A stretch of 64,000 nucleotides of DNA, taken from Nitrosopumilus sp. GTDB lineage: Archaea > Thermoproteota > Nitrososphaeria > Nitrososphaerales > Nitrosopumilaceae. The stretch's first letter is position 1. Each line of letters begins with the position of its first letter. The notes beneath the pieces are model-generated. The model was not told where the DNA came from and did no database searches. It saw only the letters and a program-made list of their open reading frames with translations. The stretch lies in assembly GCA_965219345.1 (NCBI GenBank), contig OZ244732.1, positions 96,001-160,000 on the forward strand. Reading direction: 5' to 3'. Below, in pieces: positions 1-64,000 of this stretch. Both the position numbers and the translations under genes were made by a program.

Positions 1-183
1 AAACAAAACGGTTAGTAAGACAAAGGAACGTGATCTGATATCAAAAATCCAATTTTGCAATTAATTAAACCTCAAGTACATGGCTTTTAATTTTTATCAA
101 TAGATAAGTTTTGGAAGTATAAATCATTGTTTAGAAATAAGATTTGAGAAAATAATTCTGATCGGCTCAAAGAATTTAACCAA

Positions 184-1410
184 GTGTATAATAGAAAAAT
201 CGTGAAGGTACTCACATTAGATGATTTTGACTTAAAAGGTAAGACCGTTTTTTTGAGGGTCGATATGAATTGCCCAATCGATCCAGAAACAATGGAAATT
301 TCAGGTACCAAAAGAATTGAAGAAACTGCTGAAACTTTGAAATCATTAAAAGATGCCAGGGTAGTTGTCGCATCACATCAAGGCAGGGTTGGAAATAAGG
401 ATTATACTGGAATGGACAAACATGCAAAAGTTCTTGAAAAACTAATGAATAAAAAAATTAAATATGTTGAAGATGTAATTGGTGAAGCTGCACAAAACGC
501 AATCAAGAATTTGGAGGATGGAGACATTCTACTTTTAGATAATCTTCGATTGTGTGCTGAAGAAAATTACGAGTTTTCACTAGAGAATGCAGCCAAAACA
601 ATTATGGTTAGCCGTTTATCTAAATTATTTGATCTTTGCGTATTAGATTCATTTCCAAGTGCTCACAGATCACATCCATCAATTGTTGGTTTTCCACAAG
701 TTTTGCCAGCTTGTGCAGGCAGAGTTGTTGAAAGGGAAGTTGGAAATCTAGATGAGATAATGACTGTTGCCAAAGCACCCCATGTGATTGTTCTTGGAGG
801 CTCAAAAATACCTGATAGGCTTGAGGCAATCAGGTTATTGATTCAAAACGGTCGTGCCGACCATGTTCTGTTAACAGGATTGATTGGTAATGTGTTTATG
901 CGTGCACAAGCCAGAATCAAATCTCCCCTTGGTATCAAAAGGGAAGATGAAGTAGTAGCAAAAGCACACTCTTTGATAGGTGAATATCCTGATGTTTTTG
1001 CCACACCTGTGGATATTGCAATTGACAAAGATGGTGAAAGAGTAGAGATGGATGTCAGAGAGATAGGTAAAGGTGATAAAATTTACGATATAGGTCCAAA
1101 GACTGTAGAGTATTATTCAAAATTAATTTCAGGTGCAGGAACTGTGTTTATCAGCGGGCCAGCAGGATTTTTTGAAAAAGAGAACTTTGGTTATGGAACA
1201 AAAGAACTACTAAATTCAGTTGCAAACTCAATGGCAACAACAATTGTTAGTGGAGGACACTTGACATCTGCACTAAAACAACAAGGATTAGCAGACAAAA
1301 TCAATCATAATAGTACTGCAGGAGGTGCATTGGTACTTTATCTTACGGGTGAAAAGTTACCAATGATCAAAGCACTAGAAGATGCTGCAATAAAATACAG
1401 AGCTAAATAG
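184..1410 (+). CDS. pgk: Phosphoglycerate kinase
   Basis: LRVDMNCP, SHQGR, LLDNLRL, SAHRSHPS, LGGSK and STAGGA motifs of archaeal PGK; true start may be GTG at 202. Confidence 0.96.
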   Translation: MYNRKIVKVLTLDDFDLKGKTVFLRVDMNCPIDPETMEISGTKRIEETAETLKSLKDARVVVASHQGRVGNKDYTGMDKHAKVLEKLMNKKIKYVEDVIGEAAQNAIKNLEDGDILLLDNLRLCAEENYEFSLENAAKTIMVSRLSKLFDLCVLDSFPSAHRSHPSIVGFPQVLPACAGRVVEREVGNLDEIMTVAKAPHVIVLGGSKIPDRLEAIRLLIQNGRADHVLLTGLIGNVFMRAQARIKSPLGIKREDEVVAKAHSLIGEYPDVFATPVDIAIDKDGERVEMDVREIGKGDKIYDIGPKTVEYYSKLISGAGTVFISGPAGFFEKENFGYGTKELLNSVANSMATTIVSGGHLTSALKQQGLADKINHNSTAGGALVLYLTGEKLPMIKALEDAAIKYRAK

Positions 1411-1750
1411 AAGACTTGCAAGAAGGATTAGAACAAGTTCTTTCTTCAGATGTTCCAAGATAGATGTCTTGGTTACAAGCATTGCAGTGAAGTTTTTCAA
1501 CAGGATCAAATAGCTTTAACCAGATTGTAGTAAAGTTCTGTGCAATATTTCTTGCAAGACCAGAATCACAAATTTCGTTAAAGAATGATTCAACATCATC
1601 AATTATCCAAGAGGGATCAATGTCACCATTTTCTTTGAGTATCTCAAAAATTTCATCGTTTGTAAATTTAGTATCAACATCATTGAATTTTTCAAAGATT
1701 ATTTTTCTTATTTGAAGTACAATCGGAGTTACAGAAACAAAATCACTCAT
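1403..1750 (-). CDS. Conserved hypothetical protein, winged-helix-like with C-terminal Zn ribbon
   Basis: 115 aa; CNAC...CSNPSC; last gene of the suf run. Confidence 0.7.
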   Translation of the reverse strand: MSDFVSVTPIVLQIRKIIFEKFNDVDTKFTNDEIFEILKENGDIDPSWIIDDVESFFNEICDSGLARNIAQNFTTIWLKLFDPVEKLHCNACNQDIYLGTSEERTCSNPSCKSSI

Positions 1751-1751
1751 A

Positions 1752-2195
1752 CTAGTAGAGATTTGCCGCGTCTTCTTTTAGTTTATCTGTATCTTTAGAA
1801 TCATCTAGATGTTTTGCAAGATACGTATAAAGAGCAGATTTTAGTACTTTGAGTGAGAGTAAGGCACATTTTATTCGGACAGCTTGAAGATGTTCAAGAC
1901 CTAACTCACCTAATATGTCATTTTTCTCAATTTTTCTTACCTCATCAAGACTCTTACCTTTTGTAATTTCAGTCAATACTGAAGAGCAAGCCATGCAAAT
2001 TGCACAGCCTTTTCCATCAAATTTAATATCAGTAACTTTGTTATCATCAATTTTCATAGCAATGTCAATACTATCACCACACAATGGATTTGAATCGTGG
2101 AAAATTACATTGTGATCTTCAAGCTTTCCATAGTTTGTAGGATTTCTTGAATAATCAACAATCATCTCATGATAAATGTCTGCATTACCACTCAT
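1752..2195 (-). CDS. sufU: Fe-S scaffold SufU/IscU family
   Basis: NPLCGD, GCAICMAC, RIKCALL motifs. Confidence 0.93.
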   Translation of the reverse strand: MSGNADIYHEMIVDYSRNPTNYGKLEDHNVIFHDSNPLCGDSIDIAMKIDDNKVTDIKFDGKGCAICMACSSVLTEITKGKSLDEVRKIEKNDILGELGLEHLQAVRIKCALLSLKVLKSALYTYLAKHLDDSKDTDKLKEDAANLY

Positions 2196-3436
2196 AATTT
2201 GAATACCTTCGCTACTTTATTTAATGAATTCACAAGAGCATCAATGTCTTCTTTGGTATTGTAAATGTAAAAGCTGGCCCTTGATGTTGCAGCAACATTT
2301 AGTCGTTCCATCAAAACTTGTGCACAGTGATGACCAGAACGAATTGCTATACCTTCCCCATCAATAATTTGTGCAACATCATGAGGATGTACATCTGCAA
2401 AATTAAATGATATTACACCACCGCGTTTTGAAATATCCTTTGTGCCATAGATATGAATTCCTTTAACTTCTGGTAATTTCTCCATAGCATATTTTGTTAG
2501 CTCAACTTCATGTTCTCGTACATTATCCATTCCAATCTTTGTAAGATAATCGATGGCAACACCAAATCCAACAACATCTGCAATATTCGGAGTACCTGCT
2601 TCAAATTTGTATGGTAAATCATTCCATGTAGTTTCATACTTGTGAACTTCTCTAATCATATCACCACCACCATGAAATGGACTCATAGTCTCAAGAACTG
2701 ATTTTCTAACCCACAAAACACCAATTCCTGTGGGTCCTAACATCTTGTGCCCAGAAAATGCAAAAAAGTCACATCCTAATTTTTCAATGTCAACTTTCAT
2801 GTGAGGTACTGCCTGAGCAGCATCAATTAGTGTAAGAACACCAGCTGCCTTGCATTTTTCAATAATCTTTTCAACATCAGTAATTGTTCCAAGAACATTT
2901 GACATTAAACTAAAAGTTACAAGTTTGACTTTTCCTGTTGCAAGATATTTGTCAAGATCATCTAAGATTAGTTCTCCATTATCATCCATTCCTATGTATT
3001 CTAATTTTGCACCTTTCTCTTGTGTAAGAAGCTGCCATGGGACAATGTTGCTGTGATGCTCATATTCAGTAGTAACAATAATGTCGCCTTCTTTGATGTG
3101 TGGTCTGCCCCATGCATATGCAACAAGATTGATTGCCTCAGTGGTTCCTCGAACAAAGATAATTTCCTGACGATCTTTTATGTTGATAAATTTAGCAATT
3201 TTATCGCGAGTTTTCTCATATGCTTCAGTTGCTTCTTCAGCTATAGCATATACTGCTCTGTGAATGTTAGAATTATAATTTCTGTAATAGTCAGTAATAG
3301 AATCAATTACTTGATTTGGTTTTTGTGTTGTAGACGCATTATCAAGATAGACAAGACGTTTGTTATCTCTAACAGTTCTCTGAAGAATTGGAAAATCTTT
3401 TCTCAAATTTTCAAAAGATGATTGTGTGCTTTGCAT
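2192..3436 (-). CDS. sufS: Cysteine desulfurase SufS
   Basis: YLDNASTTQKP, EHHSN, FSGHKMLGPTG (PLP Lys), RSGHHCAQ. Confidence 0.96.
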   Translation of the reverse strand: MQSTQSSFENLRKDFPILQRTVRDNKRLVYLDNASTTQKPNQVIDSITDYYRNYNSNIHRAVYAIAEEATEAYEKTRDKIAKFINIKDRQEIIFVRGTTEAINLVAYAWGRPHIKEGDIIVTTEYEHHSNIVPWQLLTQEKGAKLEYIGMDDNGELILDDLDKYLATGKVKLVTFSLMSNVLGTITDVEKIIEKCKAAGVLTLIDAAQAVPHMKVDIEKLGCDFFAFSGHKMLGPTGIGVLWVRKSVLETMSPFHGGGDMIREVHKYETTWNDLPYKFEAGTPNIADVVGFGVAIDYLTKIGMDNVREHEVELTKYAMEKLPEVKGIHIYGTKDISKRGGVISFNFADVHPHDVAQIIDGEGIAIRSGHHCAQVLMERLNVAATSRASFYIYNTKEDIDALVNSLNKVAKVFKL

Positions 3437-3439
3437 ATT

Positions 3440-3757
3440 TTAAACCTCTACGTAAACCTCGTTACCGTCTATTTTAACATTGTACACTTTTAGTGGTTTT
3501 TCAGCAGGAAGATTTTGTGGTTCTCCATTCTCTAAATTGAAAACAGAAAGATGTAATGGACATCTAATACCTTCTTCGCTAAGAAATCCAGTAGAAAGAT
3601 CTGCATTAGCATGAGTACAGATAAGATCTGTTGCACGAATTTTTCCCTTGAGGTTAGCTAGGAGAATTTTCTTATCATCATGAGTAAATTCCAAAAGTTG
3701 ACCTTCTTTTACCTGCTCTAAATCGCAAGCCTTTATCCATTCAGACAGAAAAATCAC
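3440..3757 (-). CDS. Rieske-type [2Fe-2S] ferredoxin
   Basis: CTH...CPLH motifs, inside the suf operon. Confidence 0.92.
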   Translation of the reverse strand: MIFLSEWIKACDLEQVKEGQLLEFTHDDKKILLANLKGKIRATDLICTHANADLSTGFLSEEGIRCPLHLSVFNLENGEPQNLPAEKPLKVYNVKIDGNEVYVEV

Positions 3758-5154
3758 CTATACTTGTAGTGTTGTTCGATTTCAGCGTCTTCGTTGTAGC
3801 GTGTCTCTTCAATTTCTACAAACTTGGCTAATTCTTCATCAGTATTGATAGACAATTCTTTGTTTTCCCATTTAGATTCAATCAGATATGCAATCCATGC
3901 TCTTACTTGGAAAGACATCTTTCTGGATAATGGTTCTAAGAATCCCTCAATAATTGTTCTTTCAGCTTCTCCATAGCTTAGGCATCTTGTGTTAAGATAG
4001 AAGAGTTGTTCTTCATCTATTTGGGCAACAGATGCAGAGTGAGTAGCTTTGACATCATTGGTAAGAATCTCCAATCCAGGAATAGAGTCAGACTTGGCGT
4101 CTTTATCAAGTAGAATGGAACGACCTGACAAAAATGAATTTGATTTTGTTGCATTTTCTTTAATTCTAATCATTCCTTTGAAAAGAGATTTTGATTTGTT
4201 TCGAAGAATTGATTTTTCTACAACTCGGCCTTCTGTTGATGGACTCGCATGAGTCACATTAGTTTGAATATCAAATGATTGTTCATTATTTCCAAAGATA
4301 ACTTCAGAATCATTACATGATGCAGCTGGACCATTTAGGAAATACTCGATTTTGTATCTAGATAATATAGCACCAAACAAACCAGAATACCAGTTAACCG
4401 TAGCATCTTGAGCCAAGTCAGTTCTTCTTGTGCAGAAACTAACTGAGCTTTGATCCATCATCTGTAGGGTGGTTATATCCAATTGTGCATTTTGTGAGAG
4501 ATTTGTGTTTAGTAATTCAAGATATGCTTGTTGTTTTTCTGCCTTTGAGGAGTATAGTTCCTGAACAATTGTTGCTTTGCTGCTCTCATCTGCAAAAATA
4601 ATATTTCTAGAGATAGTTGAGATTCCATCTTCTGATAAACAAGATAAAATATGAATCGGTTTTTCTAGTTCAAGATTTCGTGGAATGTGAATGAAAACTC
4701 CGGAATTAAATGCAGCATTGTTTAGTGCAGTAAATTTATCTTCATTGGAATTTGATGCTTCTAGTGCTTTTTTTACTAAATCAGAGTTGTTTTGAATTGC
4801 ATCTTCTAGAGAAGAGATTACAAGTCCCTTTGATTTTAATTCATCAGAGATATTGATTCTGCAGGTATTGGTTCCAATTTGAATAATGCATATTTCATTT
4901 TCTAACTCTCCAAGTCTTTTTTGAAGAAAACTAGGAACAGTATCAGTAGTAGATATGGATAGTGAAACTTGATGTGGATCCATCTTTTGTGCATCAGTGT
5001 ATTTATTGTAAAGTGGAGATATTTCAATTGGCAATTTCTCATATACAGACAAGGAATTTTGTCTGTATTCTTTTAGCCAGTCAGGTTCATTCCTTGATGA
5101 AGAAATCTCATCGATATGACTGATGTTAAGTTTTGAAAGAGTTTCTTGAGACAT
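3754..5154 (-). CDS. sufD: Fe-S assembly protein SufD
   Basis: KFTALN, PGLEILTNDVKATHSASV, LFYLNTR; follows sufB. Confidence 0.92.
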   Translation of the reverse strand: MSQETLSKLNISHIDEISSSRNEPDWLKEYRQNSLSVYEKLPIEISPLYNKYTDAQKMDPHQVSLSISTTDTVPSFLQKRLGELENEICIIQIGTNTCRINISDELKSKGLVISSLEDAIQNNSDLVKKALEASNSNEDKFTALNNAAFNSGVFIHIPRNLELEKPIHILSCLSEDGISTISRNIIFADESSKATIVQELYSSKAEKQQAYLELLNTNLSQNAQLDITTLQMMDQSSVSFCTRRTDLAQDATVNWYSGLFGAILSRYKIEYFLNGPAASCNDSEVIFGNNEQSFDIQTNVTHASPSTEGRVVEKSILRNKSKSLFKGMIRIKENATKSNSFLSGRSILLDKDAKSDSIPGLEILTNDVKATHSASVAQIDEEQLFYLNTRCLSYGEAERTIIEGFLEPLSRKMSFQVRAWIAYLIESKWENKELSINTDEELAKFVEIEETRYNEDAEIEQHYKYR

Positions 5155-5179
5155 GATTAATCAATGTATAATTGGGAGT

Positions 5180-6580
5180 CTATCCCACTGAGTCATCCAT
5201 TTCTAGTTTAATGAGTCGATTTAATTCTACAGCATATTCCATTGGTAATTCTTTTGTAAATGGCTCCATGAATCCATTAACAATTAGTGTTAGTGATTCT
5301 TCTTCAGTAAACCCTCTACTCATAAGGTAGAAGATTTGTTCATCACCAATTTTTCCAACTGTAGCTTCATGAGTGATTGTCGCATCTTCTTGATTGATTT
5401 CCATGTATGGATAGGTCTCAGTCTTGGAGGTATCATCCAAGAGCAATGCATCACATCTCACAGTGGCTTTAACATTTGTAGCACCTTTTGCTACGTTAAG
5501 TAGTCCTCTGTAAGTAGAACGCCCATCTAGTCTACTAACAGACTTTGATGTGATTTTAGAAGTTGTGTTTGGCGCAAGATGAACCATTTTTGCGCCTGTA
5601 TCTTGATGTTGTCCTTTGCCGGCAAAGGCAATAGAGAGAGTCTCACCATATGCTCTTTCGCCCATAAGGTATATTCCAGGATATTTCATTGTTAATTTAC
5701 TTCCAATGTTTCCATCAATCCATTCAACAGTTGCACCTTCATATGCATAAGCACGTTTTGTTACAAGATTGTAAACATCGCTACTCCAGTTTTGGATTGT
5801 TGTGTATCTTAGTTTTGCATCTTTGTGTGCAATTAGTTCTACAACAGCAGAGTGAAGTGATTCTGAAGAATAAACAGGAGCAGTACATCCTTCAATGTAA
5901 TGTACTTCTGCACCTTCATCTACAATGATTAATGTCCTTTCAAATTGACCAATGTTTTCTGCATTAATTCTAAAGTATGCTTGTAAAGGCATATCGACTC
6001 TGACACCAGGTGGAACATAGATGAATGAACCACCACTCCAAACTGCACTGTTTAGTGCTGCGAATTTGTTGTCCTCTGGAGGAATTATTTTACCAAAGTA
6101 TTTCTTGAATAGTTCTGGATGTTCTTTAAGAGCTGCATCAGTATCCAAAAATAGAACGCCTTGTTTTGCCAAATCCTCTCTTAAGCTGTGATACACAACT
6201 TCAGATTCATATTGTGCACCAACTCCTGCTAAGAATTTCTTTTCAGCTTCTGGAATTCCAAGTTTATCAAAAGTGTTTTTAACATTTTCTGGAACATCAT
6301 CCCAATTTTTCTCGGTTTTCTCTGATGCTTTTGCATAATAATAGATATTTTGGAAATCAATAGTACCAAGATCACCGCCCCAAGTTGGCATTGGTTTTTT
6401 CATAAAAATTTCATAAGAACGTAATCTAAAGTCAAGCATCCATTGTGGTTCATCTTTCATTTTACTGATTTCAATTACAGTATCTTTAGACAGACCTTTC
6501 TTGCCAAGATGGACATACATTTCTGTAGAGTCTTTAAAATCATATTTTGAATAATCCATGTCAAGATTTTCAGTTGCCAT
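5180..6580 (-). CDS. sufB: Fe-S assembly protein SufB
   Basis: [39 protein letters not shown]. Confidence 0.97.
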
Positions 6581-6764
6581 GCAGAAAATAACTCCGTTAT
6601 ATTATAAATACATGGGGAAAAATAGGCAGAGCTAAATAGCTTTAGCTAAACATTAGAGGGTAACTAATCCAACACAGATTCAAGTAATCAAAGTTTAGTT
6701 CGGCAGGATTAGTATGTTTTTGGGATTATATTGGTACCAAATAGGTACGAAACACCTCAAGCAA

Positions 6765-6920
6765 TTACATTACCTGTGAAAAGTCGGGTTTATCAAAATC
6801 AGGCAATCTACTCTCTTTTTGTTTGCTGCCCTTTAACTCTCTTTTTTTGTGTGTATTAGAATGCCTTTCTAGTCTTTTTTCATCATTAAACTGCATATTA
6901 CATTTTGAACACTTGAGCAC
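6765..6920 (-). CDS. Small C2H2 zinc-finger protein (51 aa; not in ORF track)
   Basis: Hand translation from GTG: VLKCSKCNMQFNDEKRLERHSNTHKK...FSQVM*, a CxxC-x12-HxxxH pattern. Confidence 0.65.
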   Translation of the reverse strand: MLKCSKCNMQFNDEKRLERHSNTHKKRELKGSKQKESRLPDFDKPDFSQVM

Positions 6921-7052
6921 ATTATACAATAATCCTTCTTATTTTTATAAAGTTGTAATATGGTAATTATGCATTAGATGAAAAAACAGTCAATAGAAGA
7001 ATTACAAGTATTACACCTATTGGAACGGGAATTAATTTTAAAAGTCTAGTTT

Positions 7053-7538
7053 TCATTTTTCACATTCATAATTTTGCAGATAATTTATGATATCTTCTTG
7101 TGCAACCTCATGTTGTAATTCTCTTTCAACATAACAATGAAAGTTATTGTGGTCTAGATTATAATTTTCATCAAAATATAGATTCATTCTAACTCGAAAA
7201 TCATCTTCGTTTCCTGCAAAATACGATACATGATCATCTCGTACTGATACTTGGGCATCTTCATACTTTACATAAAATGCAATAACTTCTGGAGTATCGT
7301 TGTAAAGTTCTAGAATTCGTTTTTCAAATATGTAATCTACACATTCTTCAAACTTCTGTTGAGTTACTCCGTCAGGTAATCCTATGTCTTCAATTCCATA
7401 ATTTCCATCAAATTCATTATCAAGTAAATTTGAATATCTAGCAAGATGTGTAAGTATTGGTTTATCACATCCAATACTGTATAATTCATCTTCTGCACTT
7501 GTTATCCATGCAGAACCTCTTTCAGCACCAAGATTCAT
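7053..7538 (-). CDS. Hypothetical acidic protein, possibly 5'-truncated
   Basis: 161-aa ORF, no recognisable motif. Confidence 0.5.
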   Translation of the reverse strand: MNLGAERGSAWITSAEDELYSIGCDKPILTHLARYSNLLDNEFDGNYGIEDIGLPDGVTQQKFEECVDYIFEKRILELYNDTPEVIAFYVKYEDAQVSVRDDHVSYFAGNEDDFRVRMNLYFDENYNLDHNNFHCYVERELQHEVAQEDIINYLQNYECEK

Positions 7539-7724
7539 TGGTGGAGGATAGTCTAGATAATCTAGAAGATAGCCATTTAGAAATAATCCCCAACATCGAT
7601 GAAAACTAGTGACCGCCTTTCATCCATGAGGAAGGATTCATACAATCATACATTAGATAGAAAACATATGTCATAGATCCAGAGATTATCAATCCAATTA
7701 TTATTGGTATGATGAGTTTTGTTT

Positions 7725-8279
7725 TCATTTTCTTTTTCTCCTGATCACAAAAATAATTCCACCGACTACACCACCAATTATTCCCACGATTAATAGAATT
7801 GCCATGTAGATTAATTCATAATCATAATCACGTATAGGCATCAATCCTGCAAGTTCTGCATCATAAACGATGCATACCCCCATTTGGTATATTGCTCCCA
7901 AACCACAGATATGATCATCTTTACTGATTTCAATTACATCAAAGTGACCTTTGTATTCTCCAGTGTCAGGTGCACGTCCTGAAAAAAAATAATACTCATA
8001 CACGTTTCTGTTCTGAGTTGATTCACTGGCCCAATCTTCTAGTCTATCTTCTTTAATTGCTTGATTTAGATCCAAATATGCAGATTCCATAAACTCTGAA
8101 CCTTTGTAGGAATAATATTGTGTCCACATGTTGACTTCATTTTGATTATACCTTCCGTTTGCTAAAGTATCAAGACAAGGTGCTCCAGACCAATCATCAT
8201 TTACTGAACAAATAGCAAACGCCTGGGGTATTAACACCACAAATCCAATCAAAATCAACAAAATTACAAAAAATTTCAT
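7725..8279 (-). CDS. Secreted protein with C-terminal membrane anchor
   Basis: Signal peptide (PQAFA), C-terminal TM helix plus RRKRK. Confidence 0.75.
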   Translation of the reverse strand: MKFFVILLILIGFVVLIPQAFAICSVNDDWSGAPCLDTLANGRYNQNEVNMWTQYYSYKGSEFMESAYLDLNQAIKEDRLEDWASESTQNRNVYEYYFFSGRAPDTGEYKGHFDVIEISKDDHICGLGAIYQMGVCIVYDAELAGLMPIRDYDYELIYMAILLIVGIIGGVVGGIIFVIRRKRK

Positions 8280-8460
8280 AATATGACTAAACGAATTACT
8301 AGATACTCATAAAGACTTCGAGTCTTAGGTACTTCCTTAGAGACTTGAATGAGTTTAGTGACTAATTTAGGCCGTCAAAGGGTCTTCAAGTATTACTCAA
8401 GACTAATAATTTCATTTTGAACCAAATTTCTATTATGAACTAATTTAGATTTGGACCAAG

Positions 8461-8826
8461 TATTCTTAAACAAAAGCAATTCTTTTTGCAATCCCAGTTA
8501 TTATTACTGCAATCTATTCTGATTATTTTCTACAAGAATTTGGTGAGGCAAACTTTGACTATTACTGTGGCCTAATCTTTGTGGCTGGAGCATCAATAAC
8601 ATTACCATTGGCAGGTTTTGAAGCACTAGTTTTTCGAGGTGGCCTTTTAGGAGCAGTTTGGGCACTACTTCTTTTTGGTGTTCTAGTTTTCACAATAGCT
8701 GATGTTTGGCATTATTATCTAGAGGTAGTTGGAGAACATCATTTGTTACATCCAGTGAATTTATTCTGGCATATTTCAGACTGGATTGTGATATATGCAC
8801 TTTACAAACATAGTAAAGCAATCTAA
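8461..8826 (+). pseudogene. 3' fragment of a multi-TM membrane protein
   Basis: Hydrophobic frame (ADVWHYYLE...HPVNLFW) extends upstream of 8581 without a good start. Confidence 0.45.
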
Positions 8827-8870
8827 GTCTAGACTTGATCATTAAATTTTTTCTATTTCTACACAAAGTT

Positions 8871-9680
8871 TTAGGCTACAGCTAGAGTATTTTTGATTGT
8901 ATCAAACGCACCACTAACTGTATGTACCTCAGCTACTGTATTCTTGACTTCGAATTTTTTCAGTTCATCTGCAGTGAACGGGCCAATTGCAACTACAGAT
9001 AGTTTTGATAATTGATCAAGAAGTTTTTCCTCATCATAGTCTTTTGACATTATCTCAAAGAATCCACGAACTGAAGATACACTAGTTAAAATCACACCAT
9101 CAACTTTGCCTTGGGAGAATAGTTCTCGAAATTCATTCCACTGAGTAGTATCTCTAAATGCACACACATCATACAAATGAATTTCCAACACATCAATTCC
9201 AATCTTGTTTAGCAATTCTTTCAAAAACGGAGTTGATGCACCACTACGAGGAATAATTACTTTTTTGCCAACAGCGTGAATTTTTGTAAATTCCTCACCA
9301 ACACCAACCGATGAATAGGTAGTAGGCTGATAGTTAACTTTGATTCCCTCGTTTTCAAGAGCAGCTGTAGTCTTTGGGCCAACTGACATCACCATAGTAT
9401 TTGCAACAGCCAATTGCAGTTTCTCAAATTTCCCTACTTGCTTAGCTGTATCAAAAAGTAATTTTACTGCCTTTGAGCTCATAAAAACAGAATAATCTGG
9501 ATTGTATTTTTCAATTGATCCCAAGAATTCATCAGCAATCTTTTCACCCTTACTTACAAGTTCAATTGTGGGTAAAGTGATTGGCCTTGCGTTATTTTTT
9601 TCTGCAAGCTGAATAAATTCAGTAGAATCATCTTTTGAACGAGTGATTGCGATAATTTTACCCTCAAGCATTATTTCCAC
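8871..9680 (-). CDS. hemD: Uroporphyrinogen-III synthase
   Basis: IAITRS, FMSSKAV, VGPKT, LTSVSSV, AIGPFTA; clustered with hemC and cobA. Confidence 0.93.
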   Translation of the reverse strand: MEIMLEGKIIAITRSKDDSTEFIQLAEKNNARPITLPTIELVSKGEKIADEFLGSIEKYNPDYSVFMSSKAVKLLFDTAKQVGKFEKLQLAVANTMVMSVGPKTTAALENEGIKVNYQPTTYSSVGVGEEFTKIHAVGKKVIIPRSGASTPFLKELLNKIGIDVLEIHLYDVCAFRDTTQWNEFRELFSQGKVDGVILTSVSSVRGFFEIMSKDYDEEKLLDQLSKLSVVAIGPFTADELKKFEVKNTVAEVHTVSGAFDTIKNTLAVA

Positions 9681-10411
9681 CCTATAGTTTCTGACAGATC
9701 AACAACTTTGCCAATAATGATATTGGTAGGAGGCAGGATTTTATTCTCTTTGACTTTTTTTGCAATGTTTGTCACAGTTCCTTTAATCATTTTTTGTTTA
9801 GGAGTAGTTCCATTTTGAATTACTGCTACAGGAGTTCTTTTGTCCATTCCACCAGCAACAAGTTGTTTGCATATAATATCAATTCGGGACAATCCCATCA
9901 TTATCACAATAGTGTCTACAGATTTTGCAAGTCTTTTCCATCTGACAACTTCATTTTTCTTTTCAGGGTCTTCATGTCCTGTTACGAACACCACTGATGA
10001 TGAGTGTTTTCTGTGAGTTAGAGGGATTCCAACATAAGTTGCTGAACCAATTCCAGAAGTAATTCCTGGAACTATTTCATATTTTATTTTATTTTCTCTA
10101 AGAAATTCTGCTTCTTCTCCACCACGACCAAAGATAATTGGATCTCCACCCTTTAGTCTAACTATATTTTTTTTAGATTTTGCATATTTTACCATTAAAT
10201 CATTTGTTGTGATTTGATGAGTGGTATCATCTCCTACTGCTCTTCCAACATAGATTTTCTCTGCAGATTTTGGTATCATAGAGATTATTTTTTTGCTAAC
10301 CAATCTATCATACAAAACGATGTCCGCCTTTCTGAGTAGTTCAACTGCTCTCAATGTAATTAATTTGCTATCGCCTGGACCAGCTCCAACAAGATACACT
10401 TTTCCTGTCAT
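9671..10411 (-). CDS. cobA: Uroporphyrinogen-III C-methyltransferase
   Basis: VYLVGAGPGD, YDRLV, RLKGGDP, GRGGEE, VPGITS. Confidence 0.96.
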   Translation of the reverse strand: MTGKVYLVGAGPGDSKLITLRAVELLRKADIVLYDRLVSKKIISMIPKSAEKIYVGRAVGDDTTHQITTNDLMVKYAKSKKNIVRLKGGDPIIFGRGGEEAEFLRENKIKYEIVPGITSGIGSATYVGIPLTHRKHSSSVVFVTGHEDPEKKNEVVRWKRLAKSVDTIVIMMGLSRIDIICKQLVAGGMDKRTPVAVIQNGTTPKQKMIKGTVTNIAKKVKENKILPPTNIIIGKVVDLSETIGWK

Positions 10412-11343
10412 TTTTTATTCCATTCCTCCACTTTTTCTCTCCAATTTAATGCAAGTTCATTTACGCCTTTCTCACGGAGTTCCTCTCCAGCACTTTTACC
10501 AATGGATTTAGGATCTGTTTTGTTTCCAGTTTTGTTTACTTGTAATGATTTTTTCCCGTCTACAGAAAATGCTACTGCACGTAATGTCATTTCAGAACCA
10601 TTAGATTTTGCGTATGCGCCAACTGGGAATCGACATCCAGAATCAACAAAATCAGACAAAGCACGTTCTGCCTCAATCTCCAATCTAGAATCAGCATCTT
10701 CAATTTTTTTCAGCATAGAAATAGTTTGAGAATCATCTGCTCTTGCAACTATTGCTATTGCACCTTGACCTGGTGATGGAGAAAAATCATCAATCGATAA
10801 TTGAGTTAACTTTACATTAACTCCCAATCGAGAGATTCCTGCCTGTGCAAGTATCACTGCATCATAGTTTTCATCAGATACTTTTCTAATTCTTGTTTCA
10901 ATATTCCCCCGAATTGGTTTAACTATAACATCAGATCTTTTTCGAATCACTTGTACAGCACGACGAAGTGAACTTGTTCCAATTACTGCCCCTGGTTTAA
11001 TGGTCTCTAGTGTTGAGTCATCTGAAGAAATGAATACATCATTTACTGCTTCACGTTTTGGAATACAAGCCAAAGTGAGACTTTCATCTATTTCTGAAGG
11101 AACGTCTTTGAGACTATGGACAGCAAAATCAACTTCCTTTTGTGCAACTGCTCTATCAATCTCTTTTTCAAAAATTCCTTTCTGGTCTATTGTAAATAAG
11201 GGCCTAGTATCGGTATCGCCTTTTGTTGTGATTGCTTTAATTTCATATTCTGAATCAGGATTTACTTTTTTTAGTTCTTTGATAACCCGATTTGTTTGGG
11301 CTACAGATAATTGACTTCCTCTTGCACCAACTATGTACTTCAA
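10408..11343 (-). CDS. hemC: Hydroxymethylbilane synthase
   Basis: RGSQL, KGIFEKE, AVHSLKD, GTSSLRR, RGNIETR. Confidence 0.96.
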   Translation of the reverse strand: MKYIVGARGSQLSVAQTNRVIKELKKVNPDSEYEIKAITTKGDTDTRPLFTIDQKGIFEKEIDRAVAQKEVDFAVHSLKDVPSEIDESLTLACIPKREAVNDVFISSDDSTLETIKPGAVIGTSSLRRAVQVIRKRSDVIVKPIRGNIETRIRKVSDENYDAVILAQAGISRLGVNVKLTQLSIDDFSPSPGQGAIAIVARADDSQTISMLKKIEDADSRLEIEAERALSDFVDSGCRFPVGAYAKSNGSEMTLRAVAFSVDGKKSLQVNKTGNKTDPKSIGKSAGEELREKGVNELALNWREKVEEWNKK

Positions 11344-12617
11344 TTTTTCACCGATTTTAATGCAGCATGATATGCGTCAAGTGTATTGTTTAGGTCATTT
11401 TCAGTGTGAGCATCAGATAGGAAAACAACTTCAAACTGAGAAGGTGCAATGAAGATTCCTTTTTTCAGTAAGGTTTTGAACATTTTTTGGAATTTCTTGG
11501 CGTCAGCATTTTTTGATGTCTTATAATCAATTACAGGCTTATTTGTAAAGAAAATCTGAAACATTGATGCTGCAGAATTGATTTGGTGAGGAATTCCCAT
11601 GTCTGTAGCCATATCATCAAGAGTTGTAGTGAATAATAGATTGAATCTTTCAAGTTTGGAATAAAGTCTATTTTTGATTTTGTTAATTGTCTTAATGGAA
11701 GCAATTGCAGCACTAACAGAGATAGGATTCCCAGCAAAAGTACTTGCTTGATAGACTTTGCCTCCTGGAGAGAGCAAATTCATAATCTCTTTTCTTCCAC
11801 CAACTGCAGATACCGTAAATCCGTTGCTTAGGGCTTTGGCAAGTGTGGTAATATCAGGCTTGATTCCAAAATGTTCCTGAGCACCGCCGGGTGCCACTCT
11901 AAATCCAGTTACTACTTCATCAAAAATTAACGGAATGTTATTTTCTTTAGTAATTTTTCTCAGATCATAAAGAAAGTTTTTTTCAGGCAAGATTAACCCC
12001 ATGTTAGCTAAGATTGGCTCAACAATAACTCCTGCAATGTCTTTGTTTTGTCTGATTGTTTTTTTAAAATCTTCAATATTGTTGTACTGAACAACTAGAG
12101 TATTTTTTGAAACTTCATCTAACCCACCATCAGAAACTGAAATTCCATTGTGTGCAGAACCAGAACCTGCTTTTGCCAAGACAGAGTCATGTGCACCATG
12201 ATAACATCCTTCAAATTTTATTATTTTTTTCTTTTTTGTAAATCCACGAGCTAGTCTGATTGCAGTCATTGTAGCTTCACCACCAGTATTTACTAATCTT
12301 ACTTTGTCAATGGATGGAAAATTTCCAATAATTAGTTTTGATAATTCAATTTCGGATTCAGTTGGAGTACAGTAAAGAGTTCCTTTTGAAAGTTGATTTG
12401 AAACAGATTTGATTATCTCTTGTCTTCTATGTCCTAAAAGTAATGCACCATAGCCATTACAAAAATCGATGTAGCGATTATTGTCTTCGTCCCAAATGTA
12501 TGCACCATTAGATTTTTTTGTAAAGAATGGATATGGTTCAAAATATCTAACAGGACTATTGACGCCTGATGGGATTATTTTTTTGGCATCATTGAATAAT
12601 TTCTTGGAGTTAGACAA
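11340..12617 (-). CDS. hemL: Glutamate-1-semialdehyde 2,1-aminomutase
   Basis: GVNSPVR, FEGCYHG, FDEVVTGFR, STFAGNP, PSQFE. Confidence 0.96.
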   Translation of the reverse strand: MSNSKKLFNDAKKIIPSGVNSPVRYFEPYPFFTKKSNGAYIWDEDNNRYIDFCNGYGALLLGHRRQEIIKSVSNQLSKGTLYCTPTESEIELSKLIIGNFPSIDKVRLVNTGGEATMTAIRLARGFTKKKKIIKFEGCYHGAHDSVLAKAGSGSAHNGISVSDGGLDEVSKNTLVVQYNNIEDFKKTIRQNKDIAGVIVEPILANMGLILPEKNFLYDLRKITKENNIPLIFDEVVTGFRVAPGGAQEHFGIKPDITTLAKALSNGFTVSAVGGRKEIMNLLSPGGKVYQASTFAGNPISVSAAIASIKTINKIKNRLYSKLERFNLLFTTTLDDMATDMGIPHQINSAASMFQIFFTNKPVIDYKTSKNADAKKFQKMFKTLLKKGIFIAPSQFEVVFLSDAHTENDLNNTLDAYHAALKSVKN

Positions 12618-12642
12618 TATTGAGCTGTATTATGGGTCATTA

Positions 12643-13326
12643 TTATTCGTAATTTGAGGCCCTTTGTGCATGGAATTTGTTACGAAAAAGAAATGCAGCA
12701 ATAATTGTTCCAACAAATGGTGCTGTCAAATATAGCCATAGATTATTTAGTTCCCCGGATAGCAATGCTGGTGCAAGTGCTCGGGCAGGATTCATTGATG
12801 CTCCCGAGATAAATGCCAGAAATAAAATATCCAAACCTACAATACCACCAATTGCAACACCGCTAAATCCTTTCAATCCTTTTGTATAAACAACATAAAA
12901 GATGACTCCCATAAGCATGGCGGAAGCTAATACTTCAACTGGAAATATTAGAAAAATTGAAAAATCATAGTTTGGGATATTTGCACCAAGATCTGCTTTT
13001 TCTCCAATAAAACTGAGAACAAAAAGCGAACCCAATAACGCACCAATTATCTCTGCTATAAAATAATATGCAACTTGAATTTTTGTAATGTGTCCTGTAA
13101 TGCAATAACCAATAGTTACAGCAGGATTGAAATGAGCGAATGATATTTTTCGAAAAGCATATACGGCAATAAGTAATGCAATAAAGGGTGCAAGAGCTGC
13201 AAACGGAATTCCTAACTTACCATCAAATACTTCAGCATCATAAACAATTGAACCAGTAGCAAAAACTACAAGAAGAAAAGTTCCAATTAACTCTACAATG
13301 AAAATTTGTAAATTTGAGTAAGACAT
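12643..13326 (-). CDS. Aquaporin (MIP family)
   Basis: Two NPA boxes (HFNPAVT, SMNPARA), six TM helices. Confidence 0.93.
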   Translation of the reverse strand: MSYSNLQIFIVELIGTFLLVVFATGSIVYDAEVFDGKLGIPFAALAPFIALLIAVYAFRKISFAHFNPAVTIGYCITGHITKIQVAYYFIAEIIGALLGSLFVLSFIGEKADLGANIPNYDFSIFLIFPVEVLASAMLMGVIFYVVYTKGLKGFSGVAIGGIVGLDILFLAFISGASMNPARALAPALLSGELNNLWLYLTAPFVGTIIAAFLFRNKFHAQRASNYE

Positions 13327-13352
13327 TAGTTATGCTCCGTTGATACTTGCTG

Positions 13353-13661
13353 TTAAAATTTTTCAGTTCTTACTACGCCAACATCGCTTACATAAAGTAC
13401 TATAGCAAAATTTGCAAACATTGTTCTTGAGATCTCCTCTACAACATCCGATAATTTGTCTTCTCTCATAATTACCTCAACTTTGACATTTTTTTCATTT
13501 TTAAAGCCTTGACCACGTAAACCACGTGCTCCATTTCCTTCTACTTCATAAGTTGTATATCCAGTAATTTCATGTTTTTTTAAAATTTCAATGATATTTT
13601 TTTGTGCAAGAATTTCGCAAGTGACAGTAAGTAATTTAACGTTATAGAATTTCATGTCCAA
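13353..13661 (-). CDS. sbtB: PII-like regulator SbtB
   Basis: GYTTYEVEGNGARG PII fold; overlaps the sbtA end. Confidence 0.85.
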   Translation of the reverse strand: MDMKFYNVKLLTVTCEILAQKNIIEILKKHEITGYTTYEVEGNGARGLRGQGFKNEKNVKVEVIMREDKLSDVVEEISRTMFANFAIVLYVSDVGVVRTEKF

Positions 13662-14737
13662 TCCTGTGTGATATAATTGAATAAGTCTATCGATCCTTCT
13701 ACATTATGTGCAATTGAAGAGACAACAAACATGATAGGCAGTAAGACGATAATGTTGTAAGGAAACGTAATTCCTAATGCAGATGTAATGTAAAGACTTG
13801 GTTTTGCCTCAGGCATTGCATGACGTAATATTGCGGGTGCCGCAATAAATGACGCACTAGCTAAAAGTAACCCAAACATTACTGCACCGCCCAAACTCAA
13901 TCCCATTGCAGTTGCAACTAAAACACCGATAACTCCATTAAATGTAGGCATGATTACAGCAAAAGCAATAAGAAAAATGCCAACTTTTTTGAGATCATCA
14001 AGTCTTTGGCCAGCAATAATTCCCATCTCAATCATAAAGATAACAATGGCTCCTGTGAACATCTCATCAAATACAATTTTGATTGAGGTGAACCCTTCCT
14101 CACCAATAATGTAACCTATGACAATACATCCAAGCAGAATAACTATTGCCTTACCAGTTATTGATTCATGTAATACCTGAGAAAGTTTTGTCTTGGTTTC
14201 TTGTATTCCCATTTCAATATCAGATACATCATCATTTGTGAAAGACTGTTTTTTTGTACGGATTTGTTTTGCAACTGCCATATTTGTCAAAAATATTGCC
14301 ATGATAAATGAGACGGGTTCTAAAACTGCTAAAATAGCTGCAAGATATCCCTCAGATGTAACGCCTTGATTCTTGAGAAAAGATAAACCAACAGAGAAAG
14401 TCACAGCTCCTACTGCACCATAAGTCGATGCTAGTGCATAAGAATCAAAGAGATTGAATTTTCCTAATCTTCGTAGAATTTGATAATGATTCAAAGTAAA
14501 CAAAAGGGAAATGCCAATTACAACTAACATTGGAATTAGCATGTTCTCAAATCCAGTATTTCTCATTTCTATTCCTCCATGAAGTCCAATTGCTGCAAGA
14601 AGGTAGATTGGCAAAAATTCTGAAATTGCTTCAGGAATTTTTAAATCAGATTTTATTCTAGCAGCGATAATTCCAAACAAAAAGAACAGAATTATCGGAG
14701 TAAGAAGGTTTGATTGTATTAATAGTAAAATATCCAT
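13652..14737 (-). CDS. sbtA: Sodium-dependent bicarbonate transporter SbtA family
   Basis: SDLKIP, YLLAAIGLHGG, YGAVGAVTF, SASFIAAP, LGITFPYNI. Confidence 0.9.
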   Translation of the reverse strand: MDILLLIQSNLLTPIILFFLFGIIAARIKSDLKIPEAISEFLPIYLLAAIGLHGGIEMRNTGFENMLIPMLVVIGISLLFTLNHYQILRRLGKFNLFDSYALASTYGAVGAVTFSVGLSFLKNQGVTSEGYLAAILAVLEPVSFIMAIFLTNMAVAKQIRTKKQSFTNDDVSDIEMGIQETKTKLSQVLHESITGKAIVILLGCIVIGYIIGEEGFTSIKIVFDEMFTGAIVIFMIEMGIIAGQRLDDLKKVGIFLIAFAVIMPTFNGVIGVLVATAMGLSLGGAVMFGLLLASASFIAAPAILRHAMPEAKPSLYITSALGITFPYNIIVLLPIMFVVSSIAHNVEGSIDLFNYITQDWT

Positions 14738-14772
14738 TTGAATATTTCAAAAAATTTGTGCTAGAATAAAAA

Positions 14773-15759
14773 TCAAACAAATAGATGAATTAAATAAGTA
14801 AATGCAATTCCTAGTGCAGCACTACCCGGGATGGTAATTAACCATGCAAAAACAATTTGTCGGCCTACCTTCCAACGTACAGCACGCGTTCTTCGTGCAG
14901 CACCAGATCCCATTATAGTGCCAGTAATGGCATGAGTAGTACTTGCAGGAATGCCCAAAGTAGCAAAAATTGCTAGCATCAGTCCGCCTCCAGTTTCTGC
15001 TGCAAATCCTTGATATGGTTTGAGTTTCGTGATTTTTACGCCAAGTGTTTTAATGACTTTGTACCCACCAAAGAAAGTACCCAATCCCATTGCAGCTGCG
15101 GCTGCAAAGATTACCCATAGAGGCATTTCAAGTTCAGGAATCATTCCAGCTGAAAACAAGATTAGGACGATAATTCCCATAGTTTTTTGTCCATCATTGG
15201 CTCCATGAGTTAGAGCAAACCAACCTGAAGAAATTATTTGCAATCTACCAAAAGTTTTGTTTACAATTGCAGGTCTACGATTAGCAAAAATAGTAATTAT
15301 TAATCCTGTAAGCAAGAAACCAAAAATTATTCCACCGATTGGAGCAATAACAATTCCTGCAAAAATTTTGCTCAGACCATCAAAAACTAATGTTTCAAAG
15401 CCTATCCCTGCGATACCTGCGCCCATTATTCCGCCAACTAATGAATGGCTGTTAGAAATTGGCAATCCAAAATATGTACATAGCACACTCCAGGTGATTG
15501 CACCTGCTAAACCTCCCACAATCATGTAAACTGTGATATCATCAGGACTCACAATGCCTTTTGCAATAGTTGTTGCCACTGCCACACCAAAAACAAAAGG
15601 CCCTACAAAATTTGCAATTGCAGATAAAGTTACGGCATGAAGTGGTTTTAGAACACGTGTTCCAATAACTGTAGCAATGGAATTTGCAGAATCATTAAAT
15701 CCATTTACAAAATCAAAGATTAATGCAACTATTATTGCTGCTATTGCTATTTCAAACAT
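14773..15759 (-). CDS. PiT-family inorganic phosphate transporter
   Basis: GFNDSAN and HGANDGQK PiT signatures. Confidence 0.93.
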   Translation of the reverse strand: MFEIAIAAIIVALIFDFVNGFNDSANSIATVIGTRVLKPLHAVTLSAIANFVGPFVFGVAVATTIAKGIVSPDDITVYMIVGGLAGAITWSVLCTYFGLPISNSHSLVGGIMGAGIAGIGFETLVFDGLSKIFAGIVIAPIGGIIFGFLLTGLIITIFANRRPAIVNKTFGRLQIISSGWFALTHGANDGQKTMGIIVLILFSAGMIPELEMPLWVIFAAAAAMGLGTFFGGYKVIKTLGVKITKLKPYQGFAAETGGGLMLAIFATLGIPASTTHAITGTIMGSGAARRTRAVRWKVGRQIVFAWLITIPGSAALGIAFTYLIHLFV

Positions 15760-15768
15760 AGAACCATC

Positions 15769-16404
15769 TTAAGTATATTTTAGAACAATATCTTCAATGA
15801 CATCTGCAACATCTACACACCTATCTGATGCAGTTTCCATGGTTTCATAGATATCTTTTAGTTTAATGATTTGGATTGCATCATCAGTCTCAAATAGTTC
15901 TTTGATAGCTTCTCTATACAGATCATCGACAACATGTTCGATGTTACTAGTATTTCTACAGTGAGTAATCATATCTTTAGTATTTTTGATGTGCTGTAAT
16001 TTTGAAACCATATATTCTACTTCTTTTGTAGCTTTGACAAGTTCCTGAGCCATTTGTTCACAGTATGGTGGAGGAGTAGTGATTTTGTAGCTGTATACCC
16101 TTGCAGCAATACCATCCATAAAATCAATTACATCATCTATTTTTGATGCAATTCTTTGCATGTCCTCACGATCTAAAGGAGTGATGAAAGTCTTGTTTAG
16201 TTCTGTAAAGATATCACGGGTTAAAACATCTGCTTCAGTTTCAAGTTTATGAATTTTTTTTCCTTGTTCAATGTTATTGAGATCTGAGAATAAAACTACT
16301 ACAGCTTCAGAGGTTTCAACTGCTTTTTTTGCTAAATTATCAAGAATTGTTAAGAGTTCTTTTTCATTAGATTTGATCCATGATAGCCACATTCCCATGA
16401 TCAC
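15769..16404 (-). CDS. DUF47/PhoU-like phosphate transport regulator
   Basis: LNKTFITPLDREDM, E...D..EDVAD; adjacent to PiT. Confidence 0.9.
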   Translation of the reverse strand: MIMGMWLSWIKSNEKELLTILDNLAKKAVETSEAVVVLFSDLNNIEQGKKIHKLETEADVLTRDIFTELNKTFITPLDREDMQRIASKIDDVIDFMDGIAARVYSYKITTPPPYCEQMAQELVKATKEVEYMVSKLQHIKNTKDMITHCRNTSNIEHVVDDLYREAIKELFETDDAIQIIKLKDIYETMETASDRCVDVADVIEDIVLKYT

Positions 16405-16477
16405 TCAAATGCAGATTTTGAATTAAGATTAGTGAACATAAAGTCTATTGTACTATATAGAAAGAATCAACTTTCAA

Positions 16478-17263
16478 TCAGAATGGCCTGTTTACTTCAC
16501 GTGTAAACACATAGCTTGCAAGACCAGCCATCACAAATACAAATGCAAAGAGGACAATAAGGCTAAGTAGAATTGGAATTCCACCTTCAGATACGCCTGT
16601 CATCATTTCCCTTACTAGTAAAATGGTATAGGTAACAGGGTTTAGTTTTGCAATTATAGCAAGCCAGTCTGGTAGTAATTCCAAAGGGAACAATGCAGGA
16701 CTAATCATGAATAGCGGCATTCCAAGAAAATTAATCACGCCCCAAAAGGTTTCTTGAGATTTTGCAGTGGCTGCAACCATAACAGAAATTCCTGAGAATC
16801 CCAGCGAAAACAAAATTACAATTCCCATGATTGGAATAATCATGATAGGATTAGGAAAATTAACTCCAATTGCCAGAGCAATTCCAATAATCAAACTAGC
16901 TTGCAAAGCTGAAATCAAAGAAATTGCAGACATCTTACCCAGAGCAATTGCAGAACGAGAAATTGGCGAAGTCAATGCCTTGTTCATAAAACCATATCGT
17001 CTATCCCATAAAGTATTGACACCTCCAAAGATACTGGTAAAAATTGCGGTAAGAATAATGACTCCAGGTGTCATAAACTCAATATATTCTCCTTGAAAAC
17101 CAACGGACTGAATTAGTGGTTGAGTTCCCGAAAAAGTATTTCCAACTACGATAATCCAAATTGCAGGTTGAATTAATCTAATTAAAACACCACTTCTGGA
17201 TTTTTTGTATCTCTTTAACTCCCTCCAAAAAATTGTATAAGTATCATACATCAAGGTATTCAT
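16478..17263 (-). CDS. ABC-2 type transporter permease
   Basis: PG..ILT, DRRYG, SPISR, FPL..LP.WL...NP. Confidence 0.9.
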   Translation of the reverse strand: MNTLMYDTYTIFWRELKRYKKSRSGVLIRLIQPAIWIIVVGNTFSGTQPLIQSVGFQGEYIEFMTPGVIILTAIFTSIFGGVNTLWDRRYGFMNKALTSPISRSAIALGKMSAISLISALQASLIIGIALAIGVNFPNPIMIIPIMGIVILFSLGFSGISVMVAATAKSQETFWGVINFLGMPLFMISPALFPLELLPDWLAIIAKLNPVTYTILLVREMMTGVSEGGIPILLSLIVLFAFVFVMAGLASYVFTREVNRPF

Positions 17264-18273
17264 GCCCGTAGCCTCTTCATTTTTGCATGCTCACGTTTCT
17301 GATTGAACTTGGAATCATCATCCCTAATTTCGTGTCCAGTGTAAGAGATGAACACATCATCAAGGGTTGGTTGAGTAAGAGAGATAGAACTAATTTTGAT
17401 GTTAAGTTTTGATGAAATCTGGAAAATTTTTGGAATTACTTCTGTTCCATTTGATGCAAAAAGGGTTAGTTTAGACCCATCTTTGTTGATCTTGTTCACA
17501 AATTCAATTTTTTCAAGCTCAGATAAGAAGGAATCACGGTTTTCTCCTTCCTCAAATATGATTGAAATGACTTCGTTTCCCATTGCTTTTTTCATGTTTT
17601 CTGGAGAATCAATCACCTGAATTTTCCCACCATCAATTATTCCAACTCTGTCGCATAGTTGATCTGCCTCTTCCATATAGTGAGTTGTTAGAAATATTGT
17701 CATCTCAAACTCATCATGAATTTTTTTGATATATTGCCAAATCTTTCTACGGGTTTGAATATCTAATCCAACAGTAGGCTCGTCAAGGAACAATACCTTT
17801 GGCCTATGCAAAAGACCACCTGCAATATCTAATCTCTTCCTCATACCGCCAGAATATGTAACAACTGTCTTGTCTTGCTTTTCAGCAAGTTCGATTAGAG
17901 CCAAAATTTCATCAATTCTTTTGTCAATTTTGTCTTTTGGGATGTGATTGAGCTTTGCTTGCAGCAGAAGATTTTCTCTTCCAGTTAGATACTCATCAAC
18001 AGTTGTTTCTTGTTGGACATATCCAATATTTTGTCTGACTTGTTTAGCATTTGTCGCTACATCAAACCCAGAAATCAAAGCTTGTCCAGATGTTGGCTTC
18101 AATAATGTAGAAAGAATCATTATCGTAGTACTTTTTCCAGCCCCGTTAGGTCCCAAAAATCCAAAGATCTCTCCATTTTTGACTGAAAGAGAAATGTCGT
18201 TAACAGCAATTACATCTCCAAATGACTTTGTGAGGGATTTTGTTTCTATTGAGTACAATGCGTTTGATCGCAT
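17260..18273 (-). CDS. ABC transporter ATP-binding protein (DrrA-like)
   Basis: GPNGAGKS, YSGGM, FLDEPT, TTHYMEEA. Confidence 0.94.
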   Translation of the reverse strand: MRSNALYSIETKSLTKSFGDVIAVNDISLSVKNGEIFGFLGPNGAGKSTTIMILSTLLKPTSGQALISGFDVATNAKQVRQNIGYVQQETTVDEYLTGRENLLLQAKLNHIPKDKIDKRIDEILALIELAEKQDKTVVTYSGGMRKRLDIAGGLLHRPKVLFLDEPTVGLDIQTRRKIWQYIKKIHDEFEMTIFLTTHYMEEADQLCDRVGIIDGGKIQVIDSPENMKKAMGNEVISIIFEEGENRDSFLSELEKIEFVNKINKDGSKLTLFASNGTEVIPKIFQISSKLNIKISSISLTQPTLDDVFISYTGHEIRDDDSKFNQKREHAKMKRLRA

Positions 18274-18351
18274 TTTTCAATTATAAATTGCTAAGTATTG
18301 ATTCAGTCGATCCTCACAAAAAATTTAAAGAGTGATTTGAGAATTTACTTT

Positions 18352-18450
18352 ATGAAAGGACTTTGTCATAAATGTCAGTCATCAAATGTAGAAATAACAG
18401 TTCAAGAAGGAATTCCCGTTTGTTCAGTGTGTAATGATAAAACAGATTAA
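18352..18450 (+). CDS. Putative 32-aa zinc-ribbon microprotein (not in ORF track)
   Basis: MKGLCHKCQSSNVEITVQEGIPVCSVCNDKTD*; paired CxxC, fills an intergenic gap. Confidence 0.5.
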   Translation: MKGLCHKCQSSNVEITVQEGIPVCSVCNDKTD

Positions 18451-18489
18451 TCAAAAAGTGTTATTTTGAAAAAAGAAGTGTGAAAGAGA

Positions 18490-18942
18490 TCATTCAAGAT
18501 TCTTGAATTCTTCTTTGGTCATTCTTAAAATGACTTTTTCTCCTACTCCCCAAATTTCTGATTTGGATAGAATCTTAGAACGTACCAAACCATATCTTAT
18601 TTCTATTGATTCTAATTCGTTGATATCAGGATGTTTATGCAATAGCTTTACTTTGCCAATTTTATGACCGTCAATATCAACAACTGGTATTCCTGTTCTA
18701 ACAGGTGGTCGGCTAAGAAGCAGCATTTCCTTGGAAAATTTGTCTATATAATCGTCGGAAAGAAAATAGTCTTTGTTGAATCCTTGATGGATTGTCACGC
18801 CAGATACGGTAAGTGTATCTTGGTTGATGTGTATGTGTTTGACTTTACCATATTCAATTCCCTCTCTATCTATGACTTTTTTTCCAGTAAAGGAATCTGC
18901 AGTAACTAATTTGCCAGACATTCCTTCTAGTTTTACAGACAT
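18490..18942 (-). CDS. Tandem PRC-barrel protein
   Basis: Two G..V.D..G..G.V repeats. Confidence 0.85.
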   Translation of the reverse strand: MSVKLEGMSGKLVTADSFTGKKVIDREGIEYGKVKHIHINQDTLTVSGVTIHQGFNKDYFLSDDYIDKFSKEMLLLSRPPVRTGIPVVDIDGHKIGKVKLLHKHPDINELESIEIRYGLVRSKILSKSEIWGVGEKVILRMTKEEFKNLE

Positions 18943-19030
18943 AATCTCAAATGATCATATTTGCTTATCATACCAGATATCAGAAATTCCTATCAATGAG
19001 GTTAAATTACTTGACAGAAAAAAATTATGC

Positions 19031-19354
19031 ATGGAAATAAAAGAAGATTTGTTCCGACCAATCCTCACCACAAAGGGCAGAAAGACAGGAAAACAGCATT
19101 CCGTGATGCTCCGTGCAGTCAACTATAAAGGAAAAATATATTTTTCCAGACACAAACCAGATGGAGACTGGTTCAAAAATGCCTTGACAAATTCTGAAGT
19201 AGAAATTGAATACAATAATTTTGTTTTTTCAGGAAAGGCAAAATTAGTAACAGATGAAGAATTGAGTAAAATAATTTCCCAGTTAAAATATCCTGGAGAA
19301 GAAAAAGCAAATGAAGAGAGAGTAACAATTGAAGTCACGCTTAATTCTAAATAA
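19031..19354 (+). CDS. Split beta-barrel F420/FMN-binding (deazaflavin-dependent nitroreductase-like) protein
   Basis: LTTKGRKTGK...DWFKNA; start reassigned to ATG 19031 to avoid overlap with the PRC gene. Confidence 0.8.
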   Translation: MEIKEDLFRPILTTKGRKTGKQHSVMLRAVNYKGKIYFSRHKPDGDWFKNALTNSEVEIEYNNFVFSGKAKLVTDEELSKIISQLKYPGEEKANEERVTIEVTLNSK

Positions 19355-19430
19355 GTTATTCTGAACAATATTTTTTCAGTGATTTCTTAGTAAACACTAA
19401 ATTCCAGCTACTAAAAAAGGATAGGGAGAA

Positions 19431-21635
19431 ATGAATTCAAAAATAATAATTCCAATTGCGGTTGTCATTTCAGCAATAGTTACAGCAGGAATAATGTATG
19501 GTATTGGTTTTGATCAACAAACTCAAGTTTCACAAATATCAACACCTGAAATAATCCATGTTGATAAATCAGTATCAGAATATTTTGAAGGAACGCATGA
19601 TATCAAAAAAATATCTTCACAAGAAGAGTTAGAGGAAATTCTTGAAGCATCTACATTGTTTGGAGGAGGCTTCTATGACAATAGAATTCTCACAAGGAAC
19701 ATGGCAGTTGATGAAGCAGTGATGTTTGAAACCGCCTCATCTGACGGTGTGTCAGTTCCTTCAGTAGCTAAAACAGAGTCTGGAGGTTCAGACTATTCAA
19801 CAACAAATGTTCAAGTTGCAAATGTTGATGAGCCAGACTATCTCAAAAATGATTCAAAATATGTCTACATTGTATCTAGAAATACACTTTCAATAATTGA
19901 TGCATACCCAGCAGAGTCTGCTAAATTAATTCTCAAAATTGCTCTGGATATTGAGTCACAATATATCCAAAATATGTTCCTAAATGAAGATAGATTAGTG
20001 ATATTTTATAATGGACAAAGCGACGATGAAATAATCCCACAGTTTGACTTTGTTCCACGTCATTCTTACAGTTCAGTTACACATGCATTAATTATTGATG
20101 TCTCGGATAAAGAAAATCCAAACATTCTCAAAGATTATTCCATTGATGGTCATTTTAAAGATGCACGAATGATTGGGAATTATGCATATTTCGTAACTAA
20201 TAGTAATATTGATCATCAGTATCCAAGACTTCCAATAATTTTGGAGAGTTCGGTCAGAATTATGACTCCTGATGCGTTTTATTTTGATAATGTAGAACAG
20301 TTTTCAAACTTTAACACACTTACTGCAATTGACATATTTGGGGACACAATAAATTCAGAGACATTCCTTATGGGGCATACCGGAGCATTCTATGTATCTG
20401 AAGACAACTTTTACTTGACTTACCAACAAAATATGCCATTTGGATTTTACGAGAATTCATCACGAGACAGATTCTTTGATGTTATATTACCACTATTACC
20501 AAAAAATATTCAAGATGAAATTAAAGCAATTCAAAATGATTCTTCAATGAATTCATCTACAAACTGGATAAAAATTTCAGAATTAATGCAAAAGTCATAC
20601 AATGAGATGAACAAGAATGACAAAGAAGAACTATTTGAAAAAATTAGAGAAGCATTAAACGAATATGACACAAAGATCCAAGAAGAGACAAGAAAAACAA
20701 TAATTCATAAAATATCAATTGACGAGGATAAAATAGAATATGTTGCAAAAGGTTCAGTTCCAGGCAGTCTGCTTAATCAATTTTCCATGGATGAAAGCGG
20801 GGATAGGTTTAGAGTTGCAACAACAACTGAAATTTATACGCAATACGAAGGAGCAATACGCTCAAACGCAGTTTATGTCTTAGATGAACAGCTTAACATC
20901 GTAGGAGAATTAGACCAAATTGCACCTGATGAGAGTATTTTTTCTGCTAGATTCATTGAGGACAGACTTTACTTGGTAACATTTCAACAAATTGACCCAT
21001 TCTTTGTAATTGACCTATCCACTGATACTCCAAAGATTCTAGGAGAGTTGAAAATTCCAGGATTTTCAAACTATTTGCATCCATATGATAAAGAACACGT
21101 TATTGGGATTGGCAGAGACACAAAAGAGATAGGAGAAGGAAGAGTTCAGCAATTAGGAGTCAAGATTGCACTATTCAATGTTGCAGATGTCAGCAATCCA
21201 AAAGTCGTGGATGACACAATCATAGGAGACAGTTCGACACATTCAGAGTCGCTGTATAACCACAAGGCATTCTTCTTTGATAAAACAAAAGGAGTTCTCT
21301 CAATACCAATTAGTGGAGATGTAGATAGTCTGAATGGAATTTCAAGTTCCAAGATGTTTGCACCAGATTATAACCGCTGGAGTGGATTCTATGTGTTTGA
21401 TTTGGACAGTTTAGATGGATTTGATATTAAAGGAACAGTAACCCATTCTGCGGATGACTCGCGTTATTATGGAATGGGAAGTGCAAGAACATTCCATATT
21501 GATGATGTCTTGTATACTGCATCTGACGGATATCTAAAGATGAATTTCTTCAACAACCTAGAAGAAATCAATTCAATAAAACTGGAAAACACTGGAAAAT
21601 TTATCGAGTATCTTGAAGAAGAGATTATTCGTTAA
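19431..21635 (+). CDS. Secreted beta-propeller domain protein
   Basis: N-terminal TM; YSTTNVQV..VDEPD, NQFSMDE, GELKIPGFS.YLHP. Confidence 0.88.
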   Translation: MNSKIIIPIAVVISAIVTAGIMYGIGFDQQTQVSQISTPEIIHVDKSVSEYFEGTHDIKKISSQEELEEILEASTLFGGGFYDNRILTRNMAVDEAVMFETASSDGVSVPSVAKTESGGSDYSTTNVQVANVDEPDYLKNDSKYVYIVSRNTLSIIDAYPAESAKLILKIALDIESQYIQNMFLNEDRLVIFYNGQSDDEIIPQFDFVPRHSYSSVTHALIIDVSDKENPNILKDYSIDGHFKDARMIGNYAYFVTNSNIDHQYPRLPIILESSVRIMTPDAFYFDNVEQFSNFNTLTAIDIFGDTINSETFLMGHTGAFYVSEDNFYLTYQQNMPFGFYENSSRDRFFDVILPLLPKNIQDEIKAIQNDSSMNSSTNWIKISELMQKSYNEMNKNDKEELFEKIREALNEYDTKIQEETRKTIIHKISIDEDKIEYVAKGSVPGSLLNQFSMDESGDRFRVATTTEIYTQYEGAIRSNAVYVLDEQLNIVGELDQIAPDESIFSARFIEDRLYLVTFQQIDPFFVIDLSTDTPKILGELKIPGFSNYLHPYDKEHVIGIGRDTKEIGEGRVQQLGVKIALFNVADVSNPKVVDDTIIGDSSTHSESLYNHKAFFFDKTKGVLSIPISGDVDSLNGISSSKMFAPDYNRWSGFYVFDLDSLDGFDIKGTVTHSADDSRYYGMGSARTFHIDDVLYTASDGYLKMNFFNNLEEINSIKLENTGKFIEYLEEEIIR

Positions 21636-21636
21636 G

Positions 21637-22281
21637 TCATACTAGATGAACTATTGTTGTAAGTCCTCTTCTGTCAAATTCAACATCGTTCTCAACCTCA
21701 CTAACAGTCACTGTAAATGATATAACATCGCGTTGTTTGGCATTTTCTGCATGAAGTTTCAGATGTAAATCCATCATTTCGAATTCTTCAGTCGGTAAAT
21801 TAGTTTCATCAAAGTACGCCCCACAAGTGGATTCTATTCTAAATCTATCATGCTTAAAATGAAACCCAAGTTTCGTCTTTCTTCCCTTTCTTCCACTTGC
21901 TTTAACAACAACATCAATGATTCCGGGTTTTGTCTCAGTATAGCTAGATTTGTGATTTATAAAAACCCCAATCTCAAGAGGTTTGCCTGCAGTTGATTCT
22001 GCCATCTTTTGGATTCCATCGTTCATAACAATATCAACTGCTTTGATAGATTGAGCAACCTTTGCAATCCATTCATTTGTTCTTGTAATGGTTGCATGAA
22101 TTTCTGCACGCCTTCTTTTATCGTCATCCTCAGGTAATTTGTAATAATCAATCCATTCTTCGTAGTTATGAGAAATATCTTCGATGAAATCCATGCAAGT
22201 TCGTCTGTATTCATCAACATTATCAGTTCTCTCTGATGCATCATCAGTTCTAATACCGTCATAATCTTGTGGCATTGCCAT
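21637..22281 (-). CDS. Conserved hypothetical protein
   Basis: 214-aa ORF with core-like composition. Confidence 0.7.
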   Translation of the reverse strand: MAMPQDYDGIRTDDASERTDNVDEYRRTCMDFIEDISHNYEEWIDYYKLPEDDDKRRRAEIHATITRTNEWIAKVAQSIKAVDIVMNDGIQKMAESTAGKPLEIGVFINHKSSYTETKPGIIDVVVKASGRKGRKTKLGFHFKHDRFRIESTCGAYFDETNLPTEEFEMMDLHLKLHAENAKQRDVISFTVTVSEVENDVEFDRRGLTTIVHLV

Positions 22282-22353
22282 ACCTTAGCTTCAGACGAAG
22301 TTCTAAAAAAACCAATCCTGACATAAAATTAATGATTATAAAAGGAATTTTCA

Positions 22354-22845
22354 TTGGATATAATGATGATGTTTTCTGAGTTGACTTCTGATCTTCAAGT
22401 TCAACTAAAAAGAGACTTGGCACAAATCAGATTTCTTCTAAAGAAAAATCAAGGAATGGCATATTCCAGAATTGTGGAGATTGGAAAAGAGGTCGGTAAA
22501 AAATACAATATCAAACTGGTAGTAAATTTTCCAAAAGAAGGAAGGATTGATGAATTTGACATGTATGGAAAAAGAGATTTGAGTCTGATTATAGATTATG
22601 ACCGAAAGAGATTTCCCATAGATAGGGAGTCAATCAAACAAAAGGCAAAAGAGATGCTAGGAAATGTACAAACTGAGGATGCATACATGTATGAAGATAA
22701 AGAAGGCGTGCGAGTCTTCACAGACAATTGGAAGATTGACATCTTACCTCATTCATTGCATATCTGGACAGAATTTAATGAAAATGTAACAGCATTTTGT
22801 GACTGGTTAATGGAAAATGTTTACCAGATGAAAAAGAAGGATTAA
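22354..22845 (+). CDS. Conserved hypothetical protein
   Basis: 163-aa ORF. Confidence 0.7.
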   Translation: MDIMMMFSELTSDLQVQLKRDLAQIRFLLKKNQGMAYSRIVEIGKEVGKKYNIKLVVNFPKEGRIDEFDMYGKRDLSLIIDYDRKRFPIDRESIKQKAKEMLGNVQTEDAYMYEDKEGVRVFTDNWKIDILPHSLHIWTEFNENVTAFCDWLMENVYQMKKKD

Positions 22846-22854
22846 GTCTTTCAA

Positions 22855-23214
22855 TTAGAGGTTTTCAAGCTCTTCAAGTAATTCTTTGGCCTCATAATTT
22901 TTTGGCTCTAATTTTACAATTCGCTTGCAACAATCTATTGCCTCATCTTTTTGTTGCAAGGCCAAATGAACATCAGTTTTGAGTTTAAGTGTTTCAACAT
23001 CACTATTATCTAGTTGGAATGCTTTTTCATAATATGGGAGTGCTTTTTTTGCATCTTCCAAAATTATGTAAACACCTCCCATGATAAACATAAAATCAGG
23101 ATCGTCGGAGAATTTAGATTCCAGACTGTCTCCAAATTCAATGGCTTGTACATATTCGCCTTCTCTGATTAATTTTTTCAGACGGCGTTTTGGATATCTA
23201 AAGAGGCTTACCAT
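22855..23214 (-). CDS. TPR repeat protein
   Basis: G..Y...A...Y.KA..LD and A..C.......EP TPR patterns. Confidence 0.85.
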   Translation of the reverse strand: MVSLFRYPKRRLKKLIREGEYVQAIEFGDSLESKFSDDPDFMFIMGGVYIILEDAKKALPYYEKAFQLDNSDVETLKLKTDVHLALQQKDEAIDCCKRIVKLEPKNYEAKELLEELENL

Positions 23215-23265
23215 TTTTGATTCGTTATCTTTTGGAAGGTTTTGTCAATTTGAACGTAGATAATA

Positions 23266-24762
23266 TCAAGAAGAGATAGTCATTATGCCTTCTTCGATTA
23301 AGAATTGAATTCCTCCGACAAAGGAATCATCATCAATGAGTCCTTCTGCCCACCATCCTGCATTATTTTTAATCCAAGATGGAATTTCATTGGTACCACT
23401 ACCAGCACCTTGGGATGTAGGAGGAATTTGCATTATGCCTTCTTCGATTAAGAATTGAATTCCTCCGACAAAGGAATCATCATCAATTGCACCTTCTGCC
23501 CACCATCCTGCATTATTTTTAATCCAAGATGGAATTTGTGCTTTCTCAAACACAGGAGGTGATGTAACATCATCATTTGATTTTTCGAAAAGAGGATTTT
23601 CGTCGATTTCAATTTCGATGGTTACATATCCTCCCCGTTTGGGATCAGGTACTTGGTATTCAGGTCCTGTACCATGAACAAATATGGTATAGGAAACAAC
23701 CCCTGCGTTTTCTTTTACTGGAAGAAGAAGATGAACCTGACCAAATCCATTAAACAAGTCACTTCGTCCAAGGTCTTGTGCATATGAACGCAGTCTATTA
23801 CCATTCTCATCCAGAACCCAAATATCATAATGAACCTGATCTACGAATTCAACATCATTATACGGATTCATGAAATTTATTATAAAATCAATATTACAAC
23901 CTTCCATAGGAAATTCTGGGGCATACTTGTACTGAATCAGTATTGAGTGATCAGGTTTTGTAGTAACATGTTTACCCACATGGTTAGAAAATTCCGTAGT
24001 GCATACCAACAACTCTTCTTTTGGGATTGTTTCTACAACATCTTTGAAAGGATCATCCGTTACATTTTCTTTATAATCTAACAAAGTGTATTGATGCATT
24101 ATTGGGGGAATACCTGTGGTAATCCAGGTATAAGTTAATGCTTTAACAGGATAAGGAAAATCATCTACTATCCAGATTTCATTCCAATCACCACTATACC
24201 AACCAACAACAACTGTATCAACAGATCCTGCAGGAATTGTTATTGTTTCTGCTCGTATTGGAATTAATTGAGCACCGCCAATTGCGCCTATCTTTCCCCA
24301 TGCGGCAGCCTTGAATTCTTGCGGTCCATGAATTCGATCACCCTCATTTCCAGTAGCAAAAGCACCTAACCAAGCTAGGGAAGACTTGAATGCAATAGCA
24401 TAATGAAAAAGATCATCATCAAATATTATAGGTTCAGGAGCAGTTTTACCAAGACCCCATGAACCTTTGGTGATCTTATTCCCATCAATGACTACAACTT
24501 TTGCATCCCACAATGTTTCAGTTTCATATGGTATGGTTCCCTTGATCCACATTTTCAATTTAATGGGTGCACAGTCATTAAGATCTATTTCACACAAAGA
24601 ATACTCAAAATAATCTCCGTCTTTGAGACCCTCACCCAAATACCATGTACCATCAACATCAACACCGCCAGCTGTACCAGTGCCCTGACCATAAGAAAGA
24701 TTTGAAAACCCAAAACTAGAGACAATGGTCAAGGACACAAATACAATAATAAATCGATTCAC
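23266..24762 (-). CDS. Secreted protein with two C-terminal IPSWIKNNAGWW domains (Nitrosopumilus-type surface protein)
   Basis: Signal peptide; duplicated IPSWIKNNAGWWAEGxIDDDSFVGGIQFLIEEGIM. Confidence 0.85.
   Translation of the reverse strand: MNRFIIVFVSLTIVSSFGFSNLSYGQGTGTAGGVDVDGTWYLGEGLKDGDYFEYSLCEIDLNDCAPIKLKMWIKGTIPYETETLWDAKVVVIDGNKITKGSWGLGKTAPEPIIFDDDLFHYAIAFKSSLAWLGAFATGNEGDRIHGPQEFKAAAWGKIGAIGGAQLIPIRAETITIPAGSVDTVVVGWYSGDWNEIWIVDDFPYPVKALTYTWITTGIPPIMHQYTLLDYKENVTDDPFKDVVETIPKEELLVCTTEFSNHVGKHVTTKPDHSILIQYKYAPEFPMEGCNIDFIINFMNPYNDVEFVDQVHYDIWVLDENGNRLRSYAQDLGRSDLFNGFGQVHLLLPVKENAGVVSYTIFVHGTGPEYQVPDPKRGGYVTIEIEIDENPLFEKSNDDVTSPPVFEKAQIPSWIKNNAGWWAEGAIDDDSFVGGIQFLIEEGIMQIPPTSQGAGSGTNEIPSWIKNNAGWWAEGLIDDDSFVGGIQFLIEEGIMTISS
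23281..23536. repeat. Near-identical ~105-bp direct repeat with 150-bp period encoding the two C-terminal domains
   Basis: cattatgccttcttcgattaagaattgaat...ccaagatggaattt begins at 23281 and again at 23431. Confidence 0.9.
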
Positions 24763-24882
24763 AATAATAATTACAAAATATCATAGTTAAACGTTATTCA
24801 GATTTGTAAAAAATGAGAAAAATAGGCAGTAATATCTAATTCAAATAAGCAAATATAGAGGAAAATTTACAGAGATTCAGAA

Positions 24883-25053
24883 ATGTGTGAATGTTCAAAA
24901 GTTCACTTGTATGAAGTGGAATTCAAACTTGATGGAATGACTGTAGTTCCAACGCATAAAAACTGTGGATTTGCACTAGATGGAAAACAAGCAGACAAGT
25001 TTCAAAAAGAACTAGTAAAATCTTGGGGCTTCGAGGAGGAGGAGGAAGATTAA
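24883..25053 (+). CDS. Small putative metal-binding protein (56 aa; not in ORF track)
   Basis: MCECSKVHLYEVEFKLDGMTVVPTHKNCG...EEEED*; CxC...HxxC. Confidence 0.6.
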   Translation: MCECSKVHLYEVEFKLDGMTVVPTHKNCGFALDGKQADKFQKELVKSWGFEEEEED

Positions 25054-25089
25054 TTTAAAAAATAAAAAATTAGATTGTAATTAATTGTC

Positions 25090-25236
25090 CTAAGACAATT
25101 GTCCTACAGCTTCTTTACAAACGTCAGTTGAACATTTGCAATCTGCGCTGCATATACAAGCGCCTTGCATTGCACAATCACATGAGTAATCAGGATCGCC
25201 ACTATCTGCTTCGCAGCCACATGCTTGATCTACCAT
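25090..25236 (-). CDS. Metallothionein-like peptide (48 aa, 9 Cys; not in ORF track)
   Basis: MVDQACGCEADSGDPDYSCDCAMQGACICSADCKCSTDVCKEAVGQLS*; four CxC motifs; TTTTAAAA box about 25 nt upstream. Confidence 0.7.
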   Translation of the reverse strand: MVDQACGCEADSGDPDYSCDCAMQGACICSADCKCSTDVCKEAVGQLS

Positions 25237-25289
25237 GAAGAGTCAGTAATCTTACTTGTTTTAAAAGGTTAGTACAAGAGTCTAGAAAA

Positions 25290-26216
25290 TTACGCTCTAG
25301 AGACAATCTCAAGTATCTCATTACAGGATTTCTGGACAAGTTCTGCCTGTTGCAACAATAGATTAGAATCAGCTTCAGTATCAAAAGCAATCTTCAGAAG
25401 ATGGATAAGATCCTGTTCTCTATTCAAAGTATCCTTAATTTTTACAAAATTCTCTTTGTTGATATAACCAAAATAAAAGTAGCAGTCAGAAAGCATCGAG
25501 TTTTTCAAAAAGAAATCATATTTTTGCTGAATAATTTGAGAATGGTTATTTTTTTCGACTAAATCAGAAAATCCAATAGTTGACTTTAGCATACGTTCAA
25601 GCAAAGTTGGAGTAGCCCTTTCAATTCCAACTGTTTGATTAACAACCGAGATATGCTCATTGATTGAACTTTTTTCTAATTTTCGAAGTAGATCTAGCAT
25701 ATGAGAAGGACTTGATCTTTGATGGTTTAGTGAAGATATGGCATCAGCTAAGTAGTAAGACGCACATTTTTGCCAACAGGGAGCAAAAACATCAGAGTTT
25801 TGAATTGCTTCTTTAGTTTTTTGACAACAAAACATAGACTCAATCAAACAATTTTTTGCAAAATCAGAAAAGAGTGAAGAATGCTTTTTGTTAATTTTAG
25901 ATAATAGCATTCGCAAATCCCATGATTCATCATGAATTATCTGTAAGTTGTCATATTGAAGAAGTTTTTGTGAGGTAGTTTCAGATAAGGATGCATGATG
26001 AATAGTTACAAATTCATCTCCAGACTTGATAATTTTTTCTGGTTCTGATTTTCCATCAAACATAACAACATCATATGAACATGAATCAAAATGAGAATCA
26101 GAAATTCTGCACCCACTCAAACCAATTGGAAAGTTAGATAATCCATTTTCTGCCACAAATTTTTCAATATCCATGTAATTGGTATCTTTGGTTTTTCTAT
26201 AAAGGATGTAACTCAC
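25290..26216 (-). CDS. Conserved hypothetical protein, possibly nucleotidyltransferase-like N-terminus
   Basis: LSGC....S.YDVVMF resembles a degenerate GS..DxD motif; probable start at 26174. Confidence 0.65.
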   Translation of the reverse strand: MSYILYRKTKDTNYMDIEKFVAENGLSNFPIGLSGCRISDSHFDSCSYDVVMFDGKSEPEKIIKSGDEFVTIHHASLSETTSQKLLQYDNLQIIHDESWDLRMLLSKINKKHSSLFSDFAKNCLIESMFCCQKTKEAIQNSDVFAPCWQKCASYYLADAISSLNHQRSSPSHMLDLLRKLEKSSINEHISVVNQTVGIERATPTLLERMLKSTIGFSDLVEKNNHSQIIQQKYDFFLKNSMLSDCYFYFGYINKENFVKIKDTLNREQDLIHLLKIAFDTEADSNLLLQQAELVQKSCNEILEIVSRA

Positions 26217-26278
26217 AAAATTTTACAAATTCATTCAAGCATTTCCTTTAAATTGAGATTGAGATTGTTTTTTATCAC

Positions 26279-26353
26279 GCTCCTATAGTGTAGTCCGGTT
26301 AAGCATTTTGGCTTCTCAAGCCAAAGACTCGGGTTCAAATCCCGATGGGAGCA
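26279..26353 (+). tRNA. tRNA-Glu (anticodon CTC)
   Basis: Acceptor GCTCCTA/TGGGAGC+A; anticodon arm TTGGC-TTCTCAA-GCCAA; T arm TCGGG-TTCAAAT-CCCGA; no intron, no encoded CCA. Confidence 0.97.
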
Positions 26354-26452
26354 GTACTCATAAAAGTCTTAAAATAGATACCTGACACCCATAAAATATG
26401 TCAGATATTAATTTTAAGCAAACAAGTACTAATAGGGCATGATCAGCACTAA

Positions 26453-27154
26453 TTGCGTATGCGACTCTTGTTCTCTGCGGTACTGCTTTCTCTTGTTGTT
26501 ATCGGCAGCGTATCGGTTGCATATGCAATCTCTGATGAAGACAGAATGGCAAAACTTCAGAAAGGCATTGACAAGCTAATGGATAGAATCCAAATGTTGG
26601 AAGACAAAAAAGACAAAATTGACAAAAGGATAAACACACTGCAAGACAAAGTAGACAGGAAACAGGCAAATATTGACAGGATTAATGGCATAGAACCTGC
26701 TCCACCAGAACCATTTATCAAAACCGACAAGACGGAATATGAAATAGGCGAGACAATACACGTTACAGGACTGAAAATAGCAACCCCTGAACAACATGCT
26801 CACCCTTTTCACAATCCACACAATCAGGAACTAGATATTGACAGTAGCACGTGGTTTGATGAAATAATGTCATGGTCCATAGCAGATCCGGATCAGACAC
26901 AAATATGGGAAATGTGTTATTTTCACACTGACTATGGTACGCATGGTTACAAACACTGCGATGAAAGACCAGAGATGATACAAAACGATGATGGCACATT
27001 TACAATAGACATACTGCTTACAGAAGACAATTCCGAATCAGGAACATACCATTATTTTACTCAAATGTACCAGGGAACATACAAATTCACTAACGGCAAC
27101 ATTGCTGGTTACGCCGGTGATAGTATAACATCACCACCATTTTTGATAAAATAG
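26453..27154 (+). CDS. Secreted protein with coiled coil and Ig-like C-terminus
   Basis: Signal peptide, heptad segment, TDKTEY..GETI.VTG. Confidence 0.7.
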   Translation: MRMRLLFSAVLLSLVVIGSVSVAYAISDEDRMAKLQKGIDKLMDRIQMLEDKKDKIDKRINTLQDKVDRKQANIDRINGIEPAPPEPFIKTDKTEYEIGETIHVTGLKIATPEQHAHPFHNPHNQELDIDSSTWFDEIMSWSIADPDQTQIWEMCYFHTDYGTHGYKHCDERPEMIQNDDGTFTIDILLTEDNSESGTYHYFTQMYQGTYKFTNGNIAGYAGDSITSPPFLIK

Positions 27155-27270
27155 TTAACAAGACATTTTTACTTACACACATTGAGATCTCAATATGAAA
27201 GTACGAGTCTGCACAACCAGGTAAATAGAAGTCTATTTTTGATTTTGTATGTAGGTTGTAATTTACCATC

Positions 27271-27931
27271 ATGGCCCAAAAACTTGACGAGGAATTTAAT
27301 GATGAACGACGTCTAGTAGAAAATGATTCCAGAGATCAAAGACGAGCTATGGAAAAAGAATTCCGAGAACAGAGAATGGAGGAAGAAAGAGAAGGGATGG
27401 AACAAGAGAAAGAGTTTCGTGAACAAATGGAACGTGATAGACATGATGACCATGATGATTTCATGAAGATGGTTCCACCCGAGGATTTTGAGAGTGTTGA
27501 GAGGATAAAGAATACGATAATGGCTGTATTCTCTATGGAAGAGATAGAAAAGTATTGGGAAAATGATAGAGAAGGCTTGCTTTCTGAAATTCTATCCAGA
27601 ACTGACCTTACTAGAGACGGGGTAGAGAAGATCTTTGGATACGCAGAAAGATATGATGATAGACACGAGGATGATTATGACATAAAATAGTCTAAATACC
27701 AAGGAAAATGACGTAGAAAGATATGATGATAGACACGAGGATGATTATGACAGACCAGACCATCAAGAGAATTATGATTATGATAGAATAGAAGAGCGAA
27801 TTCAAGAACTTGAAGAAGAAAATAGAGAGCTTCGAGGCCATATCTTTGAGTTGGAACAGAAACTTGACGACCTTAACGAGATAATTATGGAACAGGTCAG
27901 AGTCATTTATGAGTGGGTTATCACTCGCTAG
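27271..27931 (+). pseudogene. Frameshifted charged coiled-coil protein
   Basis: ORF stops at 27690, but a shifted frame continues (VERYDDRHEDDYDR...EQVRVIYEWVITR*) to 27931; a 42-bp repeat (27641-27682, 27711-27752) has 70-bp spacing. Confidence 0.65.
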
Positions 27932-27969
27932 AGAATTTAGTTAGTTTAGAATCTATAGTCTAGTAAATT

Positions 27970-28650
27970 TCAAATAAATATCTCATTTCCAGTGTTACCT
28001 GATTTTTTTGGAACCTCAAATATCTTCAATGATTCCAAGTATCTCAAATGTTCTACAACTGATTGCTCTCCAAAAGATATCAGTATTCTATCCTTATGCT
28101 TTATCTCATATTGTAAAATATCTGAATAGTGCTCTTCCCCATTAATGTAAACTATCTGGTCATCACATGGTTGATTCAGAATGCAATTACCATTCATCCC
28201 AAATGATGCAAATAGCATCTCTAGCGGAACGCCAGTTGCGTGTTTATGAATTTGGTATGGATTGTTATTTTCAAAGTGGATGTATTTACTTGATAGCTGA
28301 TATTGCTGTTGGGCAAAGTTTACCTGTTTATTATCAATTATAACTACAATTGCAGCATGTGCATGATCACTTCCAAATTCCCCAATGCTATATTGATTTG
28401 CCAGAAATTGCTCAGGTGTCATCTTTAGGGTATTTTGAATAATCTGTTGATCAATGTCTGCTTGGTTGATAAAATAATATGAGAAAATTCCTACAGAAAA
28501 TACTGCAAAAAGTACCATTGCTAAAATGATTCCTCTGCTTTTTGGTTTAGTACTGGCATCTACACTGGCATCCGTGTAGTTGCTTTCCTCAAATCTGCCA
28601 GGTAGACTAGTTTCATCATAGTCTTTGGGAAGTGTTTTGTCTTCGGACAA
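27970..28650 (-). CDS. Single-TM membrane protein with His-rich soluble domain
   Basis: TM helix then DHAHAA, YIHFE, IHKHATGV. Confidence 0.7.
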   Translation of the reverse strand: MSEDKTLPKDYDETSLPGRFEESNYTDASVDASTKPKSRGIILAMVLFAVFSVGIFSYYFINQADIDQQIIQNTLKMTPEQFLANQYSIGEFGSDHAHAAIVVIIDNKQVNFAQQQYQLSSKYIHFENNNPYQIHKHATGVPLEMLFASFGMNGNCILNQPCDDQIVYINGEEHYSDILQYEIKHKDRILISFGEQSVVEHLRYLESLKIFEVPKKSGNTGNEIFI

Positions 28651-28737
28651 TGCTTTGGACGTATTGTAATGTTATTTTACTCTATTTTTCATGGATGCTA
28701 GAAAACCTTAATGCTAGTCTTATCTAGTTAGATCAAA

Positions 28738-28878
28738 TTGGTTTGTTTTAGATGTGATGGAACAGGCAAGTACAGGAATGAATTTGGCATGATGGAAAAA
28801 TGTGAGTCATGTCAAAGAGCTGATATGACTTTGGAAAAGGTAGATGCTGAACCCGATTCAGACGAAGAAGGATACTAA
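28738..28878 (+). CDS. 46-aa zinc-finger microprotein, copy 1 (not in ORF track)
   Basis: TTG start; MVCFRCDGTGKYRNEFGMMEKCESCQRADMTLEKVDAEPDSDEEGY*. Confidence 0.65.
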   Translation: MVCFRCDGTGKYRNEFGMMEKCESCQRADMTLEKVDAEPDSDEEGY

Positions 28879-29156
28879 GAAAGAGAGGAAAAAGATGACA
28901 AAGGAAAAAGCAAAGAGAAAATCAGGGAGATTACAAAAAGGAGAGAAAAAGGGCAGGGAACAACAACGAGTTAAGAAATACAAGCGTAAACAACAAAAAA
29001 AGAAAAAGGGAAAAAAGCCCAAGAAATATTAGAAAAAAGGGAGGAAAAATCCTTTTTTTATTATGTAATGAGTTTAGAATCTAAAAAAACAGTTTGTTTA
29101 ATGTCTCGATTTGGTATCTTCTGGAAAGAATTTCTTCAATCTAGTAGATACATAAA

Positions 29157-29717
29157 CTATGGAGGAATTGAAAATCTCAACACTCTATTTTTAAAATCAA
29201 AAACATTTTTTCTTAGCATATCCAAATCTACGGATATTGTAATATTAGTAGGGGTTTTATCCAGATTAATGTCTGTGTTCATAATATTCAATCTAGAATC
29301 CCAGTCAGTTATTGTATCTACATCAAAATCAGAAGTAAAAGATTGACTATCAAAACTCCCTTCATGGACTTTGACTATCTCTCCCAAATTCTGTTCAGCA
29401 AGTTGAAATTTGTATGAGTGATCTTTGAAGTAGCCATTCGAATCTTGCCCTTTATCATATTCGACAACATACTCTCCATTTGCATCTGGACTGATATTTT
29501 TCAAATAAAGTAATTTTCCATATTCTTCAACAGCATGAGAAAATAAGACATAAGCCATGTACTTTCCATAAACATTAGTTCCTTGAGATATTGGATTGCT
29601 TGTATTGCCAATCGTGTTTTCAATATGTGTTAAGATACTTTCTGCATTAGCACGAGTTTTTGTCATTAAAGCAGTCCATTGATCATGAGTCAGATTGATG
29701 AATGGTCTACGTGCCAT
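29157..29717 (-). CDS. AbiV-like HEPN abortive-infection protein
   Basis: NAESIL...A..L...AVEEYGKL...FKDHSYK matches the AbiV EExGK and HxxK pattern. Confidence 0.7.
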   Translation of the reverse strand: MARRPFINLTHDQWTALMTKTRANAESILTHIENTIGNTSNPISQGTNVYGKYMAYVLFSHAVEEYGKLLYLKNISPDANGEYVVEYDKGQDSNGYFKDHSYKFQLAEQNLGEIVKVHEGSFDSQSFTSDFDVDTITDWDSRLNIMNTDINLDKTPTNITISVDLDMLRKNVFDFKNRVLRFSIPP

Positions 29718-29725
29718 GATTTTTC

Positions 29726-29866
29726 TCAGTATTCCTCTTCATCTGAATCTGGTTCAGCATCTACCTTTTCCAAAGTCATATCAGCTCTTTGACATGACTC
29801 ACATTTTTCCATTATACCAAATTCATTCTTGTACTTGCCTGTTCCATCACATCTCAAACAAGTCAA
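29726..29866 (-). CDS. 46-aa zinc-finger microprotein, copy 2 (inverted duplicate; not in ORF track)
   Basis: MTCLRCDGTGKYKNEFGIMEKCESCQRADMTLEKVDAEPDSDEEEY*; fills the gap between two co-directional genes. Confidence 0.7.
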   Translation of the reverse strand: MTCLRCDGTGKYKNEFGIMEKCESCQRADMTLEKVDAEPDSDEEEY

Positions 29867-29872
29867 TCTGTT

Positions 29873-30268
29873 CTAATCTTGCTTAACATTGCGTTGTTTA
29901 TCGAATAATTTCAATTTCTTTGTCCTTTCTTCTCTTGTAGCTTCTAGATATTTTGATAATGCTGGTCGCATTTTTCCACGACTAGCCACTCTGTAAGTCT
30001 TGTTTATGAAATCCTCATGGATTAGTTTATGCATTAAAAAATCTAACATTTTTTTTGTCTTTCGTTGTCTGTCTTCATCATCATATATTACATTTTTTTC
30101 AAGCAAATCTAATTGATGGGAAATATCTTTTTTTCTGATTTTAAAATCTGCTATGACAGACTGTTTCCTTTCTTCATAGAATTTGTTCTGTACTTGTTCG
30201 TATTCTTCCTTAGCTGATTGAATTTTTGACTGTTTTTCCATTGAGAATCTATAATTGGTGATAATCAT
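29873..30268 (-). CDS. Hypothetical basic helical protein
   Basis: 131-aa ORF heading the microprotein-AbiV run. Confidence 0.6.
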   Translation of the reverse strand: MIITNYRFSMEKQSKIQSAKEEYEQVQNKFYEERKQSVIADFKIRKKDISHQLDLLEKNVIYDDEDRQRKTKKMLDFLMHKLIHEDFINKTYRVASRGKMRPALSKYLEATREERTKKLKLFDKQRNVKQD

Positions 30269-30328
30269 GTATAAGCTTGATCTTTTTTGATCGAATTAGC
30301 TTTCCATTATGTCTATATGAAATTAAAT

Positions 30329-30787
30329 TTACCGTGGATGGAATTGTTTGGTATTGGCCCAGAATCTATTTGGAGTAATCAGATGAATTTGTCTAACTAT
30401 TGCTTTACAATTTAACAAATCACTACCTTTACAGATGGCAATTTTTGGCTTATTCCATTTTGGATTTTTATTATATTTGAGTCTGTAAACTACCCATACC
30501 TCAAATCTTTTTGAAAATTTTTTTAGAAATTCATACTCAGTTTTAGAAATAGGTATGCTATGTCTAGGTACATCCCAATCTGGCCGTGAATTGAAATCTT
30601 CGCCTTCTCCTTTCACTTCAATTATCTTACAAGTATACTTGTTGGTTCCAACCTGAATGTCTCCAAATTTAAAATGATACCCTTTCGTGCCATGCAAAAA
30701 TACTTTTTTCTTTTTAGATTTGAGATATTTAAGAACAATTCTTTCTGCTTCGGTCCCATATTCCGATTTTCGTACCATGAAAAACAT
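30329..30787 (-). CDS. PD-(D/E)XK nuclease, DUF3883/NO VEIN-C-like
   Basis: G..AE..V..YL, GDI...IIEVKG, IS.TEY....F..WVV. Confidence 0.7.
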   Translation of the reverse strand: MFFMVRKSEYGTEAERIVLKYLKSKKKKVFLHGTKGYHFKFGDIQVGTNKYTCKIIEVKGEGEDFNSRPDWDVPRHSIPISKTEYEFLKKFSKRFEVWVVYRLKYNKNPKWNKPKIAICKGSDLLNCKAIVRQIHLITPNRFWANTKQFHPR

Positions 30788-30849
30788 TTATGATTTCCTT
30801 AATTAAATAGTTTCTATGAGGGAATTTGAAAAGGATTCATTGATATGCT

Positions 30850-31530
30850 TTGAAAATTAGTGAAATTTTTGAATCCATTCAAGGTGAAGGAATTAATGCA
30901 GGAAAAGACTCAATTTTTATCCGAACTGCTCTATGTAATTTAAAATGCTCTTGGTGTGATACAAAATATACTTGGGATTGGGAAAATTTTGATTATGATA
31001 CTGAAGTTCATGAATTATCAATAGATGAAATAAAACAAAAATTAAAAAATTTTACTGCAAATAATATTGTAATTACTGGAGGCGAACCATTAATGCAACA
31101 AGAAGAATTGATCTCATTGATATCATCATTACCAAAAAAATTCTTTATAGAAATTGAAACAAATGGGACTATTCTTCCTTTGGATGAATTAGTTTCATTA
31201 ATTGATCAATGGAATGTATCCCCTAAAACTTCAAACTCTAATAATCTACTTGAACAGTGTGAGATTGCAAATTGTTATAATTTTTTCAAGAATAACCCAA
31301 AATCATTTTTTAAATTTGTCGTAGAAACTAAATCTGATATTTTAGAAATTAATGAACTTGTAAAAAAATATAATATTGATAAATCTAAAATCATTCTAAT
31401 GCCTCAATCTACTACGAAAGATGATTTAATATCAAAAGAACCTTTGGTACAATCTTTGTGTGAGAAAAATGGGTTTAGATACTCATCGAGGTTACATGTA
31501 TTAAAATGGGGAAATACTAGAGGCCGTTAG
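30850..31530 (+). CDS. queE: 7-carboxy-7-deazaguanine synthase (radical SAM)
   Basis: EIFESIQGEG, FIR..CNLKCSWCDT, ITGGEPL, IETNG, SPK, RLH. Confidence 0.93.
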   Translation: MKISEIFESIQGEGINAGKDSIFIRTALCNLKCSWCDTKYTWDWENFDYDTEVHELSIDEIKQKLKNFTANNIVITGGEPLMQQEELISLISSLPKKFFIEIETNGTILPLDELVSLIDQWNVSPKTSNSNNLLEQCEIANCYNFFKNNPKSFFKFVVETKSDILEINELVKKYNIDKSKIILMPQSTTKDDLISKEPLVQSLCEKNGFRYSSRLHVLKWGNTRGR

Positions 31531-31884
31531 TTATTTTGAAACTAAACAATAAGCTGAATTTCCTTCAAAAAATCTTACACTAGATAGCGGTATTTTTCCT
31601 TCAAGATTCTCGTAAATCCATGCTGCAATGTTTTCAGAAGTAGGAAAGTCAAATAATTTATCCAGATCTTTATGGTCTAGTTGGCTGATCACATTCCAAC
31701 ATGTTTTCTTCATTTCATCAAAATCTAAGACCATATTGTCTTGATAAGTAGGGCCTTTATCCACCTCACCTTCCACTTCGACAATTATTCTTGAAGTATG
31801 TCCATGGGGTTGCCCACATTTTGGATGCCCCTTTAATGTATGGGCAAAGTCAATCTCAAATTCTACGCCTAATTTTGTTTTCAT
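31531..31884 (-). CDS. queD: 6-carboxy-5,6,7,8-tetrahydropterin synthase
   Basis: AH.L..HPKCGQPHGH, MVLDF, LDHKDL, PTSENIA, FE. Confidence 0.93.
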   Translation of the reverse strand: MKTKLGVEFEIDFAHTLKGHPKCGQPHGHTSRIIVEVEGEVDKGPTYQDNMVLDFDEMKKTCWNVISQLDHKDLDKLFDFPTSENIAAWIYENLEGKIPLSSVRFFEGNSAYCLVSK

Positions 31885-31962
31885 TGAATCATGACTAATT
31901 ATGTTACATTTAGGAGTTTATCTAACCAAAAAACTATTTTGTGAAAATTATATTAATAGTAT

Positions 31963-32712
31963 ATGAAAACTTGTCCTTGTCCTTGTGGTTGTACTGCTGT
32001 AGCTAATTCACTTGAAGAAAAAGAGAGAATTTTTGGGTGGAGAGGAAAAATCATTCAATCGTATTGTAAAAAATGTAGATATGTATCTCATTCACAAAAT
32101 CCACATACTGAAAATGTAAATCCTATGGTTGATATTATTTTTAAAGGAATTAACCGAGATTATAAATTTACTAATGATTATATTTCAAAGCTTCCAAGAT
32201 ATGATAAAAATGGAAAACTCTTAAGTCATAATATGAAAAATAAATTAGCAAAACAATATTTACTAAATAAAAACCATCTTTTTGTATCACATTTTTTAAA
32301 ATTACTTGATGAATCAGAACCCTATATTGAAGAAGAAAAATTTTTAAAGTTATTTGAAATTTATAATTTTCATACTAAAAAACCAGAAAAAGAAAGTTTT
32401 TTCAATTTTGTAATTTCAGAATCTAAAGAAATTAGTCTTAAACAAGAATTAAATCCAAAAAAACAAATTTTCGTAATTTTGAAAATTTACCAAACGATTA
32501 CTGAAACATATGTAAAAATTCTATCTGAAAAATTAAAAAAATCACCTGCAATAATCATTAGTTTTGTAAGTGATATACATCAAGATTTTATTGAAAATAA
32601 TGATCAAATTTGTATTTTTGATCGTGATATGATTCAATTCTTATTAGAATATAGAGATGATAGACTCAAATTATTTGATGTAGTATTTAATTCAGAAAAG
32701 AATTCAACATAA
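31963..32712 (+). CDS. Hypothetical protein with N-terminal Cys-rich zinc finger
   Basis: CPCPCGC...FGWR...QSYCKKCR; TAATG overlap with the next gene. Confidence 0.7.
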   Translation: MKTCPCPCGCTAVANSLEEKERIFGWRGKIIQSYCKKCRYVSHSQNPHTENVNPMVDIIFKGINRDYKFTNDYISKLPRYDKNGKLLSHNMKNKLAKQYLLNKNHLFVSHFLKLLDESEPYIEEEKFLKLFEIYNFHTKKPEKESFFNFVISESKEISLKQELNPKKQIFVILKIYQTITETYVKILSEKLKKSPAIIISFVSDIHQDFIENNDQICIFDRDMIQFLLEYRDDRLKLFDVVFNSEKNST

Positions 32713-35012
32713 TGCCTCCTAATAAGAAATCTACCGCATACGACAAAATCAACATTGAAGAATTCACAAATGATTGGAATTCTGGAATGAGTTTAGTTGA
32801 TCTAGCTAGAAAATACAACTTTTCCTATCCTGAAAAAGCAAAAAGAATTGGTCAAAAACTTGGTTTGAAAAAACAAAAAAATCTAACGTTTTTCGATAAA
32901 TTTCTAAAAGATTCACGAAAAACTAATGAGCTAATAACAATGTATGCTGATGAATCTATAACTATTTCCAAAATTACTACTCACTTTGGGTTTACCGATA
33001 ATGGATATGTTTCTAGACTTGTTAAAAAAATTGGAATTACTCCACGAAGAGGTGGCCAAGGTAGTATAGAGAAATTTAAGGAATCTAAAAATGAATTTAT
33101 AGAAATGTGGAATGATAATGTTCTCAAAAAAATAATAGCAAAAAAATTTAATATTAGTTATCCAACTGTTAGTTTATGGAGAAAAAGACTCGGTTTAGAA
33201 CCTAGAAGTTTAGGGAGAATTAGGCCTGAATCATTATCAGAAAAAATCGAATTATTATTACTTGAAAATTTAGGCGCTTTAACAACAAAAGAAATAAAAA
33301 AAATATTGAATATTTCGACTGTACATCTTGCTAATTGTTTAAATCTCGAAAAAATTCAAAGACTATCTTTAACTATGCATGTAACTGGTAGGCTGTATCG
33401 CAAACCTAGTGATTATTTTGGTGATTATACTGGACAATCAATTGTGTATTTGCGTGGCATGAATGATAGTTTGATTTTAAAACTATCAAAAATTCTACAA
33501 ACTGGTCGTATGTTTAAAAATAATCTACTCAAGAAAGCAAATTATAATTTTATGATTTCTAGACTAACTGAATCTGAAAAAGATATTGAAAATCGATCAC
33601 AACAATTGTATGGTCTAATACATTTCAAAAATAACCAAAACAAACTTGAATCTATTGTAGAATCACAATTAAAAAAATATCGAATAATTACGAACACATC
33701 AGAATTAATTTCTAGAATAGAGTCAAATGATTCACTAATACCAAAGATCTTGAGTGAAAAGCCTAAATCAAAATTTTATGGAAGAAAATTTGAACCTAAA
33801 TTAGTTATAAAAGAACTAGATTCGTCATATCCTGATGACCAAAAAAGACTCGTTCAAGAAATATTTACCCCATTTAATTTCATTTGTAGAACATCAAATG
33901 ATGAATATTTTGACTTGGAAATAACTTCAGATGATAAATTTTTAATAAAATTAATACTGCATCAACAGCTTACTACCACTAGTCTAAAAATATTTCATAA
34001 TAAATTGCAAGGACAGAAGGGAATTATAATAAATTTTGAATCTATCTCTGAATCTGTTAAAAAACTAGAATATGAAAATATTAGCATTTTGGCAAATGCT
34101 GATTTATTATTATTATTAAACTCATTAGAATTTTTACCTGTAAGGGCAAAATCTTTTGCAAAAATTACTTTTGGAGAGGATAAGGAAAAAATTATTTTTT
34201 GTGAAAATATAGATTTTGAAACTAATATTGCTACAGTGAGTGATTCTGATCATAATACAAAAAAAATATTAATAAAATTTTTAAAACAAATTGAATTACC
34301 AGAAAATGTAGGTAATTCAGATTATTTTAATTTTATTGAAAAATTCAAAACAATATCTATTATTGAAAATATCTCTACTATGGACGAATGTATTGTGAAT
34401 GTTACAAGAGATATTCTAAATAGACATGGAGATATTCTGATTACTTCACAAGTTGATTCTTATATTACTAAAATTTCACTTCTTTACAATTTATTTGATG
34501 AAAAAATTGGTGATGATCATCATGTCACTAGTATTGGTATACTGCGAAATAAGCTAATTCAATGTAATTGTTTATCATGGGAATCTCAAGATTATATTGT
34601 TTTATGTAAACATTCTATTGCATTATTATTTCATTTATGGACAGGGGATATTAATAAATATGATAATGTTGTTGGGGGGGAAACCATTGAGAACTTTTTA
34701 GATTATGTTAATTTCTTAATTAATTATTCTATTAAGATAGAAGAATTTTGGTTTGAAAAAATAGATGGTAAAAAAATCAATCATCATTTAATTCATTATG
34801 CAATTTGTAATCTTATACATGAAAATTATAAGACAACATCTTTTTTCCTTGATTGCGATATTGCTGAAAAGATTGAATTAGAGAATTTAATGGCTGAATA
34901 CAAAAATGAAAAAATAAAATTATTTGAATCTGTAAGAAAACTATCTTCTGAACAAAAAACATTACTTTTGAATACGCTTTTTGCTCAGTTTAGAGATGCA
35001 TACAAAAATTAA
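32712..35012 (+). CDS. Multi-HTH protein with possible degenerate restriction-endonuclease fold and C-terminal SWIM Zn finger
   Basis: Three HTH-like repeats (e.g. IAKKFNISYPTVSLWRKRLGL); CNC-x11-CKH SWIM motif. Confidence 0.7.
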   Translation: MPPNKKSTAYDKINIEEFTNDWNSGMSLVDLARKYNFSYPEKAKRIGQKLGLKKQKNLTFFDKFLKDSRKTNELITMYADESITISKITTHFGFTDNGYVSRLVKKIGITPRRGGQGSIEKFKESKNEFIEMWNDNVLKKIIAKKFNISYPTVSLWRKRLGLEPRSLGRIRPESLSEKIELLLLENLGALTTKEIKKILNISTVHLANCLNLEKIQRLSLTMHVTGRLYRKPSDYFGDYTGQSIVYLRGMNDSLILKLSKILQTGRMFKNNLLKKANYNFMISRLTESEKDIENRSQQLYGLIHFKNNQNKLESIVESQLKKYRIITNTSELISRIESNDSLIPKILSEKPKSKFYGRKFEPKLVIKELDSSYPDDQKRLVQEIFTPFNFICRTSNDEYFDLEITSDDKFLIKLILHQQLTTTSLKIFHNKLQGQKGIIINFESISESVKKLEYENISILANADLLLLLNSLEFLPVRAKSFAKITFGEDKEKIIFCENIDFETNIATVSDSDHNTKKILIKFLKQIELPENVGNSDYFNFIEKFKTISIIENISTMDECIVNVTRDILNRHGDILITSQVDSYITKISLLYNLFDEKIGDDHHVTSIGILRNKLIQCNCLSWESQDYIVLCKHSIALLFHLWTGDINKYDNVVGGETIENFLDYVNFLINYSIKIEEFWFEKIDGKKINHHLIHYAICNLIHENYKTTSFFLDCDIAEKIELENLMAEYKNEKIKLFESVRKLSSEQKTLLLNTLFAQFRDAYKN

Positions 35013-35051
35013 TTTCAAATAAAATACCAAATTTACCTAAAGGTTTTATTC

Positions 35052-37577
35052 ATGCAAATTAATATTCTCATACGTATGTTAATTGAAAAATATGGTTTAA
35101 AGGCAATTCCATTTCAATCTCAAGGCTCAGAATCTGGAAAATACCCTTTTGTTCCATCTGAATCATTTAATGAATTAGTATCCGAAATTGAAAAAATCCA
35201 AGAACAAAAAGATTCTGGTGCAATAATAGTTCAAGGGCCACAAGGGAGTGGAAAGACAGCTACTAGAAAAGGTCTTTTTGAGGCATTTTCATCAAAATCG
35301 GGGGTTGGCATCATTACTATACATCTATCTTCCCTTGATTTGAAAGATTTAGCATGGTCTATAATAGATGAGGCAAAAAAACAGAATTATATTGATAATG
35401 GCTTTCTTGAAAAAAACTCAGAAGGTGAAGAATTTAAAAATTTTACAAAACCTAAACTAGAACAAATAATTACTAAAGTGCTAGAACAAATTGTATCAAA
35501 AAATGAATTGGGAATTTTAATTATCGATGAATTTGATATTATTTCTCAGCCTACTTTTCATGATACAAATGATCAAACTATTTTTCTTCATGCTATTACA
35601 AATATTTTAAACTCTATTAATGAATCAAAAATAATTCAAGAAAAATCATTTTGTACTATACTTGCACAAACTGATAGAAGCTCTGAAGACTTCAGAAACT
35701 ATATTTCCGATAGACACAAACCTCTTTCAACTAGATTAAAGAGAAATATCAATATCAACTATAACTTTGATGTAACAAAAAAAATTATTCTAAAAAGATT
35801 AGAAACTGAACAGTTATCTGGATTTGAAAAACCTAATGGAAATGAATTATTCCCTCTAGATGAGGAAATTTTAAAATCCCTTTATGATAAAATTAATCAT
35901 TTCACACAAAGTAATTCAATGAAAGCATTCAGAGACATGGAACAAATCTTACACGATTCAATTGAAAAATCATTAGAAAATAATCTACCAAAAGTTGAAA
36001 TGAATATTATCCAAGAAATTTTTACTCGTATATCTCCTAAATTTGATTATAATCCTAAAGAAAATAGGAGGAAAATATCCATTGAAACATCTAATGAATT
36101 AAAGGGTGTAATGAAAGACCCAGATCAAAATAGGTCTAATTGTATATATTTGAATGGAATTAAAACTGCTATGGAATATTGGGAGGCAAGAGAATACTCG
36201 TCAGTCGAATCAAATCTTGCATCTTCAAGATATGAAAATGAAGAAATGGGCATTTTTATTAGCAGTATTAAGATAAACTTACGAACTACTGATAGATCTA
36301 AATACGCAAAAAATATTTTTTGGTACACTGTCTCAAAATCTGAAGATAAACCTCCATTAAATGATGGTGACTTTAAACAAATTAATTTATTTTTAGAAGA
36401 AAATAAATCTGAACAAATTGGTTGCCAATACTCTATTCTGACAATTTTTTCAGAAGAATTTGCTGGAAAATCAGAACAAGAATTACAAAGTGAATTAATT
36501 CCTACTGTTGATCGAATTTTTTACAGAGGAAATTCATTCAAACAAGCTATAGCAGGAATATATTTATCACAATCTGATGAAGAACGGGAAGAATTTAGAG
36601 ACGAATGGGATACTCACCTTCACAAATTTTGTGCTAATACTTTAGGTTCAACACTATTTGATCTTGGAGCAAAAATTGACAGTAGACATATATCATTAAT
36701 TCAATATTTGTATGCAAAAACGATTGTTAAACAAAAATTTAAGAAAGATGATTGGTTATTTTGGGGTAAAAAACTTTCTCCCGGAAAAATGATTAGAGAT
36801 GATGTATTTAAACAAATTAAACTTTTGGGATTTACCGATGATGAGTGTAACGCTTTTGTACCAAGAAATTTAAAATCTCTTAAATCTTTGATTGATTCAA
36901 AAGATGGACAAGATTCACTTTCAAACGATGAAATTGAAAATTATTTTGAAAATAATTATACGCTTAACGCAGCTAAATTATTGGGAATTTTGACTAAAGA
37001 AAATCGACTGTATGATATTACTTTACTAAAAGAAAGAATTTCTAATGAATTAATTGATGATATTGATAATGCATTACCCGAAATTGAAACCACTACTATG
37101 TCTGATAGTTTGAAAATGTTAAATCTCTTAAAAGAAACATTTGAAAAAATTGATGAAGAAGATGATTATATCAAAAAAGTTGTTTCGTTACAATTCATTC
37201 TGAAGCAATCACCTCTTTTATTGTCTGATATTGGATCTGCAAGTGGTGGTGAATCTGCAAGTGGTGGTGAATCTGCAAGTGGTGGTGAATCTGCAGGTGG
37301 TGGTGAATCTGCAGGTGGTGGTGAATCTGCAGGTGGTGGTGAATCTGCAGGTGGTGGTGAATCTGCAGGTGGTGGTGAATCTGCAGGAATAGAGATAACC
37401 AAATTCATGCTCATAGAGACTTGTAAAAATATTCTAGGCGGTGGGCAAAAATTAAGCCTCTCAACTCTAAAAAAAGAAATAGGTAAAAAACCTGGATTTG
37501 AAGATCAAAGCAAATGGGCTGGTGAGCTTGCAAAATTAATCCTAAATGACATTCTACTAATTACAATTGATGAGTGA
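35052..37577 (+). CDS. Large P-loop ATPase (DpdH/BrxD-like position)
   Basis: Walker A GPQGSGKT, Walker B ILIIDEFD, PLSTRL Arg-finger-like motif. Confidence 0.8.
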   Translation: MQINILIRMLIEKYGLKAIPFQSQGSESGKYPFVPSESFNELVSEIEKIQEQKDSGAIIVQGPQGSGKTATRKGLFEAFSSKSGVGIITIHLSSLDLKDLAWSIIDEAKKQNYIDNGFLEKNSEGEEFKNFTKPKLEQIITKVLEQIVSKNELGILIIDEFDIISQPTFHDTNDQTIFLHAITNILNSINESKIIQEKSFCTILAQTDRSSEDFRNYISDRHKPLSTRLKRNININYNFDVTKKIILKRLETEQLSGFEKPNGNELFPLDEEILKSLYDKINHFTQSNSMKAFRDMEQILHDSIEKSLENNLPKVEMNIIQEIFTRISPKFDYNPKENRRKISIETSNELKGVMKDPDQNRSNCIYLNGIKTAMEYWEAREYSSVESNLASSRYENEEMGIFISSIKINLRTTDRSKYAKNIFWYTVSKSEDKPPLNDGDFKQINLFLEENKSEQIGCQYSILTIFSEEFAGKSEQELQSELIPTVDRIFYRGNSFKQAIAGIYLSQSDEEREEFRDEWDTHLHKFCANTLGSTLFDLGAKIDSRHISLIQYLYAKTIVKQKFKKDDWLFWGKKLSPGKMIRDDVFKQIKLLGFTDDECNAFVPRNLKSLKSLIDSKDGQDSLSNDEIENYFENNYTLNAAKLLGILTKENRLYDITLLKERISNELIDDIDNALPEIETTTMSDSLKMLNLLKETFEKIDEEDDYIKKVVSLQFILKQSPLLLSDIGSASGGESASGGESASGGESAGGGESAGGGESAGGGESAGGGESAGGGESAGIEITKFMLIETCKNILGGGQKLSLSTLKKEIGKKPGFEDQSKWAGELAKLILNDILLITIDE
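37236..37388 (+). repeat. In-frame 18-bp tandem repeat, 8.5 copies (SASGGE x3, SAGGGE x5)
   Basis: tctgca(a/g)gtggtggtgaa read directly. Confidence 0.97.
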
Positions 37578-38560
37578 TACAAATAAATCAAAATATAATC
37601 AAGGCACCAGCTGTAGATAACTTAAATGATTTGAAAGATATTATTAAAAGTCTTGAATATAATTCCATTCCTTACAGCTATATTGACAAACGACGTCTCG
37701 AAAATCTTTTAGAAAATAAAAAACTTTCAAAAGATAATTATGATATTATTTGTAATTGGAAAATTGAACAAGACATTCATGATAACAAAGGGGATTTACA
37801 ATCAATTGTCTCACTGATGAAATCTCTTGGAATAATTATAACTGAAAAAATACAGAGAGATAACTTGGAACAACCACTTGGCTTTGCTGGTCCCATGCTC
37901 AATTCATTTATTGCTAAATCTGTTGATGCTGTAAAATTAACTGAGATAGGCCAAGTTTTGTGTAATTTACTTGAAGAAACTAATACTGAATCTTTAATTG
38001 AATATGATAATCTTTTGTTTTGGAGATTCTTACACAGTAACATTACTCACAATTTTCAAAAATTAATTGAAGATAATGATTCATATAATAAAGGAGTTGA
38101 TGTTGTGTTACAAAAAATTGAAATGGATTCTAGGTCTGCAAATTATTTTTTGAAATGGACTAGTTATTTTGAATTGCTCGGAATTGGATCAAAACTTCTT
38201 ATCCAAAACAAAGTTGCGAAAAAAATAATTTTTTGTACTATTTTTGAATTAAATAAATTGGAATGTGGAATATATGGAATTCAGAAACTTTCAAATCATG
38301 TTTCAAAAGAACTTGATTTTTCAAATAATTTAATTAATTTCTTTTTGATTTTTGAAATCATCTTACGTCATATACAATTATCAAATGAACATGAAAAAGC
38401 ATTAGAGGGAACCACTTCATCTAGGGGTGAACGATCGTTGTCAAATTTTCCAAATGTAACTATGTTGAAAATCAATCACAAAATTAACTTCAATTCAATA
38501 ATGTCTCATGTTTCAAACTCTGAATTAGCCACAATATGGAATATAGGTACAAAACCATGA
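37574..38560 (+). CDS. Hypothetical protein with winged-helix-like segment (DpdG-like size and position)
   Basis: SLG.I...KLTEIG wing motif, W..YFELL; overlaps both neighbours. Confidence 0.6.
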   Translation: MIQINQNIIKAPAVDNLNDLKDIIKSLEYNSIPYSYIDKRRLENLLENKKLSKDNYDIICNWKIEQDIHDNKGDLQSIVSLMKSLGIIITEKIQRDNLEQPLGFAGPMLNSFIAKSVDAVKLTEIGQVLCNLLEETNTESLIEYDNLLFWRFLHSNITHNFQKLIEDNDSYNKGVDVVLQKIEMDSRSANYFLKWTSYFELLGIGSKLLIQNKVAKKIIFCTIFELNKLECGIYGIQKLSNHVSKELDFSNNLINFFLIFEIILRHIQLSNEHEKALEGTTSSRGERSLSNFPNVTMLKINHKINFNSIMSHVSNSELATIWNIGTKP

Positions 38561-41247
38561 GTAATGGTGGAAATGTCGATATTGTAAGGGAAATTATTTA
38601 TGAACTAGAGAAAGATCTTATCAAAAAAAAGAAATTTTTAGATGATGATGGAAAGCCTATTTTTATCACTAATGTTGAAATTCAAAATCATAGTGAATTA
38701 CCCAATAATGATATAATTAATGCAATTAAAAAATTGAAAGATGATGAATTTATTGTTTTTGATAATCAACTCATTTCTCTTGAAGAGAGTGTTGAATTTT
38801 TAATTCGTTCTAGAATATATCACACCATTTGGTGTATTTATAAAACAGAAAATCGGCCAGCAATGGAACGTAATGTGGATGATTTTCAATACATCCGACA
38901 TATTAAACGAACACCATCCCAAAACCACAATTTAGATGAACTCTTTAATGATCCTGATGTTAAAAATATTCTTCGATGGGGAAAATCAGATCATCAATTA
39001 ATTGTTGAAATTATTAAACATCTAAAAAACACAACTAATTACAAAAAAATGAGTCAATTTCAGCTTAATTCTACTACAACTATCATCAAGAACCTTGATA
39101 CTCATAATGTTTCAAAAGGTCTTGCAATTGTAGCTGGTACAGGATCTGGAAAATCTTTTGCGTATCAATTCCCTTTGTTGCTTTGGATTTTACATAAAAA
39201 GATTAACAAGTATAATGATCTTATAAAATGCAATATCAAACCATCTCAACTATATGTTAATTGTTCAGCAATTCTTATTTTTCCAAGAAATTCCTTAGCA
39301 AGAGATCAAAATGATTCAATTAAAATCTTGATCGAAAAAATTAATGATTTTATTTTGAAAAATGTTCATGATAAAAATAAAAAAGAATTTCTTTTTATAA
39401 AAAATCCCATTACTGATTTTGGAAGTCGTGCTGGTAAATTAGATGAAGTTTATGGCACAGACACTAGATTGGGATATCCTGATCTGATTATCACTACTCC
39501 CTCCTCACTAAATCATAGATTGCTTAATCCTGAATGTCATCCTGTATTTCGAAATGGTGTAGATATAATATTATATGATGAAATTCACATATGGGAGGGA
39601 ATTAGTGGAGCTGAAATTGCTTCGTTAAACTCCCGACTGCAAAATTTGTTTAAAATAGATCCTCCAAAATATCCTCTTTTCATTGGTATATCTGCCACAA
39701 TTGATAAACCTGATCTTCATTGTCAAAAATTGTTTTGTCTATTGAAAAATGATCAAAAACCTTCAATAATAACTCAAAGTAATTTAGATGATACCAAAAT
39801 ATTTTCAATTGAACATCATTTAATTCTAAAACCTGCAAGTGGTCGTTTTGTTAATGGTGTTGCCATGGAATCTACATCTTGCTTAATACATAATAGGAGA
39901 GATGGTTTATCACAATATCATGATGATGTAAATAATGGAAGATTTGTTAATGCAGAAAATAAACCTAAAAGCATCACTTTTCTTGATTCATTAAATGGAT
40001 CAGCAAAATATACTTCTGATTTTAATGATTATGAAAATTTTAAATGGGCCCACGGAAATACTCCTCCTGCTCAAACTACTAGAGTAAAACGTACGTATTA
40101 TTTTTACAATCGACCCAAACAAGGACAAAGCGGAATACCTCATACATTTTCATGTGACAATTGTATAGATAGATCTAATCCTGAACTCTTTGATTGTGAA
40201 TTTTATAAAAATGGCCAATGTTGGTATTATTCTTTAGATGACGCTGGTCAATTCAATAATATGAGATTCGGAAACTGGCATCCGTTTGTACGGGGGTTGG
40301 TAGACATCCCAATTGACAATATACGATCAATAAGAGTATCTTCTCAAGAAAAAGCTCCAAAACCAACTGAAGACAAATACAATTATTTTAAGATGAATCA
40401 ACAAGTGAAGGTTTGGACTGCAGGTGAGAATCAATCTCACACATTTCGTTCTCAAATTGATCATGTTATTACAACGCCTACTCTAGAAGTTGGAGTTGAT
40501 TTTAACAATATTAAAGAAGTAATTCAAGTTGGCTCTATACGTTCACCTTCTACTTACAAACAAAAAGTTGGAAGAGGTGCCCGAGAAGGAAATCTCAAAG
40601 AAGGATTATTTGCAATGAGCATAATTGATGAATCTCCTTTATCCTATTATCATTTTAAACATTTTAAAAGGTTGATCACTTCTACTCTAGATCCGTTAAA
40701 ACTTGAAATTACTAATCCTAATGTGGTTCTCGCAAATGCATTTTTATCTATTTTTGATTTTCTTGCATTCAATGGAATTAATTTATTTAGAATAAAACTT
40801 GGACGGGGTAAATATTTGACAGACACTGAAATAGACACTAATTATAAGAATGCATTAACGTTGATCGACAACGACAAAACTAAAAAGTTTATTAAAAGTT
40901 TCCTAGATCAATTGGGTTTTCCTAATTCAGCTGCAAAAACCAATGATATAATTAATGATGTCAAAAATTTCTTGACAGAACTTTGTAAAAAAATTACTAT
41001 TAAAATACACGATAAAAACGAGACTCATACTCTGCATGAGTGGTTTATACGTTCTACTGAAGATCATACCACCTACGAAAATTTGATACACGAAGAAAAA
41101 TATGATGTTATTAAATCAACTGGAGATGAAACAGAAAAAATCCTTAATGCGATAGCGGATTTAAAAGATGTTTACACCAAATTCTTTCCTGGAGATGACT
41201 CAATTAGTAAAAAATTAGATTTGTTACGAGGTGAATTAATTGGATAA
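38536..41247 (+). CDS. SF2 DEAH helicase, DpdJ-N/DrmA-like
   Basis: FQ (Q motif), AGTGSGKS, FPRNSLARDQ, DEIH, ISATI, TPTLEVGVD, QKVGRGAR; probable start at 38557. Confidence 0.88.
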   Translation: MEYRYKTMSNGGNVDIVREIIYELEKDLIKKKKFLDDDGKPIFITNVEIQNHSELPNNDIINAIKKLKDDEFIVFDNQLISLEESVEFLIRSRIYHTIWCIYKTENRPAMERNVDDFQYIRHIKRTPSQNHNLDELFNDPDVKNILRWGKSDHQLIVEIIKHLKNTTNYKKMSQFQLNSTTTIIKNLDTHNVSKGLAIVAGTGSGKSFAYQFPLLLWILHKKINKYNDLIKCNIKPSQLYVNCSAILIFPRNSLARDQNDSIKILIEKINDFILKNVHDKNKKEFLFIKNPITDFGSRAGKLDEVYGTDTRLGYPDLIITTPSSLNHRLLNPECHPVFRNGVDIILYDEIHIWEGISGAEIASLNSRLQNLFKIDPPKYPLFIGISATIDKPDLHCQKLFCLLKNDQKPSIITQSNLDDTKIFSIEHHLILKPASGRFVNGVAMESTSCLIHNRRDGLSQYHDDVNNGRFVNAENKPKSITFLDSLNGSAKYTSDFNDYENFKWAHGNTPPAQTTRVKRTYYFYNRPKQGQSGIPHTFSCDNCIDRSNPELFDCEFYKNGQCWYYSLDDAGQFNNMRFGNWHPFVRGLVDIPIDNIRSIRVSSQEKAPKPTEDKYNYFKMNQQVKVWTAGENQSHTFRSQIDHVITTPTLEVGVDFNNIKEVIQVGSIRSPSTYKQKVGRGAREGNLKEGLFAMSIIDESPLSYYHFKHFKRLITSTLDPLKLEITNPNVVLANAFLSIFDFLAFNGINLFRIKLGRGKYLTDTEIDTNYKNALTLIDNDKTKKFIKSFLDQLGFPNSAAKTNDIINDVKNFLTELCKKITIKIHDKNETHTLHEWFIRSTEDHTTYENLIHEEKYDVIKSTGDETEKILNAIADLKDVYTKFFPGDDSISKKLDLLRGELIG

Positions 41248-43477
41248 CCTAGATGAAATTAAAGAAATGATTTCCATGAAAAAAAATGAATTAAATGATA
41301 TTGATAAAGAATTTGAACTTACTGGACCATTGATCACTTTAATGAATGCATTAAAAAAAATTAAAGAGATTAAATCGGTTAAAAGTAATACTGGTATTGA
41401 TTTAATTAATTTAGAAGTATACTTGTCTAAATTAACTGCGAATCATCAATCAGAACATCCTAAATATGACTATACTTTGTTTCCTCTACTTACTGGTTTA
41501 CCTAGACGTCCATATTCTAAAACTACTGATTATTTTGGAGGGGGGATAGGATCATTGATCCAAATTGAAAAAAAAGGCACTGGTCTGCCTCAAACTACAA
41601 TACCTGCAAACGATGTTTTTATTTCCATGTATCCTGGTTCTATTAGTTATAGATTTGGAGCATATAATCAAATTCGAATACCTTGTGGCCAATATTATGA
41701 GGATTTTGTTAGTCATTTACAAGGATTGCATAAATTATCCAAATCTCCGATTTCCACATTTGAAGACAATGATGTTTATGAGATAGAAAAAATCATTGGA
41801 ATTGCATTAGATATTATTAGGAATAGAAATCATGGCAACATCCCAATTTGTCCTAGGTGTTTGTCAATCAGTGTTTTTAGTGGACCACAAAGAGAACAAT
41901 GTGATCACATTAGAGATAAAACCGAATCTGTAGTAATGGTAAAAAATTTTCAACATCAACCAATTTTGAAAACAAAAGAAAATATTGATGAACGAAAAAT
42001 TCTTGAGTCAAAAAAGTTTACTTTTCCTCTTAATGAAATATTTGATAAGGTAGAATTTTTGGGAAACGCCCAAATTGTAACTGTTGCTACTGGATTTTCT
42101 AGACAAGCTTCATGGGGACAAGGTGCAAATGCTGGACATAATTCTGTTCATGTAAAATATAATCCATATGTTGGATATAAAATGGATACTAATGGAGTAA
42201 TATTCAAAATCAAAGAAATTCCTGAAAATTTTATTGATCAAATATTTGATGAATATTTTCTTGTTCGGGATATTTTAATTGATATTTTTGCAGAAAAAAT
42301 TGAAAAAATTATCCATGACAATGATAGATCAATTTTTGAATTAGAACTATGGTTATCTGGAATTATTAAAACACTCAATTTGGATTCTATTGATGATTCT
42401 TTTAATGTTAATGATGTTTTACAGGCTCTTCTTGGTTCAAATTTCAGGGAGAATTTTAAAAATAATATTGTTAGAGAGATAAGCTACTATTCACACATTC
42501 CAAATAATATTGGGCCTGATATAATTGATATTTTCAGTCAGGAGATAAACTCAGTATCCATTTCAATAGATGACTTAAAATTAAAAATTAAAGCTTTACT
42601 TAAAATTTCATTATCCTATTTAGCATATATGAGTGCATTAATAACATCTGGTTCGATGAACAAGGATGTAGATTTTATTTACCCTCAAGGGGCTAAAAAC
42701 GATGTTGTAATTTTTGACAGTGTTTCAAACGGTAATGGTGCTTCAAAATTAATTAATGATTATCTTATTGGAGAAGAAACGTCAGTTTCTCAAGAAAAAG
42801 GTTTACGTTCAAAATATTTCCAAGAGACTCTTTTTGAATTATTACTACCTTGCTCACAGGGTATTGCTGATAGAATTTTTTTCCAGAATTTAGATGATAA
42901 TTTTTCAAATTTCACTAGAAATGATTTGATTACTTATAGGTTAAATGAATTAAAAGAACAAAATAATTCTGCAACAGAGGAATTCAATCAAATAAAAAAT
43001 TCAAAAATTGAAAATATGTTTCCGATATCTATTGGAAAAAGACCTTTGCAAAAGCCTGATGGTGCCAATGTCGAAAATAAAAAAATCCAAGAAATTGCAC
43101 ATATCTGTATACACGGCTGTCCTGAATGTTTGCTTTTGAATAGTTATTCTGGACCTTCTATTCCTAGGTTGGAGCGATTTTATGTAAGCAAATATCTACT
43201 AGATCTTTATTTCAAATTTGTAACAGAGAAAATCCGTATAAGATCAAATGAAAGTATTTCGAATATTGAGAAAATTCTTAATCAATATGGTGTGATAATT
43301 ATTTCTCAAAAAATCACTGGAACTAACTGTGATTTTAGTGATTTGCTAACAAAAATTAATTCCTTAATTGGGGAAAAATTCAACAGTAAATTGGTAAAGT
43401 TTTCAGGAATTTGGTTTGATTGTCCAATTACAAAACCTTCTGATTTTAACATCTCTATTTTGGTAAGTGTGATATAA
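41240..43477 (+). CDS. DUF1998-like helicase partner (DpdJ-C/DrmB-like)
   Basis: CPRC, IFDSVSNGNGAS, CIHGCPECL typical of DUF1998 domains. Confidence 0.72.
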   Translation: MDNLDEIKEMISMKKNELNDIDKEFELTGPLITLMNALKKIKEIKSVKSNTGIDLINLEVYLSKLTANHQSEHPKYDYTLFPLLTGLPRRPYSKTTDYFGGGIGSLIQIEKKGTGLPQTTIPANDVFISMYPGSISYRFGAYNQIRIPCGQYYEDFVSHLQGLHKLSKSPISTFEDNDVYEIEKIIGIALDIIRNRNHGNIPICPRCLSISVFSGPQREQCDHIRDKTESVVMVKNFQHQPILKTKENIDERKILESKKFTFPLNEIFDKVEFLGNAQIVTVATGFSRQASWGQGANAGHNSVHVKYNPYVGYKMDTNGVIFKIKEIPENFIDQIFDEYFLVRDILIDIFAEKIEKIIHDNDRSIFELELWLSGIIKTLNLDSIDDSFNVNDVLQALLGSNFRENFKNNIVREISYYSHIPNNIGPDIIDIFSQEINSVSISIDDLKLKIKALLKISLSYLAYMSALITSGSMNKDVDFIYPQGAKNDVVIFDSVSNGNGASKLINDYLIGEETSVSQEKGLRSKYFQETLFELLLPCSQGIADRIFFQNLDDNFSNFTRNDLITYRLNELKEQNNSATEEFNQIKNSKIENMFPISIGKRPLQKPDGANVENKKIQEIAHICIHGCPECLLLNSYSGPSIPRLERFYVSKYLLDLYFKFVTEKIRIRSNESISNIEKILNQYGVIIISQKITGTNCDFSDLLTKINSLIGEKFNSKLVKFSGIWFDCPITKPSDFNISILVSVI

Positions 43478-44025
43478 TGACTCATGTTGATGAAGATAAC
43501 TATTCTATTGTTGAACTTGATATTTTGTCTTTAGAATTAATAAAATCTACCAATAACAATAATGTTGAAGTGATTATTATTTCTCCTTGGATTAAAGATT
43601 ATGCCATACCTATCACTTGGCCTTCTTTCACAAGTAATTTTATCGATATCACTGACATGCAAAGAACAAGTGATATTCTGAGATTATTATTACAAAATAA
43701 TGTATCTGTGACTATTGTTACTAGCTCTCCTGCAAAATTAAAAAGTGACAATTGGAACCAAAAACATATTCTAGATGCTACAGGATTTTGTGAACAAATT
43801 AAAAATGCTGGAGGAAAAATTGTTTACAATAAAAAAAATCATGGTAAAGTAACTTTAACTTCAGAATGCAGTTTGACTGGTTCTGGTAATTTTACGAATA
43901 AGGGTAGAGATCCAAAATTACAAGATAATGCTGGAGATCTAATTAATAAAAGTGTGGATGAGCGAAGTTATATCGCAAAACTTGCATGGGCAAATAAAAT
44001 TATCGATGAAGGACAATCAGAATAA
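43477..44025 (+). CDS. Phospholipase D-like nuclease (DpdK/DrmC-like)
   Basis: IISPWIKD and HGK-x8-TGSGNFT single HKD-type motif; follows the helicase pair. Confidence 0.82.
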   Translation: MTHVDEDNYSIVELDILSLELIKSTNNNNVEVIIISPWIKDYAIPITWPSFTSNFIDITDMQRTSDILRLLLQNNVSVTIVTSSPAKLKSDNWNQKHILDATGFCEQIKNAGGKIVYNKKNHGKVTLTSECSLTGSGNFTNKGRDPKLQDNAGDLINKSVDERSYIAKLAWANKIIDEGQSE

Positions 44026-44044
44026 TAAATTGAAATCAAAGAAA

Positions 44045-45304
44045 TTATTTTCCAAAATAATACAAACCCATTCTTCTATCTATAGAATTACACCAAGTCG
44101 CTAATCCTAATAATAATGATACATCTTCTTTATCTTTCATAGAATACTTTTTTGATCTTTTCAAATCATTTACAATGTCATCAAAACTTTGGGGTGTATC
44201 AGATAACAGTTTTAACATGTAATTGTATTCTGGAATGTTTTCTTTTAATTTTTTATTCAACTTTGATTTACCTGATCTTTTTTCCAATGACTCTAAGAAA
44301 TCTTTTCCTTCATTACTAAGATAAACAACACCCTTACGTTTAGTTGTAAATTTTAACAATTCTCCTAATTTTGTATAGCTACCATTCTCTGTTTCATATC
44401 TTGAATGTAACAAATTTTTTAATTGAATTCCATCTTTAATTGATTCCAAAAATTTGGGAAATTTAGTAACTGAGATCTGGGGTGGTTTAAAATTACCTGT
44501 AACTGGACTTGTTTTTTTATAATCTACATTTTGTTTATTGCCTTTTTCTGATGAACTTAATGCTTTATTTGAAATAATAAAAGTAAAACTTCCATATCCT
44601 CGATATGATAAATCCACTCTTAATGGTAAATCATCACTCAAACTTAGTTTAACTTCTCCACATTGTGCTACTATCTCAGATACTGTTGTTAAATAATCTA
44701 AAATTGTCCAACTTTTTACATCTCTTCTAGGAATTTTATTTTTAAGTGAATCAAATATTTGCCCTGAAAGATCAATGGTTTTACGATATGATAATCCCCC
44801 CTCATCTGAACCTACAATAAATTTTCCATCTTCCATACCAAAAAAGATCTCACGTGACACTGTTGATGCTTTAACTATCTCCAAAAATTCACTGGATGGA
44901 ATTGTTATTTGTGCATCATAATTCAAACTTTGAGGCTCTGGTAAGTTGAATTGTTCCTCCTCAAGCCATTCTAATTCATATCTAGTCTTTCCACTATTTA
45001 CAAAATTTAGTGCAATGTTTCTTTTTCTAATATCCAAATATAGTGTCTTATCTTTAGTAATTTTTGAAATGACTTGTCTTAATTTACCAATGTCTGCTTC
45101 ACTTGTAAATTTCTCAGAATTCCAACTAAACCCATCAAAAAATGAAGGTTGTAATTTTATGTCAATATAGCAAAAATCATGAGGATCAATACTTCTAATC
45201 CTTATCCCATTAGAACTTACATCAAATCTAGCTACGTCTGTAAATTTTGTAATTCCACGAAAGATAGCTTTGAATAATGATAAATCATCAATTTTTAATT
45301 CCAT
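44045..45304 (-). CDS. PCNA sliding-clamp domain fused to a C-terminal winged-helix-like domain
   Basis: First ~245 aa follow PCNA (FKAIFRGI...GIRIRSIDPHDFCYIDIKL...F; LDYL; DLPLRVD..GSFTFIIS); linker; ~145-aa tail with LGELLKF...VYLSNEGKDFL wing. Confidence 0.8.
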   Translation of the reverse strand: MELKIDDLSLFKAIFRGITKFTDVARFDVSSNGIRIRSIDPHDFCYIDIKLQPSFFDGFSWNSEKFTSEADIGKLRQVISKITKDKTLYLDIRKRNIALNFVNSGKTRYELEWLEEEQFNLPEPQSLNYDAQITIPSSEFLEIVKASTVSREIFFGMEDGKFIVGSDEGGLSYRKTIDLSGQIFDSLKNKIPRRDVKSWTILDYLTTVSEIVAQCGEVKLSLSDDLPLRVDLSYRGYGSFTFIISNKALSSSEKGNKQNVDYKKTSPVTGNFKPPQISVTKFPKFLESIKDGIQLKNLLHSRYETENGSYTKLGELLKFTTKRKGVVYLSNEGKDFLESLEKRSGKSKLNKKLKENIPEYNYMLKLLSDTPQSFDDIVNDLKRSKKYSMKDKEDVSLLLGLATWCNSIDRRMGLYYFGK

Positions 45305-46354
45305 TTACTTTCTACCAAACAATACATTTGAAATACTATTGTATTTTCTCTTTAATTTAGCATATCTCCATAAATAATCTAGAGATGATCTCTTGTAAAT
45401 CTCGTTTAGATATTTTTCATATTCTTCTTGCCCTTGTTTGATTAGTTTTTTTGCTAACTTTCTTTCATTTTTCATGACATGATCATTGTGAATTGCTCTC
45501 GATTTCCAATCATCCCATAGTGAATCTTGATTTACTCTACAAACTGGGCAATCACATTCTTGTAATTTTTTCAAATCTTTTCTTTTTAATAATGCACCGC
45601 CTCCAAACTTGGCTGTGTTATTGCCTACATACCTCTCAGCCGTGCCGGGTAATACAATCTGACCAAATGCAGCCTTTCTTCTATATCCTGATGAATCTGT
45701 ACTGTCTATTCCTAGATAGAATCCAAAATGTAACGAAAGTGGTGATGAACCTAATCCCATAATGTGGACATTGTAATCTGTATTTTGTTTTACACTTTCT
45801 ACAGTATACGATAACATATCAATTAGATTTTTGTTTGGTTGTCTATCTCCAAAAAATCCATTATAGTTTGTAAATTCAGGATTAACAATACTTCCAACTG
45901 CTACATAATCTGAATTCCCATACTTTTGAATCCATTTCAAATTTTTCATTAATGATTTTTTATTCCATGCATGAATTGAAGGAACTAGTTTTTCATCCAA
46001 ATTTGTAGATGATTGCCAATACTGAATATTTTTTGCAGTCTCTTTCCATCTTTTTTGCATTGTTGAGGGAGACATTCCATTTTTAAATGGATAATCAAAT
46101 GGAATTGTTTTATCAGGTTCTAAAGTTTCTTGAATATCTATAATTTTTTCTAAATCTAATTCTATATCTTGCATATTTGCTGTAAATGCTCCATTATCTA
46201 GAAACAATTTCCCAGGATTGTATGGAAGTTTTGGTTCTTCTTTTTTGTAATAGTTGATAGCAGAATCCATAATGTGATCTTTTCTACGATCTGTTTTTAC
46301 AGGAGCAGTTGGTTGTTCGCCCATCCATAACAATACATCTTCATTTTGAGACAT
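45305..46354 (-). CDS. dpdA: tRNA-guanine transglycosylase paralogue, DpdA-like (putative DNA 7-deazaguanine inserting enzyme)
   Basis: FLDNGAF, PFDYP, HIMGLG, DSTDSS (nucleophile Asp), CDCPVC...H Zn site; 349 aa with no PUA domain; near queD/queE, helicase and PLD. Confidence 0.72.
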   Translation of the reverse strand: MSQNEDVLLWMGEQPTAPVKTDRRKDHIMDSAINYYKKEEPKLPYNPGKLFLDNGAFTANMQDIELDLEKIIDIQETLEPDKTIPFDYPFKNGMSPSTMQKRWKETAKNIQYWQSSTNLDEKLVPSIHAWNKKSLMKNLKWIQKYGNSDYVAVGSIVNPEFTNYNGFFGDRQPNKNLIDMLSYTVESVKQNTDYNVHIMGLGSSPLSLHFGFYLGIDSTDSSGYRRKAAFGQIVLPGTAERYVGNNTAKFGGGALLKRKDLKKLQECDCPVCRVNQDSLWDDWKSRAIHNDHVMKNERKLAKKLIKQGQEEYEKYLNEIYKRSSLDYLWRYAKLKRKYNSISNVLFGRK

Positions 46355-46425
46355 ATCAAAAAGATATGAACATCACTATTTTAACTTGAGGACAATTTTC
46401 TTTTAGGAAATCATCTGATATTAAT

Positions 46426-47805
46426 TTAAATTTTGTACGTCTTGTTCTCCTGAACAATTGTGATTTTATCAGTCGCTTTCTTGTAGGCTTCTGGATAAAC
46501 TGTATGAATTGGATAAAGCATATCTGCATCTATTTTTTTCACTACATCTAAGAGATCTTGTCCTTTTGCATGTCCTGAACAATGACTCTGAACTCGTTCC
46601 AAATCAAAGTGATTCAGCCATATATCCACTCGTTCTTTGTCAAATATTCCTTCATCATTGAAGGGCTCAGATGACGAATGAATATAAAGTGAGCCTGATT
46701 GTGGTTTGATATCAATTAGAGCACCAAAATTCCAAAATGAAAACGCACAAAGCATCTTATCTTGATTTTTTGCAATATCTACTGCAGTTACAATATTTGG
46801 TTCATCAAATAGTTCCTTTTGATATTTTTTCCAAGATGCTTTTTCTGGCTTGAAAATTGCAATATTTTCATCATCAAAGTTTGGAACCTTGAGCTGTGGG
46901 TCTTTTGATAGATATTTAAGATATACAACATTGGCTATATCAACTACAAACTTTCTATTATTTTCTTTTGCTATATTGTAAAAGGTTCGCATTCTATCCA
47001 TGTCTTTGAAATTAAAATCAGCAATGACTAGACCTGAATTGTTTTTTACATGAGAAGTACAATCATTGTATACTTTTTGTTCACTCTCATCAGTTTCTAA
47101 ATCTGTAATTCTAGTTCCTTCACAGATCAATGCAATAGGCTTTGAATCAGTAACTGCTTTTACAAAGTCTTCAGTCATATCTGGCCTAATACCATGCAGA
47201 CGAATGTCTCCAGTATATGCAACTGCGCCCTCGGATGTATGAATAATAAAACCATATGCGCCAGGTACTGAATGATCTACATGAATTGGTTCCACCTCTA
47301 ATGAACCAATTTTGAATTTATCTCCAGTTCTAAATGTTTTAATGTCTCGTTCTATCTCATCTGCTTTTTTATCTGTACGTGGTTTGAATGCTAGAATTTC
47401 TTTTTCAAAACTTCGTTGTCCACGTTCACGTATTGCTTCTAGTATTAGTTTACATGTATCTCCCATGTAGATTGGGATGTTTTCATGCAAAAATGAAATG
47501 TAATCTGCGTGATCTGCATGTGCATGAGTCAATAATACTGCATCAATGTCAGTATCTGCCTCTCTTTTCCCCATCATTTCCATTAAATCACTGCGATAAA
47601 CTCTATCCAAATTAGGAATCAAACCAATTTCTAGAAAATCACGTAGTCCTGTAGCGGTTCGTGGACTCATAAACTCGTCAAAATAATCACCACGTTTACC
47701 AAAACTCATCCCAAAATCAAGAAAAACTCTGGTATCTTTGTCCTGGAGTAGAATTTTGTTACCTCCAATCTCATTTACTCCTCCATAGAAAGTAATCTTT
47801 GTCAT
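46426..47805 (-). CDS. MBL-fold/beta-CASP hydrolase (RNase J-like)
   Basis: GGVNEIGGN, LDFG, THAHADH, DHSVPG, YTGD, SGH, PIHT; start reassigned to ATG 47805. Confidence 0.88.
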   Translation of the reverse strand: MTKITFYGGVNEIGGNKILLQDKDTRVFLDFGMSFGKRGDYFDEFMSPRTATGLRDFLEIGLIPNLDRVYRSDLMEMMGKREADTDIDAVLLTHAHADHADYISFLHENIPIYMGDTCKLILEAIRERGQRSFEKEILAFKPRTDKKADEIERDIKTFRTGDKFKIGSLEVEPIHVDHSVPGAYGFIIHTSEGAVAYTGDIRLHGIRPDMTEDFVKAVTDSKPIALICEGTRITDLETDESEQKVYNDCTSHVKNNSGLVIADFNFKDMDRMRTFYNIAKENNRKFVVDIANVVYLKYLSKDPQLKVPNFDDENIAIFKPEKASWKKYQKELFDEPNIVTAVDIAKNQDKMLCAFSFWNFGALIDIKPQSGSLYIHSSSEPFNDEGIFDKERVDIWLNHFDLERVQSHCSGHAKGQDLLDVVKKIDADMLYPIHTVYPEAYKKATDKITIVQENKTYKI

Positions 47806-47921
47806 AAAATTAACATAATATCTTCTCATATATGACAATTTCATAAAATATTATATTTCATCTAGGAAGGAAAATCTCATTTATTATAAAAAGTTACATA
47901 TTAGTAGTTTCATTATTTTTT

Positions 47922-48809
47922 ATGAATTATGATTGTCCCTTAAAATGTGGAAAAACCATCTATTTTGAAGAAATCAAATTCAATGATGGATTTTCATTTA
48001 ACATTCCATGTGAAAATAAACTTGGAACAATTCATGATTGTAAATATGATAATATAGAAAATTGGGAAAATTCTGGACATGTAATATATGATCATCCATT
48101 ATTCAAATCAAACAAGATTTTGCAAGAAGCTATCACTAAAAAAGAAAACGGAAATTTAGAAGAATACAAAAAAAATATTCAAAAAGCAATTAAAGAAGAT
48201 CCTGGATATGATAGTCTAAATTATTTGTCAGAGGCATATCAGGTAAATAATGAACTTGATGACGCACTAACTGCCACAATAACTCATTTGAGATTTGAAC
48301 CAAATCAGTGGGAAAGCATGATAGAAAAAGCGCAAATATTGACTGAAATGAAAAAAGAACCAGAAGCAATTGCTCATTTGAAAAAATGTATTGAAAACTA
48401 TGATCTGTTTAATGATCCTGAAGAATCTCCACGAGGAGGATGGGATTATAGATCTGGGTATTCCGGATATGGTTATTTGTATTATTGTATTGGAATAACA
48501 TATTTGTCAATGCGAGATTCATCAAATGCCAAGATCTATTTGGAATTAGCAGTTGCATGGATAAATGAAAATAACTCTGATAAAGTTTTGACAAAAGATT
48601 GGTTTAGTGAAGCATATTATAGATTAGGAGATGTCTTTGAAAATTTACGTGAACATAAAAAATCTTTAGAGATGAATTCAAAGGGAAATAATTTCTTAGA
48701 TGCAAAAAAAATTCAAAAGAAAATAAAAGAATCAATGACAATCAATACTATTGTGACAGATACTGCAAATAGTATCCGTGAAAGGAAAAAAATACATTTG
48801 AACCTATAA
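47922..48809 (+). CDS. TPR protein with N-terminal putative Zn finger
   Basis: CPLKCG...HDC, then several TPR-like repeats (AYYRLGDVF). Confidence 0.75.
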   Translation: MNYDCPLKCGKTIYFEEIKFNDGFSFNIPCENKLGTIHDCKYDNIENWENSGHVIYDHPLFKSNKILQEAITKKENGNLEEYKKNIQKAIKEDPGYDSLNYLSEAYQVNNELDDALTATITHLRFEPNQWESMIEKAQILTEMKKEPEAIAHLKKCIENYDLFNDPEESPRGGWDYRSGYSGYGYLYYCIGITYLSMRDSSNAKIYLELAVAWINENNSDKVLTKDWFSEAYYRLGDVFENLREHKKSLEMNSKGNNFLDAKKIQKKIKESMTINTIVTDTANSIRERKKIHLNL

Positions 48810-48814
48810 CTAAC

Positions 48815-49267
48815 ATGACGCAAGATGATCTTATAGCAATTCTTGAAATAGATTTTAGGGATCTGATTATGTATAAATTAACAGAAAAAAATTTTAAAAA
48901 TAGGGTTAATATACAAATCTATGAATCTGCTGTAAAATCACAGAATAGGGAATTGGAAAATGTTTTGTTCACCGCTGATGAAGAAAAACATAGAGTAATA
49001 GATTATTTTGAGTTTGGAGATTTAATTGGTGTTTTTGGGCACGCCTCTAATTATACGAAAAGTTTTGAAAAAATTTTTGGGGATAGTGATATATTTTTTG
49101 GATACCTGAAACAAATAGTACAATTAAGAAATCCAATTGAACATCACAGAGGAAAGATATTCAGAGAATATCTCAATGAAGAAAATAACTTTTTATTAAA
49201 AAAAGCTTTCAAGTATTTTCAATTTTATATCAAAAAACACAAAAATCATAATAGCATTCCATCTTAG
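48815..49267 (+). CDS. Swt1-like HEPN protein (putative RNase)
   Basis: LE..FR.LI, IDY..FGDL, F..IFGD, LRNPIEH (RxxxxH). Confidence 0.75.
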   Translation: MTQDDLIAILEIDFRDLIMYKLTEKNFKNRVNIQIYESAVKSQNRELENVLFTADEEKHRVIDYFEFGDLIGVFGHASNYTKSFEKIFGDSDIFFGYLKQIVQLRNPIEHHRGKIFREYLNEENNFLLKKAFKYFQFYIKKHKNHNSIPS

Positions 49268-49845
49268 ATTGGAGTGATTGGAACTCCTTCTGTATTTGCA
49301 GCTTTAATCAGTAGCCTATCTCGCGTAATCAATTGAACTTGTTCAGTTAAATGCATTTGAAGTAAAATACAATCGGTTACAGAAAGTGGTACTCCCTTTT
49401 CGTTAACATATTTTTTTGAATCAAATATTTCTCTTGCCTTGATCATTTCTTTATCTGCATGATCTATTTGGATTTTTTTGACTGTACCTATCTTTCTTAA
49501 TGATTTAATAATTTGATCTTGAGTTAATGACATACTGTACTCTTGTTTTTCCATATGGATGGTTTCAATTAGTATTCTATCAACTAAGACTAGATTTTTC
49601 TCAGTGCCTTGAATTTTTTTTGTAAGCTTTTCAACAATATTTTCATTATTGATTATTTCATGAATTATCATTGAATCTAGTAACAAATAGGTTATTTTTT
49701 CAGTACTTTGCTCTGATGTTTTGATATTTTGATTAGATATTTTGATGGTTGATAATTCTTTTTCGGATTTTTTATCAAGAAATTTGGTTGCTTCTTCTCT
49801 TCTTTTTCTATCCTTTTCTTTTCTTCGCTCTCTTTTAGACATCAA
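49264..49845 (-). CDS. PIN-domain ribonuclease (VapC-like)
   Basis: LLLDSM, ILIET, LSVTDC, LITRDRLL acidic tetrad. Confidence 0.82.
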   Translation of the reverse strand: MMSKRERRKEKDRKRREEATKFLDKKSEKELSTIKISNQNIKTSEQSTEKITYLLLDSMIIHEIINNENIVEKLTKKIQGTEKNLVLVDRILIETIHMEKQEYSMSLTQDQIIKSLRKIGTVKKIQIDHADKEMIKAREIFDSKKYVNEKGVPLSVTDCILLQMHLTEQVQLITRDRLLIKAANTEGVPITPI

Positions 49846-49974
49846 TCAAATCTCTATTTTTTAATATTTTACTTTTCTCTCTAATTATTTACTATTTTTC
49901 CAAGCTTTGAGTATGCCTCAATTATTTCCCAGCATTTTTTTTCAGCATCAGGAGACTTAAACTGCTAACCATTT

Positions 49975-50280
49975 TTATCCTCTACCACGGCTAATTATTT
50001 TTAAAATTCCTTTTTTGCCTAATCGAATAAAATTATCATCAATTCCAAATCTCTCAAAGATGCGTCTAAGAAAATAACTTCTGGTAAAAGAAACCGAAGC
50101 ATAAACAAAAGTGATTGCTAAATTTGCTACTACTGGGTCTTCTTGAATCCATCCCATAGAGATTGGTAAAATTACTATTCCAATTCCATACCCAATTGGA
50201 TAGCCTCCAAAAGAGTTCACAAAGGCCTCAGATAGGCTCTTTTTATGAGAATCTCGTGTATTTTTTTTAATTGTGGACAT
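49975..50280 (-). CDS. Small two-TM protein of a type seen in viral and prophage regions
   Basis: SL.EA..N...GY...S..RSY.LRR.FE pattern; start reassigned to ATG 50280. Confidence 0.6.
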   Translation of the reverse strand: MSTIKKNTRDSHKKSLSEAFVNSFGGYPIGYGIGIVILPISMGWIQEDPVVANLAITFVYASVSFTRSYFLRRIFERFGIDDNFIRLGKKGILKIISRGRG

Positions 50281-50281
50281 A

Positions 50282-50650
50282 CTAAACTCCAAATCCCTTG
50301 ATATTGTATTTCCAAAAGAATAATGTACTGCGATTACACCACTGTGGATGCCACCTTCTATCCTCAAGGCAGTTGAAAATCTCTCTATTCACTCCGTTCA
50401 CATAGATAGTGTTTATTTTCATTTTCTTTAGTAATGAATCAGTTTCCCCTACTTCAGACATGGTCTCTTCACCATAATCTTCAGCTTCATAATCAAATAC
50501 TGGAAGTCCCTTGTAGAACCAAGCAGTTTCTTGATAAGTCCAGATCCCTCCTTTTTTACCAAGAAAGTCTTCAGACTTTTTCATAAAGTTAATTTCTGGA
50601 ATCATTTCTCGTAGTCCTTTCATGATTTGCCGTCTACTCCATTGTTTCAT
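50282..50650 (-). CDS. Hypothetical protein (small-ORF chain)
   Basis: 122 aa; TAATG coupling. Confidence 0.65.
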   Translation of the reverse strand: MKQWSRRQIMKGLREMIPEINFMKKSEDFLGKKGGIWTYQETAWFYKGLPVFDYEAEDYGEETMSEVGETDSLLKKMKINTIYVNGVNREIFNCLEDRRWHPQWCNRSTLFFWKYNIKGFGV

Positions 50651-50910
50651 TATTTCATGTCCTTCAACGTATCTTCAGAAAATGAATCCATTTTAGGTGG
50701 TGGTTGGTCTGGTCTGTATTTTCTTGTCTCTCTGTATGTGTATTCAGTATATTCAACTGTATCATCACATGCTTCTTTGCATGTTTGACATATTTCTTGA
50801 ACAATATTTAGCAAATAATACAATACAATTAATGCAAAACTAATCACTGGACTGACAAATCCCAAAATTATAACACATATCCAAAAGAAAATCTTTCCAA
50901 ATGTATTCAT
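50650..50910 (-). CDS. Small membrane protein (small-ORF chain)
   Basis: N-terminal TM; ATGA overlap. Confidence 0.65.
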   Translation of the reverse strand: MNTFGKIFFWICVIILGFVSPVISFALIVLYYLLNIVQEICQTCKEACDDTVEYTEYTYRETRKYRPDQPPPKMDSFSEDTLKDMK

Positions 50911-51134
50911 TTTTCAGAATCTCCATCTAGATGTCTTTCAAAAAATTCATCTACAGCAACTGCATTCCTCCAAATTATTGCTGTAAGAGCCATCATTATA
51001 CTTGTTATAAAAAATAAAAATCCAACACCAAATACTGCATCAATATGTTCAGCTACAGCCATTAGTATTATTCCTATGATAAACATAAAAATTCCAAACA
51101 TTGCAACTGCTGATTTTGTTTTTTGTGAACTCAT
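50907..51134 (-). CDS. Small two-TM protein (small-ORF chain)
   Basis: Two hydrophobic helices; GAGGTG upstream. Confidence 0.65.
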   Translation of the reverse strand: MSSQKTKSAVAMFGIFMFIIGIILMAVAEHIDAVFGVGFLFFITSIMMALTAIIWRNAVAVDEFFERHLDGDSEK

Positions 51135-51155
51135 TGGTCATACACCTCATCAATC

Positions 51156-51305
51156 TTAATTCTTAGCCGCCCAGTATTCGTGCAAATAATTTCCATTCCA
51201 AGAAAAATATTCACATATTCCACTACAAAATCTACAAACTTGTTCCTCCCATGATTGAAATCTACTTATATTCTTGTGTGGAATATTGCATATTTTGCAT
51301 CTCAT
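51156..51305 (-). CDS. 49-aa zinc-finger microprotein (not in ORF track)
   Basis: MRCKICNIPHKNISRFQSWEEQVCRFCSGICEYFSWNGNYLHEYWAAKN*; ATGA overlap with the upstream stop. Confidence 0.65.
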   Translation of the reverse strand: MRCKICNIPHKNISRFQSWEEQVCRFCSGICEYFSWNGNYLHEYWAAKN

Positions 51306-51664
51306 TTTCTTTTCCCCTGTTTTTTTGATTTCTGTAATTTCAAGCGATTGTAATCTTTGTTCAACTTTTGAACGTTATCGTAAAATGGTTTGTAGATTTT
51401 TCTGAACTCACTATCTGTTCTATGTTCTTCGATGATAAATTCAACTAGATGTTCACAACACTCAAAAAATTCTTTTTCTACAAACTTTGGATCTATTCTG
51501 TATTTATCCCAAAGACTGACAAACAGCGAGTCGTAACCTTTTCGAAGTTTTCTTACTAGCTGCCATTCGTGTTCATTCTCATCCATCACTCTATACAGTG
51601 CTTCTCTTGCAAGATTTCTTGCTCGTGCTAGTGAACGAAGTTCTTTCTTGCTTGATTTTTTCAT
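51302..51664 (-). CDS. Hypothetical basic helical protein (small-ORF chain)
   Basis: 120 aa; ATGA overlaps. Confidence 0.65.
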   Translation of the reverse strand: MKKSSKKELRSLARARNLAREALYRVMDENEHEWQLVRKLRKGYDSLFVSLWDKYRIDPKFVEKEFFECCEHLVEFIIEEHRTDSEFRKIYKPFYDNVQKLNKDYNRLKLQKSKKQGKRK

Positions 51665-51879
51665 TTTCTTTTACCCCAAATTTTCTCGAGATTCTCCTTG
51701 TTCTTTTGCTCCCTAACTTTGGATTCCTTGCCTGATTTCTCGATATCTGATGACAGTTCTTTAGTCATGATATCCATCGAATTTCCAAAATCCTGAACAG
51801 CCTTGTTGAATGTGTCAATTCCATGATTGATATTTTTCATGTTGATCTTTTTGAGAATTATGATGATTGTTTTCTTCAT
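51661..51879 (-). CDS. Hypothetical protein (small-ORF chain)
   Basis: Start reassigned to ATG 51879, overlapping the upstream TGA. Confidence 0.6.
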   Translation of the reverse strand: MKKTIIIILKKINMKNINHGIDTFNKAVQDFGNSMDIMTKELSSDIEKSGKESKVREQKNKENLEKIWGKRK

Positions 51880-52247
51880 TTTATTCTCTCCGGCTTTATT
51901 TTCCAGGCTGAATGAGATTTTATCCACTTGGCAAGTTCTTTGAATCGAGGACTATTGTTGTAATTTCGTAACATGAGTTCATAATTACCTCCATTCCACT
52001 TTACGCTCTTGGCAAATTTTGGATATTTTACAAAAGTGATTCTTTCAAAATATTTTAGGTTTTTAATTGATTGTTTTGCAGATACTTCAAAAGAAGTTAA
52101 TGGAGTGAGGTCGATAATAATTCCATTAACCCATATTGCTGTAATCACGCTATGTACATAGCATTGATGAAGAAAATTTTCAATATCTTCATGAATAATA
52201 TCATGAATTATCACTTGTTGAATTGATTCAATTTTAACTTCTATCAT
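51876..52247 (-). CDS. Hypothetical protein (small-ORF chain)
   Basis: 123 aa. Confidence 0.65.
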   Translation of the reverse strand: MIEVKIESIQQVIIHDIIHEDIENFLHQCYVHSVITAIWVNGIIIDLTPLTSFEVSAKQSIKNLKYFERITFVKYPKFAKSVKWNGGNYELMLRNYNNSPRFKELAKWIKSHSAWKIKPERIK

Positions 52248-52249
52248 TT

Positions 52250-52426
52250 CTACTTTTCCTTATCTTCTTTCTTGCGTTGTTCATATCCCATTCCGTATGC
52301 CATTCTTATTTTGATTTCATTTTTGAATTCTACCCCATATTTTTTTTCTAAATAACTCATTAGAGGATCCCAATCTAATGTGCACCAATATTCTAATTCC
52401 TTCTGGTCTACCTTAATTTTTTTCAT
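52250..52426 (-). CDS. 58-aa hypothetical protein (not in ORF track)
   Basis: MKKIKVDQKELEYWCTLDWDPLMSYLEKKYG...KEK*; tightly packed. Confidence 0.55.
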   Translation of the reverse strand: MKKIKVDQKELEYWCTLDWDPLMSYLEKKYGVEFKNEIKIRMAYGMGYEQRKKEDKEK

Positions 52427-52428
52427 CT

Positions 52429-52587
52429 TTAGTTTAACCTCTCTAGTTCAGCACATCTTTCTACTACTCTGTATTCAAGATTTCTAACCAAACCTCTATA
52501 GTATTCTAAATGAATTTCTGCTCGTCTCAAGTCTTCTTCTTGGTATGTCTTTGCAAGAAACTTTGGAAGTATTCTTGTTATCTTCAT
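52429..52587 (-). CDS. 52-aa hypothetical protein (not in ORF track)
   Basis: MKITRILPKFLAKTYQEEDLRRAE...ERLN*; GAGGTGA SD, ATGA overlap. Confidence 0.55.
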   Translation of the reverse strand: MKITRILPKFLAKTYQEEDLRRAEIHLEYYRGLVRNLEYRVVERCAELERLN

Positions 52588-52760
52588 TCTTTAATCACCT
52601 CTTTAAACAAATCAAAATATTTTATAATATCTTCAAGGTCCCCAAATCTTAACAGAACATAACTATTATGATCATTTTTGTCTCTTAACATTAAACCAAA
52701 TTGACATTCTATTTCGCCAAGTTCTAGTTTCTCTGCTAACCACTCTTTCTTTGAGTTCAT
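52584..52760 (-). CDS. 58-aa hypothetical protein (not in ORF track)
   Basis: MNSKKEWLAEKLELGEIEC...EVIKE*; GAGGAG upstream. Confidence 0.55.
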   Translation of the reverse strand: MNSKKEWLAEKLELGEIECQFGLMLRDKNDHNSYVLLRFGDLEDIIKYFDLFKEVIKE

Positions 52761-52825
52761 CTGTAGATCTCCTCTTTTGATGTAGAATGTTGTGTGGTAC
52801 CCATAATTTCATCCAGGTTCATTTG

Positions 52826-52966
52826 TTATGCTTTAATGGTCTGCTCAAAAATCAATGTTTTTGCTTTGTGATAATTCATTTCTGCAGATAATCTTTTGAT
52901 ATCATATTCTAGATCTGCAACATCAAGTCTGTCAGATAGTGTATTTCTAATTTCGTTTTGTTCCAT
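52826..52966 (-). CDS. 46-aa hypothetical protein (not in ORF track)
   Basis: MEQNEIRNTLSDRLDVADLEYDIKRLSAEM...TIKA*; abuts the upstream TAA. Confidence 0.5.
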   Translation of the reverse strand: MEQNEIRNTLSDRLDVADLEYDIKRLSAEMNYHKAKTLIFEQTIKA

Positions 52967-53095
52967 TTATTTCTCTCCATAAATCATTGGTTCGTCATTA
53001 TCATCAAACTCTCGAATTATTCTTGGAAAAAAAGTGGGGGATGTGGGCTTTTCACCCACTTGATGACTTTTGTGCAATAGCGTAATTGATTTCAT
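52967..53095 (-). CDS. 42-aa first ORF of the small-ORF chain (not in ORF track)
   Basis: MKSITLLHKSHQVGEKPTSP...YGEK*; TATA box about 25 nt upstream. Confidence 0.4.
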   Translation of the reverse strand: MKSITLLHKSHQVGEKPTSPTFFPRIIREFDDNDEPMIYGEK

Positions 53096-53114
53096 GATTC
53101 AATTATGAGGCTAA

Positions 53115-53149
53115 AATTATTATATAGCATGTCAATAGTATGCATACTA
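53115..53149. promoter_or_regulatory. Divergent promoter with TATA element and 14-bp perfect palindrome
   Basis: attattatata at about 53116-53126; TAGTATGCATACTA at 53136-53149. Confidence 0.55.
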
Positions 53150-53160
53150 AGAATACTGTT

Positions 53161-53904
53161 ATGGCTAAAATTGCAAAATTACGTATACATATTGCTTCTG
53201 TCGGCTATGAAGTTGATAGGATAGTTCTTGCCGCAAAACAAGAAAAAGCAGACAAGGTTTGGCTATTGCTCCATGAAAACAAGAGTGAAGACAAGGCAGG
53301 ACCATTCATCACAAAGATAACAAACCAACTCTTAAAACAAAACATAGAGGTCAAAGAAGAGTATCACAACAGACGAGACTTGTTTAAAATTATTCGTGCA
53401 GTAAAATGTATCATAGAGAAAGAAAAAGGCAATGAAATCTATGTAAATCTGGCATCCGGAAGTAAAATACAAGCAATTGGAACTATGATGGCATGCATGA
53501 TGTTTAATGATGATTCAAACGTTCATCCATTTTATGTCGAAGCTAAAAACTATCCTGGATTTAATGCAAAACTACCTCTATCTACTGGAATTAAAGATAT
53601 TGTTGATGTTCCGCCTTATTCGATTAAAACTCCTGATCAAAAACTAATTACTGCACTACAAATTATAACAGAACATAACGGTAAATTAACAAAAAAAGAG
53701 ATGGCAAAAATAGCTGAAGAACAACAACTAATCACAATTAATTCAAAAGAAAATAACCATTCCATGGCAAGATTTGCAAGTTTGGATAAAAATATCATAC
53801 AACCATTAGAAGAATGGAAGTTTATTAAAACTGAAAAAATTGGAAGAAACAGATGGATTAGAATTACTTCTGAAGGTGAAAATGCCTCAGAATTTTTAAT
53901 CTGA
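53161..53904 (+). CDS. DUF6293/HFX_2341-type regulator (CARF-like N-terminus plus wHTH)
   Basis: HIASVGYEVDRIV, IYVNLASGSK, C-terminal I..PLEEW.FI..EKIGR.R.I.IT.EG wing; start may be 53140 or 53161. Confidence 0.8.
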   Translation: MAKIAKLRIHIASVGYEVDRIVLAAKQEKADKVWLLLHENKSEDKAGPFITKITNQLLKQNIEVKEEYHNRRDLFKIIRAVKCIIEKEKGNEIYVNLASGSKIQAIGTMMACMMFNDDSNVHPFYVEAKNYPGFNAKLPLSTGIKDIVDVPPYSIKTPDQKLITALQIITEHNGKLTKKEMAKIAEEQQLITINSKENNHSMARFASLDKNIIQPLEEWKFIKTEKIGRNRWIRITSEGENASEFLI

Positions 53905-53940
53905 CTAATTTCTAAAATACTAGGAATTTATTATTATGTT

Positions 53941-54495
53941 ATGGAATTTTGTAAAATTTGTGATTCAAAATTATTTGAAACATCTGATGGATTCAAATGT
54001 AAAAAATGTGATAATTTTAACCCTGATGAAAAAAAGATAATAAGAAAAATAGTTTATTCTACAAATGAATCATTTCCATATATTAAAAATGAGTATTATA
54101 TTCAAAAAGAGATTCGAGTCAGGCTCGGATTAGGTTTGATTACGGGCATAAATCTCAAAAAAGAACAAAGCATGATAATTGTATTTAGAAATGCCCATAT
54201 TATAAAACCAAATCAAACCAATATCTATTTGGACAAATTTGATGAAGAAACTGGAATTTACCGTTATGTTGGCAAAGGCCTAATTGGAGACCAATCTTTG
54301 ACTGCTGAAAATGAATATTTGAAAAATTCCAAAGAATACAACTATGACATTCATCTTTTCTGGCAACAAAATGCCAATAGTGATCATCAATATGTGGGAA
54401 AAGTAAGTGTGGATGGAGTAATTTCAGAGAAACAACCAGACAAGAATGGAAAAATTAGAAATGTCTATGTGTTTTTATTGAAACCTGAAAACTAA
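53941..54495 (+). CDS. Zn-ribbon plus SRA/YDG-like domain protein
   Basis: CKIC...CKKC; Y.D......YVGKGL.GDQ...N..L....IHLF...YVG as in SRA domains of McrA-type nucleases. Confidence 0.68.
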   Translation: MEFCKICDSKLFETSDGFKCKKCDNFNPDEKKIIRKIVYSTNESFPYIKNEYYIQKEIRVRLGLGLITGINLKKEQSMIIVFRNAHIIKPNQTNIYLDKFDEETGIYRYVGKGLIGDQSLTAENEYLKNSKEYNYDIHLFWQQNANSDHQYVGKVSVDGVISEKQPDKNGKIRNVYVFLLKPEN

Positions 54496-54520
54496 AGTTC
54501 ATGTAACATAGTTACATGAT

Positions 54521-54964
54521 ATGGAAGACATTGTGCTGATTTTTCTTATTGGTACAATTCTTGCTATTGGGATCTTGTTATATTTCATATTACGATTTAG
54601 ACAAAAAATACAAGAATTGTCTTTAAGATTATCCAAAAAAGAAAAGAAATCATATCAAATGGGCGAAAATCAATACAAGGGGAACATCAATGAGATTCTA
54701 GCTGGGTTTGCACTACTCACAGAATACAAACAACTAGCTATGTTATCTAGCGTATCAAAACAATTCTCAATAGACTTGTTAGGAATTACTAATGATTCCG
54801 TAGACTTTATTGAAGTAAAGACAAAAGGAACTGATTTATCATCAGAAGAAAACAAAATTCAGAAATTAATCAATGACAAGAAAGTAAAATATAGAATAAT
54901 TGATGGTGACTTTCCAGAATTTCAAATCAACGAAAGAACTCAAAAAGAGAATACGAAAAAATGA
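54521..54964 (+). CDS. Membrane-anchored PD-(D/E)XK nuclease, Holliday-junction-resolvase-like
   Basis: N-terminal TM; G...E.L; IDLL...FIEVKT; LS.EE..I...I. Confidence 0.72.
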   Translation: MEDIVLIFLIGTILAIGILLYFILRFRQKIQELSLRLSKKEKKSYQMGENQYKGNINEILAGFALLTEYKQLAMLSSVSKQFSIDLLGITNDSVDFIEVKTKGTDLSSEENKIQKLINDKKVKYRIIDGDFPEFQINERTQKENTKK

Positions 54965-55407
54965 AAATTAGTTTTGATGTTTATGATAAGCCTCCAAAGA
55001 AATCAAATTAGGGTACTGATGATGCTCACTTAATAATAAAATTAAGAGAAGCGGCACTAATTGCTAGAAACAATGATGGTTTTCCAGAAGGTTATGACGG
55101 AAATGTTAAATTGAATTTGATAGTGTATGCTCCAAATATTGCAGATAAAGACTATAAACAAACTAGAGACGATGACCCAAAAAAATTCATTGGTGATTTA
55201 GATAGTTTAGTTGCTGGTGTATATGAATACTTACAACCTGCACCAACAAACCCTGAACTTAAGATTAATCCTGTGTTTGATGGAAAAGATGAGATTGGAT
55301 CTTCTGTTCCACTAATTATAAAAAATGATGCTCAAATAGTAGAAATTAATACAAAAAAAGAACTAGATGATAAAACACATTATCATGTTGAAATTATTAC
55401 TTTCTGA
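54961..55407 (+). pseudogene. RusA-like resolvase interrupted by an in-frame TAG
   Basis: ATG 54961 overlaps the upstream TGA; TAG at 55009-55011; GDLDSL...I.ND.QIV....K RusA-like motifs. Confidence 0.6.
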
Positions 55408-56201
55408 TTTTCTTCTTCTTCAATTTCATGTTTACTCTGAAAACGTCTTTTCACAATCTCTATAAACTCCTTATCTGTCACATATTCTCGAAGACTTGTA
55501 AATTTTCCAATGTTGTATGCGCTAGACAGATCATTGAACACCATCTGATTAAAATTTTCAGTATTTCTGTTTCGTAATTCACAAAAAACTAGTCCATCTT
55601 TTTTCATTTTTTCCACAGCACTTACCGCGTCGGCTACACTACATTTTTCTTTCCTGATAAAATTAAACTTCAATTCGTCTTCTGTGTATACGTCATAAAA
55701 TTCTTGTCTCTCTTTTGTGGCTACGTGAAAAAATGCATGCCCCTCGTCTGATAGAATCAATTCCCTGACAAACTCTCTCAGAACATCTTCGTTAACTTTC
55801 TCTTTTAAGGACTTGTGATTTTTTGAATTAATCTTTGAAAAATGTCTAGCAAGCATATCATTAATGTGTGAAATTAGTTTCTCTATCTTCACCCTATCTT
55901 CTGTATTTTTTGCAAACTCCAAATCCTCTAACAATCTGTCTTCCTGGATTTCCATTCTCTGAATCTGTTTTGTCATTTTTGAAACAGTTTGCTTAGGATC
56001 AGTTTCGCTAACAATTTGCTTGTTCCAAAATTTGATATCATCATTAATCGTATTTCGATTTATGTTAAGCACTGTTGCAATTTCAACAGCTGATTTGTTT
56101 TGCTCAAAGTGTAAGTCATAAACTTGTAACTTTCTTTTCTCCTGCTCTTTTTTGGTATATCTTCCACCTTCTTGACTTGCTGGGCTAACACCATTAATCA
56201 T
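55383..56201 (-). CDS. HTH-domain protein
   Basis: SAVEIATVLNINRNTINDDIK HTH followed by a coiled coil. Confidence 0.75.
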   Translation of the reverse strand: MINGVSPASQEGGRYTKKEQEKRKLQVYDLHFEQNKSAVEIATVLNINRNTINDDIKFWNKQIVSETDPKQTVSKMTKQIQRMEIQEDRLLEDLEFAKNTEDRVKIEKLISHINDMLARHFSKINSKNHKSLKEKVNEDVLREFVRELILSDEGHAFFHVATKERQEFYDVYTEDELKFNFIRKEKCSVADAVSAVEKMKKDGLVFCELRNRNTENFNQMVFNDLSSAYNIGKFTSLREYVTDKEFIEIVKRRFQSKHEIEEEENQKVIIST

Positions 56202-56309
56202 TAGGCTGTATTTGTGCTAAAGAAATGGATCATGCTTTTCACATTGACACATAGTCAATTATAAATCCATAAATTTTGAAAACTGCCTAAGTTCTGCATG
56301 GTTATGATG

Positions 56310-59156
56310 TCATTCAATTAGTATTGCTGGCTTGAATGGCCTTGCATGTCTAGCTTTTCCTTTTGGATCATAGATGTTTTTATCATCTTCAGCAAATACC
56401 GTAACCTCAACACCAAAATCTTGTTTTGCAATTGAGATCAACTCGTCTGACACAAACTGTTTTTCATCAAATTCCTTAACCTCTAGTTTTGTCTTTCTGA
56501 TTTCAGTTGGTTCAGACAAAATATCCTTGATTGTCTTTTGAACAAAGTCAGGATTCTTCTTAATATCTGAAGTTTCGGGATTAGCTATCAACTCTTTCAT
56601 TGTCACTCCCACGTTAGTCTGCTCATTCATCACTTGCTCTAAAATAGCATGATAAGCTTTAGACTTGAATGAGTCAGCTGTGTAAATTGTAATTTTCTTT
56701 GGAGTAATCTTTGTAACTTTGAGAATATTTGTAATGTCGTTAATGATTGACTTTAACAAGTCTTCAGCTTGGATAGCTTTAGCATCTATTACTCCAGTAT
56801 CTATTTCAGGCCAGCTAGACTTTGAGACCATCTCTGAATTTCCAAGCTTCTCCCACATCTCTTCAGCTATATGTGGTGCAAATGGTGATAACATAGCGAC
56901 TCTAGCGCTTTGAATTTGGTGCAATATCGCATCATAATCATCTCGACCTTTGGCTTTAGCTCGTTTGAGATACCAAGTCAAGTCACCTTCAAATGCAAAT
57001 AATATCTCATGAAGTGCTTCACGCAATCTCATCTTTTCAACAGAAGCTGAAACATTAGAGATCAGACTCTGCAATCTACTTGCAATCCACCTATCCTCAG
57101 CCTCAGAATAGCTAACTGAGCCTGATTTTAGCGTCGAACATTCCTCTAAAATTGATTCTAGCTTATTCTTAATCCCACCTACTGATTCTAAATTAAAGTC
57201 AGCGTCCTGTAACAGCTCAGCTGATATGATTATCGCCAATCTAATTGGATCAGATCCATAATCTTGTATTGCTTGTCGCAATGGAATGATATTTCCCATT
57301 GACTTGGACATTTTTTTACCATCCATCAATACAGAACCATTAACAATGATCTGTTGCGGCCAATTATCTTCAGGAAATATAGCTACATGATTAAAGACAA
57401 AAAATGTCAAGTGATTTGGAACTAAATCTCTACCAGAATGTCTTGAATCAACTGGATAAAAGTATGCAAACTCTTTTCTTATCTCTTCTATTTTACTAGC
57501 TTCAATACCAGATACTTTATCAGCTGAACCTTCACCTAAAAATACATAATCAAAGAATTCTTTAGATAAATTCTCAGCTGAAATAGTTCCATCATTAACA
57601 AATCTAGATATGACATAATATGCCATATAGATTACAGAATCAGACAAACTTTCAACAATCCAGTCCTTATCCCAAGGTAGTTTAGTACCCAAACCATGTT
57701 GTCTAGCACAAGCTCTTTCCCGTAACCACCCAACTACATAATGAAACTCACCAACTATCTCATTTGGCAATATGCTCATTCCATCAAAACACTTTGTAGC
57801 TTTATCTTTCCAGTCTTTATCACCATAATTAAGAAACCATTGGTTTGTCAAAACTTTAACAACACATTCAGTTCCACAACGACACTTTACAGGAGAATTA
57901 GTTAATTCTAACAAAATATCTGAATATTTTTTCTCCTCTAACCATTCCTTTATTCCATCTTTAGCTTCAGATACTTTTTTTCCAGCAAACTGCTCGCAAT
58001 TCTCTTTGAGAACTCCGCCGTAGAACTCTTTTCCGTAAATCTCATCTGTAGCTTCTTCCAGCTTGGGGTCATCTTGATCTTTTATCTCAAATTTCTCACA
58101 GGCCTCTTTAGATGAAAACTCGCCATATCCCTCAGTAGCTATGATTGAGATAGGCTCGATATTTGTGCCTGAATCCTTTTGATAGTCTACTAGGGCCTGA
58201 TAGTCAAATGGAGCGTGAGCTGGAACAGACATCACCAGACCAGTTCCAGTAGCTGATTCCACAAAGCTAGCCTGAATCATTGGAATTGATTTATCGAGAT
58301 GAGGAATGGCAACGTTCTTTCCAATCAAATCAGAACCAGCTATCTCGCCGTCACAAGTAATCTCTTTATCTAAAAATTCTAGCTTGCGTGCACATTCTTC
58401 AGATACAATCCATTTCTCACCATCAACGGTAATTTTCTTATACATTGTTCCAGGATTGACCCACAAATTAGTAACACCAAAGATAGTTTCTGGACGTAAC
58501 GTTGCCGTTGGAATGACATAATCATCAAACTTGAATTTAATTAAAATATATTCAGTGAAATCAGGCTCTACATCACCCATTGTATCGTGTTGTGATACGG
58601 GATTCTGATCACGTGGACACCAACCAACAGGATGATTCCCTTGGATGATCAAGTTCTTCTCTTTTAAAACATTAATCTGCCATTCGATAAACTTCTGATA
58701 AGCTGGAACTATAGTTGTGAATTCTCGTCGCCAATCTATGGAATAACCCATCTCTATCATTCCAGATTTTATCTCTTCATGAAAATAATCCGCAATCTTT
58801 ATCGGTTCAACAAATGTTTTGATAGCTTCTTCTGGAACATGATAAATATTACGTAAACCATCCATTATCTCCTTATCATTGGATTCAACTCTTCGCGCCA
58901 TTCCGAGTATTGGTGTTCCAGTATAATGGAAACCCATTGGGAACAAGACATTATACCCTTTCATTCTATAGAACCTAGCATGAATGTCAGCTATCGTATA
59001 AGTTCGCCCATGTCCAATGTGTTGCGGTGAGTTTGGATATGGATAAGCTACTGTAATGAATTTTTTTGGTTTGTCATTTGGATTTGTCTCAAAGTCTTTG
59101 GAATCATTCCATTTTTCTCTCCACTTTGATTCTAATTCATTCCAGTTAATTTCCAT
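56310..59156 (-). CDS. leuS: Leucine--tRNA ligase (archaeal type)
   Basis: HIGH, TLRPET, PAHAPFD, SGRDL..NHL, KMSKS. Confidence 0.97.
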   Translation of the reverse strand: MEINWNELESKWREKWNDSKDFETNPNDKPKKFITVAYPYPNSPQHIGHGRTYTIADIHARFYRMKGYNVLFPMGFHYTGTPILGMARRVESNDKEIMDGLRNIYHVPEEAIKTFVEPIKIADYFHEEIKSGMIEMGYSIDWRREFTTIVPAYQKFIEWQINVLKEKNLIIQGNHPVGWCPRDQNPVSQHDTMGDVEPDFTEYILIKFKFDDYVIPTATLRPETIFGVTNLWVNPGTMYKKITVDGEKWIVSEECARKLEFLDKEITCDGEIAGSDLIGKNVAIPHLDKSIPMIQASFVESATGTGLVMSVPAHAPFDYQALVDYQKDSGTNIEPISIIATEGYGEFSSKEACEKFEIKDQDDPKLEEATDEIYGKEFYGGVLKENCEQFAGKKVSEAKDGIKEWLEEKKYSDILLELTNSPVKCRCGTECVVKVLTNQWFLNYGDKDWKDKATKCFDGMSILPNEIVGEFHYVVGWLRERACARQHGLGTKLPWDKDWIVESLSDSVIYMAYYVISRFVNDGTISAENLSKEFFDYVFLGEGSADKVSGIEASKIEEIRKEFAYFYPVDSRHSGRDLVPNHLTFFVFNHVAIFPEDNWPQQIIVNGSVLMDGKKMSKSMGNIIPLRQAIQDYGSDPIRLAIIISAELLQDADFNLESVGGIKNKLESILEECSTLKSGSVSYSEAEDRWIASRLQSLISNVSASVEKMRLREALHEILFAFEGDLTWYLKRAKAKGRDDYDAILHQIQSARVAMLSPFAPHIAEEMWEKLGNSEMVSKSSWPEIDTGVIDAKAIQAEDLLKSIINDITNILKVTKITPKKITIYTADSFKSKAYHAILEQVMNEQTNVGVTMKELIANPETSDIKKNPDFVQKTIKDILSEPTEIRKTKLEVKEFDEKQFVSDELISIAKQDFGVEVTVFAEDDKNIYDPKGKARHARPFKPAILIE

Positions 59157-59160
59157 AATA

Positions 59161-61827
59161 TCATCCTAAAATCATTGATTTTGCTCTTTCAACTGCCTCG
59201 TCTTTTTTAGATGTGTCTTTTCCTCCTCCTTGGGCAAATTTAGCATCTCCACCACCGGAACCGCCTAGAATTTCCGATATTTCCTTGGAAATTGAGCCTG
59301 CATCTACCCCCGATTGCTTACCTGAAAATACCATTATTCTAACTGTTGGACCAGCTTCAAAGATTCCACAATATGCAGCTTTTGGGTCTTGCACCAGTTT
59401 TTTGCCAAAGTTTTGATGAAAATACTCATCATAATTACTACTAGCTGTAAAGCACAACTTGTTCTTCACCATAATTCCATCAAGATCTCCTGATTCTCCA
59501 GCTAGAACTTTTTCTAATAGAACAGAAATCTTTTCTCTAGCTTTTTGCTTGTTTTCTTCTCTCTGTTTTTCTATAATCTCTTTTTGAGCTGATTCTTCAG
59601 CTAGTTCTGATTGTTTTACCTTTTGTTGTTCAACATATTGATTAGCAGTTGGTCCGGAAACAAATTCTATTCGAACAACTCCATCCTGAATTCGTTTTGT
59701 TCTAGTAATTTTGATTAGTTCAATCTCTTTTGTCTTTTTGACATGAGTTCCGCCACAAGCTTCAACATCAAAGTCTTCGATGGATACAATTCTAACTGAT
59801 TTGACAGGAACTACTCCTCCTTGGTAAATTTTAAATCCATATTTCTGTTCAGCAGTACCTCGGTCATAATTTTCAATGGTCACTGACATGTCTTTTGCAA
59901 CTATTTCGTTTGCAGCTTTTTCAATGTCTGCTACTTGTTGATCAGTTAGTGAAGAATGGTGTGTTATATCTAATCTGGCATGATCAGCTTCTTTGAATGC
60001 AGAGTGTTGCCAAACCCATGAACCCAAAGTTTTACGAGCTGATGAATTTAGAATGTGTGTACTGGTATGGTTTTTAGTAATGTTAGAACGACGAGTCTCA
60101 TCAACTATACATGGAACGGTCTCTCCTTCTTTTGGAATCTCTCCCTCCAGCTTGTGCAAAATTACACCGCCATGTTTGTTCACATCAACAACTTTCGAGC
60201 CCGATATGGTTCCATAATCTGGCTCTTGCCCTCCTCCTCTAGCATAAAATGAAGTCTTATCCAATGCCACCAAATCATCAATTACTCTGAGAACTTTGGC
60301 ATCAAATGACATTGGATCATCGGAATAAAATAACATCGCAGTTTCAGGAAGATCCTCAATGGATGGTTGCTCTGCGGTCTTTTTCTTGTCTGACTGGTGC
60401 AGATCAGAGAGTTTCTCATAAAATGACGAGGGAATTTCAGAGATTGCATCTATCTCTTTGAGATATTCAGGTGTAATTCCATCTGACTCGTATAGTGTGA
60501 TTAGTTCATCAACTGATGGTGTTCCCTTTTCACGAATTTTATCTGCCTTTTTCTTCATGTGTACTTTGGATTCAACATGTCTCTGGGATTCTATCTTTAG
60601 GATAGTTTTGACGTCTTGTCTTTTTCCATCAAGTTCTGGATAGGTATCTTTGAGATAGTCAATATGCATGTCCACCAATCCATCAATGTCTAGCTTGAGA
60701 TTCATTCTATCTATTGTTCCATTAATTCTTCTAATCATCATTCTGAGATTATACCCACCACCAACATTGCTTGGCAGGGCACCATCAGCTATTGCAAAGA
60801 TCAGAGTACGAAGATGATCTGCAATTAGATACATTCCTTCAAGTGGTGTGATAATTTTTCTTACTTGATCATCAGTCAGTCCTGCAGAACCAACGGCATG
60901 TTTCCTTACATCAATCAAATCATCATAAATCTCAAGATTCTTTGCAATTGCTGTAAAGTATTTTCGTAACATCTCAGAATCTGAATCGGTTCCTATCTTC
61001 TCAAATAGATGATTAGTAATTGGGCCAAAACAGCAGTCATATGCAGTAGGAGTTCCTTTTGTAATCCATGCAAGTCTCTCAAGACCTGCTCCCATGTCTA
61101 TGATTTTCTGGTCAAGAATGGTATGCTTGCCTAGCTCACCCTGAAATTCAGTAAATACCGCATTTCCAAGCTCCAGTCCTCTAACAAAATACTCTAGTGA
61201 TGAGCCAAATGAACCGCCGCCGGCCCAGACATCCTCAACAAAGACAACCTCCTCTTTCTTTATTCCAAATTGCTCAGTTAGTAATCTAAAGTCCAAATCA
61301 ACACATTCGTCTTTCCAGTAACCATCATTATTTGGAATGCTGTGTTGTCCTATCATACAAAAGCTAGAAAAGTGTCTGCCAGTTACTCCGACATTTTCTA
61401 AATCCTTGAAACGCAAACAAGTCTGTGGTACTACTAGAGGATTTGCAGGAAACTCAAAGACTACCTTGGAACCCATCACTCTCTGAAAGTCAACAATTGA
61501 TGCTATAGTAAAATACAGATCATCACGCCAACGACACACAACAGGATATCTGCTAACTGAAGTGTGACCATTCTTTACAAAAAATTCTTCGACTTGCTTC
61601 CAAGCTTCTGTATAATCAAATCTCTTGGTTGTTGGAGGTTCTCCAATGAATGAATACGTATCATCTGCATCCTCCGGACACATATCTCGTCCAGAATCTA
61701 GGGTCCAAAAGAATCTGCCACATTTCGAACAAGACTTTCTAACAAAACCTTGTTCTTCGAATAGCTTGACTTTGTAGTATCTGTCAGAATCTGCTGAAAA
61801 TTCCTTTAGAATCTCTTTTTTATCCAA
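59161..61827 (-). CDS. alaS: Alanine--tRNA ligase (archaeal type)
   Basis: RWRDDLYFTIASI, GLELGNAVF, ADHLRT, HTSTH, CGGTH, GGGG...AQGGG. Confidence 0.97.
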   Translation of the reverse strand: MDKKEILKEFSADSDRYYKVKLFEEQGFVRKSCSKCGRFFWTLDSGRDMCPEDADDTYSFIGEPPTTKRFDYTEAWKQVEEFFVKNGHTSVSRYPVVCRWRDDLYFTIASIVDFQRVMGSKVVFEFPANPLVVPQTCLRFKDLENVGVTGRHFSSFCMIGQHSIPNNDGYWKDECVDLDFRLLTEQFGIKKEEVVFVEDVWAGGGSFGSSLEYFVRGLELGNAVFTEFQGELGKHTILDQKIIDMGAGLERLAWITKGTPTAYDCCFGPITNHLFEKIGTDSDSEMLRKYFTAIAKNLEIYDDLIDVRKHAVGSAGLTDDQVRKIITPLEGMYLIADHLRTLIFAIADGALPSNVGGGYNLRMMIRRINGTIDRMNLKLDIDGLVDMHIDYLKDTYPELDGKRQDVKTILKIESQRHVESKVHMKKKADKIREKGTPSVDELITLYESDGITPEYLKEIDAISEIPSSFYEKLSDLHQSDKKKTAEQPSIEDLPETAMLFYSDDPMSFDAKVLRVIDDLVALDKTSFYARGGGQEPDYGTISGSKVVDVNKHGGVILHKLEGEIPKEGETVPCIVDETRRSNITKNHTSTHILNSSARKTLGSWVWQHSAFKEADHARLDITHHSSLTDQQVADIEKAANEIVAKDMSVTIENYDRGTAEQKYGFKIYQGGVVPVKSVRIVSIEDFDVEACGGTHVKKTKEIELIKITRTKRIQDGVVRIEFVSGPTANQYVEQQKVKQSELAEESAQKEIIEKQREENKQKAREKISVLLEKVLAGESGDLDGIMVKNKLCFTASSNYDEYFHQNFGKKLVQDPKAAYCGIFEAGPTVRIMVFSGKQSGVDAGSISKEISEILGGSGGGDAKFAQGGGKDTSKKDEAVERAKSMILG

Positions 61828-61905
61828 CGTTGAGCATGCTCCAATCCAATATTAAGAATTGTCTGTTAATAATAAATTAAATACACTACATAATTCAGTT
61901 AACTC

Positions 61906-62415
61906 ATGTTTGGAAAAAAGCTTGCTCTGAAAGAAGGGGCTCATGTTTTCTCTGTTAAAAAAAATGGTGATTTTAACGACTTTATCTTTGGTGTAATTAC
62001 GGGTGTAGATGGCAGGCAAGTGGGGGTTAACGGCGTAATTGTCAATCCTGTTGGGCTCAAAAATAAGATAGAACAAGGAAAGACAGGAGACCGCTCCCGA
62101 GAGATACTTGAGAACCCAACCCCCGATAACGTTGTTCTAGCTTTAGTGTATAGAGTGGAATACGAAAATTTTGCTGAAATACTGGATCTTGATAAAGACA
62201 GATGCGATCTTATTCCTCCCCAGGTCTATTCAATGATGGATGGCTGGATTCGAGAATCTCTGTCAGAATTTCTCAATAATGTATTATCACTGCCTCTTGG
62301 TTCAGAGAGAGATGAAGCAAAACGGGTTTTGAAAAACAGAATGGATACTTTGATTGATAAAAACCTGAAAAGAACACTCTATTCCGTTTGTCGAAGTCTC
62401 AAGGTCTTGAACTAG
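61906..62415 (+). CDS. Conserved hypothetical protein
   Basis: 169-aa ORF divergent from alaS. Confidence 0.75.
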   Translation: MFGKKLALKEGAHVFSVKKNGDFNDFIFGVITGVDGRQVGVNGVIVNPVGLKNKIEQGKTGDRSREILENPTPDNVVLALVYRVEYENFAEILDLDKDRCDLIPPQVYSMMDGWIRESLSEFLNNVLSLPLGSERDEAKRVLKNRMDTLIDKNLKRTLYSVCRSLKVLN

Positions 62416-62508
62416 ATTTCAAATTTTAGGCATATTTCTAGTTCTGTTTTGTCATCAGTTGTTTTCTACCTGTCCTATGTTTTGTAAATCTCTTAAACAG
62501 GTTCAAAT

Positions 62509-62760
62509 ATGATAGAAGGACTTGAAGAAAGAATGTTTGAACCAAAGTTATTGCCATCATACCTTGATGCAGGCAAAGCGGTGGAAAAAGCTACAGAATT
62601 TCTTGAGGATTATCATAATATGATTGATCTTAAATCTGCTGAATTAATAGGAGGTGTTTGGAAACTTATTTTTGATGTTGGATTTTTGAATGTGCAATTA
62701 AAGGAAGTTTCGGTAGATGCCATTAGTGGTAAAATAAGAGGATATACTGATGCCGATTAA
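62509..62760 (+). CDS. Small PepSY-like fold protein
   Basis: A.E.A..FL...W...F...V.VDA.SGKI. Confidence 0.55.
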   Translation: MIEGLEERMFEPKLLPSYLDAGKAVEKATEFLEDYHNMIDLKSAELIGGVWKLIFDVGFLNVQLKEVSVDAISGKIRGYTDAD

Positions 62761-63181
62761 AATAGAAATACCAGAATTAAAAGAAAAACCAAAGGAAGGA
62801 ACCGAAGAGCAAAAAGAGGCAGTAGAAAGATACGCAAAGCTGGCGTTGTATTACAGTAATAACGCCTCACTTTTTCTTAAACAAAAAGAATTTCAAAAAG
62901 CAGGTGAAATGATGTGGGGTGCTATGGCTTCAATTTTAAAGGCTGTGGCAGCAAAAAAGGGGAAAAAAGTAGAAGGACATTCACAACTTTTTACTCTAGC
63001 TGCAAAATTAACAAAAAATTTAGATGACAAACAAATCTATACGGCATTTTTAGAAGCAAGTCACCTACACAAAAATTTCTATGAATCTGACATTACAGAG
63101 AAAGAACTGCGATTACAGATAAAATCGATTGCTAAAACAATTGGTAAATTAGTAGAACATTTAGGGTATAGAGCCCGCTAA
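62750..63181 (+). CDS. PaREP1 family protein
   Basis: QKAGEMMWGA, H..L, A..LH.NFYE. Confidence 0.85.
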   Translation: MPIKIEIPELKEKPKEGTEEQKEAVERYAKLALYYSNNASLFLKQKEFQKAGEMMWGAMASILKAVAAKKGKKVEGHSQLFTLAAKLTKNLDDKQIYTAFLEASHLHKNFYESDITEKELRLQIKSIAKTIGKLVEHLGYRAR

Positions 63182-63216
63182 GATTTTTAATTAATTTTGT
63201 TTTTTTGAAAAAATTA

Positions 63217-63375
63217 TTAACATGCTGTAAATGGATCAAATATTATATGTCCTCTTACTCCGCATTTAGAACACTCCTCTTTTTTTAATCCTTCCTCTTT
63301 CAACATACCTTTTGGTATGCCATAACACTCTGAATGTCCACAATTCTCACATTTGCCAGCCACATTATATGACAA
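63217..63375 (-). CDS. 52-aa zinc-ribbon microprotein (not in ORF track)
   Basis: TTG start; ...GKCENCGH...EECSKCGV... Confidence 0.5.
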   Translation of the reverse strand: MSYNVAGKCENCGHSECYGIPKGMLKEEGLKKEECSKCGVRGHIIFDPFTAC

Positions 63376-63534
63376 TGAGTTGTGTCAAAGGAAAAATTAT
63401 TTAATTGTTCTTACCATGTTGTGTATCTTCTCATTGAATCATCCATCATACTAACCAATCAACAACTAATCAAGCACATTTCACGCCTAATTTCTCCATA
63501 GTTTTATATTATGCCCTAAGAAAATCTCGATGCA

Positions 63535-63858
63535 ATGGAATATGTTTACGCCGCTTTACTTCTTCACAAGCTAAAACAAGAAGTCAATGAGACAAACATC
63601 AGCTCAGTTGTAAAGGCATCTGGTACTGATGTCAACGAAGCCCAAGTTAAGGCACTAGTTGCAGCATTAGCCGATGTAAATATCGATGATGCAGTCAAAG
63701 CCGCACCTGTAGCAGTTGCAGCAGCAACAGCAGCAGCAGCCACCGCCGCACCAGCAGCAGATGCAGCCGGTAATGAGGCAAAGAAAGAGAAAGCACCAAA
63801 AGCCGATGGCAAGACCGAAGAAGCAGCCATGGAAGGATTGTCTTCTCTGTTTGGCTAG
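63535..63858 (+). CDS. rpl12: 50S ribosomal protein L12 (P1/P2 stalk)
   Basis: MEYVYAALLLH, Ala-rich hinge, GLSSLFG. Confidence 0.97.
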   Translation: MEYVYAALLLHKLKQEVNETNISSVVKASGTDVNEAQVKALVAALADVNIDDAVKAAPVAVAAATAAAATAAPAADAAGNEAKKEKAPKADGKTEEAAMEGLSSLFG

Positions 63859-64000
63859 ATAACTTTCAATTTTAGTTCTTTATTTTCATTAATTTGATTA
63901 AAAAAATGAAAACCATCTACTATGGAATAATTATAGCAATTGCATTTTCTGTGCTTCTTACTAATGCTTTTTTTGGCCATTTGATCTTTACATCTGAAAC

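Follow-up and report, generated by a model that had tools for sequence, protein, structure and literature searches.

A probable Dpd-like 7-deazaguanine restriction-modification locus with a PCNA-like clamp protein in a Nitrosopumilus genome

A 64,000-nucleotide stretch of Nitrosopumilus sp. DNA (contig OZ244732.1; hereafter, the window) from this marine ammonia-oxidising archaeon contains a tightly packed, 15.5-kb block of eleven genes (Table 1). All genes named in an earlier sequence-only reading were recovered where that reading had placed them, and profile searches upheld its assignment of QueE, QueD, a helicase (best match DpdJ), a PLD protein (DpdK), PCNA and TGT. Seven genes form a plus-strand run with overlaps of 1 to 25 nt at five of its six junctions. 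At its end, 19 nt separate it from the stop of a minus-strand pair, consisting of a PCNA-like and a TGT-like gene that abut without a gap.

Table 1. Genes of the block and its upstream neighbor (window positions).
Feature	Position	Strand	Length (aa)	Matches and remarks
Eleven-gene block	30850-46354			
QueE (7-carboxy-7-deazaguanine synthase), extra copy	30850-31530	+		phrog_2076 6e-59; TIGR03963 1.3e-34; Radical_SAM 2e-15
QueD (6-carboxytetrahydropterin synthase), extra copy	31531-31884	-		PTPS 3.9e-23; TIGR03367 3.9e-22
Protein with N-terminal Cys cluster	31963-32712	+	249	Cys 4, 6, 8, 10, 35, 38; phrog_19700 3.9e-4
HTH-SWIM protein	32712-35012	+	766	Sub-threshold N-terminal HTH matches; C-terminal SWIM-type zinc finger
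P-loop (STAND/ORC-type) ATPase	35052-37577	+	841	AAA_22 7.6e-7
g328, no family	37574-38560	+	328	Conserved between ATPase and helicase genes
DEIH helicase	38536-41247	+	903	PADLOC DpdJ 1.1e-29; NCBIfam DpdJ 1.3e-27
g745, two Cys clusters	41240-43477	+	745	Equivalent of the C-terminal (DUF1998-type) half of DpdJ/YprA helicases
PLD-family nuclease, DpdK-like	43477-44025	+	182	PADLOC DpdK 1.9e-8; NCBIfam DpdK 6.6e-8
PCNA-winged-helix fusion	44045-45304	-	419	NF002220 3e-25
TGT-fold base-exchange enzyme, catalytic domain only	45305-46354	-	349	Pfam TGT 4.4e-16; phrog_887 9.2e-14
RNase J-like metallo-beta-lactamase/beta-CASP nuclease	46426-47844	-	472	Lactamase_B_2 3.2e-13; TIGR00649 1.2e-23

These genes are not mere neighbors by chance, since the exact unit is conserved in a congener (G317), where the conserved stretch begins at QueE and stops at the TGT gene. 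Its GC content (0.26-0.31, versus about 0.35), the rarity of the TGT family in genomes of the class (7/401), and the integrases or transposases that adjoin five relatives (L056, L059, L062, L074 and L081) indicate a mobile block. Genes for CARF/Csa3-like, Abi-like and nuclease proteins lie nearby; no virion, terminase or integrase gene was found within the 26-56 kb region. The RNase J-like gene, which shares the strand of the TGT gene and lies immediately upstream of it, occupies the same position at one other locus (L055) and has no counterpart beside the G317 block. It lies outside the conserved core and is possibly an accessory.

The island QueE and QueD share 79-80% and 85% identity, respectively, with their G317 copies, and were seen only at these two Nitrosopumilus loci. 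The island has no QueC. Outside the block, the host carries its own QueC, QueD and QueE, with a second, housekeeping QueE-like gene at about C1:549 kb and a second PTPS gene at C1:889 kb. In relatives, QueC and/or QueT adjoin the TGT-PCNA pair (L023, L025, L082 and L094; QueT in L073).

The structure model of the TGT-fold enzyme (pLDDT 84; pTM 0.83) matches arcTGT (1j2b) with a Z score of 27.4 over 308 aligned residues, at 17% identity. The enzyme ends where residues 320-503 of the host arcTGT begin, and this C-terminal part is missing. Residues D53, D87, D220, C267, C269, C272 and H289 are invariant among 26 family sequences and can be aligned with the host arcTGT. Both catalytic Asp residues, the Asp of the pocket and the Zn site are all invariant. 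The PADLOC and NCBIfam DpdA models do not match the enzyme, and searching its profile against PDB sequences returned only arcTGT. The host keeps a separate housekeeping arcTGT of the normal 503 aa. Based on gene context and the loss of the arcTGT C-terminal part, the enzyme is predicted to be a DNA 7-deazaguanine transglycosylase. Of 46 PCNA-linked TGTs, 32 carry the motif I-S-x-x-L-F among their final 14 residues (42 in a looser form, with four lacking it), as against none of 18 DUF5591-linked TGTs. As most PCNA-linked TGTs fall in one group of a quick tree, where they make up 40 of 48 rows, this tail may be a clade trait rather than a docking signal.

Adjacent to this enzyme, the gene previously read as PCNA does encode a PCNA, but that description was incomplete. 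A full two-domain PCNA (residues 1-245) is followed by a disordered linker (247-276) and a fused tandem winged-helix domain (279-409). The profile matches archaeal PCNA in the PDB at about 1e-31, and in the structure model (pLDDT 78.3) the PCNA part aligns with PCNA over 241 residues (Z 25.7; rmsd 2.8). Within the C-terminal domain, residues 279-342 resemble a MarR-type winged helix (Z 8.2), and residues 274-417 the FokI recognition part (Z 8.1). Tandem winged-helix families in the Atlas match at TM 0.65-0.69; with modeled Z scores of about 8, the winged-helix assignment is borderline. The fusion family comprises 63 clusters, all of 405-450 aa except two shorter ones. The host has two further PCNAs elsewhere. 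In the class, the fusion occurs in 3/401 genomes, always beside the TGT gene, of which it is an obligate neighbor. No relatives were found in 2.9 million viral contigs, and the searchable literature yielded no published description of a TGT enzyme paired with a sliding-clamp-like protein.

The plus-strand run carries the putative effector genes. Its ATPase, which contains an 18-nt tandem repeat as internal linker, belongs to a family with Walker A GK[TS] in 18/18 ungapped rows and Walker B DE in 20/20, none of whose 20 members matched the BrxC or DpdH models. It is conserved as the gene that opens the effector operon, and is present at 15 of 18 long-flank PCNA-fusion loci. For g328, no profile library gave a match, nor did Pfam for any of 16 proteins at this position. 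The Atlas provides leads only (FokI recognition domains, 0.88; DpdG-like, 0.87), so the protein named wHTH-like by the sequence-only reading exists, but its wHTH is a weak lead.

The two following genes together resemble a single helicase. The 903-aa protein scores 96 bits with the NCBIfam DpdJ model, whose cut-off is 800, and matches PADLOC DrmA (3.3e-11) far more weakly than PADLOC DpdJ. Its family aligns with Paenibacillus DpdJ residues 29-675 by hhalign (probability 100%; E 3e-38) and keeps DE[IV]H in 19/19 sequences. It is equivalent to the N-terminal half of DpdJ/YprA-type helicases. No Pfam, PADLOC or PDB sequence match was found for g745, yet its profile matches the C-terminal half of 14 proteins of 1161-2001 aa, all with an N-terminal half that best matches DpdJ and four ending in DpdK. 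In addition, a natural helicase-g745 fusion lies within the TGT-linked operon of L126. As judged from these alignments, g745 corresponds to the C-terminal half of the helicase, encoded as a gene of its own; both its Cys clusters are invariant in 14/14 sequences. The PLD protein scores 32 bits against the NCBIfam DpdK cut-off of 100, its family aligns with DpdK (hhalign 95.8%; E 7e-9), and H122, K124, S136 and N138 are kept in 12/12 members. These matches bear out the proposed Dpd/DISARM-type restriction core. The SWIM motif, Walker A/B, DEIH, HxK and both g745 Cys clusters were read directly in the sequence and, within their families, are invariant or nearly so.

The first two genes of the run are lineage specific. 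The 249-aa protein has no Pfam or PADLOC family, shares 63% identity with its G317 copy and was seen only at the two Nitrosopumilus loci. The 766-aa protein, with a CxCx13CxH SWIM motif at residues 618-634, is 57% identical to its G317 copy, was not found at the 87 other loci, and is a candidate lineage-specific DNA-binding or regulatory subunit.

The TGT-PCNA system is a widespread archaeal family, found across many archaeal contigs, and not a one-off. In 69 loci, the sequence runs on for 600 nt or more past the end of the TGT gene; here, the PCNA fusion follows directly in 42, DUF5591 in 16 and neither in 11. Of 18 long-flank PCNA-fusion loci, 15 carry the ATPase-helicase(-g745-PLD) operon, three carry HerA/NurA and none lacks an effector. 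In other archaea the pair is joined to unrelated HerA/NurA effectors, and in this respect it acts like a portable marking cassette. Many loci have pair and effector genes in a single overlapping, collinear operon; in G034/L024, TGT, PCNA fusion, ATPase, g328-like, helicase, g745-like and PLD genes are collinear with overlapping ends. The convergent arms noted in the sequence-only reading are real here but lineage specific, as most relatives have all genes collinear in a single operon. Likewise, the block is kept in G317 and its core recurs across archaea, while the Zn-finger, HTH-SWIM and QueE/QueD genes were seen only in the Nitrosopumilus versions. Because these loci were seeded on the TGT gene, they are silent on the frequency of helicase operons that lack this gene. 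Reverse tests, which rest on three genomes, placed g745 and the PCNA fusion in the same 3/401 class genomes, each beside a TGT gene. The 2.9 million viral contigs held one TGT-family fragment.

DISARM combines the DrmA helicase, the DUF1998 protein DrmB and the PLD protein DrmC with a methyltransferase. The block similarly encodes a YprA-superfamily helicase and a Zn-cluster "canopy" half as separate genes, followed by a small PLD nuclease. However, its helicase scores far better against DpdJ than DrmA, its predicted mark is a base exchange instead of methylation, and it has no methyltransferase. A helicase operon that travels with methyltransferases instead of TGT was not what we found: a DNA methylase lies near 1/16 related loci, and in the genomes sampled g745 occurs only beside TGT.

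PADLOC and HMM searches for Dpd and Drm proteins returned DpdJ, DpdK and the weaker DrmA match, whereas the DpdA, B, C, D, E, G, H and I models match no block gene, in agreement with the proposed lack of recognizable DpdB/C/E/F subunits. In a comparison with the Dpd system that Salmonella Montevideo encodes as dpdA-K (PMC10164549, PMC5699537), the shared features are a TGT-family enzyme, preQ0 genes, a DpdJ-type YprA helicase, a DpdK-type PLD protein, a mobile island and, as predicted here, a deazaguanine mark on self DNA coupled to restriction of DNA that lacks it. In bacteria, DpdA requires DpdB, a ParB-fold ATPase modeled as a dsDNA-encircling ring (PMC10164549). The block differs in having a TGT protein nearest to arcTGT, a PCNA-winged-helix fusion in place of ParB-like DpdB, no DpdC, DpdD, DpdE or DpdF, an ATPase and g328 not detectably related to DpdG, DpdH or DpdI, and a DpdJ split in two with Cys clusters retained. 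These clusters are lost in canonical Dpd and kept in deeper-branching Dpd-like systems, according to the YprA preprint 10.1101/2025.09.15.676423.

No already defined system was found to match the whole set. BRIGADE, as presented in the same preprint, is likewise an archaeal, Dpd-like system that combines a YprA helicase and a PLD nuclease with genes for deazaguanine biosynthesis, but it is reported only in halophiles (haloarchaea) and usually has two ARMADA-like-branch YprA helicases plus DpdG and DpdHI/BrxC. The block instead has the PCNA fusion and a single, split helicase, with DpdG/H/I not detectable, and the words TGT, PCNA, Nitroso and Thermoproteota are absent from the main text of that preprint. 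BREX-related capture (BRC) includes an optional TGT homolog without DpdB/DpdC, a proposed self-marker for a multi-protein effector, and sister TGT-family loci (L028, L088-L112) carry HerA, a PglZ-like protein and large ATPases; the universal HerA/FtsK translocase, PglZ and BrxC-like proteins that define BRC are missing from the block, and PCNA is not mentioned in PMC12839542, on which this comparison draws. Phage and archaeal-virus DpdA is also a stand-alone, que-linked TGT catalytic domain acting on DNA (as predicted here), but it protects viral DNA from host restriction and has no restriction arm (PMC6884629), and viral contigs hold no PCNA-fusion relatives.

Judging from predicted activities, the block most likely serves to label host DNA with a modified guanine and to destroy foreign DNA without this label. 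We consider it probable that it is a restriction-modification system of the Dpd-like type, based on 7-deazaguanine, with a PCNA-like clamp instead of a ParB-like DpdB delivering the transglycosylase to DNA. Island QueD and QueE, with host QueC, would boost preQ0 supply, and the TGT-fold enzyme would exchange guanine in double-stranded DNA for preQ0, giving the deazaguanine self-mark that we infer. As no DpdC family member occurs in the whole genome, this mark would probably stay dPreQ0. The PCNA fusion may form a ring or DNA-bound platform on which the enzyme could dock through its conserved C-terminal tail, taking the DNA-engagement job held by DpdB in bacteria. The putative restriction module, consisting of the ATPase, g328, the two-gene helicase and the PLD nuclease, would translocate on DNA, sense the missing mark and cut.

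Base exchange by TGT enzymes is reversible, which would also suit a type IV-like, modification-dependent system without self marking. Here, the TGT-fold protein, bound on the clamp, would recognize or excise 7-deazaguanine or a different unusual base in viral DNA, after which the helicase-PLD arm would degrade that DNA. Deazaguanine pathway genes do occur in archaeal viruses (16 of the 182 listed in PMC6884629), viral TGT-like models resemble the protein (best, a Sulfolobales rod-shaped virus protein, E 7.6e-11), and the tandem winged-helix domain is similar to modules on restriction-endonuclease-like proteins. Nevertheless, preQ0 supply or uptake genes (QueD/QueE; QueC/QueT in relatives) fit a preQ0-consuming writer and not a reader, and the invariant pocket and catalytic Asp residues are transglycosylase-like, making this reading unlikely. 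It is distinctly unlikely that the system, while still restriction-modification, uses a different mark, with the TGT-fold enzyme inserting or removing some base that is not preQ0, either another deazapurine derivative or an unrelated one: the que genes indicate the preQ0 pathway and the genome lacks DpdC, although the family is very distant from characterized TGT/DpdA proteins, nucleoside 2-deoxyribosyltransferase-like genes recur near L025, L055, L124 and L126, and a DpdC-family gene in one relative (L081) hints at extra processing in some lineages.

The low GC content, the integrases and transposases beside relatives and the differing effector sets joined to the pair could also fit an anti-restriction cassette of a mobile element or virus that merely adjoins an independent DISARM/Dpd-like helicase system. 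This is very unlikely given the surroundings free of virion, terminase and integrase genes, the near absence of both families from viral contigs, the overlapping collinear operons at many loci and the effector set at 18/18 long-flank loci. Both proteins have housekeeping folds, yet a spare tRNA transglycosylase and spare replication clamp without a defense role are highly improbable: both families are rare, a full arcTGT and two PCNAs already exist elsewhere in the host, the TGT-fold protein lacks the arcTGT part beyond the catalytic domain, and linkage to nuclease and helicase operons is constant. If the Dpd-like reading is correct, a clamp-type protein would replace DpdB as the route by which the transglycosylase reaches DNA.

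The 11-gene block at 30850 to 46354 has exactly the gene order and orientation that the sequence-only reading had assigned to it, as judged from the open reading frame (ORF) map. The minus-strand genes for the PCNA fusion (419 amino acids [aa]) and the TGT-family protein (349 aa) abut with zero gap, and 19 nt separate the end of this pair from the end of the plus-strand run. Four block proteins, of 249, 766, 328, and 745 aa, gave no family match in library scans. Direct inspection of the sequence assigns a SWIM-type CxCxnCxH to the 766-aa protein, both Walker motifs (A and B) to the ATPase, DEIH to the helicase, HxK to the phospholipase D-like (PLD) protein, and a pair of CxxC sites to the 745-aa protein.

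Features of the candidate marking and restriction block (window coordinates)
Feature	Coordinates	Strand	Match or remark
QueE	30850-31530	+	phrog_2076, 6e-59
QueD	31531-31884	-	PTPS, 3.9e-23; tail to tail with QueE
Seven-gene run	31963-44025	+	5 of 6 junctions overlap by 1-25 nt
P-loop ATPase	35052-37577	+	AAA_22, 7.6e-7
PCNA fusion	44045-45304	-	NF002220, 3e-25
TGT-family protein	45305-46354	-	Pfam, 4.4e-16; phrog_887, 9.2e-14

The GC content is 0.26 to 0.31 from about 30 to 56 kb, compared to about 0.35 elsewhere. In the host genome, which is 99.5% complete, a normal 503-aa archaeal tRNA transglycosylase (arcTGT) is encoded at 829 kb, and further copies of the PTPS gene (889 kb) and of a QueE-like gene (549 kb), together with two PCNA paralogues, also lie outside the island. 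The TGT, PCNA, and que genes of the block are thus extra island copies. QueC is not in the island but at 547 kb. No integrase or virion gene was found between 26 and 56 kb, a region with other defense-type genes: CARF/Csa3-like and Abi-like genes, plus nuclease folds of the Hjc-like and NOV_C kinds. Within the same low-GC island, the stretches 47922-49267 and 53140-54964 encode a TPR protein, the Abi-like protein (PADLOC PDC-M34B, 5e-7), the CARF/Csa3-like HFX_2341 protein (8.6e-34), and the Hjc-like endonuclease fold. No match to any island protein was found on the second contig of the assembly (C2, 41,585 bases).

A search for attachment-site repeats on either side of the island gave none, and tRNA-Glu was the sole Rfam match over 25 to 58 kb. 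This tRNA gene (26279-26353), the only one in the window, lies about 1.3 kb upstream of two 42-nt direct repeats (27641-27682 and 27711-27752; 98% identical, 70 nt apart), located just outside the low-GC region. A sigma-70/terminator scan, uninformative for an archaeal host, returned 112 sites versus 111.7 in shuffled sequences. Directly upstream of the TGT gene and on the same strand is a metallo-beta-lactamase/beta-CASP (RNase J-like) gene (46426-47844, minus strand), which may encode an accessory nuclease. The same placement recurs in one metagenomic relative (L055, 5227-6633), and no such gene lies beside the corresponding block of a Nitrosopumilus congener (G317).

The TGT family comprises 164 clusters at E values up to 1e-5. 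Its hosts are Nitrosopumilaceae, Nitrosocaldaceae, Conexivisphaerales, Bathyarchaeia, Verstraetearchaeota, Freyarchaeum, and one WOR-3 bacterium, and the source annotations of its members read hypothetical or tRNA-ribosyltransferase only. Family members are approximately 345 aa long, with D53, D87, D220, C267, C269, C272, and H289 invariant among 26 sequences. In alignments with the arcTGT of Pyrococcus, and with that of the host itself (hhalign, 97.4% over 240 columns), these positions coincide with the catalytic Asp residues and the Zn site, and the island protein stops at the point where arcTGT residues 320 to 503 begin. A confident AlphaFold model (pLDDT, 84; pTM, 0.83) has arcTGT as its best structural match (Foldseek E value, 1e-9; VIA Z, 27.4; 308 residues aligned; root mean square deviation [rmsd], 3.5). 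Eukaryotic and bacterial TGTs come next in the structure search (Z of 24 to 26), and viral TGT/DpdA-like models fit less well (TM, 0.45 to 0.58). Taking together the fold match, the invariant active-site residues, and the end at arcTGT residue 320, the protein is a TGT paralogue with an intact catalytic site from which, as in DpdA, the post-catalytic part of arcTGT has been lost.

DpdA models gave no match in PADLOC (E up to 10) or NCBIfam (E up to 0.01), and arcTGT was the sole match when the PDB was searched with the family profile. At E values up to 10, the PDB sequence profile did not retrieve the bacterial DpdA structure 7UI4; this, and its absence from the 50 matches listed by Foldseek or VIA, implies nothing on a difference in fold. 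By sequence, archaeal tRNA TGT is a closer relative of the protein than bacterial DpdA is. In the viral contig collection, one close TGT-family match was found, a contig-end fragment that carries none of the other components (L137), and no relative of the PCNA fusion.

The main reason for reading the enzyme as a preQ0-consuming writer is the presence of que genes beside the TGT-clamp pair. QueD and QueE occur in the window block and in that of the congener, and the pair adjoins QueC and/or QueT in four further loci (L023, L025, L082, and L094) and QueT in L073. Nucleoside 2-deoxyribosyltransferase-like genes recur next to differing TGT-family loci (L025, 12438-12860; L055, 4712-5131; L124, 855-1205; L126, 600-989 and 12706-13107). 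A function in base or nucleoside salvage for the mark is possible, as is an effector role. A separate arrangement was seen in three bacterial loci (L036, L039, and L044), where FolE is followed by two proteins of approximately 310 to 320 aa and one of approximately 665 to 735 aa, with QueE nearby. The first approximately 310-aa protein gives a very distant TGT-like match (23 to 25% identity), with no Pfam TGT match at 1e-4, and may represent another undescribed DNA-TGT family.

The PCNA-fusion family contains 63 clusters, nearly all 405 to 450 aa long. Residues 1 to 245 of the window protein form a full two-domain PCNA (profile E value, about 1e-31; Z, 25.7; 241 residues aligned; rmsd, 2.8), with a TM of 0.85 to 0.87 normalised to Sulfolobus PCNA subunits. 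They are followed by a linker modelled at low confidence (residues 247 to 276) and a helical domain (residues 279 to 409). The first part of this domain resembles a MarR-type winged helix (Z, 8.2; 64 residues aligned; rmsd, 1.9 to 2.1), and the entire domain resembles the FokI recognition region (Z, 8.1; 142 residues aligned). Independently, the Atlas model of a homologue matches tandem winged-helix families at a TM of 0.65 to 0.69. The assignment of the C-terminal domain as a putative tandem winged helix is a supported lead rather than proof, since the Z values are borderline.

Clients usually dock on sliding clamps by a conserved peptide at their extreme C terminus (PIP-type motifs). The PCNA-linked TGTs have a conserved tail with the motif I-S-x-x-L-F, present in 32 of 46 by the strict pattern and in 42 of 46 by a looser one, whereas all 18 DUF5591-paired TGTs lack it. 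It also occurs in 3 of 18 TGTs whose partner is unseen, all three on contigs that stop within 200 nt of the gene. This partner-specific tail is the one indirect sign that the fusion may behave as a clamp, with loading by RFC, a ring around DNA, and clients docked by a C-terminal peptide. In a quick TGT tree with SH-aLRT support only, most PCNA-linked TGTs cluster together in a group of 48 rows (40 PCNA linked), so the motif may be a clade trait. In the same tree, DpdJ/K-type and HerA/NurA-type effectors are interleaved inside the PCNA-linked group, which shows that different effector sets have been swapped in beside the TGT-clamp pair. In a sister TGT branch (L018, L019, L088 to L112, and L119 to L127), DUF5591 replaces the PCNA fusion, usually together with HerA and a 1,200- to 1,400-aa protein; these loci probably overlap the published BRC systems. 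Both a PCNA fusion and a DUF5591 gene are present in L115 and L120. The C-terminal part of the host arcTGT has no Pfam match, and DUF5591 could therefore not be tied to that part.

The sequence-only reading had proposed a Dpd/DISARM-type restriction core, and profile comparison of the effector arm bears this out. The top defense-library match of the helicase is DpdJ (PADLOC, 1.1e-29; NCBIfam, 1.3e-27), although its 96 bits lie far under the NCBIfam equivalog cutoff of 800, marking it as a DpdJ homolog and not an equivalog. Its family profile aligns to residues 29 to 675 of the DpdJ of a Paenibacillus plasmid (hhalign, 100%; E value, 3e-38). Similarly, the PLD protein is matched best by DpdK (1.9e-8 and 6.6e-8; 32 bits versus an NCBIfam cutoff of 100), and its family profile supports this (hhalign, 95.8%; E value, 7e-9). 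The HxK...SxN motif is invariant in the PLD family, and all catalytic motifs are conserved across the effector families.

The 745-aa protein has no Pfam DUF1998 match, its profile has no PDB sequence match, and its family alone gives weak collinear matches to the C-terminal half of DpdJ (hhalign, 7 to 8%). The profile recovered 87 proteins among 1.84 billion representatives, of which 23 were tested against PADLOC. In all 14 long ones (1,161 to 2,001 aa), which match in their C-terminal half, DpdJ is the top match of the N-terminal half (E values of 1e-23 to 1e-53), and four of them end in a DpdK-type PLD. Eight of the nine shorter ones had no PADLOC match. In addition, a TGT-linked operon (L126) contains a single 1,600-aa ORF that joins the helicase family (residues 8 to 828; E value, 2e-267) to the 745-aa family (residues 853 to 1585; E value, 4e-33). 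On the strength of the long relatives and this natural fusion, the helicase and 745-aa genes of the window correspond to the two halves of one DpdJ/YprA-type helicase.

The novelty claimed for further subunits also holds: the PCNA fusion is conserved, and the ATPase and 328-aa proteins show no detectable homology to DpdG, DpdH, or DpdI. The ATPase family gives generic STAND/ORC-type P-loop matches only (16 of 20 proteins) and none to BrxC; its comparison with the protein at the DpdH position reaches 7.7% in hhalign. At the 328-aa position, 16 proteins were compared with Pfam and none matched a family, and the Atlas leads for this protein, DpdG-like and FokI recognition domains at 0.87 to 0.88, lie under the level that counts. 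Equating the 766-aa, ATPase (841-aa), and 328-aa proteins with DpdG/H/I found nothing in PADLOC (E up to 10), in BLASTP/phmmer searches against the Paenibacillus dpd cluster, or in hhalign. Within the ATPase gene, eight in-register 18-nt copies (37214-37411) encode a Gly/Glu/Ser/Ala-rich hexapeptide repeat, likely a flexible, length-variable linker before the last approximately 70 residues.

Scans seeded with the 26-sequence TGT-family profile yielded 87 loci (7 informative genome loci and 80 metagenome loci), whose ORFs were labelled by phmmer with query sequences from this analysis. At least 600 nt is available downstream of the TGT gene in 69 of the 87: a PCNA fusion lies directly downstream in 42, DUF5591 is adjacent in 16, and neither is found in 11. 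Among the 18 PCNA-fusion loci with long flanks, 15 carry an ATPase-helicase(-745-PLD) operon and 3 carry NurA/HerA, leaving none without an effector set. Two of the counted loci, L024 and L089, are possibly from one organism, and L022 is the congener. In the congener, the conserved stretch starts at QueE, stops at the TGT gene, and adjoins LeuRS as in the window. In a distant class member (G034/L024), the TGT, PCNA fusion, ATPase, 328-aa homologue, helicase, 745-aa homologue, and PLD genes are collinear on one strand with overlapping ends.

Because a TGT-seeded locus set is biased, reverse tests were run in 401 genomes of the class. The TGT family was found in seven of these, and the 745-aa gene and the PCNA fusion in the same three, each time beside the TGT gene. 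In a phylum sample of 401 genomes, the host genome alone matched the 745-aa profile, which added no further reverse test. All components (TGT, the PCNA fusion as its obligate neighbor, helicase, and PLD) are physically and evolutionarily linked, with a patchy, island-like distribution. Relative to the congener (L013/L014), the marking genes of the window are 79 to 88% identical (TGT, 87 to 88%; QueD, 85%; QueE, 79 to 80%; PCNA fusion, 79%). The neighboring LeuRS, at 67%, lies below them, and the effector-arm genes reach 47 to 63%. This mosaic suggests a marking arm that was recently exchanged or is strongly constrained and a restriction arm that is fast diverging or allele swapped.

Among the known systems, good descriptions exist of bacterial Dpd and of phage DpdA (PMC10164549, PMC5699537, PMC6884629). 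The block shares with Dpd a TGT paralogue that lacks the tRNA-binding parts and has the catalytic Asp residues and Zn site (a DpdA trait), as well as a YprA-type helicase (DpdJ, its C-terminal half supplied by the 745-aa protein) and a PLD nuclease (DpdK). However, by model the TGT paralogue lies outside the curated DpdA families of PADLOC and NCBIfam. Bacterial DpdA needs DpdB, a ParB-like ATPase that is modelled as a ring around double-stranded DNA (PMC10164549); the block has no DpdB/ParB model match, and the PCNA fusion occupies the partner position. PF03883 (DpdC, DUF328) has no match in the whole host genome, which is 99.5% complete. DpdC converts dPreQ0 to dADG. A PF03883 gene was found near 1 of 16 related loci, the DpdJ/K-type relative L081 (3488-4153, minus strand; E value, 2.9e-11), approximately 6 kb from the TGT gene, and some lineages may process dPreQ0 further. 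PADLOC and NCBIfam gave no match to DpdD, DpdE, DpdF, DpdG, DpdH, or DpdI except weak ones of DpdF to the generic helicase C-domain, in agreement with the lack of DpdB, DpdC, DpdE, and DpdF noted earlier. Judged from these comparisons, the block is Dpd-like in its predicted working, with a conserved partner (the PCNA fusion) and subunits of its own, and falls outside Dpd by DpdA (by model), DpdB, DpdC, and DpdE to DpdI.

DISARM has a split helicase, a Cys-cluster protein, and a PLD in the same architecture. Helicase splitting is typical of DISARM, and the four-Cys cluster is reported as lost in canonical Dpd and retained in deeper-branching Dpd-like systems (10.1101/2025.09.15.676423), statements that the Cys-cluster-bearing split helicase of the window fits. 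DrmA models reach 3.3e-11 versus 1.1e-29 for DpdJ, DrmB and DrmC have no match, and the block has no methylase domain (DrmMI/DrmMII). For the sequence-only reading, a helicase operon usually accompanied by methyltransferases would have counted against the interpretation; a methylase lies near 1 of 16 related loci, approximately 7 kb off beside an integrase. BRIGADE is haloarchaeal and usually has two YprA-like helicases, DpdG, and DpdHI/BrxC (10.1101/2025.09.15.676423), whereas the block has a single helicase encoded in two parts, a Nitrosopumilus-type host, and no match to BrxC or DpdG/H/I models. BRC, described in 2026, combines a universal HerA/FtsK translocase, PglZ, and BrxC-like proteins with an optional TGT (PMC12839542). 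All three of the former are missing from the block, in contrast to the sister TGT-family loci, where they are found. That source covers some of these sister loci and, in its accessible text, does not mention PCNA. The main text of 10.1101/2025.09.15.676423 names no TGT, PCNA, Nitroso-, or Thermoproteota, and its supplementary tables may list the clade. A 2026 survey of archaeal immunity (PMC12988326) likewise leaves Dpd, deazaguanine, DISARM, and PCNA unmentioned in its accessible text. In the accessible parts of the literature searched, neither the TGT-PCNA-fusion pair nor this thaumarchaeal system was found described. As far as sequence analysis reaches, the earlier interpretation is supported.

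In the Dpd-like reading, the TGT-fold enzyme would exchange guanine in DNA for preQ0, the PCNA fusion would bring the enzyme to DNA, comparable to the DpdB ring in bacteria, and the ATPase-helicase-PLD set would restrict unmarked DNA. We regard this combination of preQ0 writer, PCNA fusion, and restriction set as moderately probable. For its clamp-docking part, via the TGT tail motif, the chances are just short of even. A broader proposal is put forward tentatively, as somewhat less probable than its converse: a portable marking cassette of TACK and Asgard archaea in which the PCNA-like clamp/tandem winged-helix protein recruits the TGT by its C-terminal tail. 7-Deazaguanine would then be written into chromosomal DNA processively or with replication, the clamp would replace the role of DpdB, and the cassette would have been joined repeatedly to unrelated effectors (DpdJ/K or HerA/NurA).

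To our knowledge, experimental proof of deazaguanine marks in cellular DNA so far comes only from bacteria (Dpd), with viruses in addition. If the cassette proposal is true, this would be the first deazaguanine DNA modification of cellular archaea and the first case of a sliding clamp tethering a base-exchange enzyme. The coupling of such an enzyme to a PCNA-like clamp suggests a new route of a DNA-modifying enzyme to its substrate, and it bears on why bacterial DpdA requires an ATP-driven, ring-like partner. The joining of the TGT-clamp pair to two unrelated kinds of effector set offers a clean natural experiment on how marking and restriction modules recombine. Ammonia-oxidising and other uncultured archaea are ecologically dominant, and their virus defenses are poorly known. 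The locus and its many relatives predict deazaguanine chemistry in these organisms, and nanopore or SMRT assemblies of such archaea may show systematic base-calling signals at marked sites.

Follow-up and report, generated by a model that had tools for sequence, protein, structure and literature searches.

A DpdA-like transglycosylase gene coupled to a PCNA-double winged-helix fusion: a candidate DNA-modification module in putative archaeal defence islands

Introduction

Deazaguanine-based restriction-modification (Dpd) is known from bacteria. To our knowledge, little is understood of how the Dpd transglycosylase locates duplex DNA and acts on it. The roles of DpdA, DpdB and DpdC in the bacterial system are described in PMC10164549 and PMC5699537. 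Dpd-related archaeal systems are already in print as BRIGADE, for which halophilic archaea are the only reported hosts; a pair of YprA helicases is usual in these systems, and DpdG and DpdHI/BrxC are further hallmarks (10.1101/2025.09.15.676423). The terms PCNA, clamp, TGT and DpdA are absent from the main text of that report; its supplementary tables might list such neighbours. The virus STSV-2 codes for DpdA as well as an ArcS2 consisting of DUF5591 only, and its DNA is reported to contain dCDG (10.1101/2023.04.13.536721). In type IV CBASS, the TGT-fold protein Cap10 is repurposed for protein deazaguanylation; according to 10.1101/2025.04.06.647259 it has no zinc site, depends on the QueC-like Cap9 of its operon and targets a Gly-rich N-terminal extension.

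Here we analyse a window of 64,000 nucleotides from Nitrosopumilus sp. (contig OZ244732.1, positions 96,001 to 160,000), in which a TGT-family gene adjoins a gene for a PCNA-family protein with a winged-helix (wH) tail. An earlier note had proposed a clamp-guided DNA modification module and knew of no described system with this pairing. A full-text literature search agreed with the latter statement: for DpdA together with PCNA it gave only an unrelated paper, and "PCNA" and "clamp" do not occur in the available text of papers on Dpd, phage DpdA and YprA/BRIGADE.

Results

The TGT-family gene and the fusion gene (419 aa, 44045..45304) both lie on the minus strand. The TAA of the former (45307-45305) is followed at the next base by the ATG of the latter (45304-45302). 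The TGT gene was immediately upstream of the fusion gene in 34 of the 35 related loci fetched, and the sequence of the sole exception (L025) starts 20 nt before the fusion gene. The distance between TGT stop and fusion start was -1 to 28 nt in all 28 measurable loci, with the two abutting or overlapping in 12. Because the TGT gene is so regularly placed and the gap so short, the pairing is not due to chance. Both the tight coupling claimed in the earlier note and the conservation of the pair elsewhere, which it had made a test of its proposal, were borne out. No single polypeptide fusing TGT to PCNA was found, which is weak evidence. The note had also treated the pair as a module standing alone; instead, it is a two-gene pair inside a conserved seven-gene system with neighbours that match DpdJ and DpdK.

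Residues 1-247 of the fusion aligned over the full length of archaeal sliding-clamp profiles, among them NCBIfam NF002220, of which they cover positions 1-244 of 246 (E 3e-25), and residues 2-241 matched the Sulfolobus PCNA structure 2izo_B in a PDB search (E 8.7e-14). For a homologue with 70% identity (P0015), the ESM-Atlas model matched PCNA clusters with TM 0.84-0.88 over 242-250 residues. The protein thus has two tandem PCNA-fold domains in ~245 aa, as the earlier division into PCNA, linker and wH tail had it. Its score of 89 bits is far under the curated housekeeping-PCNA cut-off of 284 bits, so the PCNA part is a divergent paralogue and not a replicative orthologue. The fusion family comprises 63 clusters of 333-450 aa, down to 29% identity, with 100% query coverage in 59. 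The motifs RSIDPHDFCY and LPEP are invariant or almost so across the family, the latter being located in the inter-domain connector of the clamp. The N-terminus reads MELKI, without a Gly-rich extension.

Housekeeping PCNAs have no tail of the kind found here, as had been stated. Residues 275-418 of the P0015 model, corresponding to the ~145-aa tail, matched AAA_assoc_C and "double winged helix" clusters with TM 0.67-0.73 (0.72 for AAA_assoc_C), and the Atlas matches include WHD_halo_double and wH modules of restriction-endonuclease-like proteins. Five tails were searched with Pfam, and each gave a weak AAA_assoc_C match (E 9e-5 to 0.03) that did not reach the 27.6-bit gathering score; the tail profile had no significant match in PDB (best E 0.62). 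The winged-helix part of the earlier assignment stood; the single wHTH did not, the tail being a double winged helix of AAA_assoc_C type. Across 44 family members, the linker was 11-24 aa long with a median pI of ~10, and the tail had a median pI of 9.5.

The 349-aa protein matched Pfam TGT PF01702 (E 4.4e-16, 59 bits, cut-off 26.3), in line with its earlier reading as a TGT paralogue, and lacked the C1/C2/PUA domains of arcTGT. Searched against PDB, the family profile matched only the tRNA enzyme arcTGT (1iq8, E 1.3e-4), with nothing else even at E <= 10. The alignment spans the LDxGAF, SxDS and CxCxxC...HN motifs. D53, D220, C267, C269, C272 and H289 were invariant in 27 of 27 orthologues, and both catalytic aspartates (D53, D220) align with active-site motifs of arcTGT, as expected of a TGT-superfamily catalytic domain with its base pocket. 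With these aspartates and the CxCxxC...H zinc site conserved, the protein looks catalytically active. Since it lacks all but the catalytic domain, and the genome encodes a canonical arcTGT at another site (2.5e-79, 505-aa frame), it is predicted not to be the tRNA enzyme.

PADLOC gave no match at all for this protein, and NCBIfam gave TgtA and general TGT superfamily matches only, none to DpdA (both at E <= 0.01). Both libraries presumably include DpdA models, and their DpdF, DpdJ and DpdK models were seen to fire. The source-database names of the family members are all tRNA-ribosyltransferase or "hypothetical", which counts against a role in DNA modification. The family ends in a conserved R-I-S-x-V-L-F-G tail, which is not a canonical PIP box. 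In the phage collection, the only matches were the TGTs of Sulfolobus STSV1, STSV2 and STSV4 (27% identity, E 3e-11); the fusion had no match there, and a search of 2.9 million viral contigs recovered neither family.

The pair is located in a low-GC island (0.26-0.31 vs ~0.35) and adjoins a conserved block in which an AAA+ ATPase and a protein of ~320 aa are joined by a DpdJ/YprA-like helicase, a DUF1998/MZB protein and a PLD nuclease resembling DpdK (Table 1).

Table 1 Features of the island in window coordinates, with the basis of each assignment.
Feature	Position	Strand	Basis or remark
Extra queE (7-carboxy-7-deazaguanine synthase)	30850..31530	+	NCBIfam QueE models 1e-34 to 6e-24
Extra queD (6-carboxytetrahydropterin synthase)	31531..31884	-	Pfam PTPS 3.9e-23, NCBIfam QueD 3.9e-22
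766-aa protein, cluster 9	32712..35012	+	Weak HTH matches; Nitrosopumilus-type loci only
AAA+ ATPase, 841 aa, cluster 2	35052..37577	+	Pfam AAA_22 7.6e-7
328-aa conserved protein, cluster 3	37574..38560	+	14 loci
DExH helicase, 903 aa, DpdJ/YprA-like	38536..41247	+	PADLOC DpdJ 1.1e-29, NCBIfam DpdJ 1.3e-27
745-aa protein with CxxC pairs, DUF1998/MZB half of split YprA-type helicase	41240..43477	+	BLAST cluster 5
Small PLD-family nuclease, DpdK-like, 182 aa	43477..44025	+	PADLOC DpdK 1.9e-8
Double winged-helix tail, aa 275-419 of fusion	44048..44482	-	AAA_assoc_C (PF09821) type, Atlas matches
Basic linker, aa 251-274 of fusion	44483..44554	-	Length variable, high pI
PCNA domain, aa 1-250 of fusion	44555..45304	-	NCBIfam, PDB, Atlas homologue structure
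TGT-family (DpdA-like) base-exchange enzyme, 349 aa	45305..46354	-	Pfam TGT, catalytic domain only
Metallo-beta-lactamase/beta-CASP nuclease-like gene, 472 aa	46426..47844	-	Pfam Lactamase_B_2 3.2e-13, RMMBL 1.9e-4

The 903-aa helicase also matched DrmA, SngC and BrxHII, and its orthologue at locus L028 matched DpdJ with 4.6e-59. The 745-aa protein, which can be likened to DrmB or to the C-terminal part of DpdJ, had no Pfam or PADLOC match in its window copy; its cluster occurs in 11 loci, and the L028 member passes Pfam MZB PF09369 (2.6e-6, 28.5 bits, cut-off 24.2). Together they form a YprA-family helicase and DUF1998 module of the Dpd branch, as placed by profile matches. The small PLD protein carries an HxK...GSxN motif, and its orthologues (cluster 6) occur in 10 loci, the L028 copy matching DpdK with 2.5e-5. 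The 328-aa protein invariably lies between the AAA+ and helicase genes and had no Pfam, PADLOC, PHROG or PDB match.

The AAA+ gene contains an in-frame 18-nt tandem repeat and, in co-directional loci, directly follows the fusion gene. Its family profile matched TnsC (1.4e-4), RFC3 (0.007) and ORC4/Cdc6 (0.03-0.04) in PDB, a likeness to clamp loaders that is marginal and mostly confined to the P-loop. Two further genes have a narrower distribution. The 766-aa protein had tblastn or cluster matches in L016, L018 and L030, its Pfam HTH matches being sub-threshold only. The beta-CASP-like gene just upstream of TGT has a counterpart at the corresponding place in L018 (57% identity). L030 and L032 contain fragments of it, and the remaining loci examined gave no match; it is possibly an accessory gene.

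No PADLOC match to DpdA, DpdB or DpdC was obtained among the 15 island ORFs scanned, which agrees with the earlier statement that neither dpdB nor dpdC is recognisable in the island; the TGT gene is not linked to them. A DndB-family gene lies ~1 Mb away on the same contig. A 249-aa ORF has a weak integrase-like match (E 0.004). No att-like direct repeats flank the island. Genes for virion proteins, primase and polymerase are absent from the conserved block, as is a clear integrase gene.

By source names, the pair occurs in Nitrosopumilaceae, Nitrosocaldaceae, Conexivisphaerales, Bathyarchaeia, Verstraetearchaeota and one Asgard MAG. The island is sporadic, being found in none of 56 other genomes sampled from the same family. 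ORF clustering assigned a type-A block (AAA+ cluster 2) to 18 of 25 assessable loci and a type-B block (cluster 7, ~299 aa) to six. Fuller type-B contigs also carry a 1195-aa AAA+ ATPase (five loci), NurA (four) and HerA (two); this ATPase is homologous to the 841-aa protein (hhalign 91%, E 9.5e-7). The pair is kept in type-B loci, where the AAA+/NurA/HerA block replaces the type-A block, and also in Nitrosopumilus-type loci; in these the effector block has the inverse orientation, and the fusion gene is still with the TGT gene. At a distant locus (G206/L091), TGT overlaps by 4 nt a gene whose 255-aa product is PCNA-like (hhalign 89.8%, E 1.8e-6) and has no tail; next come a DUF5591 ArcS-core protein (6.4e-12), HerA and AAA+. 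Another related locus (G394/L093) has NurA, HerA, AAA+, DUF5591 and TGT without a PCNA-like gene, which indicates that the clamp is not indispensable to every TGT relative.

PCNA, arcTGT and preQ0 genes of the host itself are all located outside the island. A second queE, 30% identical to the island copy, lies beside queC elsewhere in the genome, and a second PTPS gene is likewise present outside the island. The ordinary PCNA is at C1:624049. Three PCNA_N matches were found in this genome, compared with exactly one in 29 of 30 relatives, so the fusion is not the replicative clamp. The linkage of queD and queE to the pair is seen in this window only; tblastn found neither in the other 35 loci, and DUF5591 is present in L091 and L093.

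Discussion

We conclude with moderate confidence that the pair makes up the modification module of an archaeal defence system of restriction-modification type, with bacterial Dpd and haloarchaeal BRIGADE as its relatives. The TGT-family enzyme would replace guanines of double-stranded DNA with a 7-deazaguanine base. This base may be preQ0 or a close precursor; it would come from the QueC/D/E pathway of the host, with supply boosted in this island by the additional queD and queE genes. The PCNA-wH partner would supply the DNA handling done in bacteria by the ParB/DndB-like ATPase DpdB, by holding the enzyme on DNA and helping to choose or scan sites. Loading or regulation of the PCNA-wH protein may fall to the conserved TnsC/RFC/ORC-like AAA+ ATPase. 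DNA without the mark would be attacked by a swappable effector block, either the split DpdJ/YprA helicase with the DUF1998 protein and the DpdK-like PLD nuclease, or NurA with HerA. The modification-module reading is supported by the conservation of the pair, by a TGT that looks active and is probably no tRNA enzyme, and by a clamp that is not the replicative one. It is also supported by the context of DpdJ-like helicase, MZB protein and DpdK-like PLD, by the TGT/PCNA-like/DUF5591 locus L091 and the STSV relatives, by the extra queD/queE, low GC and sporadic occurrence, and by the basic tail and linker, with a tail fold that recurs in restriction-endonuclease-like proteins. We counted against it the failure to match DpdA models, a PDB relative that is only arcTGT, the presence of queDE in this window only, the clamp-less G394/L093 locus, the lack of a fused TGT-PCNA polypeptide and the marginal clamp-loader likeness of the AAA+ protein.

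The same fold of the tail could be read differently, since such wH domains can act as modification readers according to PMC11037411 and here resemble the wH modules that SRA-HNH, Mrr and FokI-type restriction endonucleases carry as fusions. The PCNA-wH protein would then be the sensing or restriction arm, a clamp or DNA-end/fork platform whose modification-reading tail marks or tracks invading DNA and recruits the AAA+, helicase or nuclease proteins, and its adjacency to TGT would reflect operon economy or co-regulation. The AAA+ gene immediately after the fusion gene in co-directional loci and the TGT relative found with NurA/HerA and without any PCNA fit this arrangement. However, the fusion remains with TGT when the effector block switches from type A to type B and when it is inverted in Nitrosopumilus-type loci, and its start abuts the stop of the TGT gene, not of an effector gene; we regard a sensing role as unlikely. 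It is less probable still that the TGT acts on a protein as a Cap10-like enzyme (perhaps on the PCNA fusion) or on RNA, or removes bases as a glycosylase-like effector against deazaguanine-modified viruses. There is precedent in the protein deazaguanylation of type IV CBASS and in glycosylases that target 7-deazaguanine-modified phages (10.1101/2025.10.29.685425), and the nearest solved relative of the TGT is a tRNA enzyme. A Cap10-like identity was rejected: in contrast to Cap10, the zinc site here is invariant, the conserved block has no QueC-like gene and the fusion starts with MELKI. The absence of tRNA-binding C-terminal domains and the full arcTGT elsewhere argue against an RNA substrate. 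As for base removal, the Dag glycosylases have DNA-glycosylase folds and not the TGT fold (10.1101/2025.10.29.685425), and the extra queD/queE and DUF5591 partners fit insertion of deazaguanine, not its removal.

Alternatively, the block might serve an integrated virus or plasmid for replication and anti-restriction, with its own PCNA, an ORC/Cdc6-like initiator, a helicase and a DpdA-like camouflage enzyme as in STSV, and have no part in host defence. The low GC of the island, the Sulfolobus viruses as nearest viral TGT relatives, the presence of virus clusters among the PCNA's closest neighbours in language-model features, the weak ORC/Cdc6 similarity of the AAA+ protein and the integrase-like ORF are all compatible with such an origin. 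We nevertheless consider it very improbable, given the absence of both families from the 2.9 million viral contigs searched and of the fusion from the phage collection, the defence hallmarks of the block (YprA/DUF1998, PLD, or NurA/HerA), its lack of virion and replication enzyme genes or a clear integrase, and the missing att-like repeats.

Returning to the modification module, we tentatively suggest a more specific mechanism, a private sliding clamp in prokaryotic immunity. The PCNA paralogue may ring DNA while its wH tail reads or grips the duplex, carrying a dimeric base-exchange enzyme along the chromosome so that self DNA is marked processively with 7-deazaguanine; the clamp would possibly be loaded by the AAA+ protein of the system. 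The pair would then be a portable two-gene "clamp plus writer" cassette serving at least two unrelated nuclease/helicase effector sets. Across several archaeal lineages, a PCNA-family protein with a putative DNA-binding tail occupies the place of the ATPase partner DpdB, and the pair appears to be one half, the self-marking one, of a restriction-type antiviral system of previously undescribed kind. If the clamp guides the enzyme, it would be, as far as our searches show, the first prokaryotic sliding clamp dedicated to defence or epigenetic marking, with the eukaryotic PCNA-DNMT1 pairing as its analogue, and would offer a simple two-protein system for the study of DNA base exchange. It would also mean that ammonia-oxidising archaea have 7-deazaguanine in their chromosomal DNA; this, if true, matters for sequencing and for work on ocean viruses and their hosts.

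Among described systems, type IV CBASS resembles the locus in having a TGT-fold protein within a defence operon. The DISARM core has the same three-part build, with DrmA as helicase, DrmB as a DUF1998 protein of its own and DrmC as PLD nuclease, and the helicase here also matches DrmA; however, its best matches are to DpdJ, the putative self-mark is deazaguanine instead of methyl, and the block contains no methyltransferase. The TGT of STSV-2 is among the nearest phage-collection relatives of the window protein, and the viral pairing of DpdA with ArcS2 recurs as TGT with DUF5591 in L091 and L093. In the virus this serves self-protection, whereas the present system is chromosomal, has nucleases and includes a PCNA-wH partner that found no counterpart in the phage collection. 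BRIGADE, as described, is likewise archaeal and has deazaguanine genes, a YprA helicase and a small PLD nuclease, with a BrxC-like ATPase. The present system differs in its single, split YprA helicase, in giving no DpdG, DpdH or BrxC match, and in its hosts, which are Nitrososphaeria, Bathyarchaeia and other non-halophiles. With bacterial Dpd it shares a TGT-family enzyme in a horizontally moving island, a DpdJ-like YprA helicase, a DpdK-like PLD protein and, in this window, nearby preQ0-pathway genes. In contrast to bacterial Dpd, it has no DpdB, DpdC or DpdD-I match, its TGT fails the DpdA models and its helicase is split from the DUF1998 part; where the bacterial system has the ParB/DndB-like DpdB, a PCNA-double-wH protein adjoins the transglycosylase. 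Archaeal uracil-DNA glycosylases and eukaryotic DNMT1 are tethered to PCNA through PIP motifs, and provide a precedent for a base-flipping or DNA-marking enzyme riding a sliding clamp. Those enzymes use the replicative clamp, whereas in the present system the enzyme is encoded together with a PCNA paralogue of its own that bears a tail.

The TGT and its gene pair with the PCNA-wH fusion

The gene for the DpdA-like base-exchange candidate (TGT) and the gene for the PCNA-winged-helix protein (fusion) meet as the earlier note had described, the TAA of the former (45307-45305) being followed directly by the ATG of the latter (45304-45302) on the minus strand. The 349-aa TGT protein matched Pfam PF01702 with an E-value of 4.4e-16 and 59 bits (cut-off 26.3). 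Its residues D53 and D220 and its CxCxxC...H zinc site were invariant in 27 of 27 orthologues and aligned with the corresponding motifs of the archaeal tRNA enzyme arcTGT (1iq8), and the family alignment revealed a conserved C-terminus, R-I-S-x-V-L-F-G. The protein is without the tRNA-binding C-terminal domains, and a full-length arcTGT is encoded elsewhere in the genome (2.5e-79). It gave no match to the curated DpdA models, its sole PDB relative was arcTGT even at E <= 10, and its family members are labelled in databases as tRNA ribosyltransferase or hypothetical. In the phage collection, the TGTs of three Sulfolobus viruses, STSV1, STSV2 and STSV4, were the only matches (27% identity, E 3e-11); STSV-2 is reported to encode DpdA and an ArcS2 consisting of DUF5591 only, with dCDG in its DNA at 0.04% of G (10.1101/2023.04.13.536721). 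A protein search for longer polypeptides with TGT and PCNA fused together found none, which is weak evidence.

Coordinates of the pair, the adjoining genes and two related systems (window positions unless a locus is named)
Feature	Coordinates	Strand	Remarks
Island queE	30850-31530		
Island queD	31531-31884		
AAA+ ATPase	35052-37577		
328-aa protein, unknown function	37574-38560		
DExH helicase	38536-41247		DpdJ (PADLOC 1.1e-29, NCBIfam 1.3e-27); weaker: DrmA, SngC, BrxHII
745-aa CxxC-rich protein	41240-43477		
182-aa PLD-type protein	43477-44025		DpdK match 1.9e-8
Fusion gene	44045-45304	-	419 aa; PCNA part, linker and tail
TGT-superfamily gene	45305-46354	-	349 aa; catalytic domain only
Variant system, L091 (G206:C24)	2072-10852	one strand	ATPase C-terminus long, coiled-coil-like
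Operon, L093 (G394:C19)	1825-10667		NurA (8.5e-6), HerA, 1407-aa ATPase, DUF5591-like, TGT (31% identical)

Architecture of the fusion protein

Residues 1-247 of the fusion matched archaeal sliding-clamp models end to end (NCBIfam NF002220, E 3e-25), with a score of 89 bits, far under the replicative-clamp cut-off of 284 bits, and the protein aligned with solved Sulfolobus PCNA subunits (E 8.7e-14). In the ESM Atlas model of a homologue with 70% identity (P0015), residues 1-252 matched PCNA clusters with TM 0.84-0.88, while residues 275-418 matched AAA_assoc_C (PF09821) and “halobacterial double winged helix” clusters with TM 0.67-0.73, a range shared by the winged-helix modules of restriction-endonuclease-like proteins. 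AAA_assoc_C in Pfam was also weakly matched by all five tails tested, each below the gathering score. A PDB profile search with the tail returned nothing significant, and its best hits, a queuosine-salvage protein (E 0.62) and MarR (E 0.71), were treated as chance. Across 44 family members, the median pI was 6.3 (mildly acidic) for the PCNA part, 10 for the linker and 9.5 for the tail (both basic). The motif RSIDPHDFCY in the first PCNA domain and LPEP in the inter-domain connector are invariant or near-invariant in the family, and its C-terminus is conserved (...ATWC..DRK.GLYYF).

Tail homologues in other Thermoproteota were rejected as PCNA fusions, being stand-alone double-winged-helix proteins of about 225-310 aa. 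They belong to two crenarchaeal families (12/23 and 10/12 genomes) and were seen at loci L054, L055, L058, L072 and L094:6983-7657, with an adjoining helicase gene, which we take to be XPB-like, in L054, L055, L072 and L094.

Conservation and distribution of the pair

The fusion family comprised 63 clusters of 333-450 aa with identities down to 29%, and 59 of them covered 100% of the query. Of the loci fetched, 33 came from metagenomes and two from species genomes, one a Nitrosopumilus and the other a Bathyarchaeia MAG. In tblastn with the window's proteins, 34 of 35 loci had a TGT gene immediately upstream of, and in the same orientation as, the fusion gene, indicating that the pairing, on which the earlier proposal depended, is kept elsewhere; the lone miss (L025) has a locus sequence that begins 20 nt before the fusion gene. 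Because some metagenome loci are near-duplicates (junctions of L031/L032, L035/L049/L050 and L021/L022), the independent observations are fewer than 35. In the 28 loci with both gene ends, the fusion alignment starts -1 to 28 nt from the TGT stop codon, and 12 of these junctions abut or overlap. Identity to the window's proteins was 51-87% for the TGT versus 28-79% for the fusion, so the enzyme is the better-conserved partner.

The island has a sporadic distribution. Only two of 185,579 species genomes scanned carried the fusion. By tail profile, the window's own genome was the only one of 401 sampled from the phylum to have the fused gene, and 56 other genomes of the same family had none. A scan of 2.9 million viral contigs yielded no member of either the fusion family or the TGT family. 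No att-like direct repeats were found flanking the island, the sole notable repeat being an 18-nt array in the AAA+ gene. Virion and polymerase genes, and any clear integrase gene, are absent from the conserved block, which favours a horizontally moving defence island over a provirus.

Alternative effector blocks beside a constant pair

The genes neighbouring the pair had been overlooked in the earlier note: a five-gene block adjoins it within a low-GC stretch (0.26-0.31 over roughly 30-56 kb vs about 0.35). Clustering of all ORFs of 36 loci defined two block types. Type A runs in the order TGT, fusion, AAA+ ATPase (18 loci), ~315-aa protein (14), helicase (13), ~750-800-aa protein (11) and PLD-type protein (10). 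In the more distant loci, the seven genes run in one direction and the AAA+ gene directly follows the fusion gene; the five-gene block is inverted relative to the pair in the window, L016, L018 and L030. Orthologues in one type A locus, L028, matched DpdJ (helicase, 4.6e-59) and DpdK (PLD, 2.5e-5), and the large CxxC protein scored above the Pfam MZB/DUF1998 cut-off (2.6e-6). The 328-aa family, used as a profile against the PDB, gave no match.

Type B (6 loci) keeps the pair, followed by a ~299-aa protein and, as far as the contigs reach, a 1195-aa ATPase (5 loci), NurA (4; 5.3e-9) and HerA (2; Pfam 3.1e-32, PADLOC 1.8e-49). The N-terminal AAA+ part of this ATPase is homologous to the type A ATPase (hhalign 91%, E 9.5e-7). 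Homology between the ~315-aa and ~299-aa proteins was not accepted (hhalign probability 7.6%). The 25 loci readable past the fusion gene divided into 18 of type A, six of type B and one with another neighbour (L034). Such a fixed gene pair joined to interchangeable helicase/nuclease sets is what a modification module looks like in modular defence systems.

The AAA+ profile showed marginal similarity in the PDB to TnsC (1.4e-4), RFC3 (0.007) and ORC4/Cdc6 (0.03-0.04); a role as loader or regulator is possible but weakly supported. The repeat array in this gene (37214-37411) is an in-frame tandem of about 8-9 copies encoding a Gly/Ser/Glu/Ala-rich linker. In the type A loci L022, L028 (17754-18215) and L029, the gene immediately after the PLD gene is nucleoside 2-deoxyribosyltransferase-like (Pfam 2.2e-21), and L024, L028 and L042 have genes for HAD hydrolases in the vicinity of the system. 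Further defence-flavoured genes of the window's island, at 47922-49845 and 30329-30787, encode a TPR protein (295 aa), a PIN-domain protein (193 aa), an Abi_2-like/PDC-M34B-like protein (150 aa; PADLOC 5e-7) and a NOV_C-like protein (152 aa).

Relatives of the TGT

The 401 genomes of the phylum were searched with a profile built from 27 TGT orthologues, and strong orthologues were confined to the window's genome and three others. In genome G206 (locus L091), the TGT gene (344 aa, 48% identical) is followed, with a 4-nt overlap, by a gene for a tail-less 255-aa protein, which hhalign matches to the PCNA part of the fusion family (89.8%, E 1.8e-6, 203 columns). Downstream are a 243-aa DUF5591 protein (6.4e-12), corresponding to the catalytic core of archaeosine synthase (ArcS), HerA (554 aa) and a 1463-aa ATPase. 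The operon in genome G394 (locus L093) has no PCNA-like gene, and genome G344 holds a degraded remnant. L091 and L093 together indicate that the PCNA-like partner reaches beyond the fused form, yet is not universal among the enzyme's relatives.

Weaker matches (E 1e-16 to 1e-27) represented a separate widespread TGT-like paralogue; one family, for instance, has it in 22 of 23 genomes. These crenarchaeal matches were rejected as members of the same system on the grounds of separate paralogy, unrelated contexts and, in the copy from genome G011, an absent zinc site. This paralogue (about 300-350 aa; L094:9702-10658 in G011, and 48 other genomes) is barely detected by the Pfam TGT model. The G011 copy keeps the motifs DSGGYQ and SxDS...RxKAAYGxxxLPG..ER, and canonical arcTGT was also present in all three paralogue genomes checked (G067, G011 and G167).

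Role of the PCNA-wH protein

Exactly one PCNA_N match was found in 29 of 30 relatives and none in the remaining genome, which is 82% complete. The window's genome has three, namely the fusion, a second accessory copy and, at C1:624049, the ordinary one; the fusion is not the replicative clamp. The second accessory PCNA (249 aa; L096:8050-8799, minus strand, equal to G000:C1:1737049-1737798; PCNA_N 1.5e-16, PCNA_C 1.6e-11) lies in a patch of uneven GC (0.29-0.50) with a DDE transposase nearby. An Eco57I/N6 DNA-methylase-like ORF and two uncharacterised ORFs run convergently to this gene, which could be another clamp paralogue beside a DNA-modifying enzyme.

Bacterial DpdA is reported to need the ParB/DndB-like ATPase DpdB (PMC10164549, PMC5699537). 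A scan of the island ORFs recognised no DpdB-type gene, in agreement with the earlier reading. The same contig carries a DndB-family gene at G000:C1:1106045-1106779 (Pfam 2.9e-15, 574-aa frame), roughly 1 Mb from the island and perhaps part of a different DNA-modification system. On the best reading, the DNA-handling role of DpdB would be assumed by the fusion, which would encircle DNA like a clamp and bind it with its tail. The main rival makes the fusion a sensor for the restriction arm, and the recurrence of its tail fold on restriction endonucleases speaks for this; however, the fusion stays with the TGT when the effector block is swapped or inverted, which argues for service to the enzyme, not the nucleases. 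The putative contact site between the two proteins may involve the conserved LPEP connector and the conserved TGT C-terminus, whose motif differs from a canonical PIP box.

DNA as the probable substrate

The queDE neighbourhood that the earlier note proposed to look for was seen in the window; in the other loci queD and queE were not linked to the pair (tblastn). The island copies are extra ones, since queC and a second queE occur together elsewhere in the genome and a second PTPS gene is also present. Action of the TGT on DNA is favoured by the invariant active-site and zinc residues, the missing tRNA-binding domains, the separate arcTGT, the extra queD and queE, the STSV relatives and the Dpd-type restriction genes as neighbours. 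It is disfavoured by the failure to match DpdA models, by arcTGT as the only PDB relative, by the tRNA-related names and by the unlinked queD and queE elsewhere. Deazaguanylation of protein, as by Cap10, is unlikely: Cap10 is described as having lost its zinc site and as needing a QueC-like Cap9 in its operon and a Gly-rich N-terminus on its target (10.1101/2025.04.06.647259), and none of these hallmarks was seen here.

Comparison with known systems

By analogy, the system would work like a Dpd restriction-modification system, with which it shares DpdJ/DpdK-type genes, but its proteins fall outside DpdA, DpdB and DpdC in membership tests. It resembles DISARM in having a helicase, a DUF1998 protein and a PLD protein as three separate genes. 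BRIGADE is likewise archaeal and Dpd-like, and is described as reported only from halophiles, usually with two YprA helicases (10.1101/2025.09.15.676423); the main text of that report, supplements aside, contains no occurrence of PCNA, clamp, TGT or DpdA (10.1101/2025.09.15.676423). Full-text literature searches found no description of a TGT and PCNA-wH pairing, as the earlier note had supposed. The enzyme class and the restriction logic are already known. The novelty lies in a partner of the clamp type, in the double winged helix fused to it, and in a portable “clamp plus writer” cassette, in which the TGT is the putative writer, set on two different effector sets.
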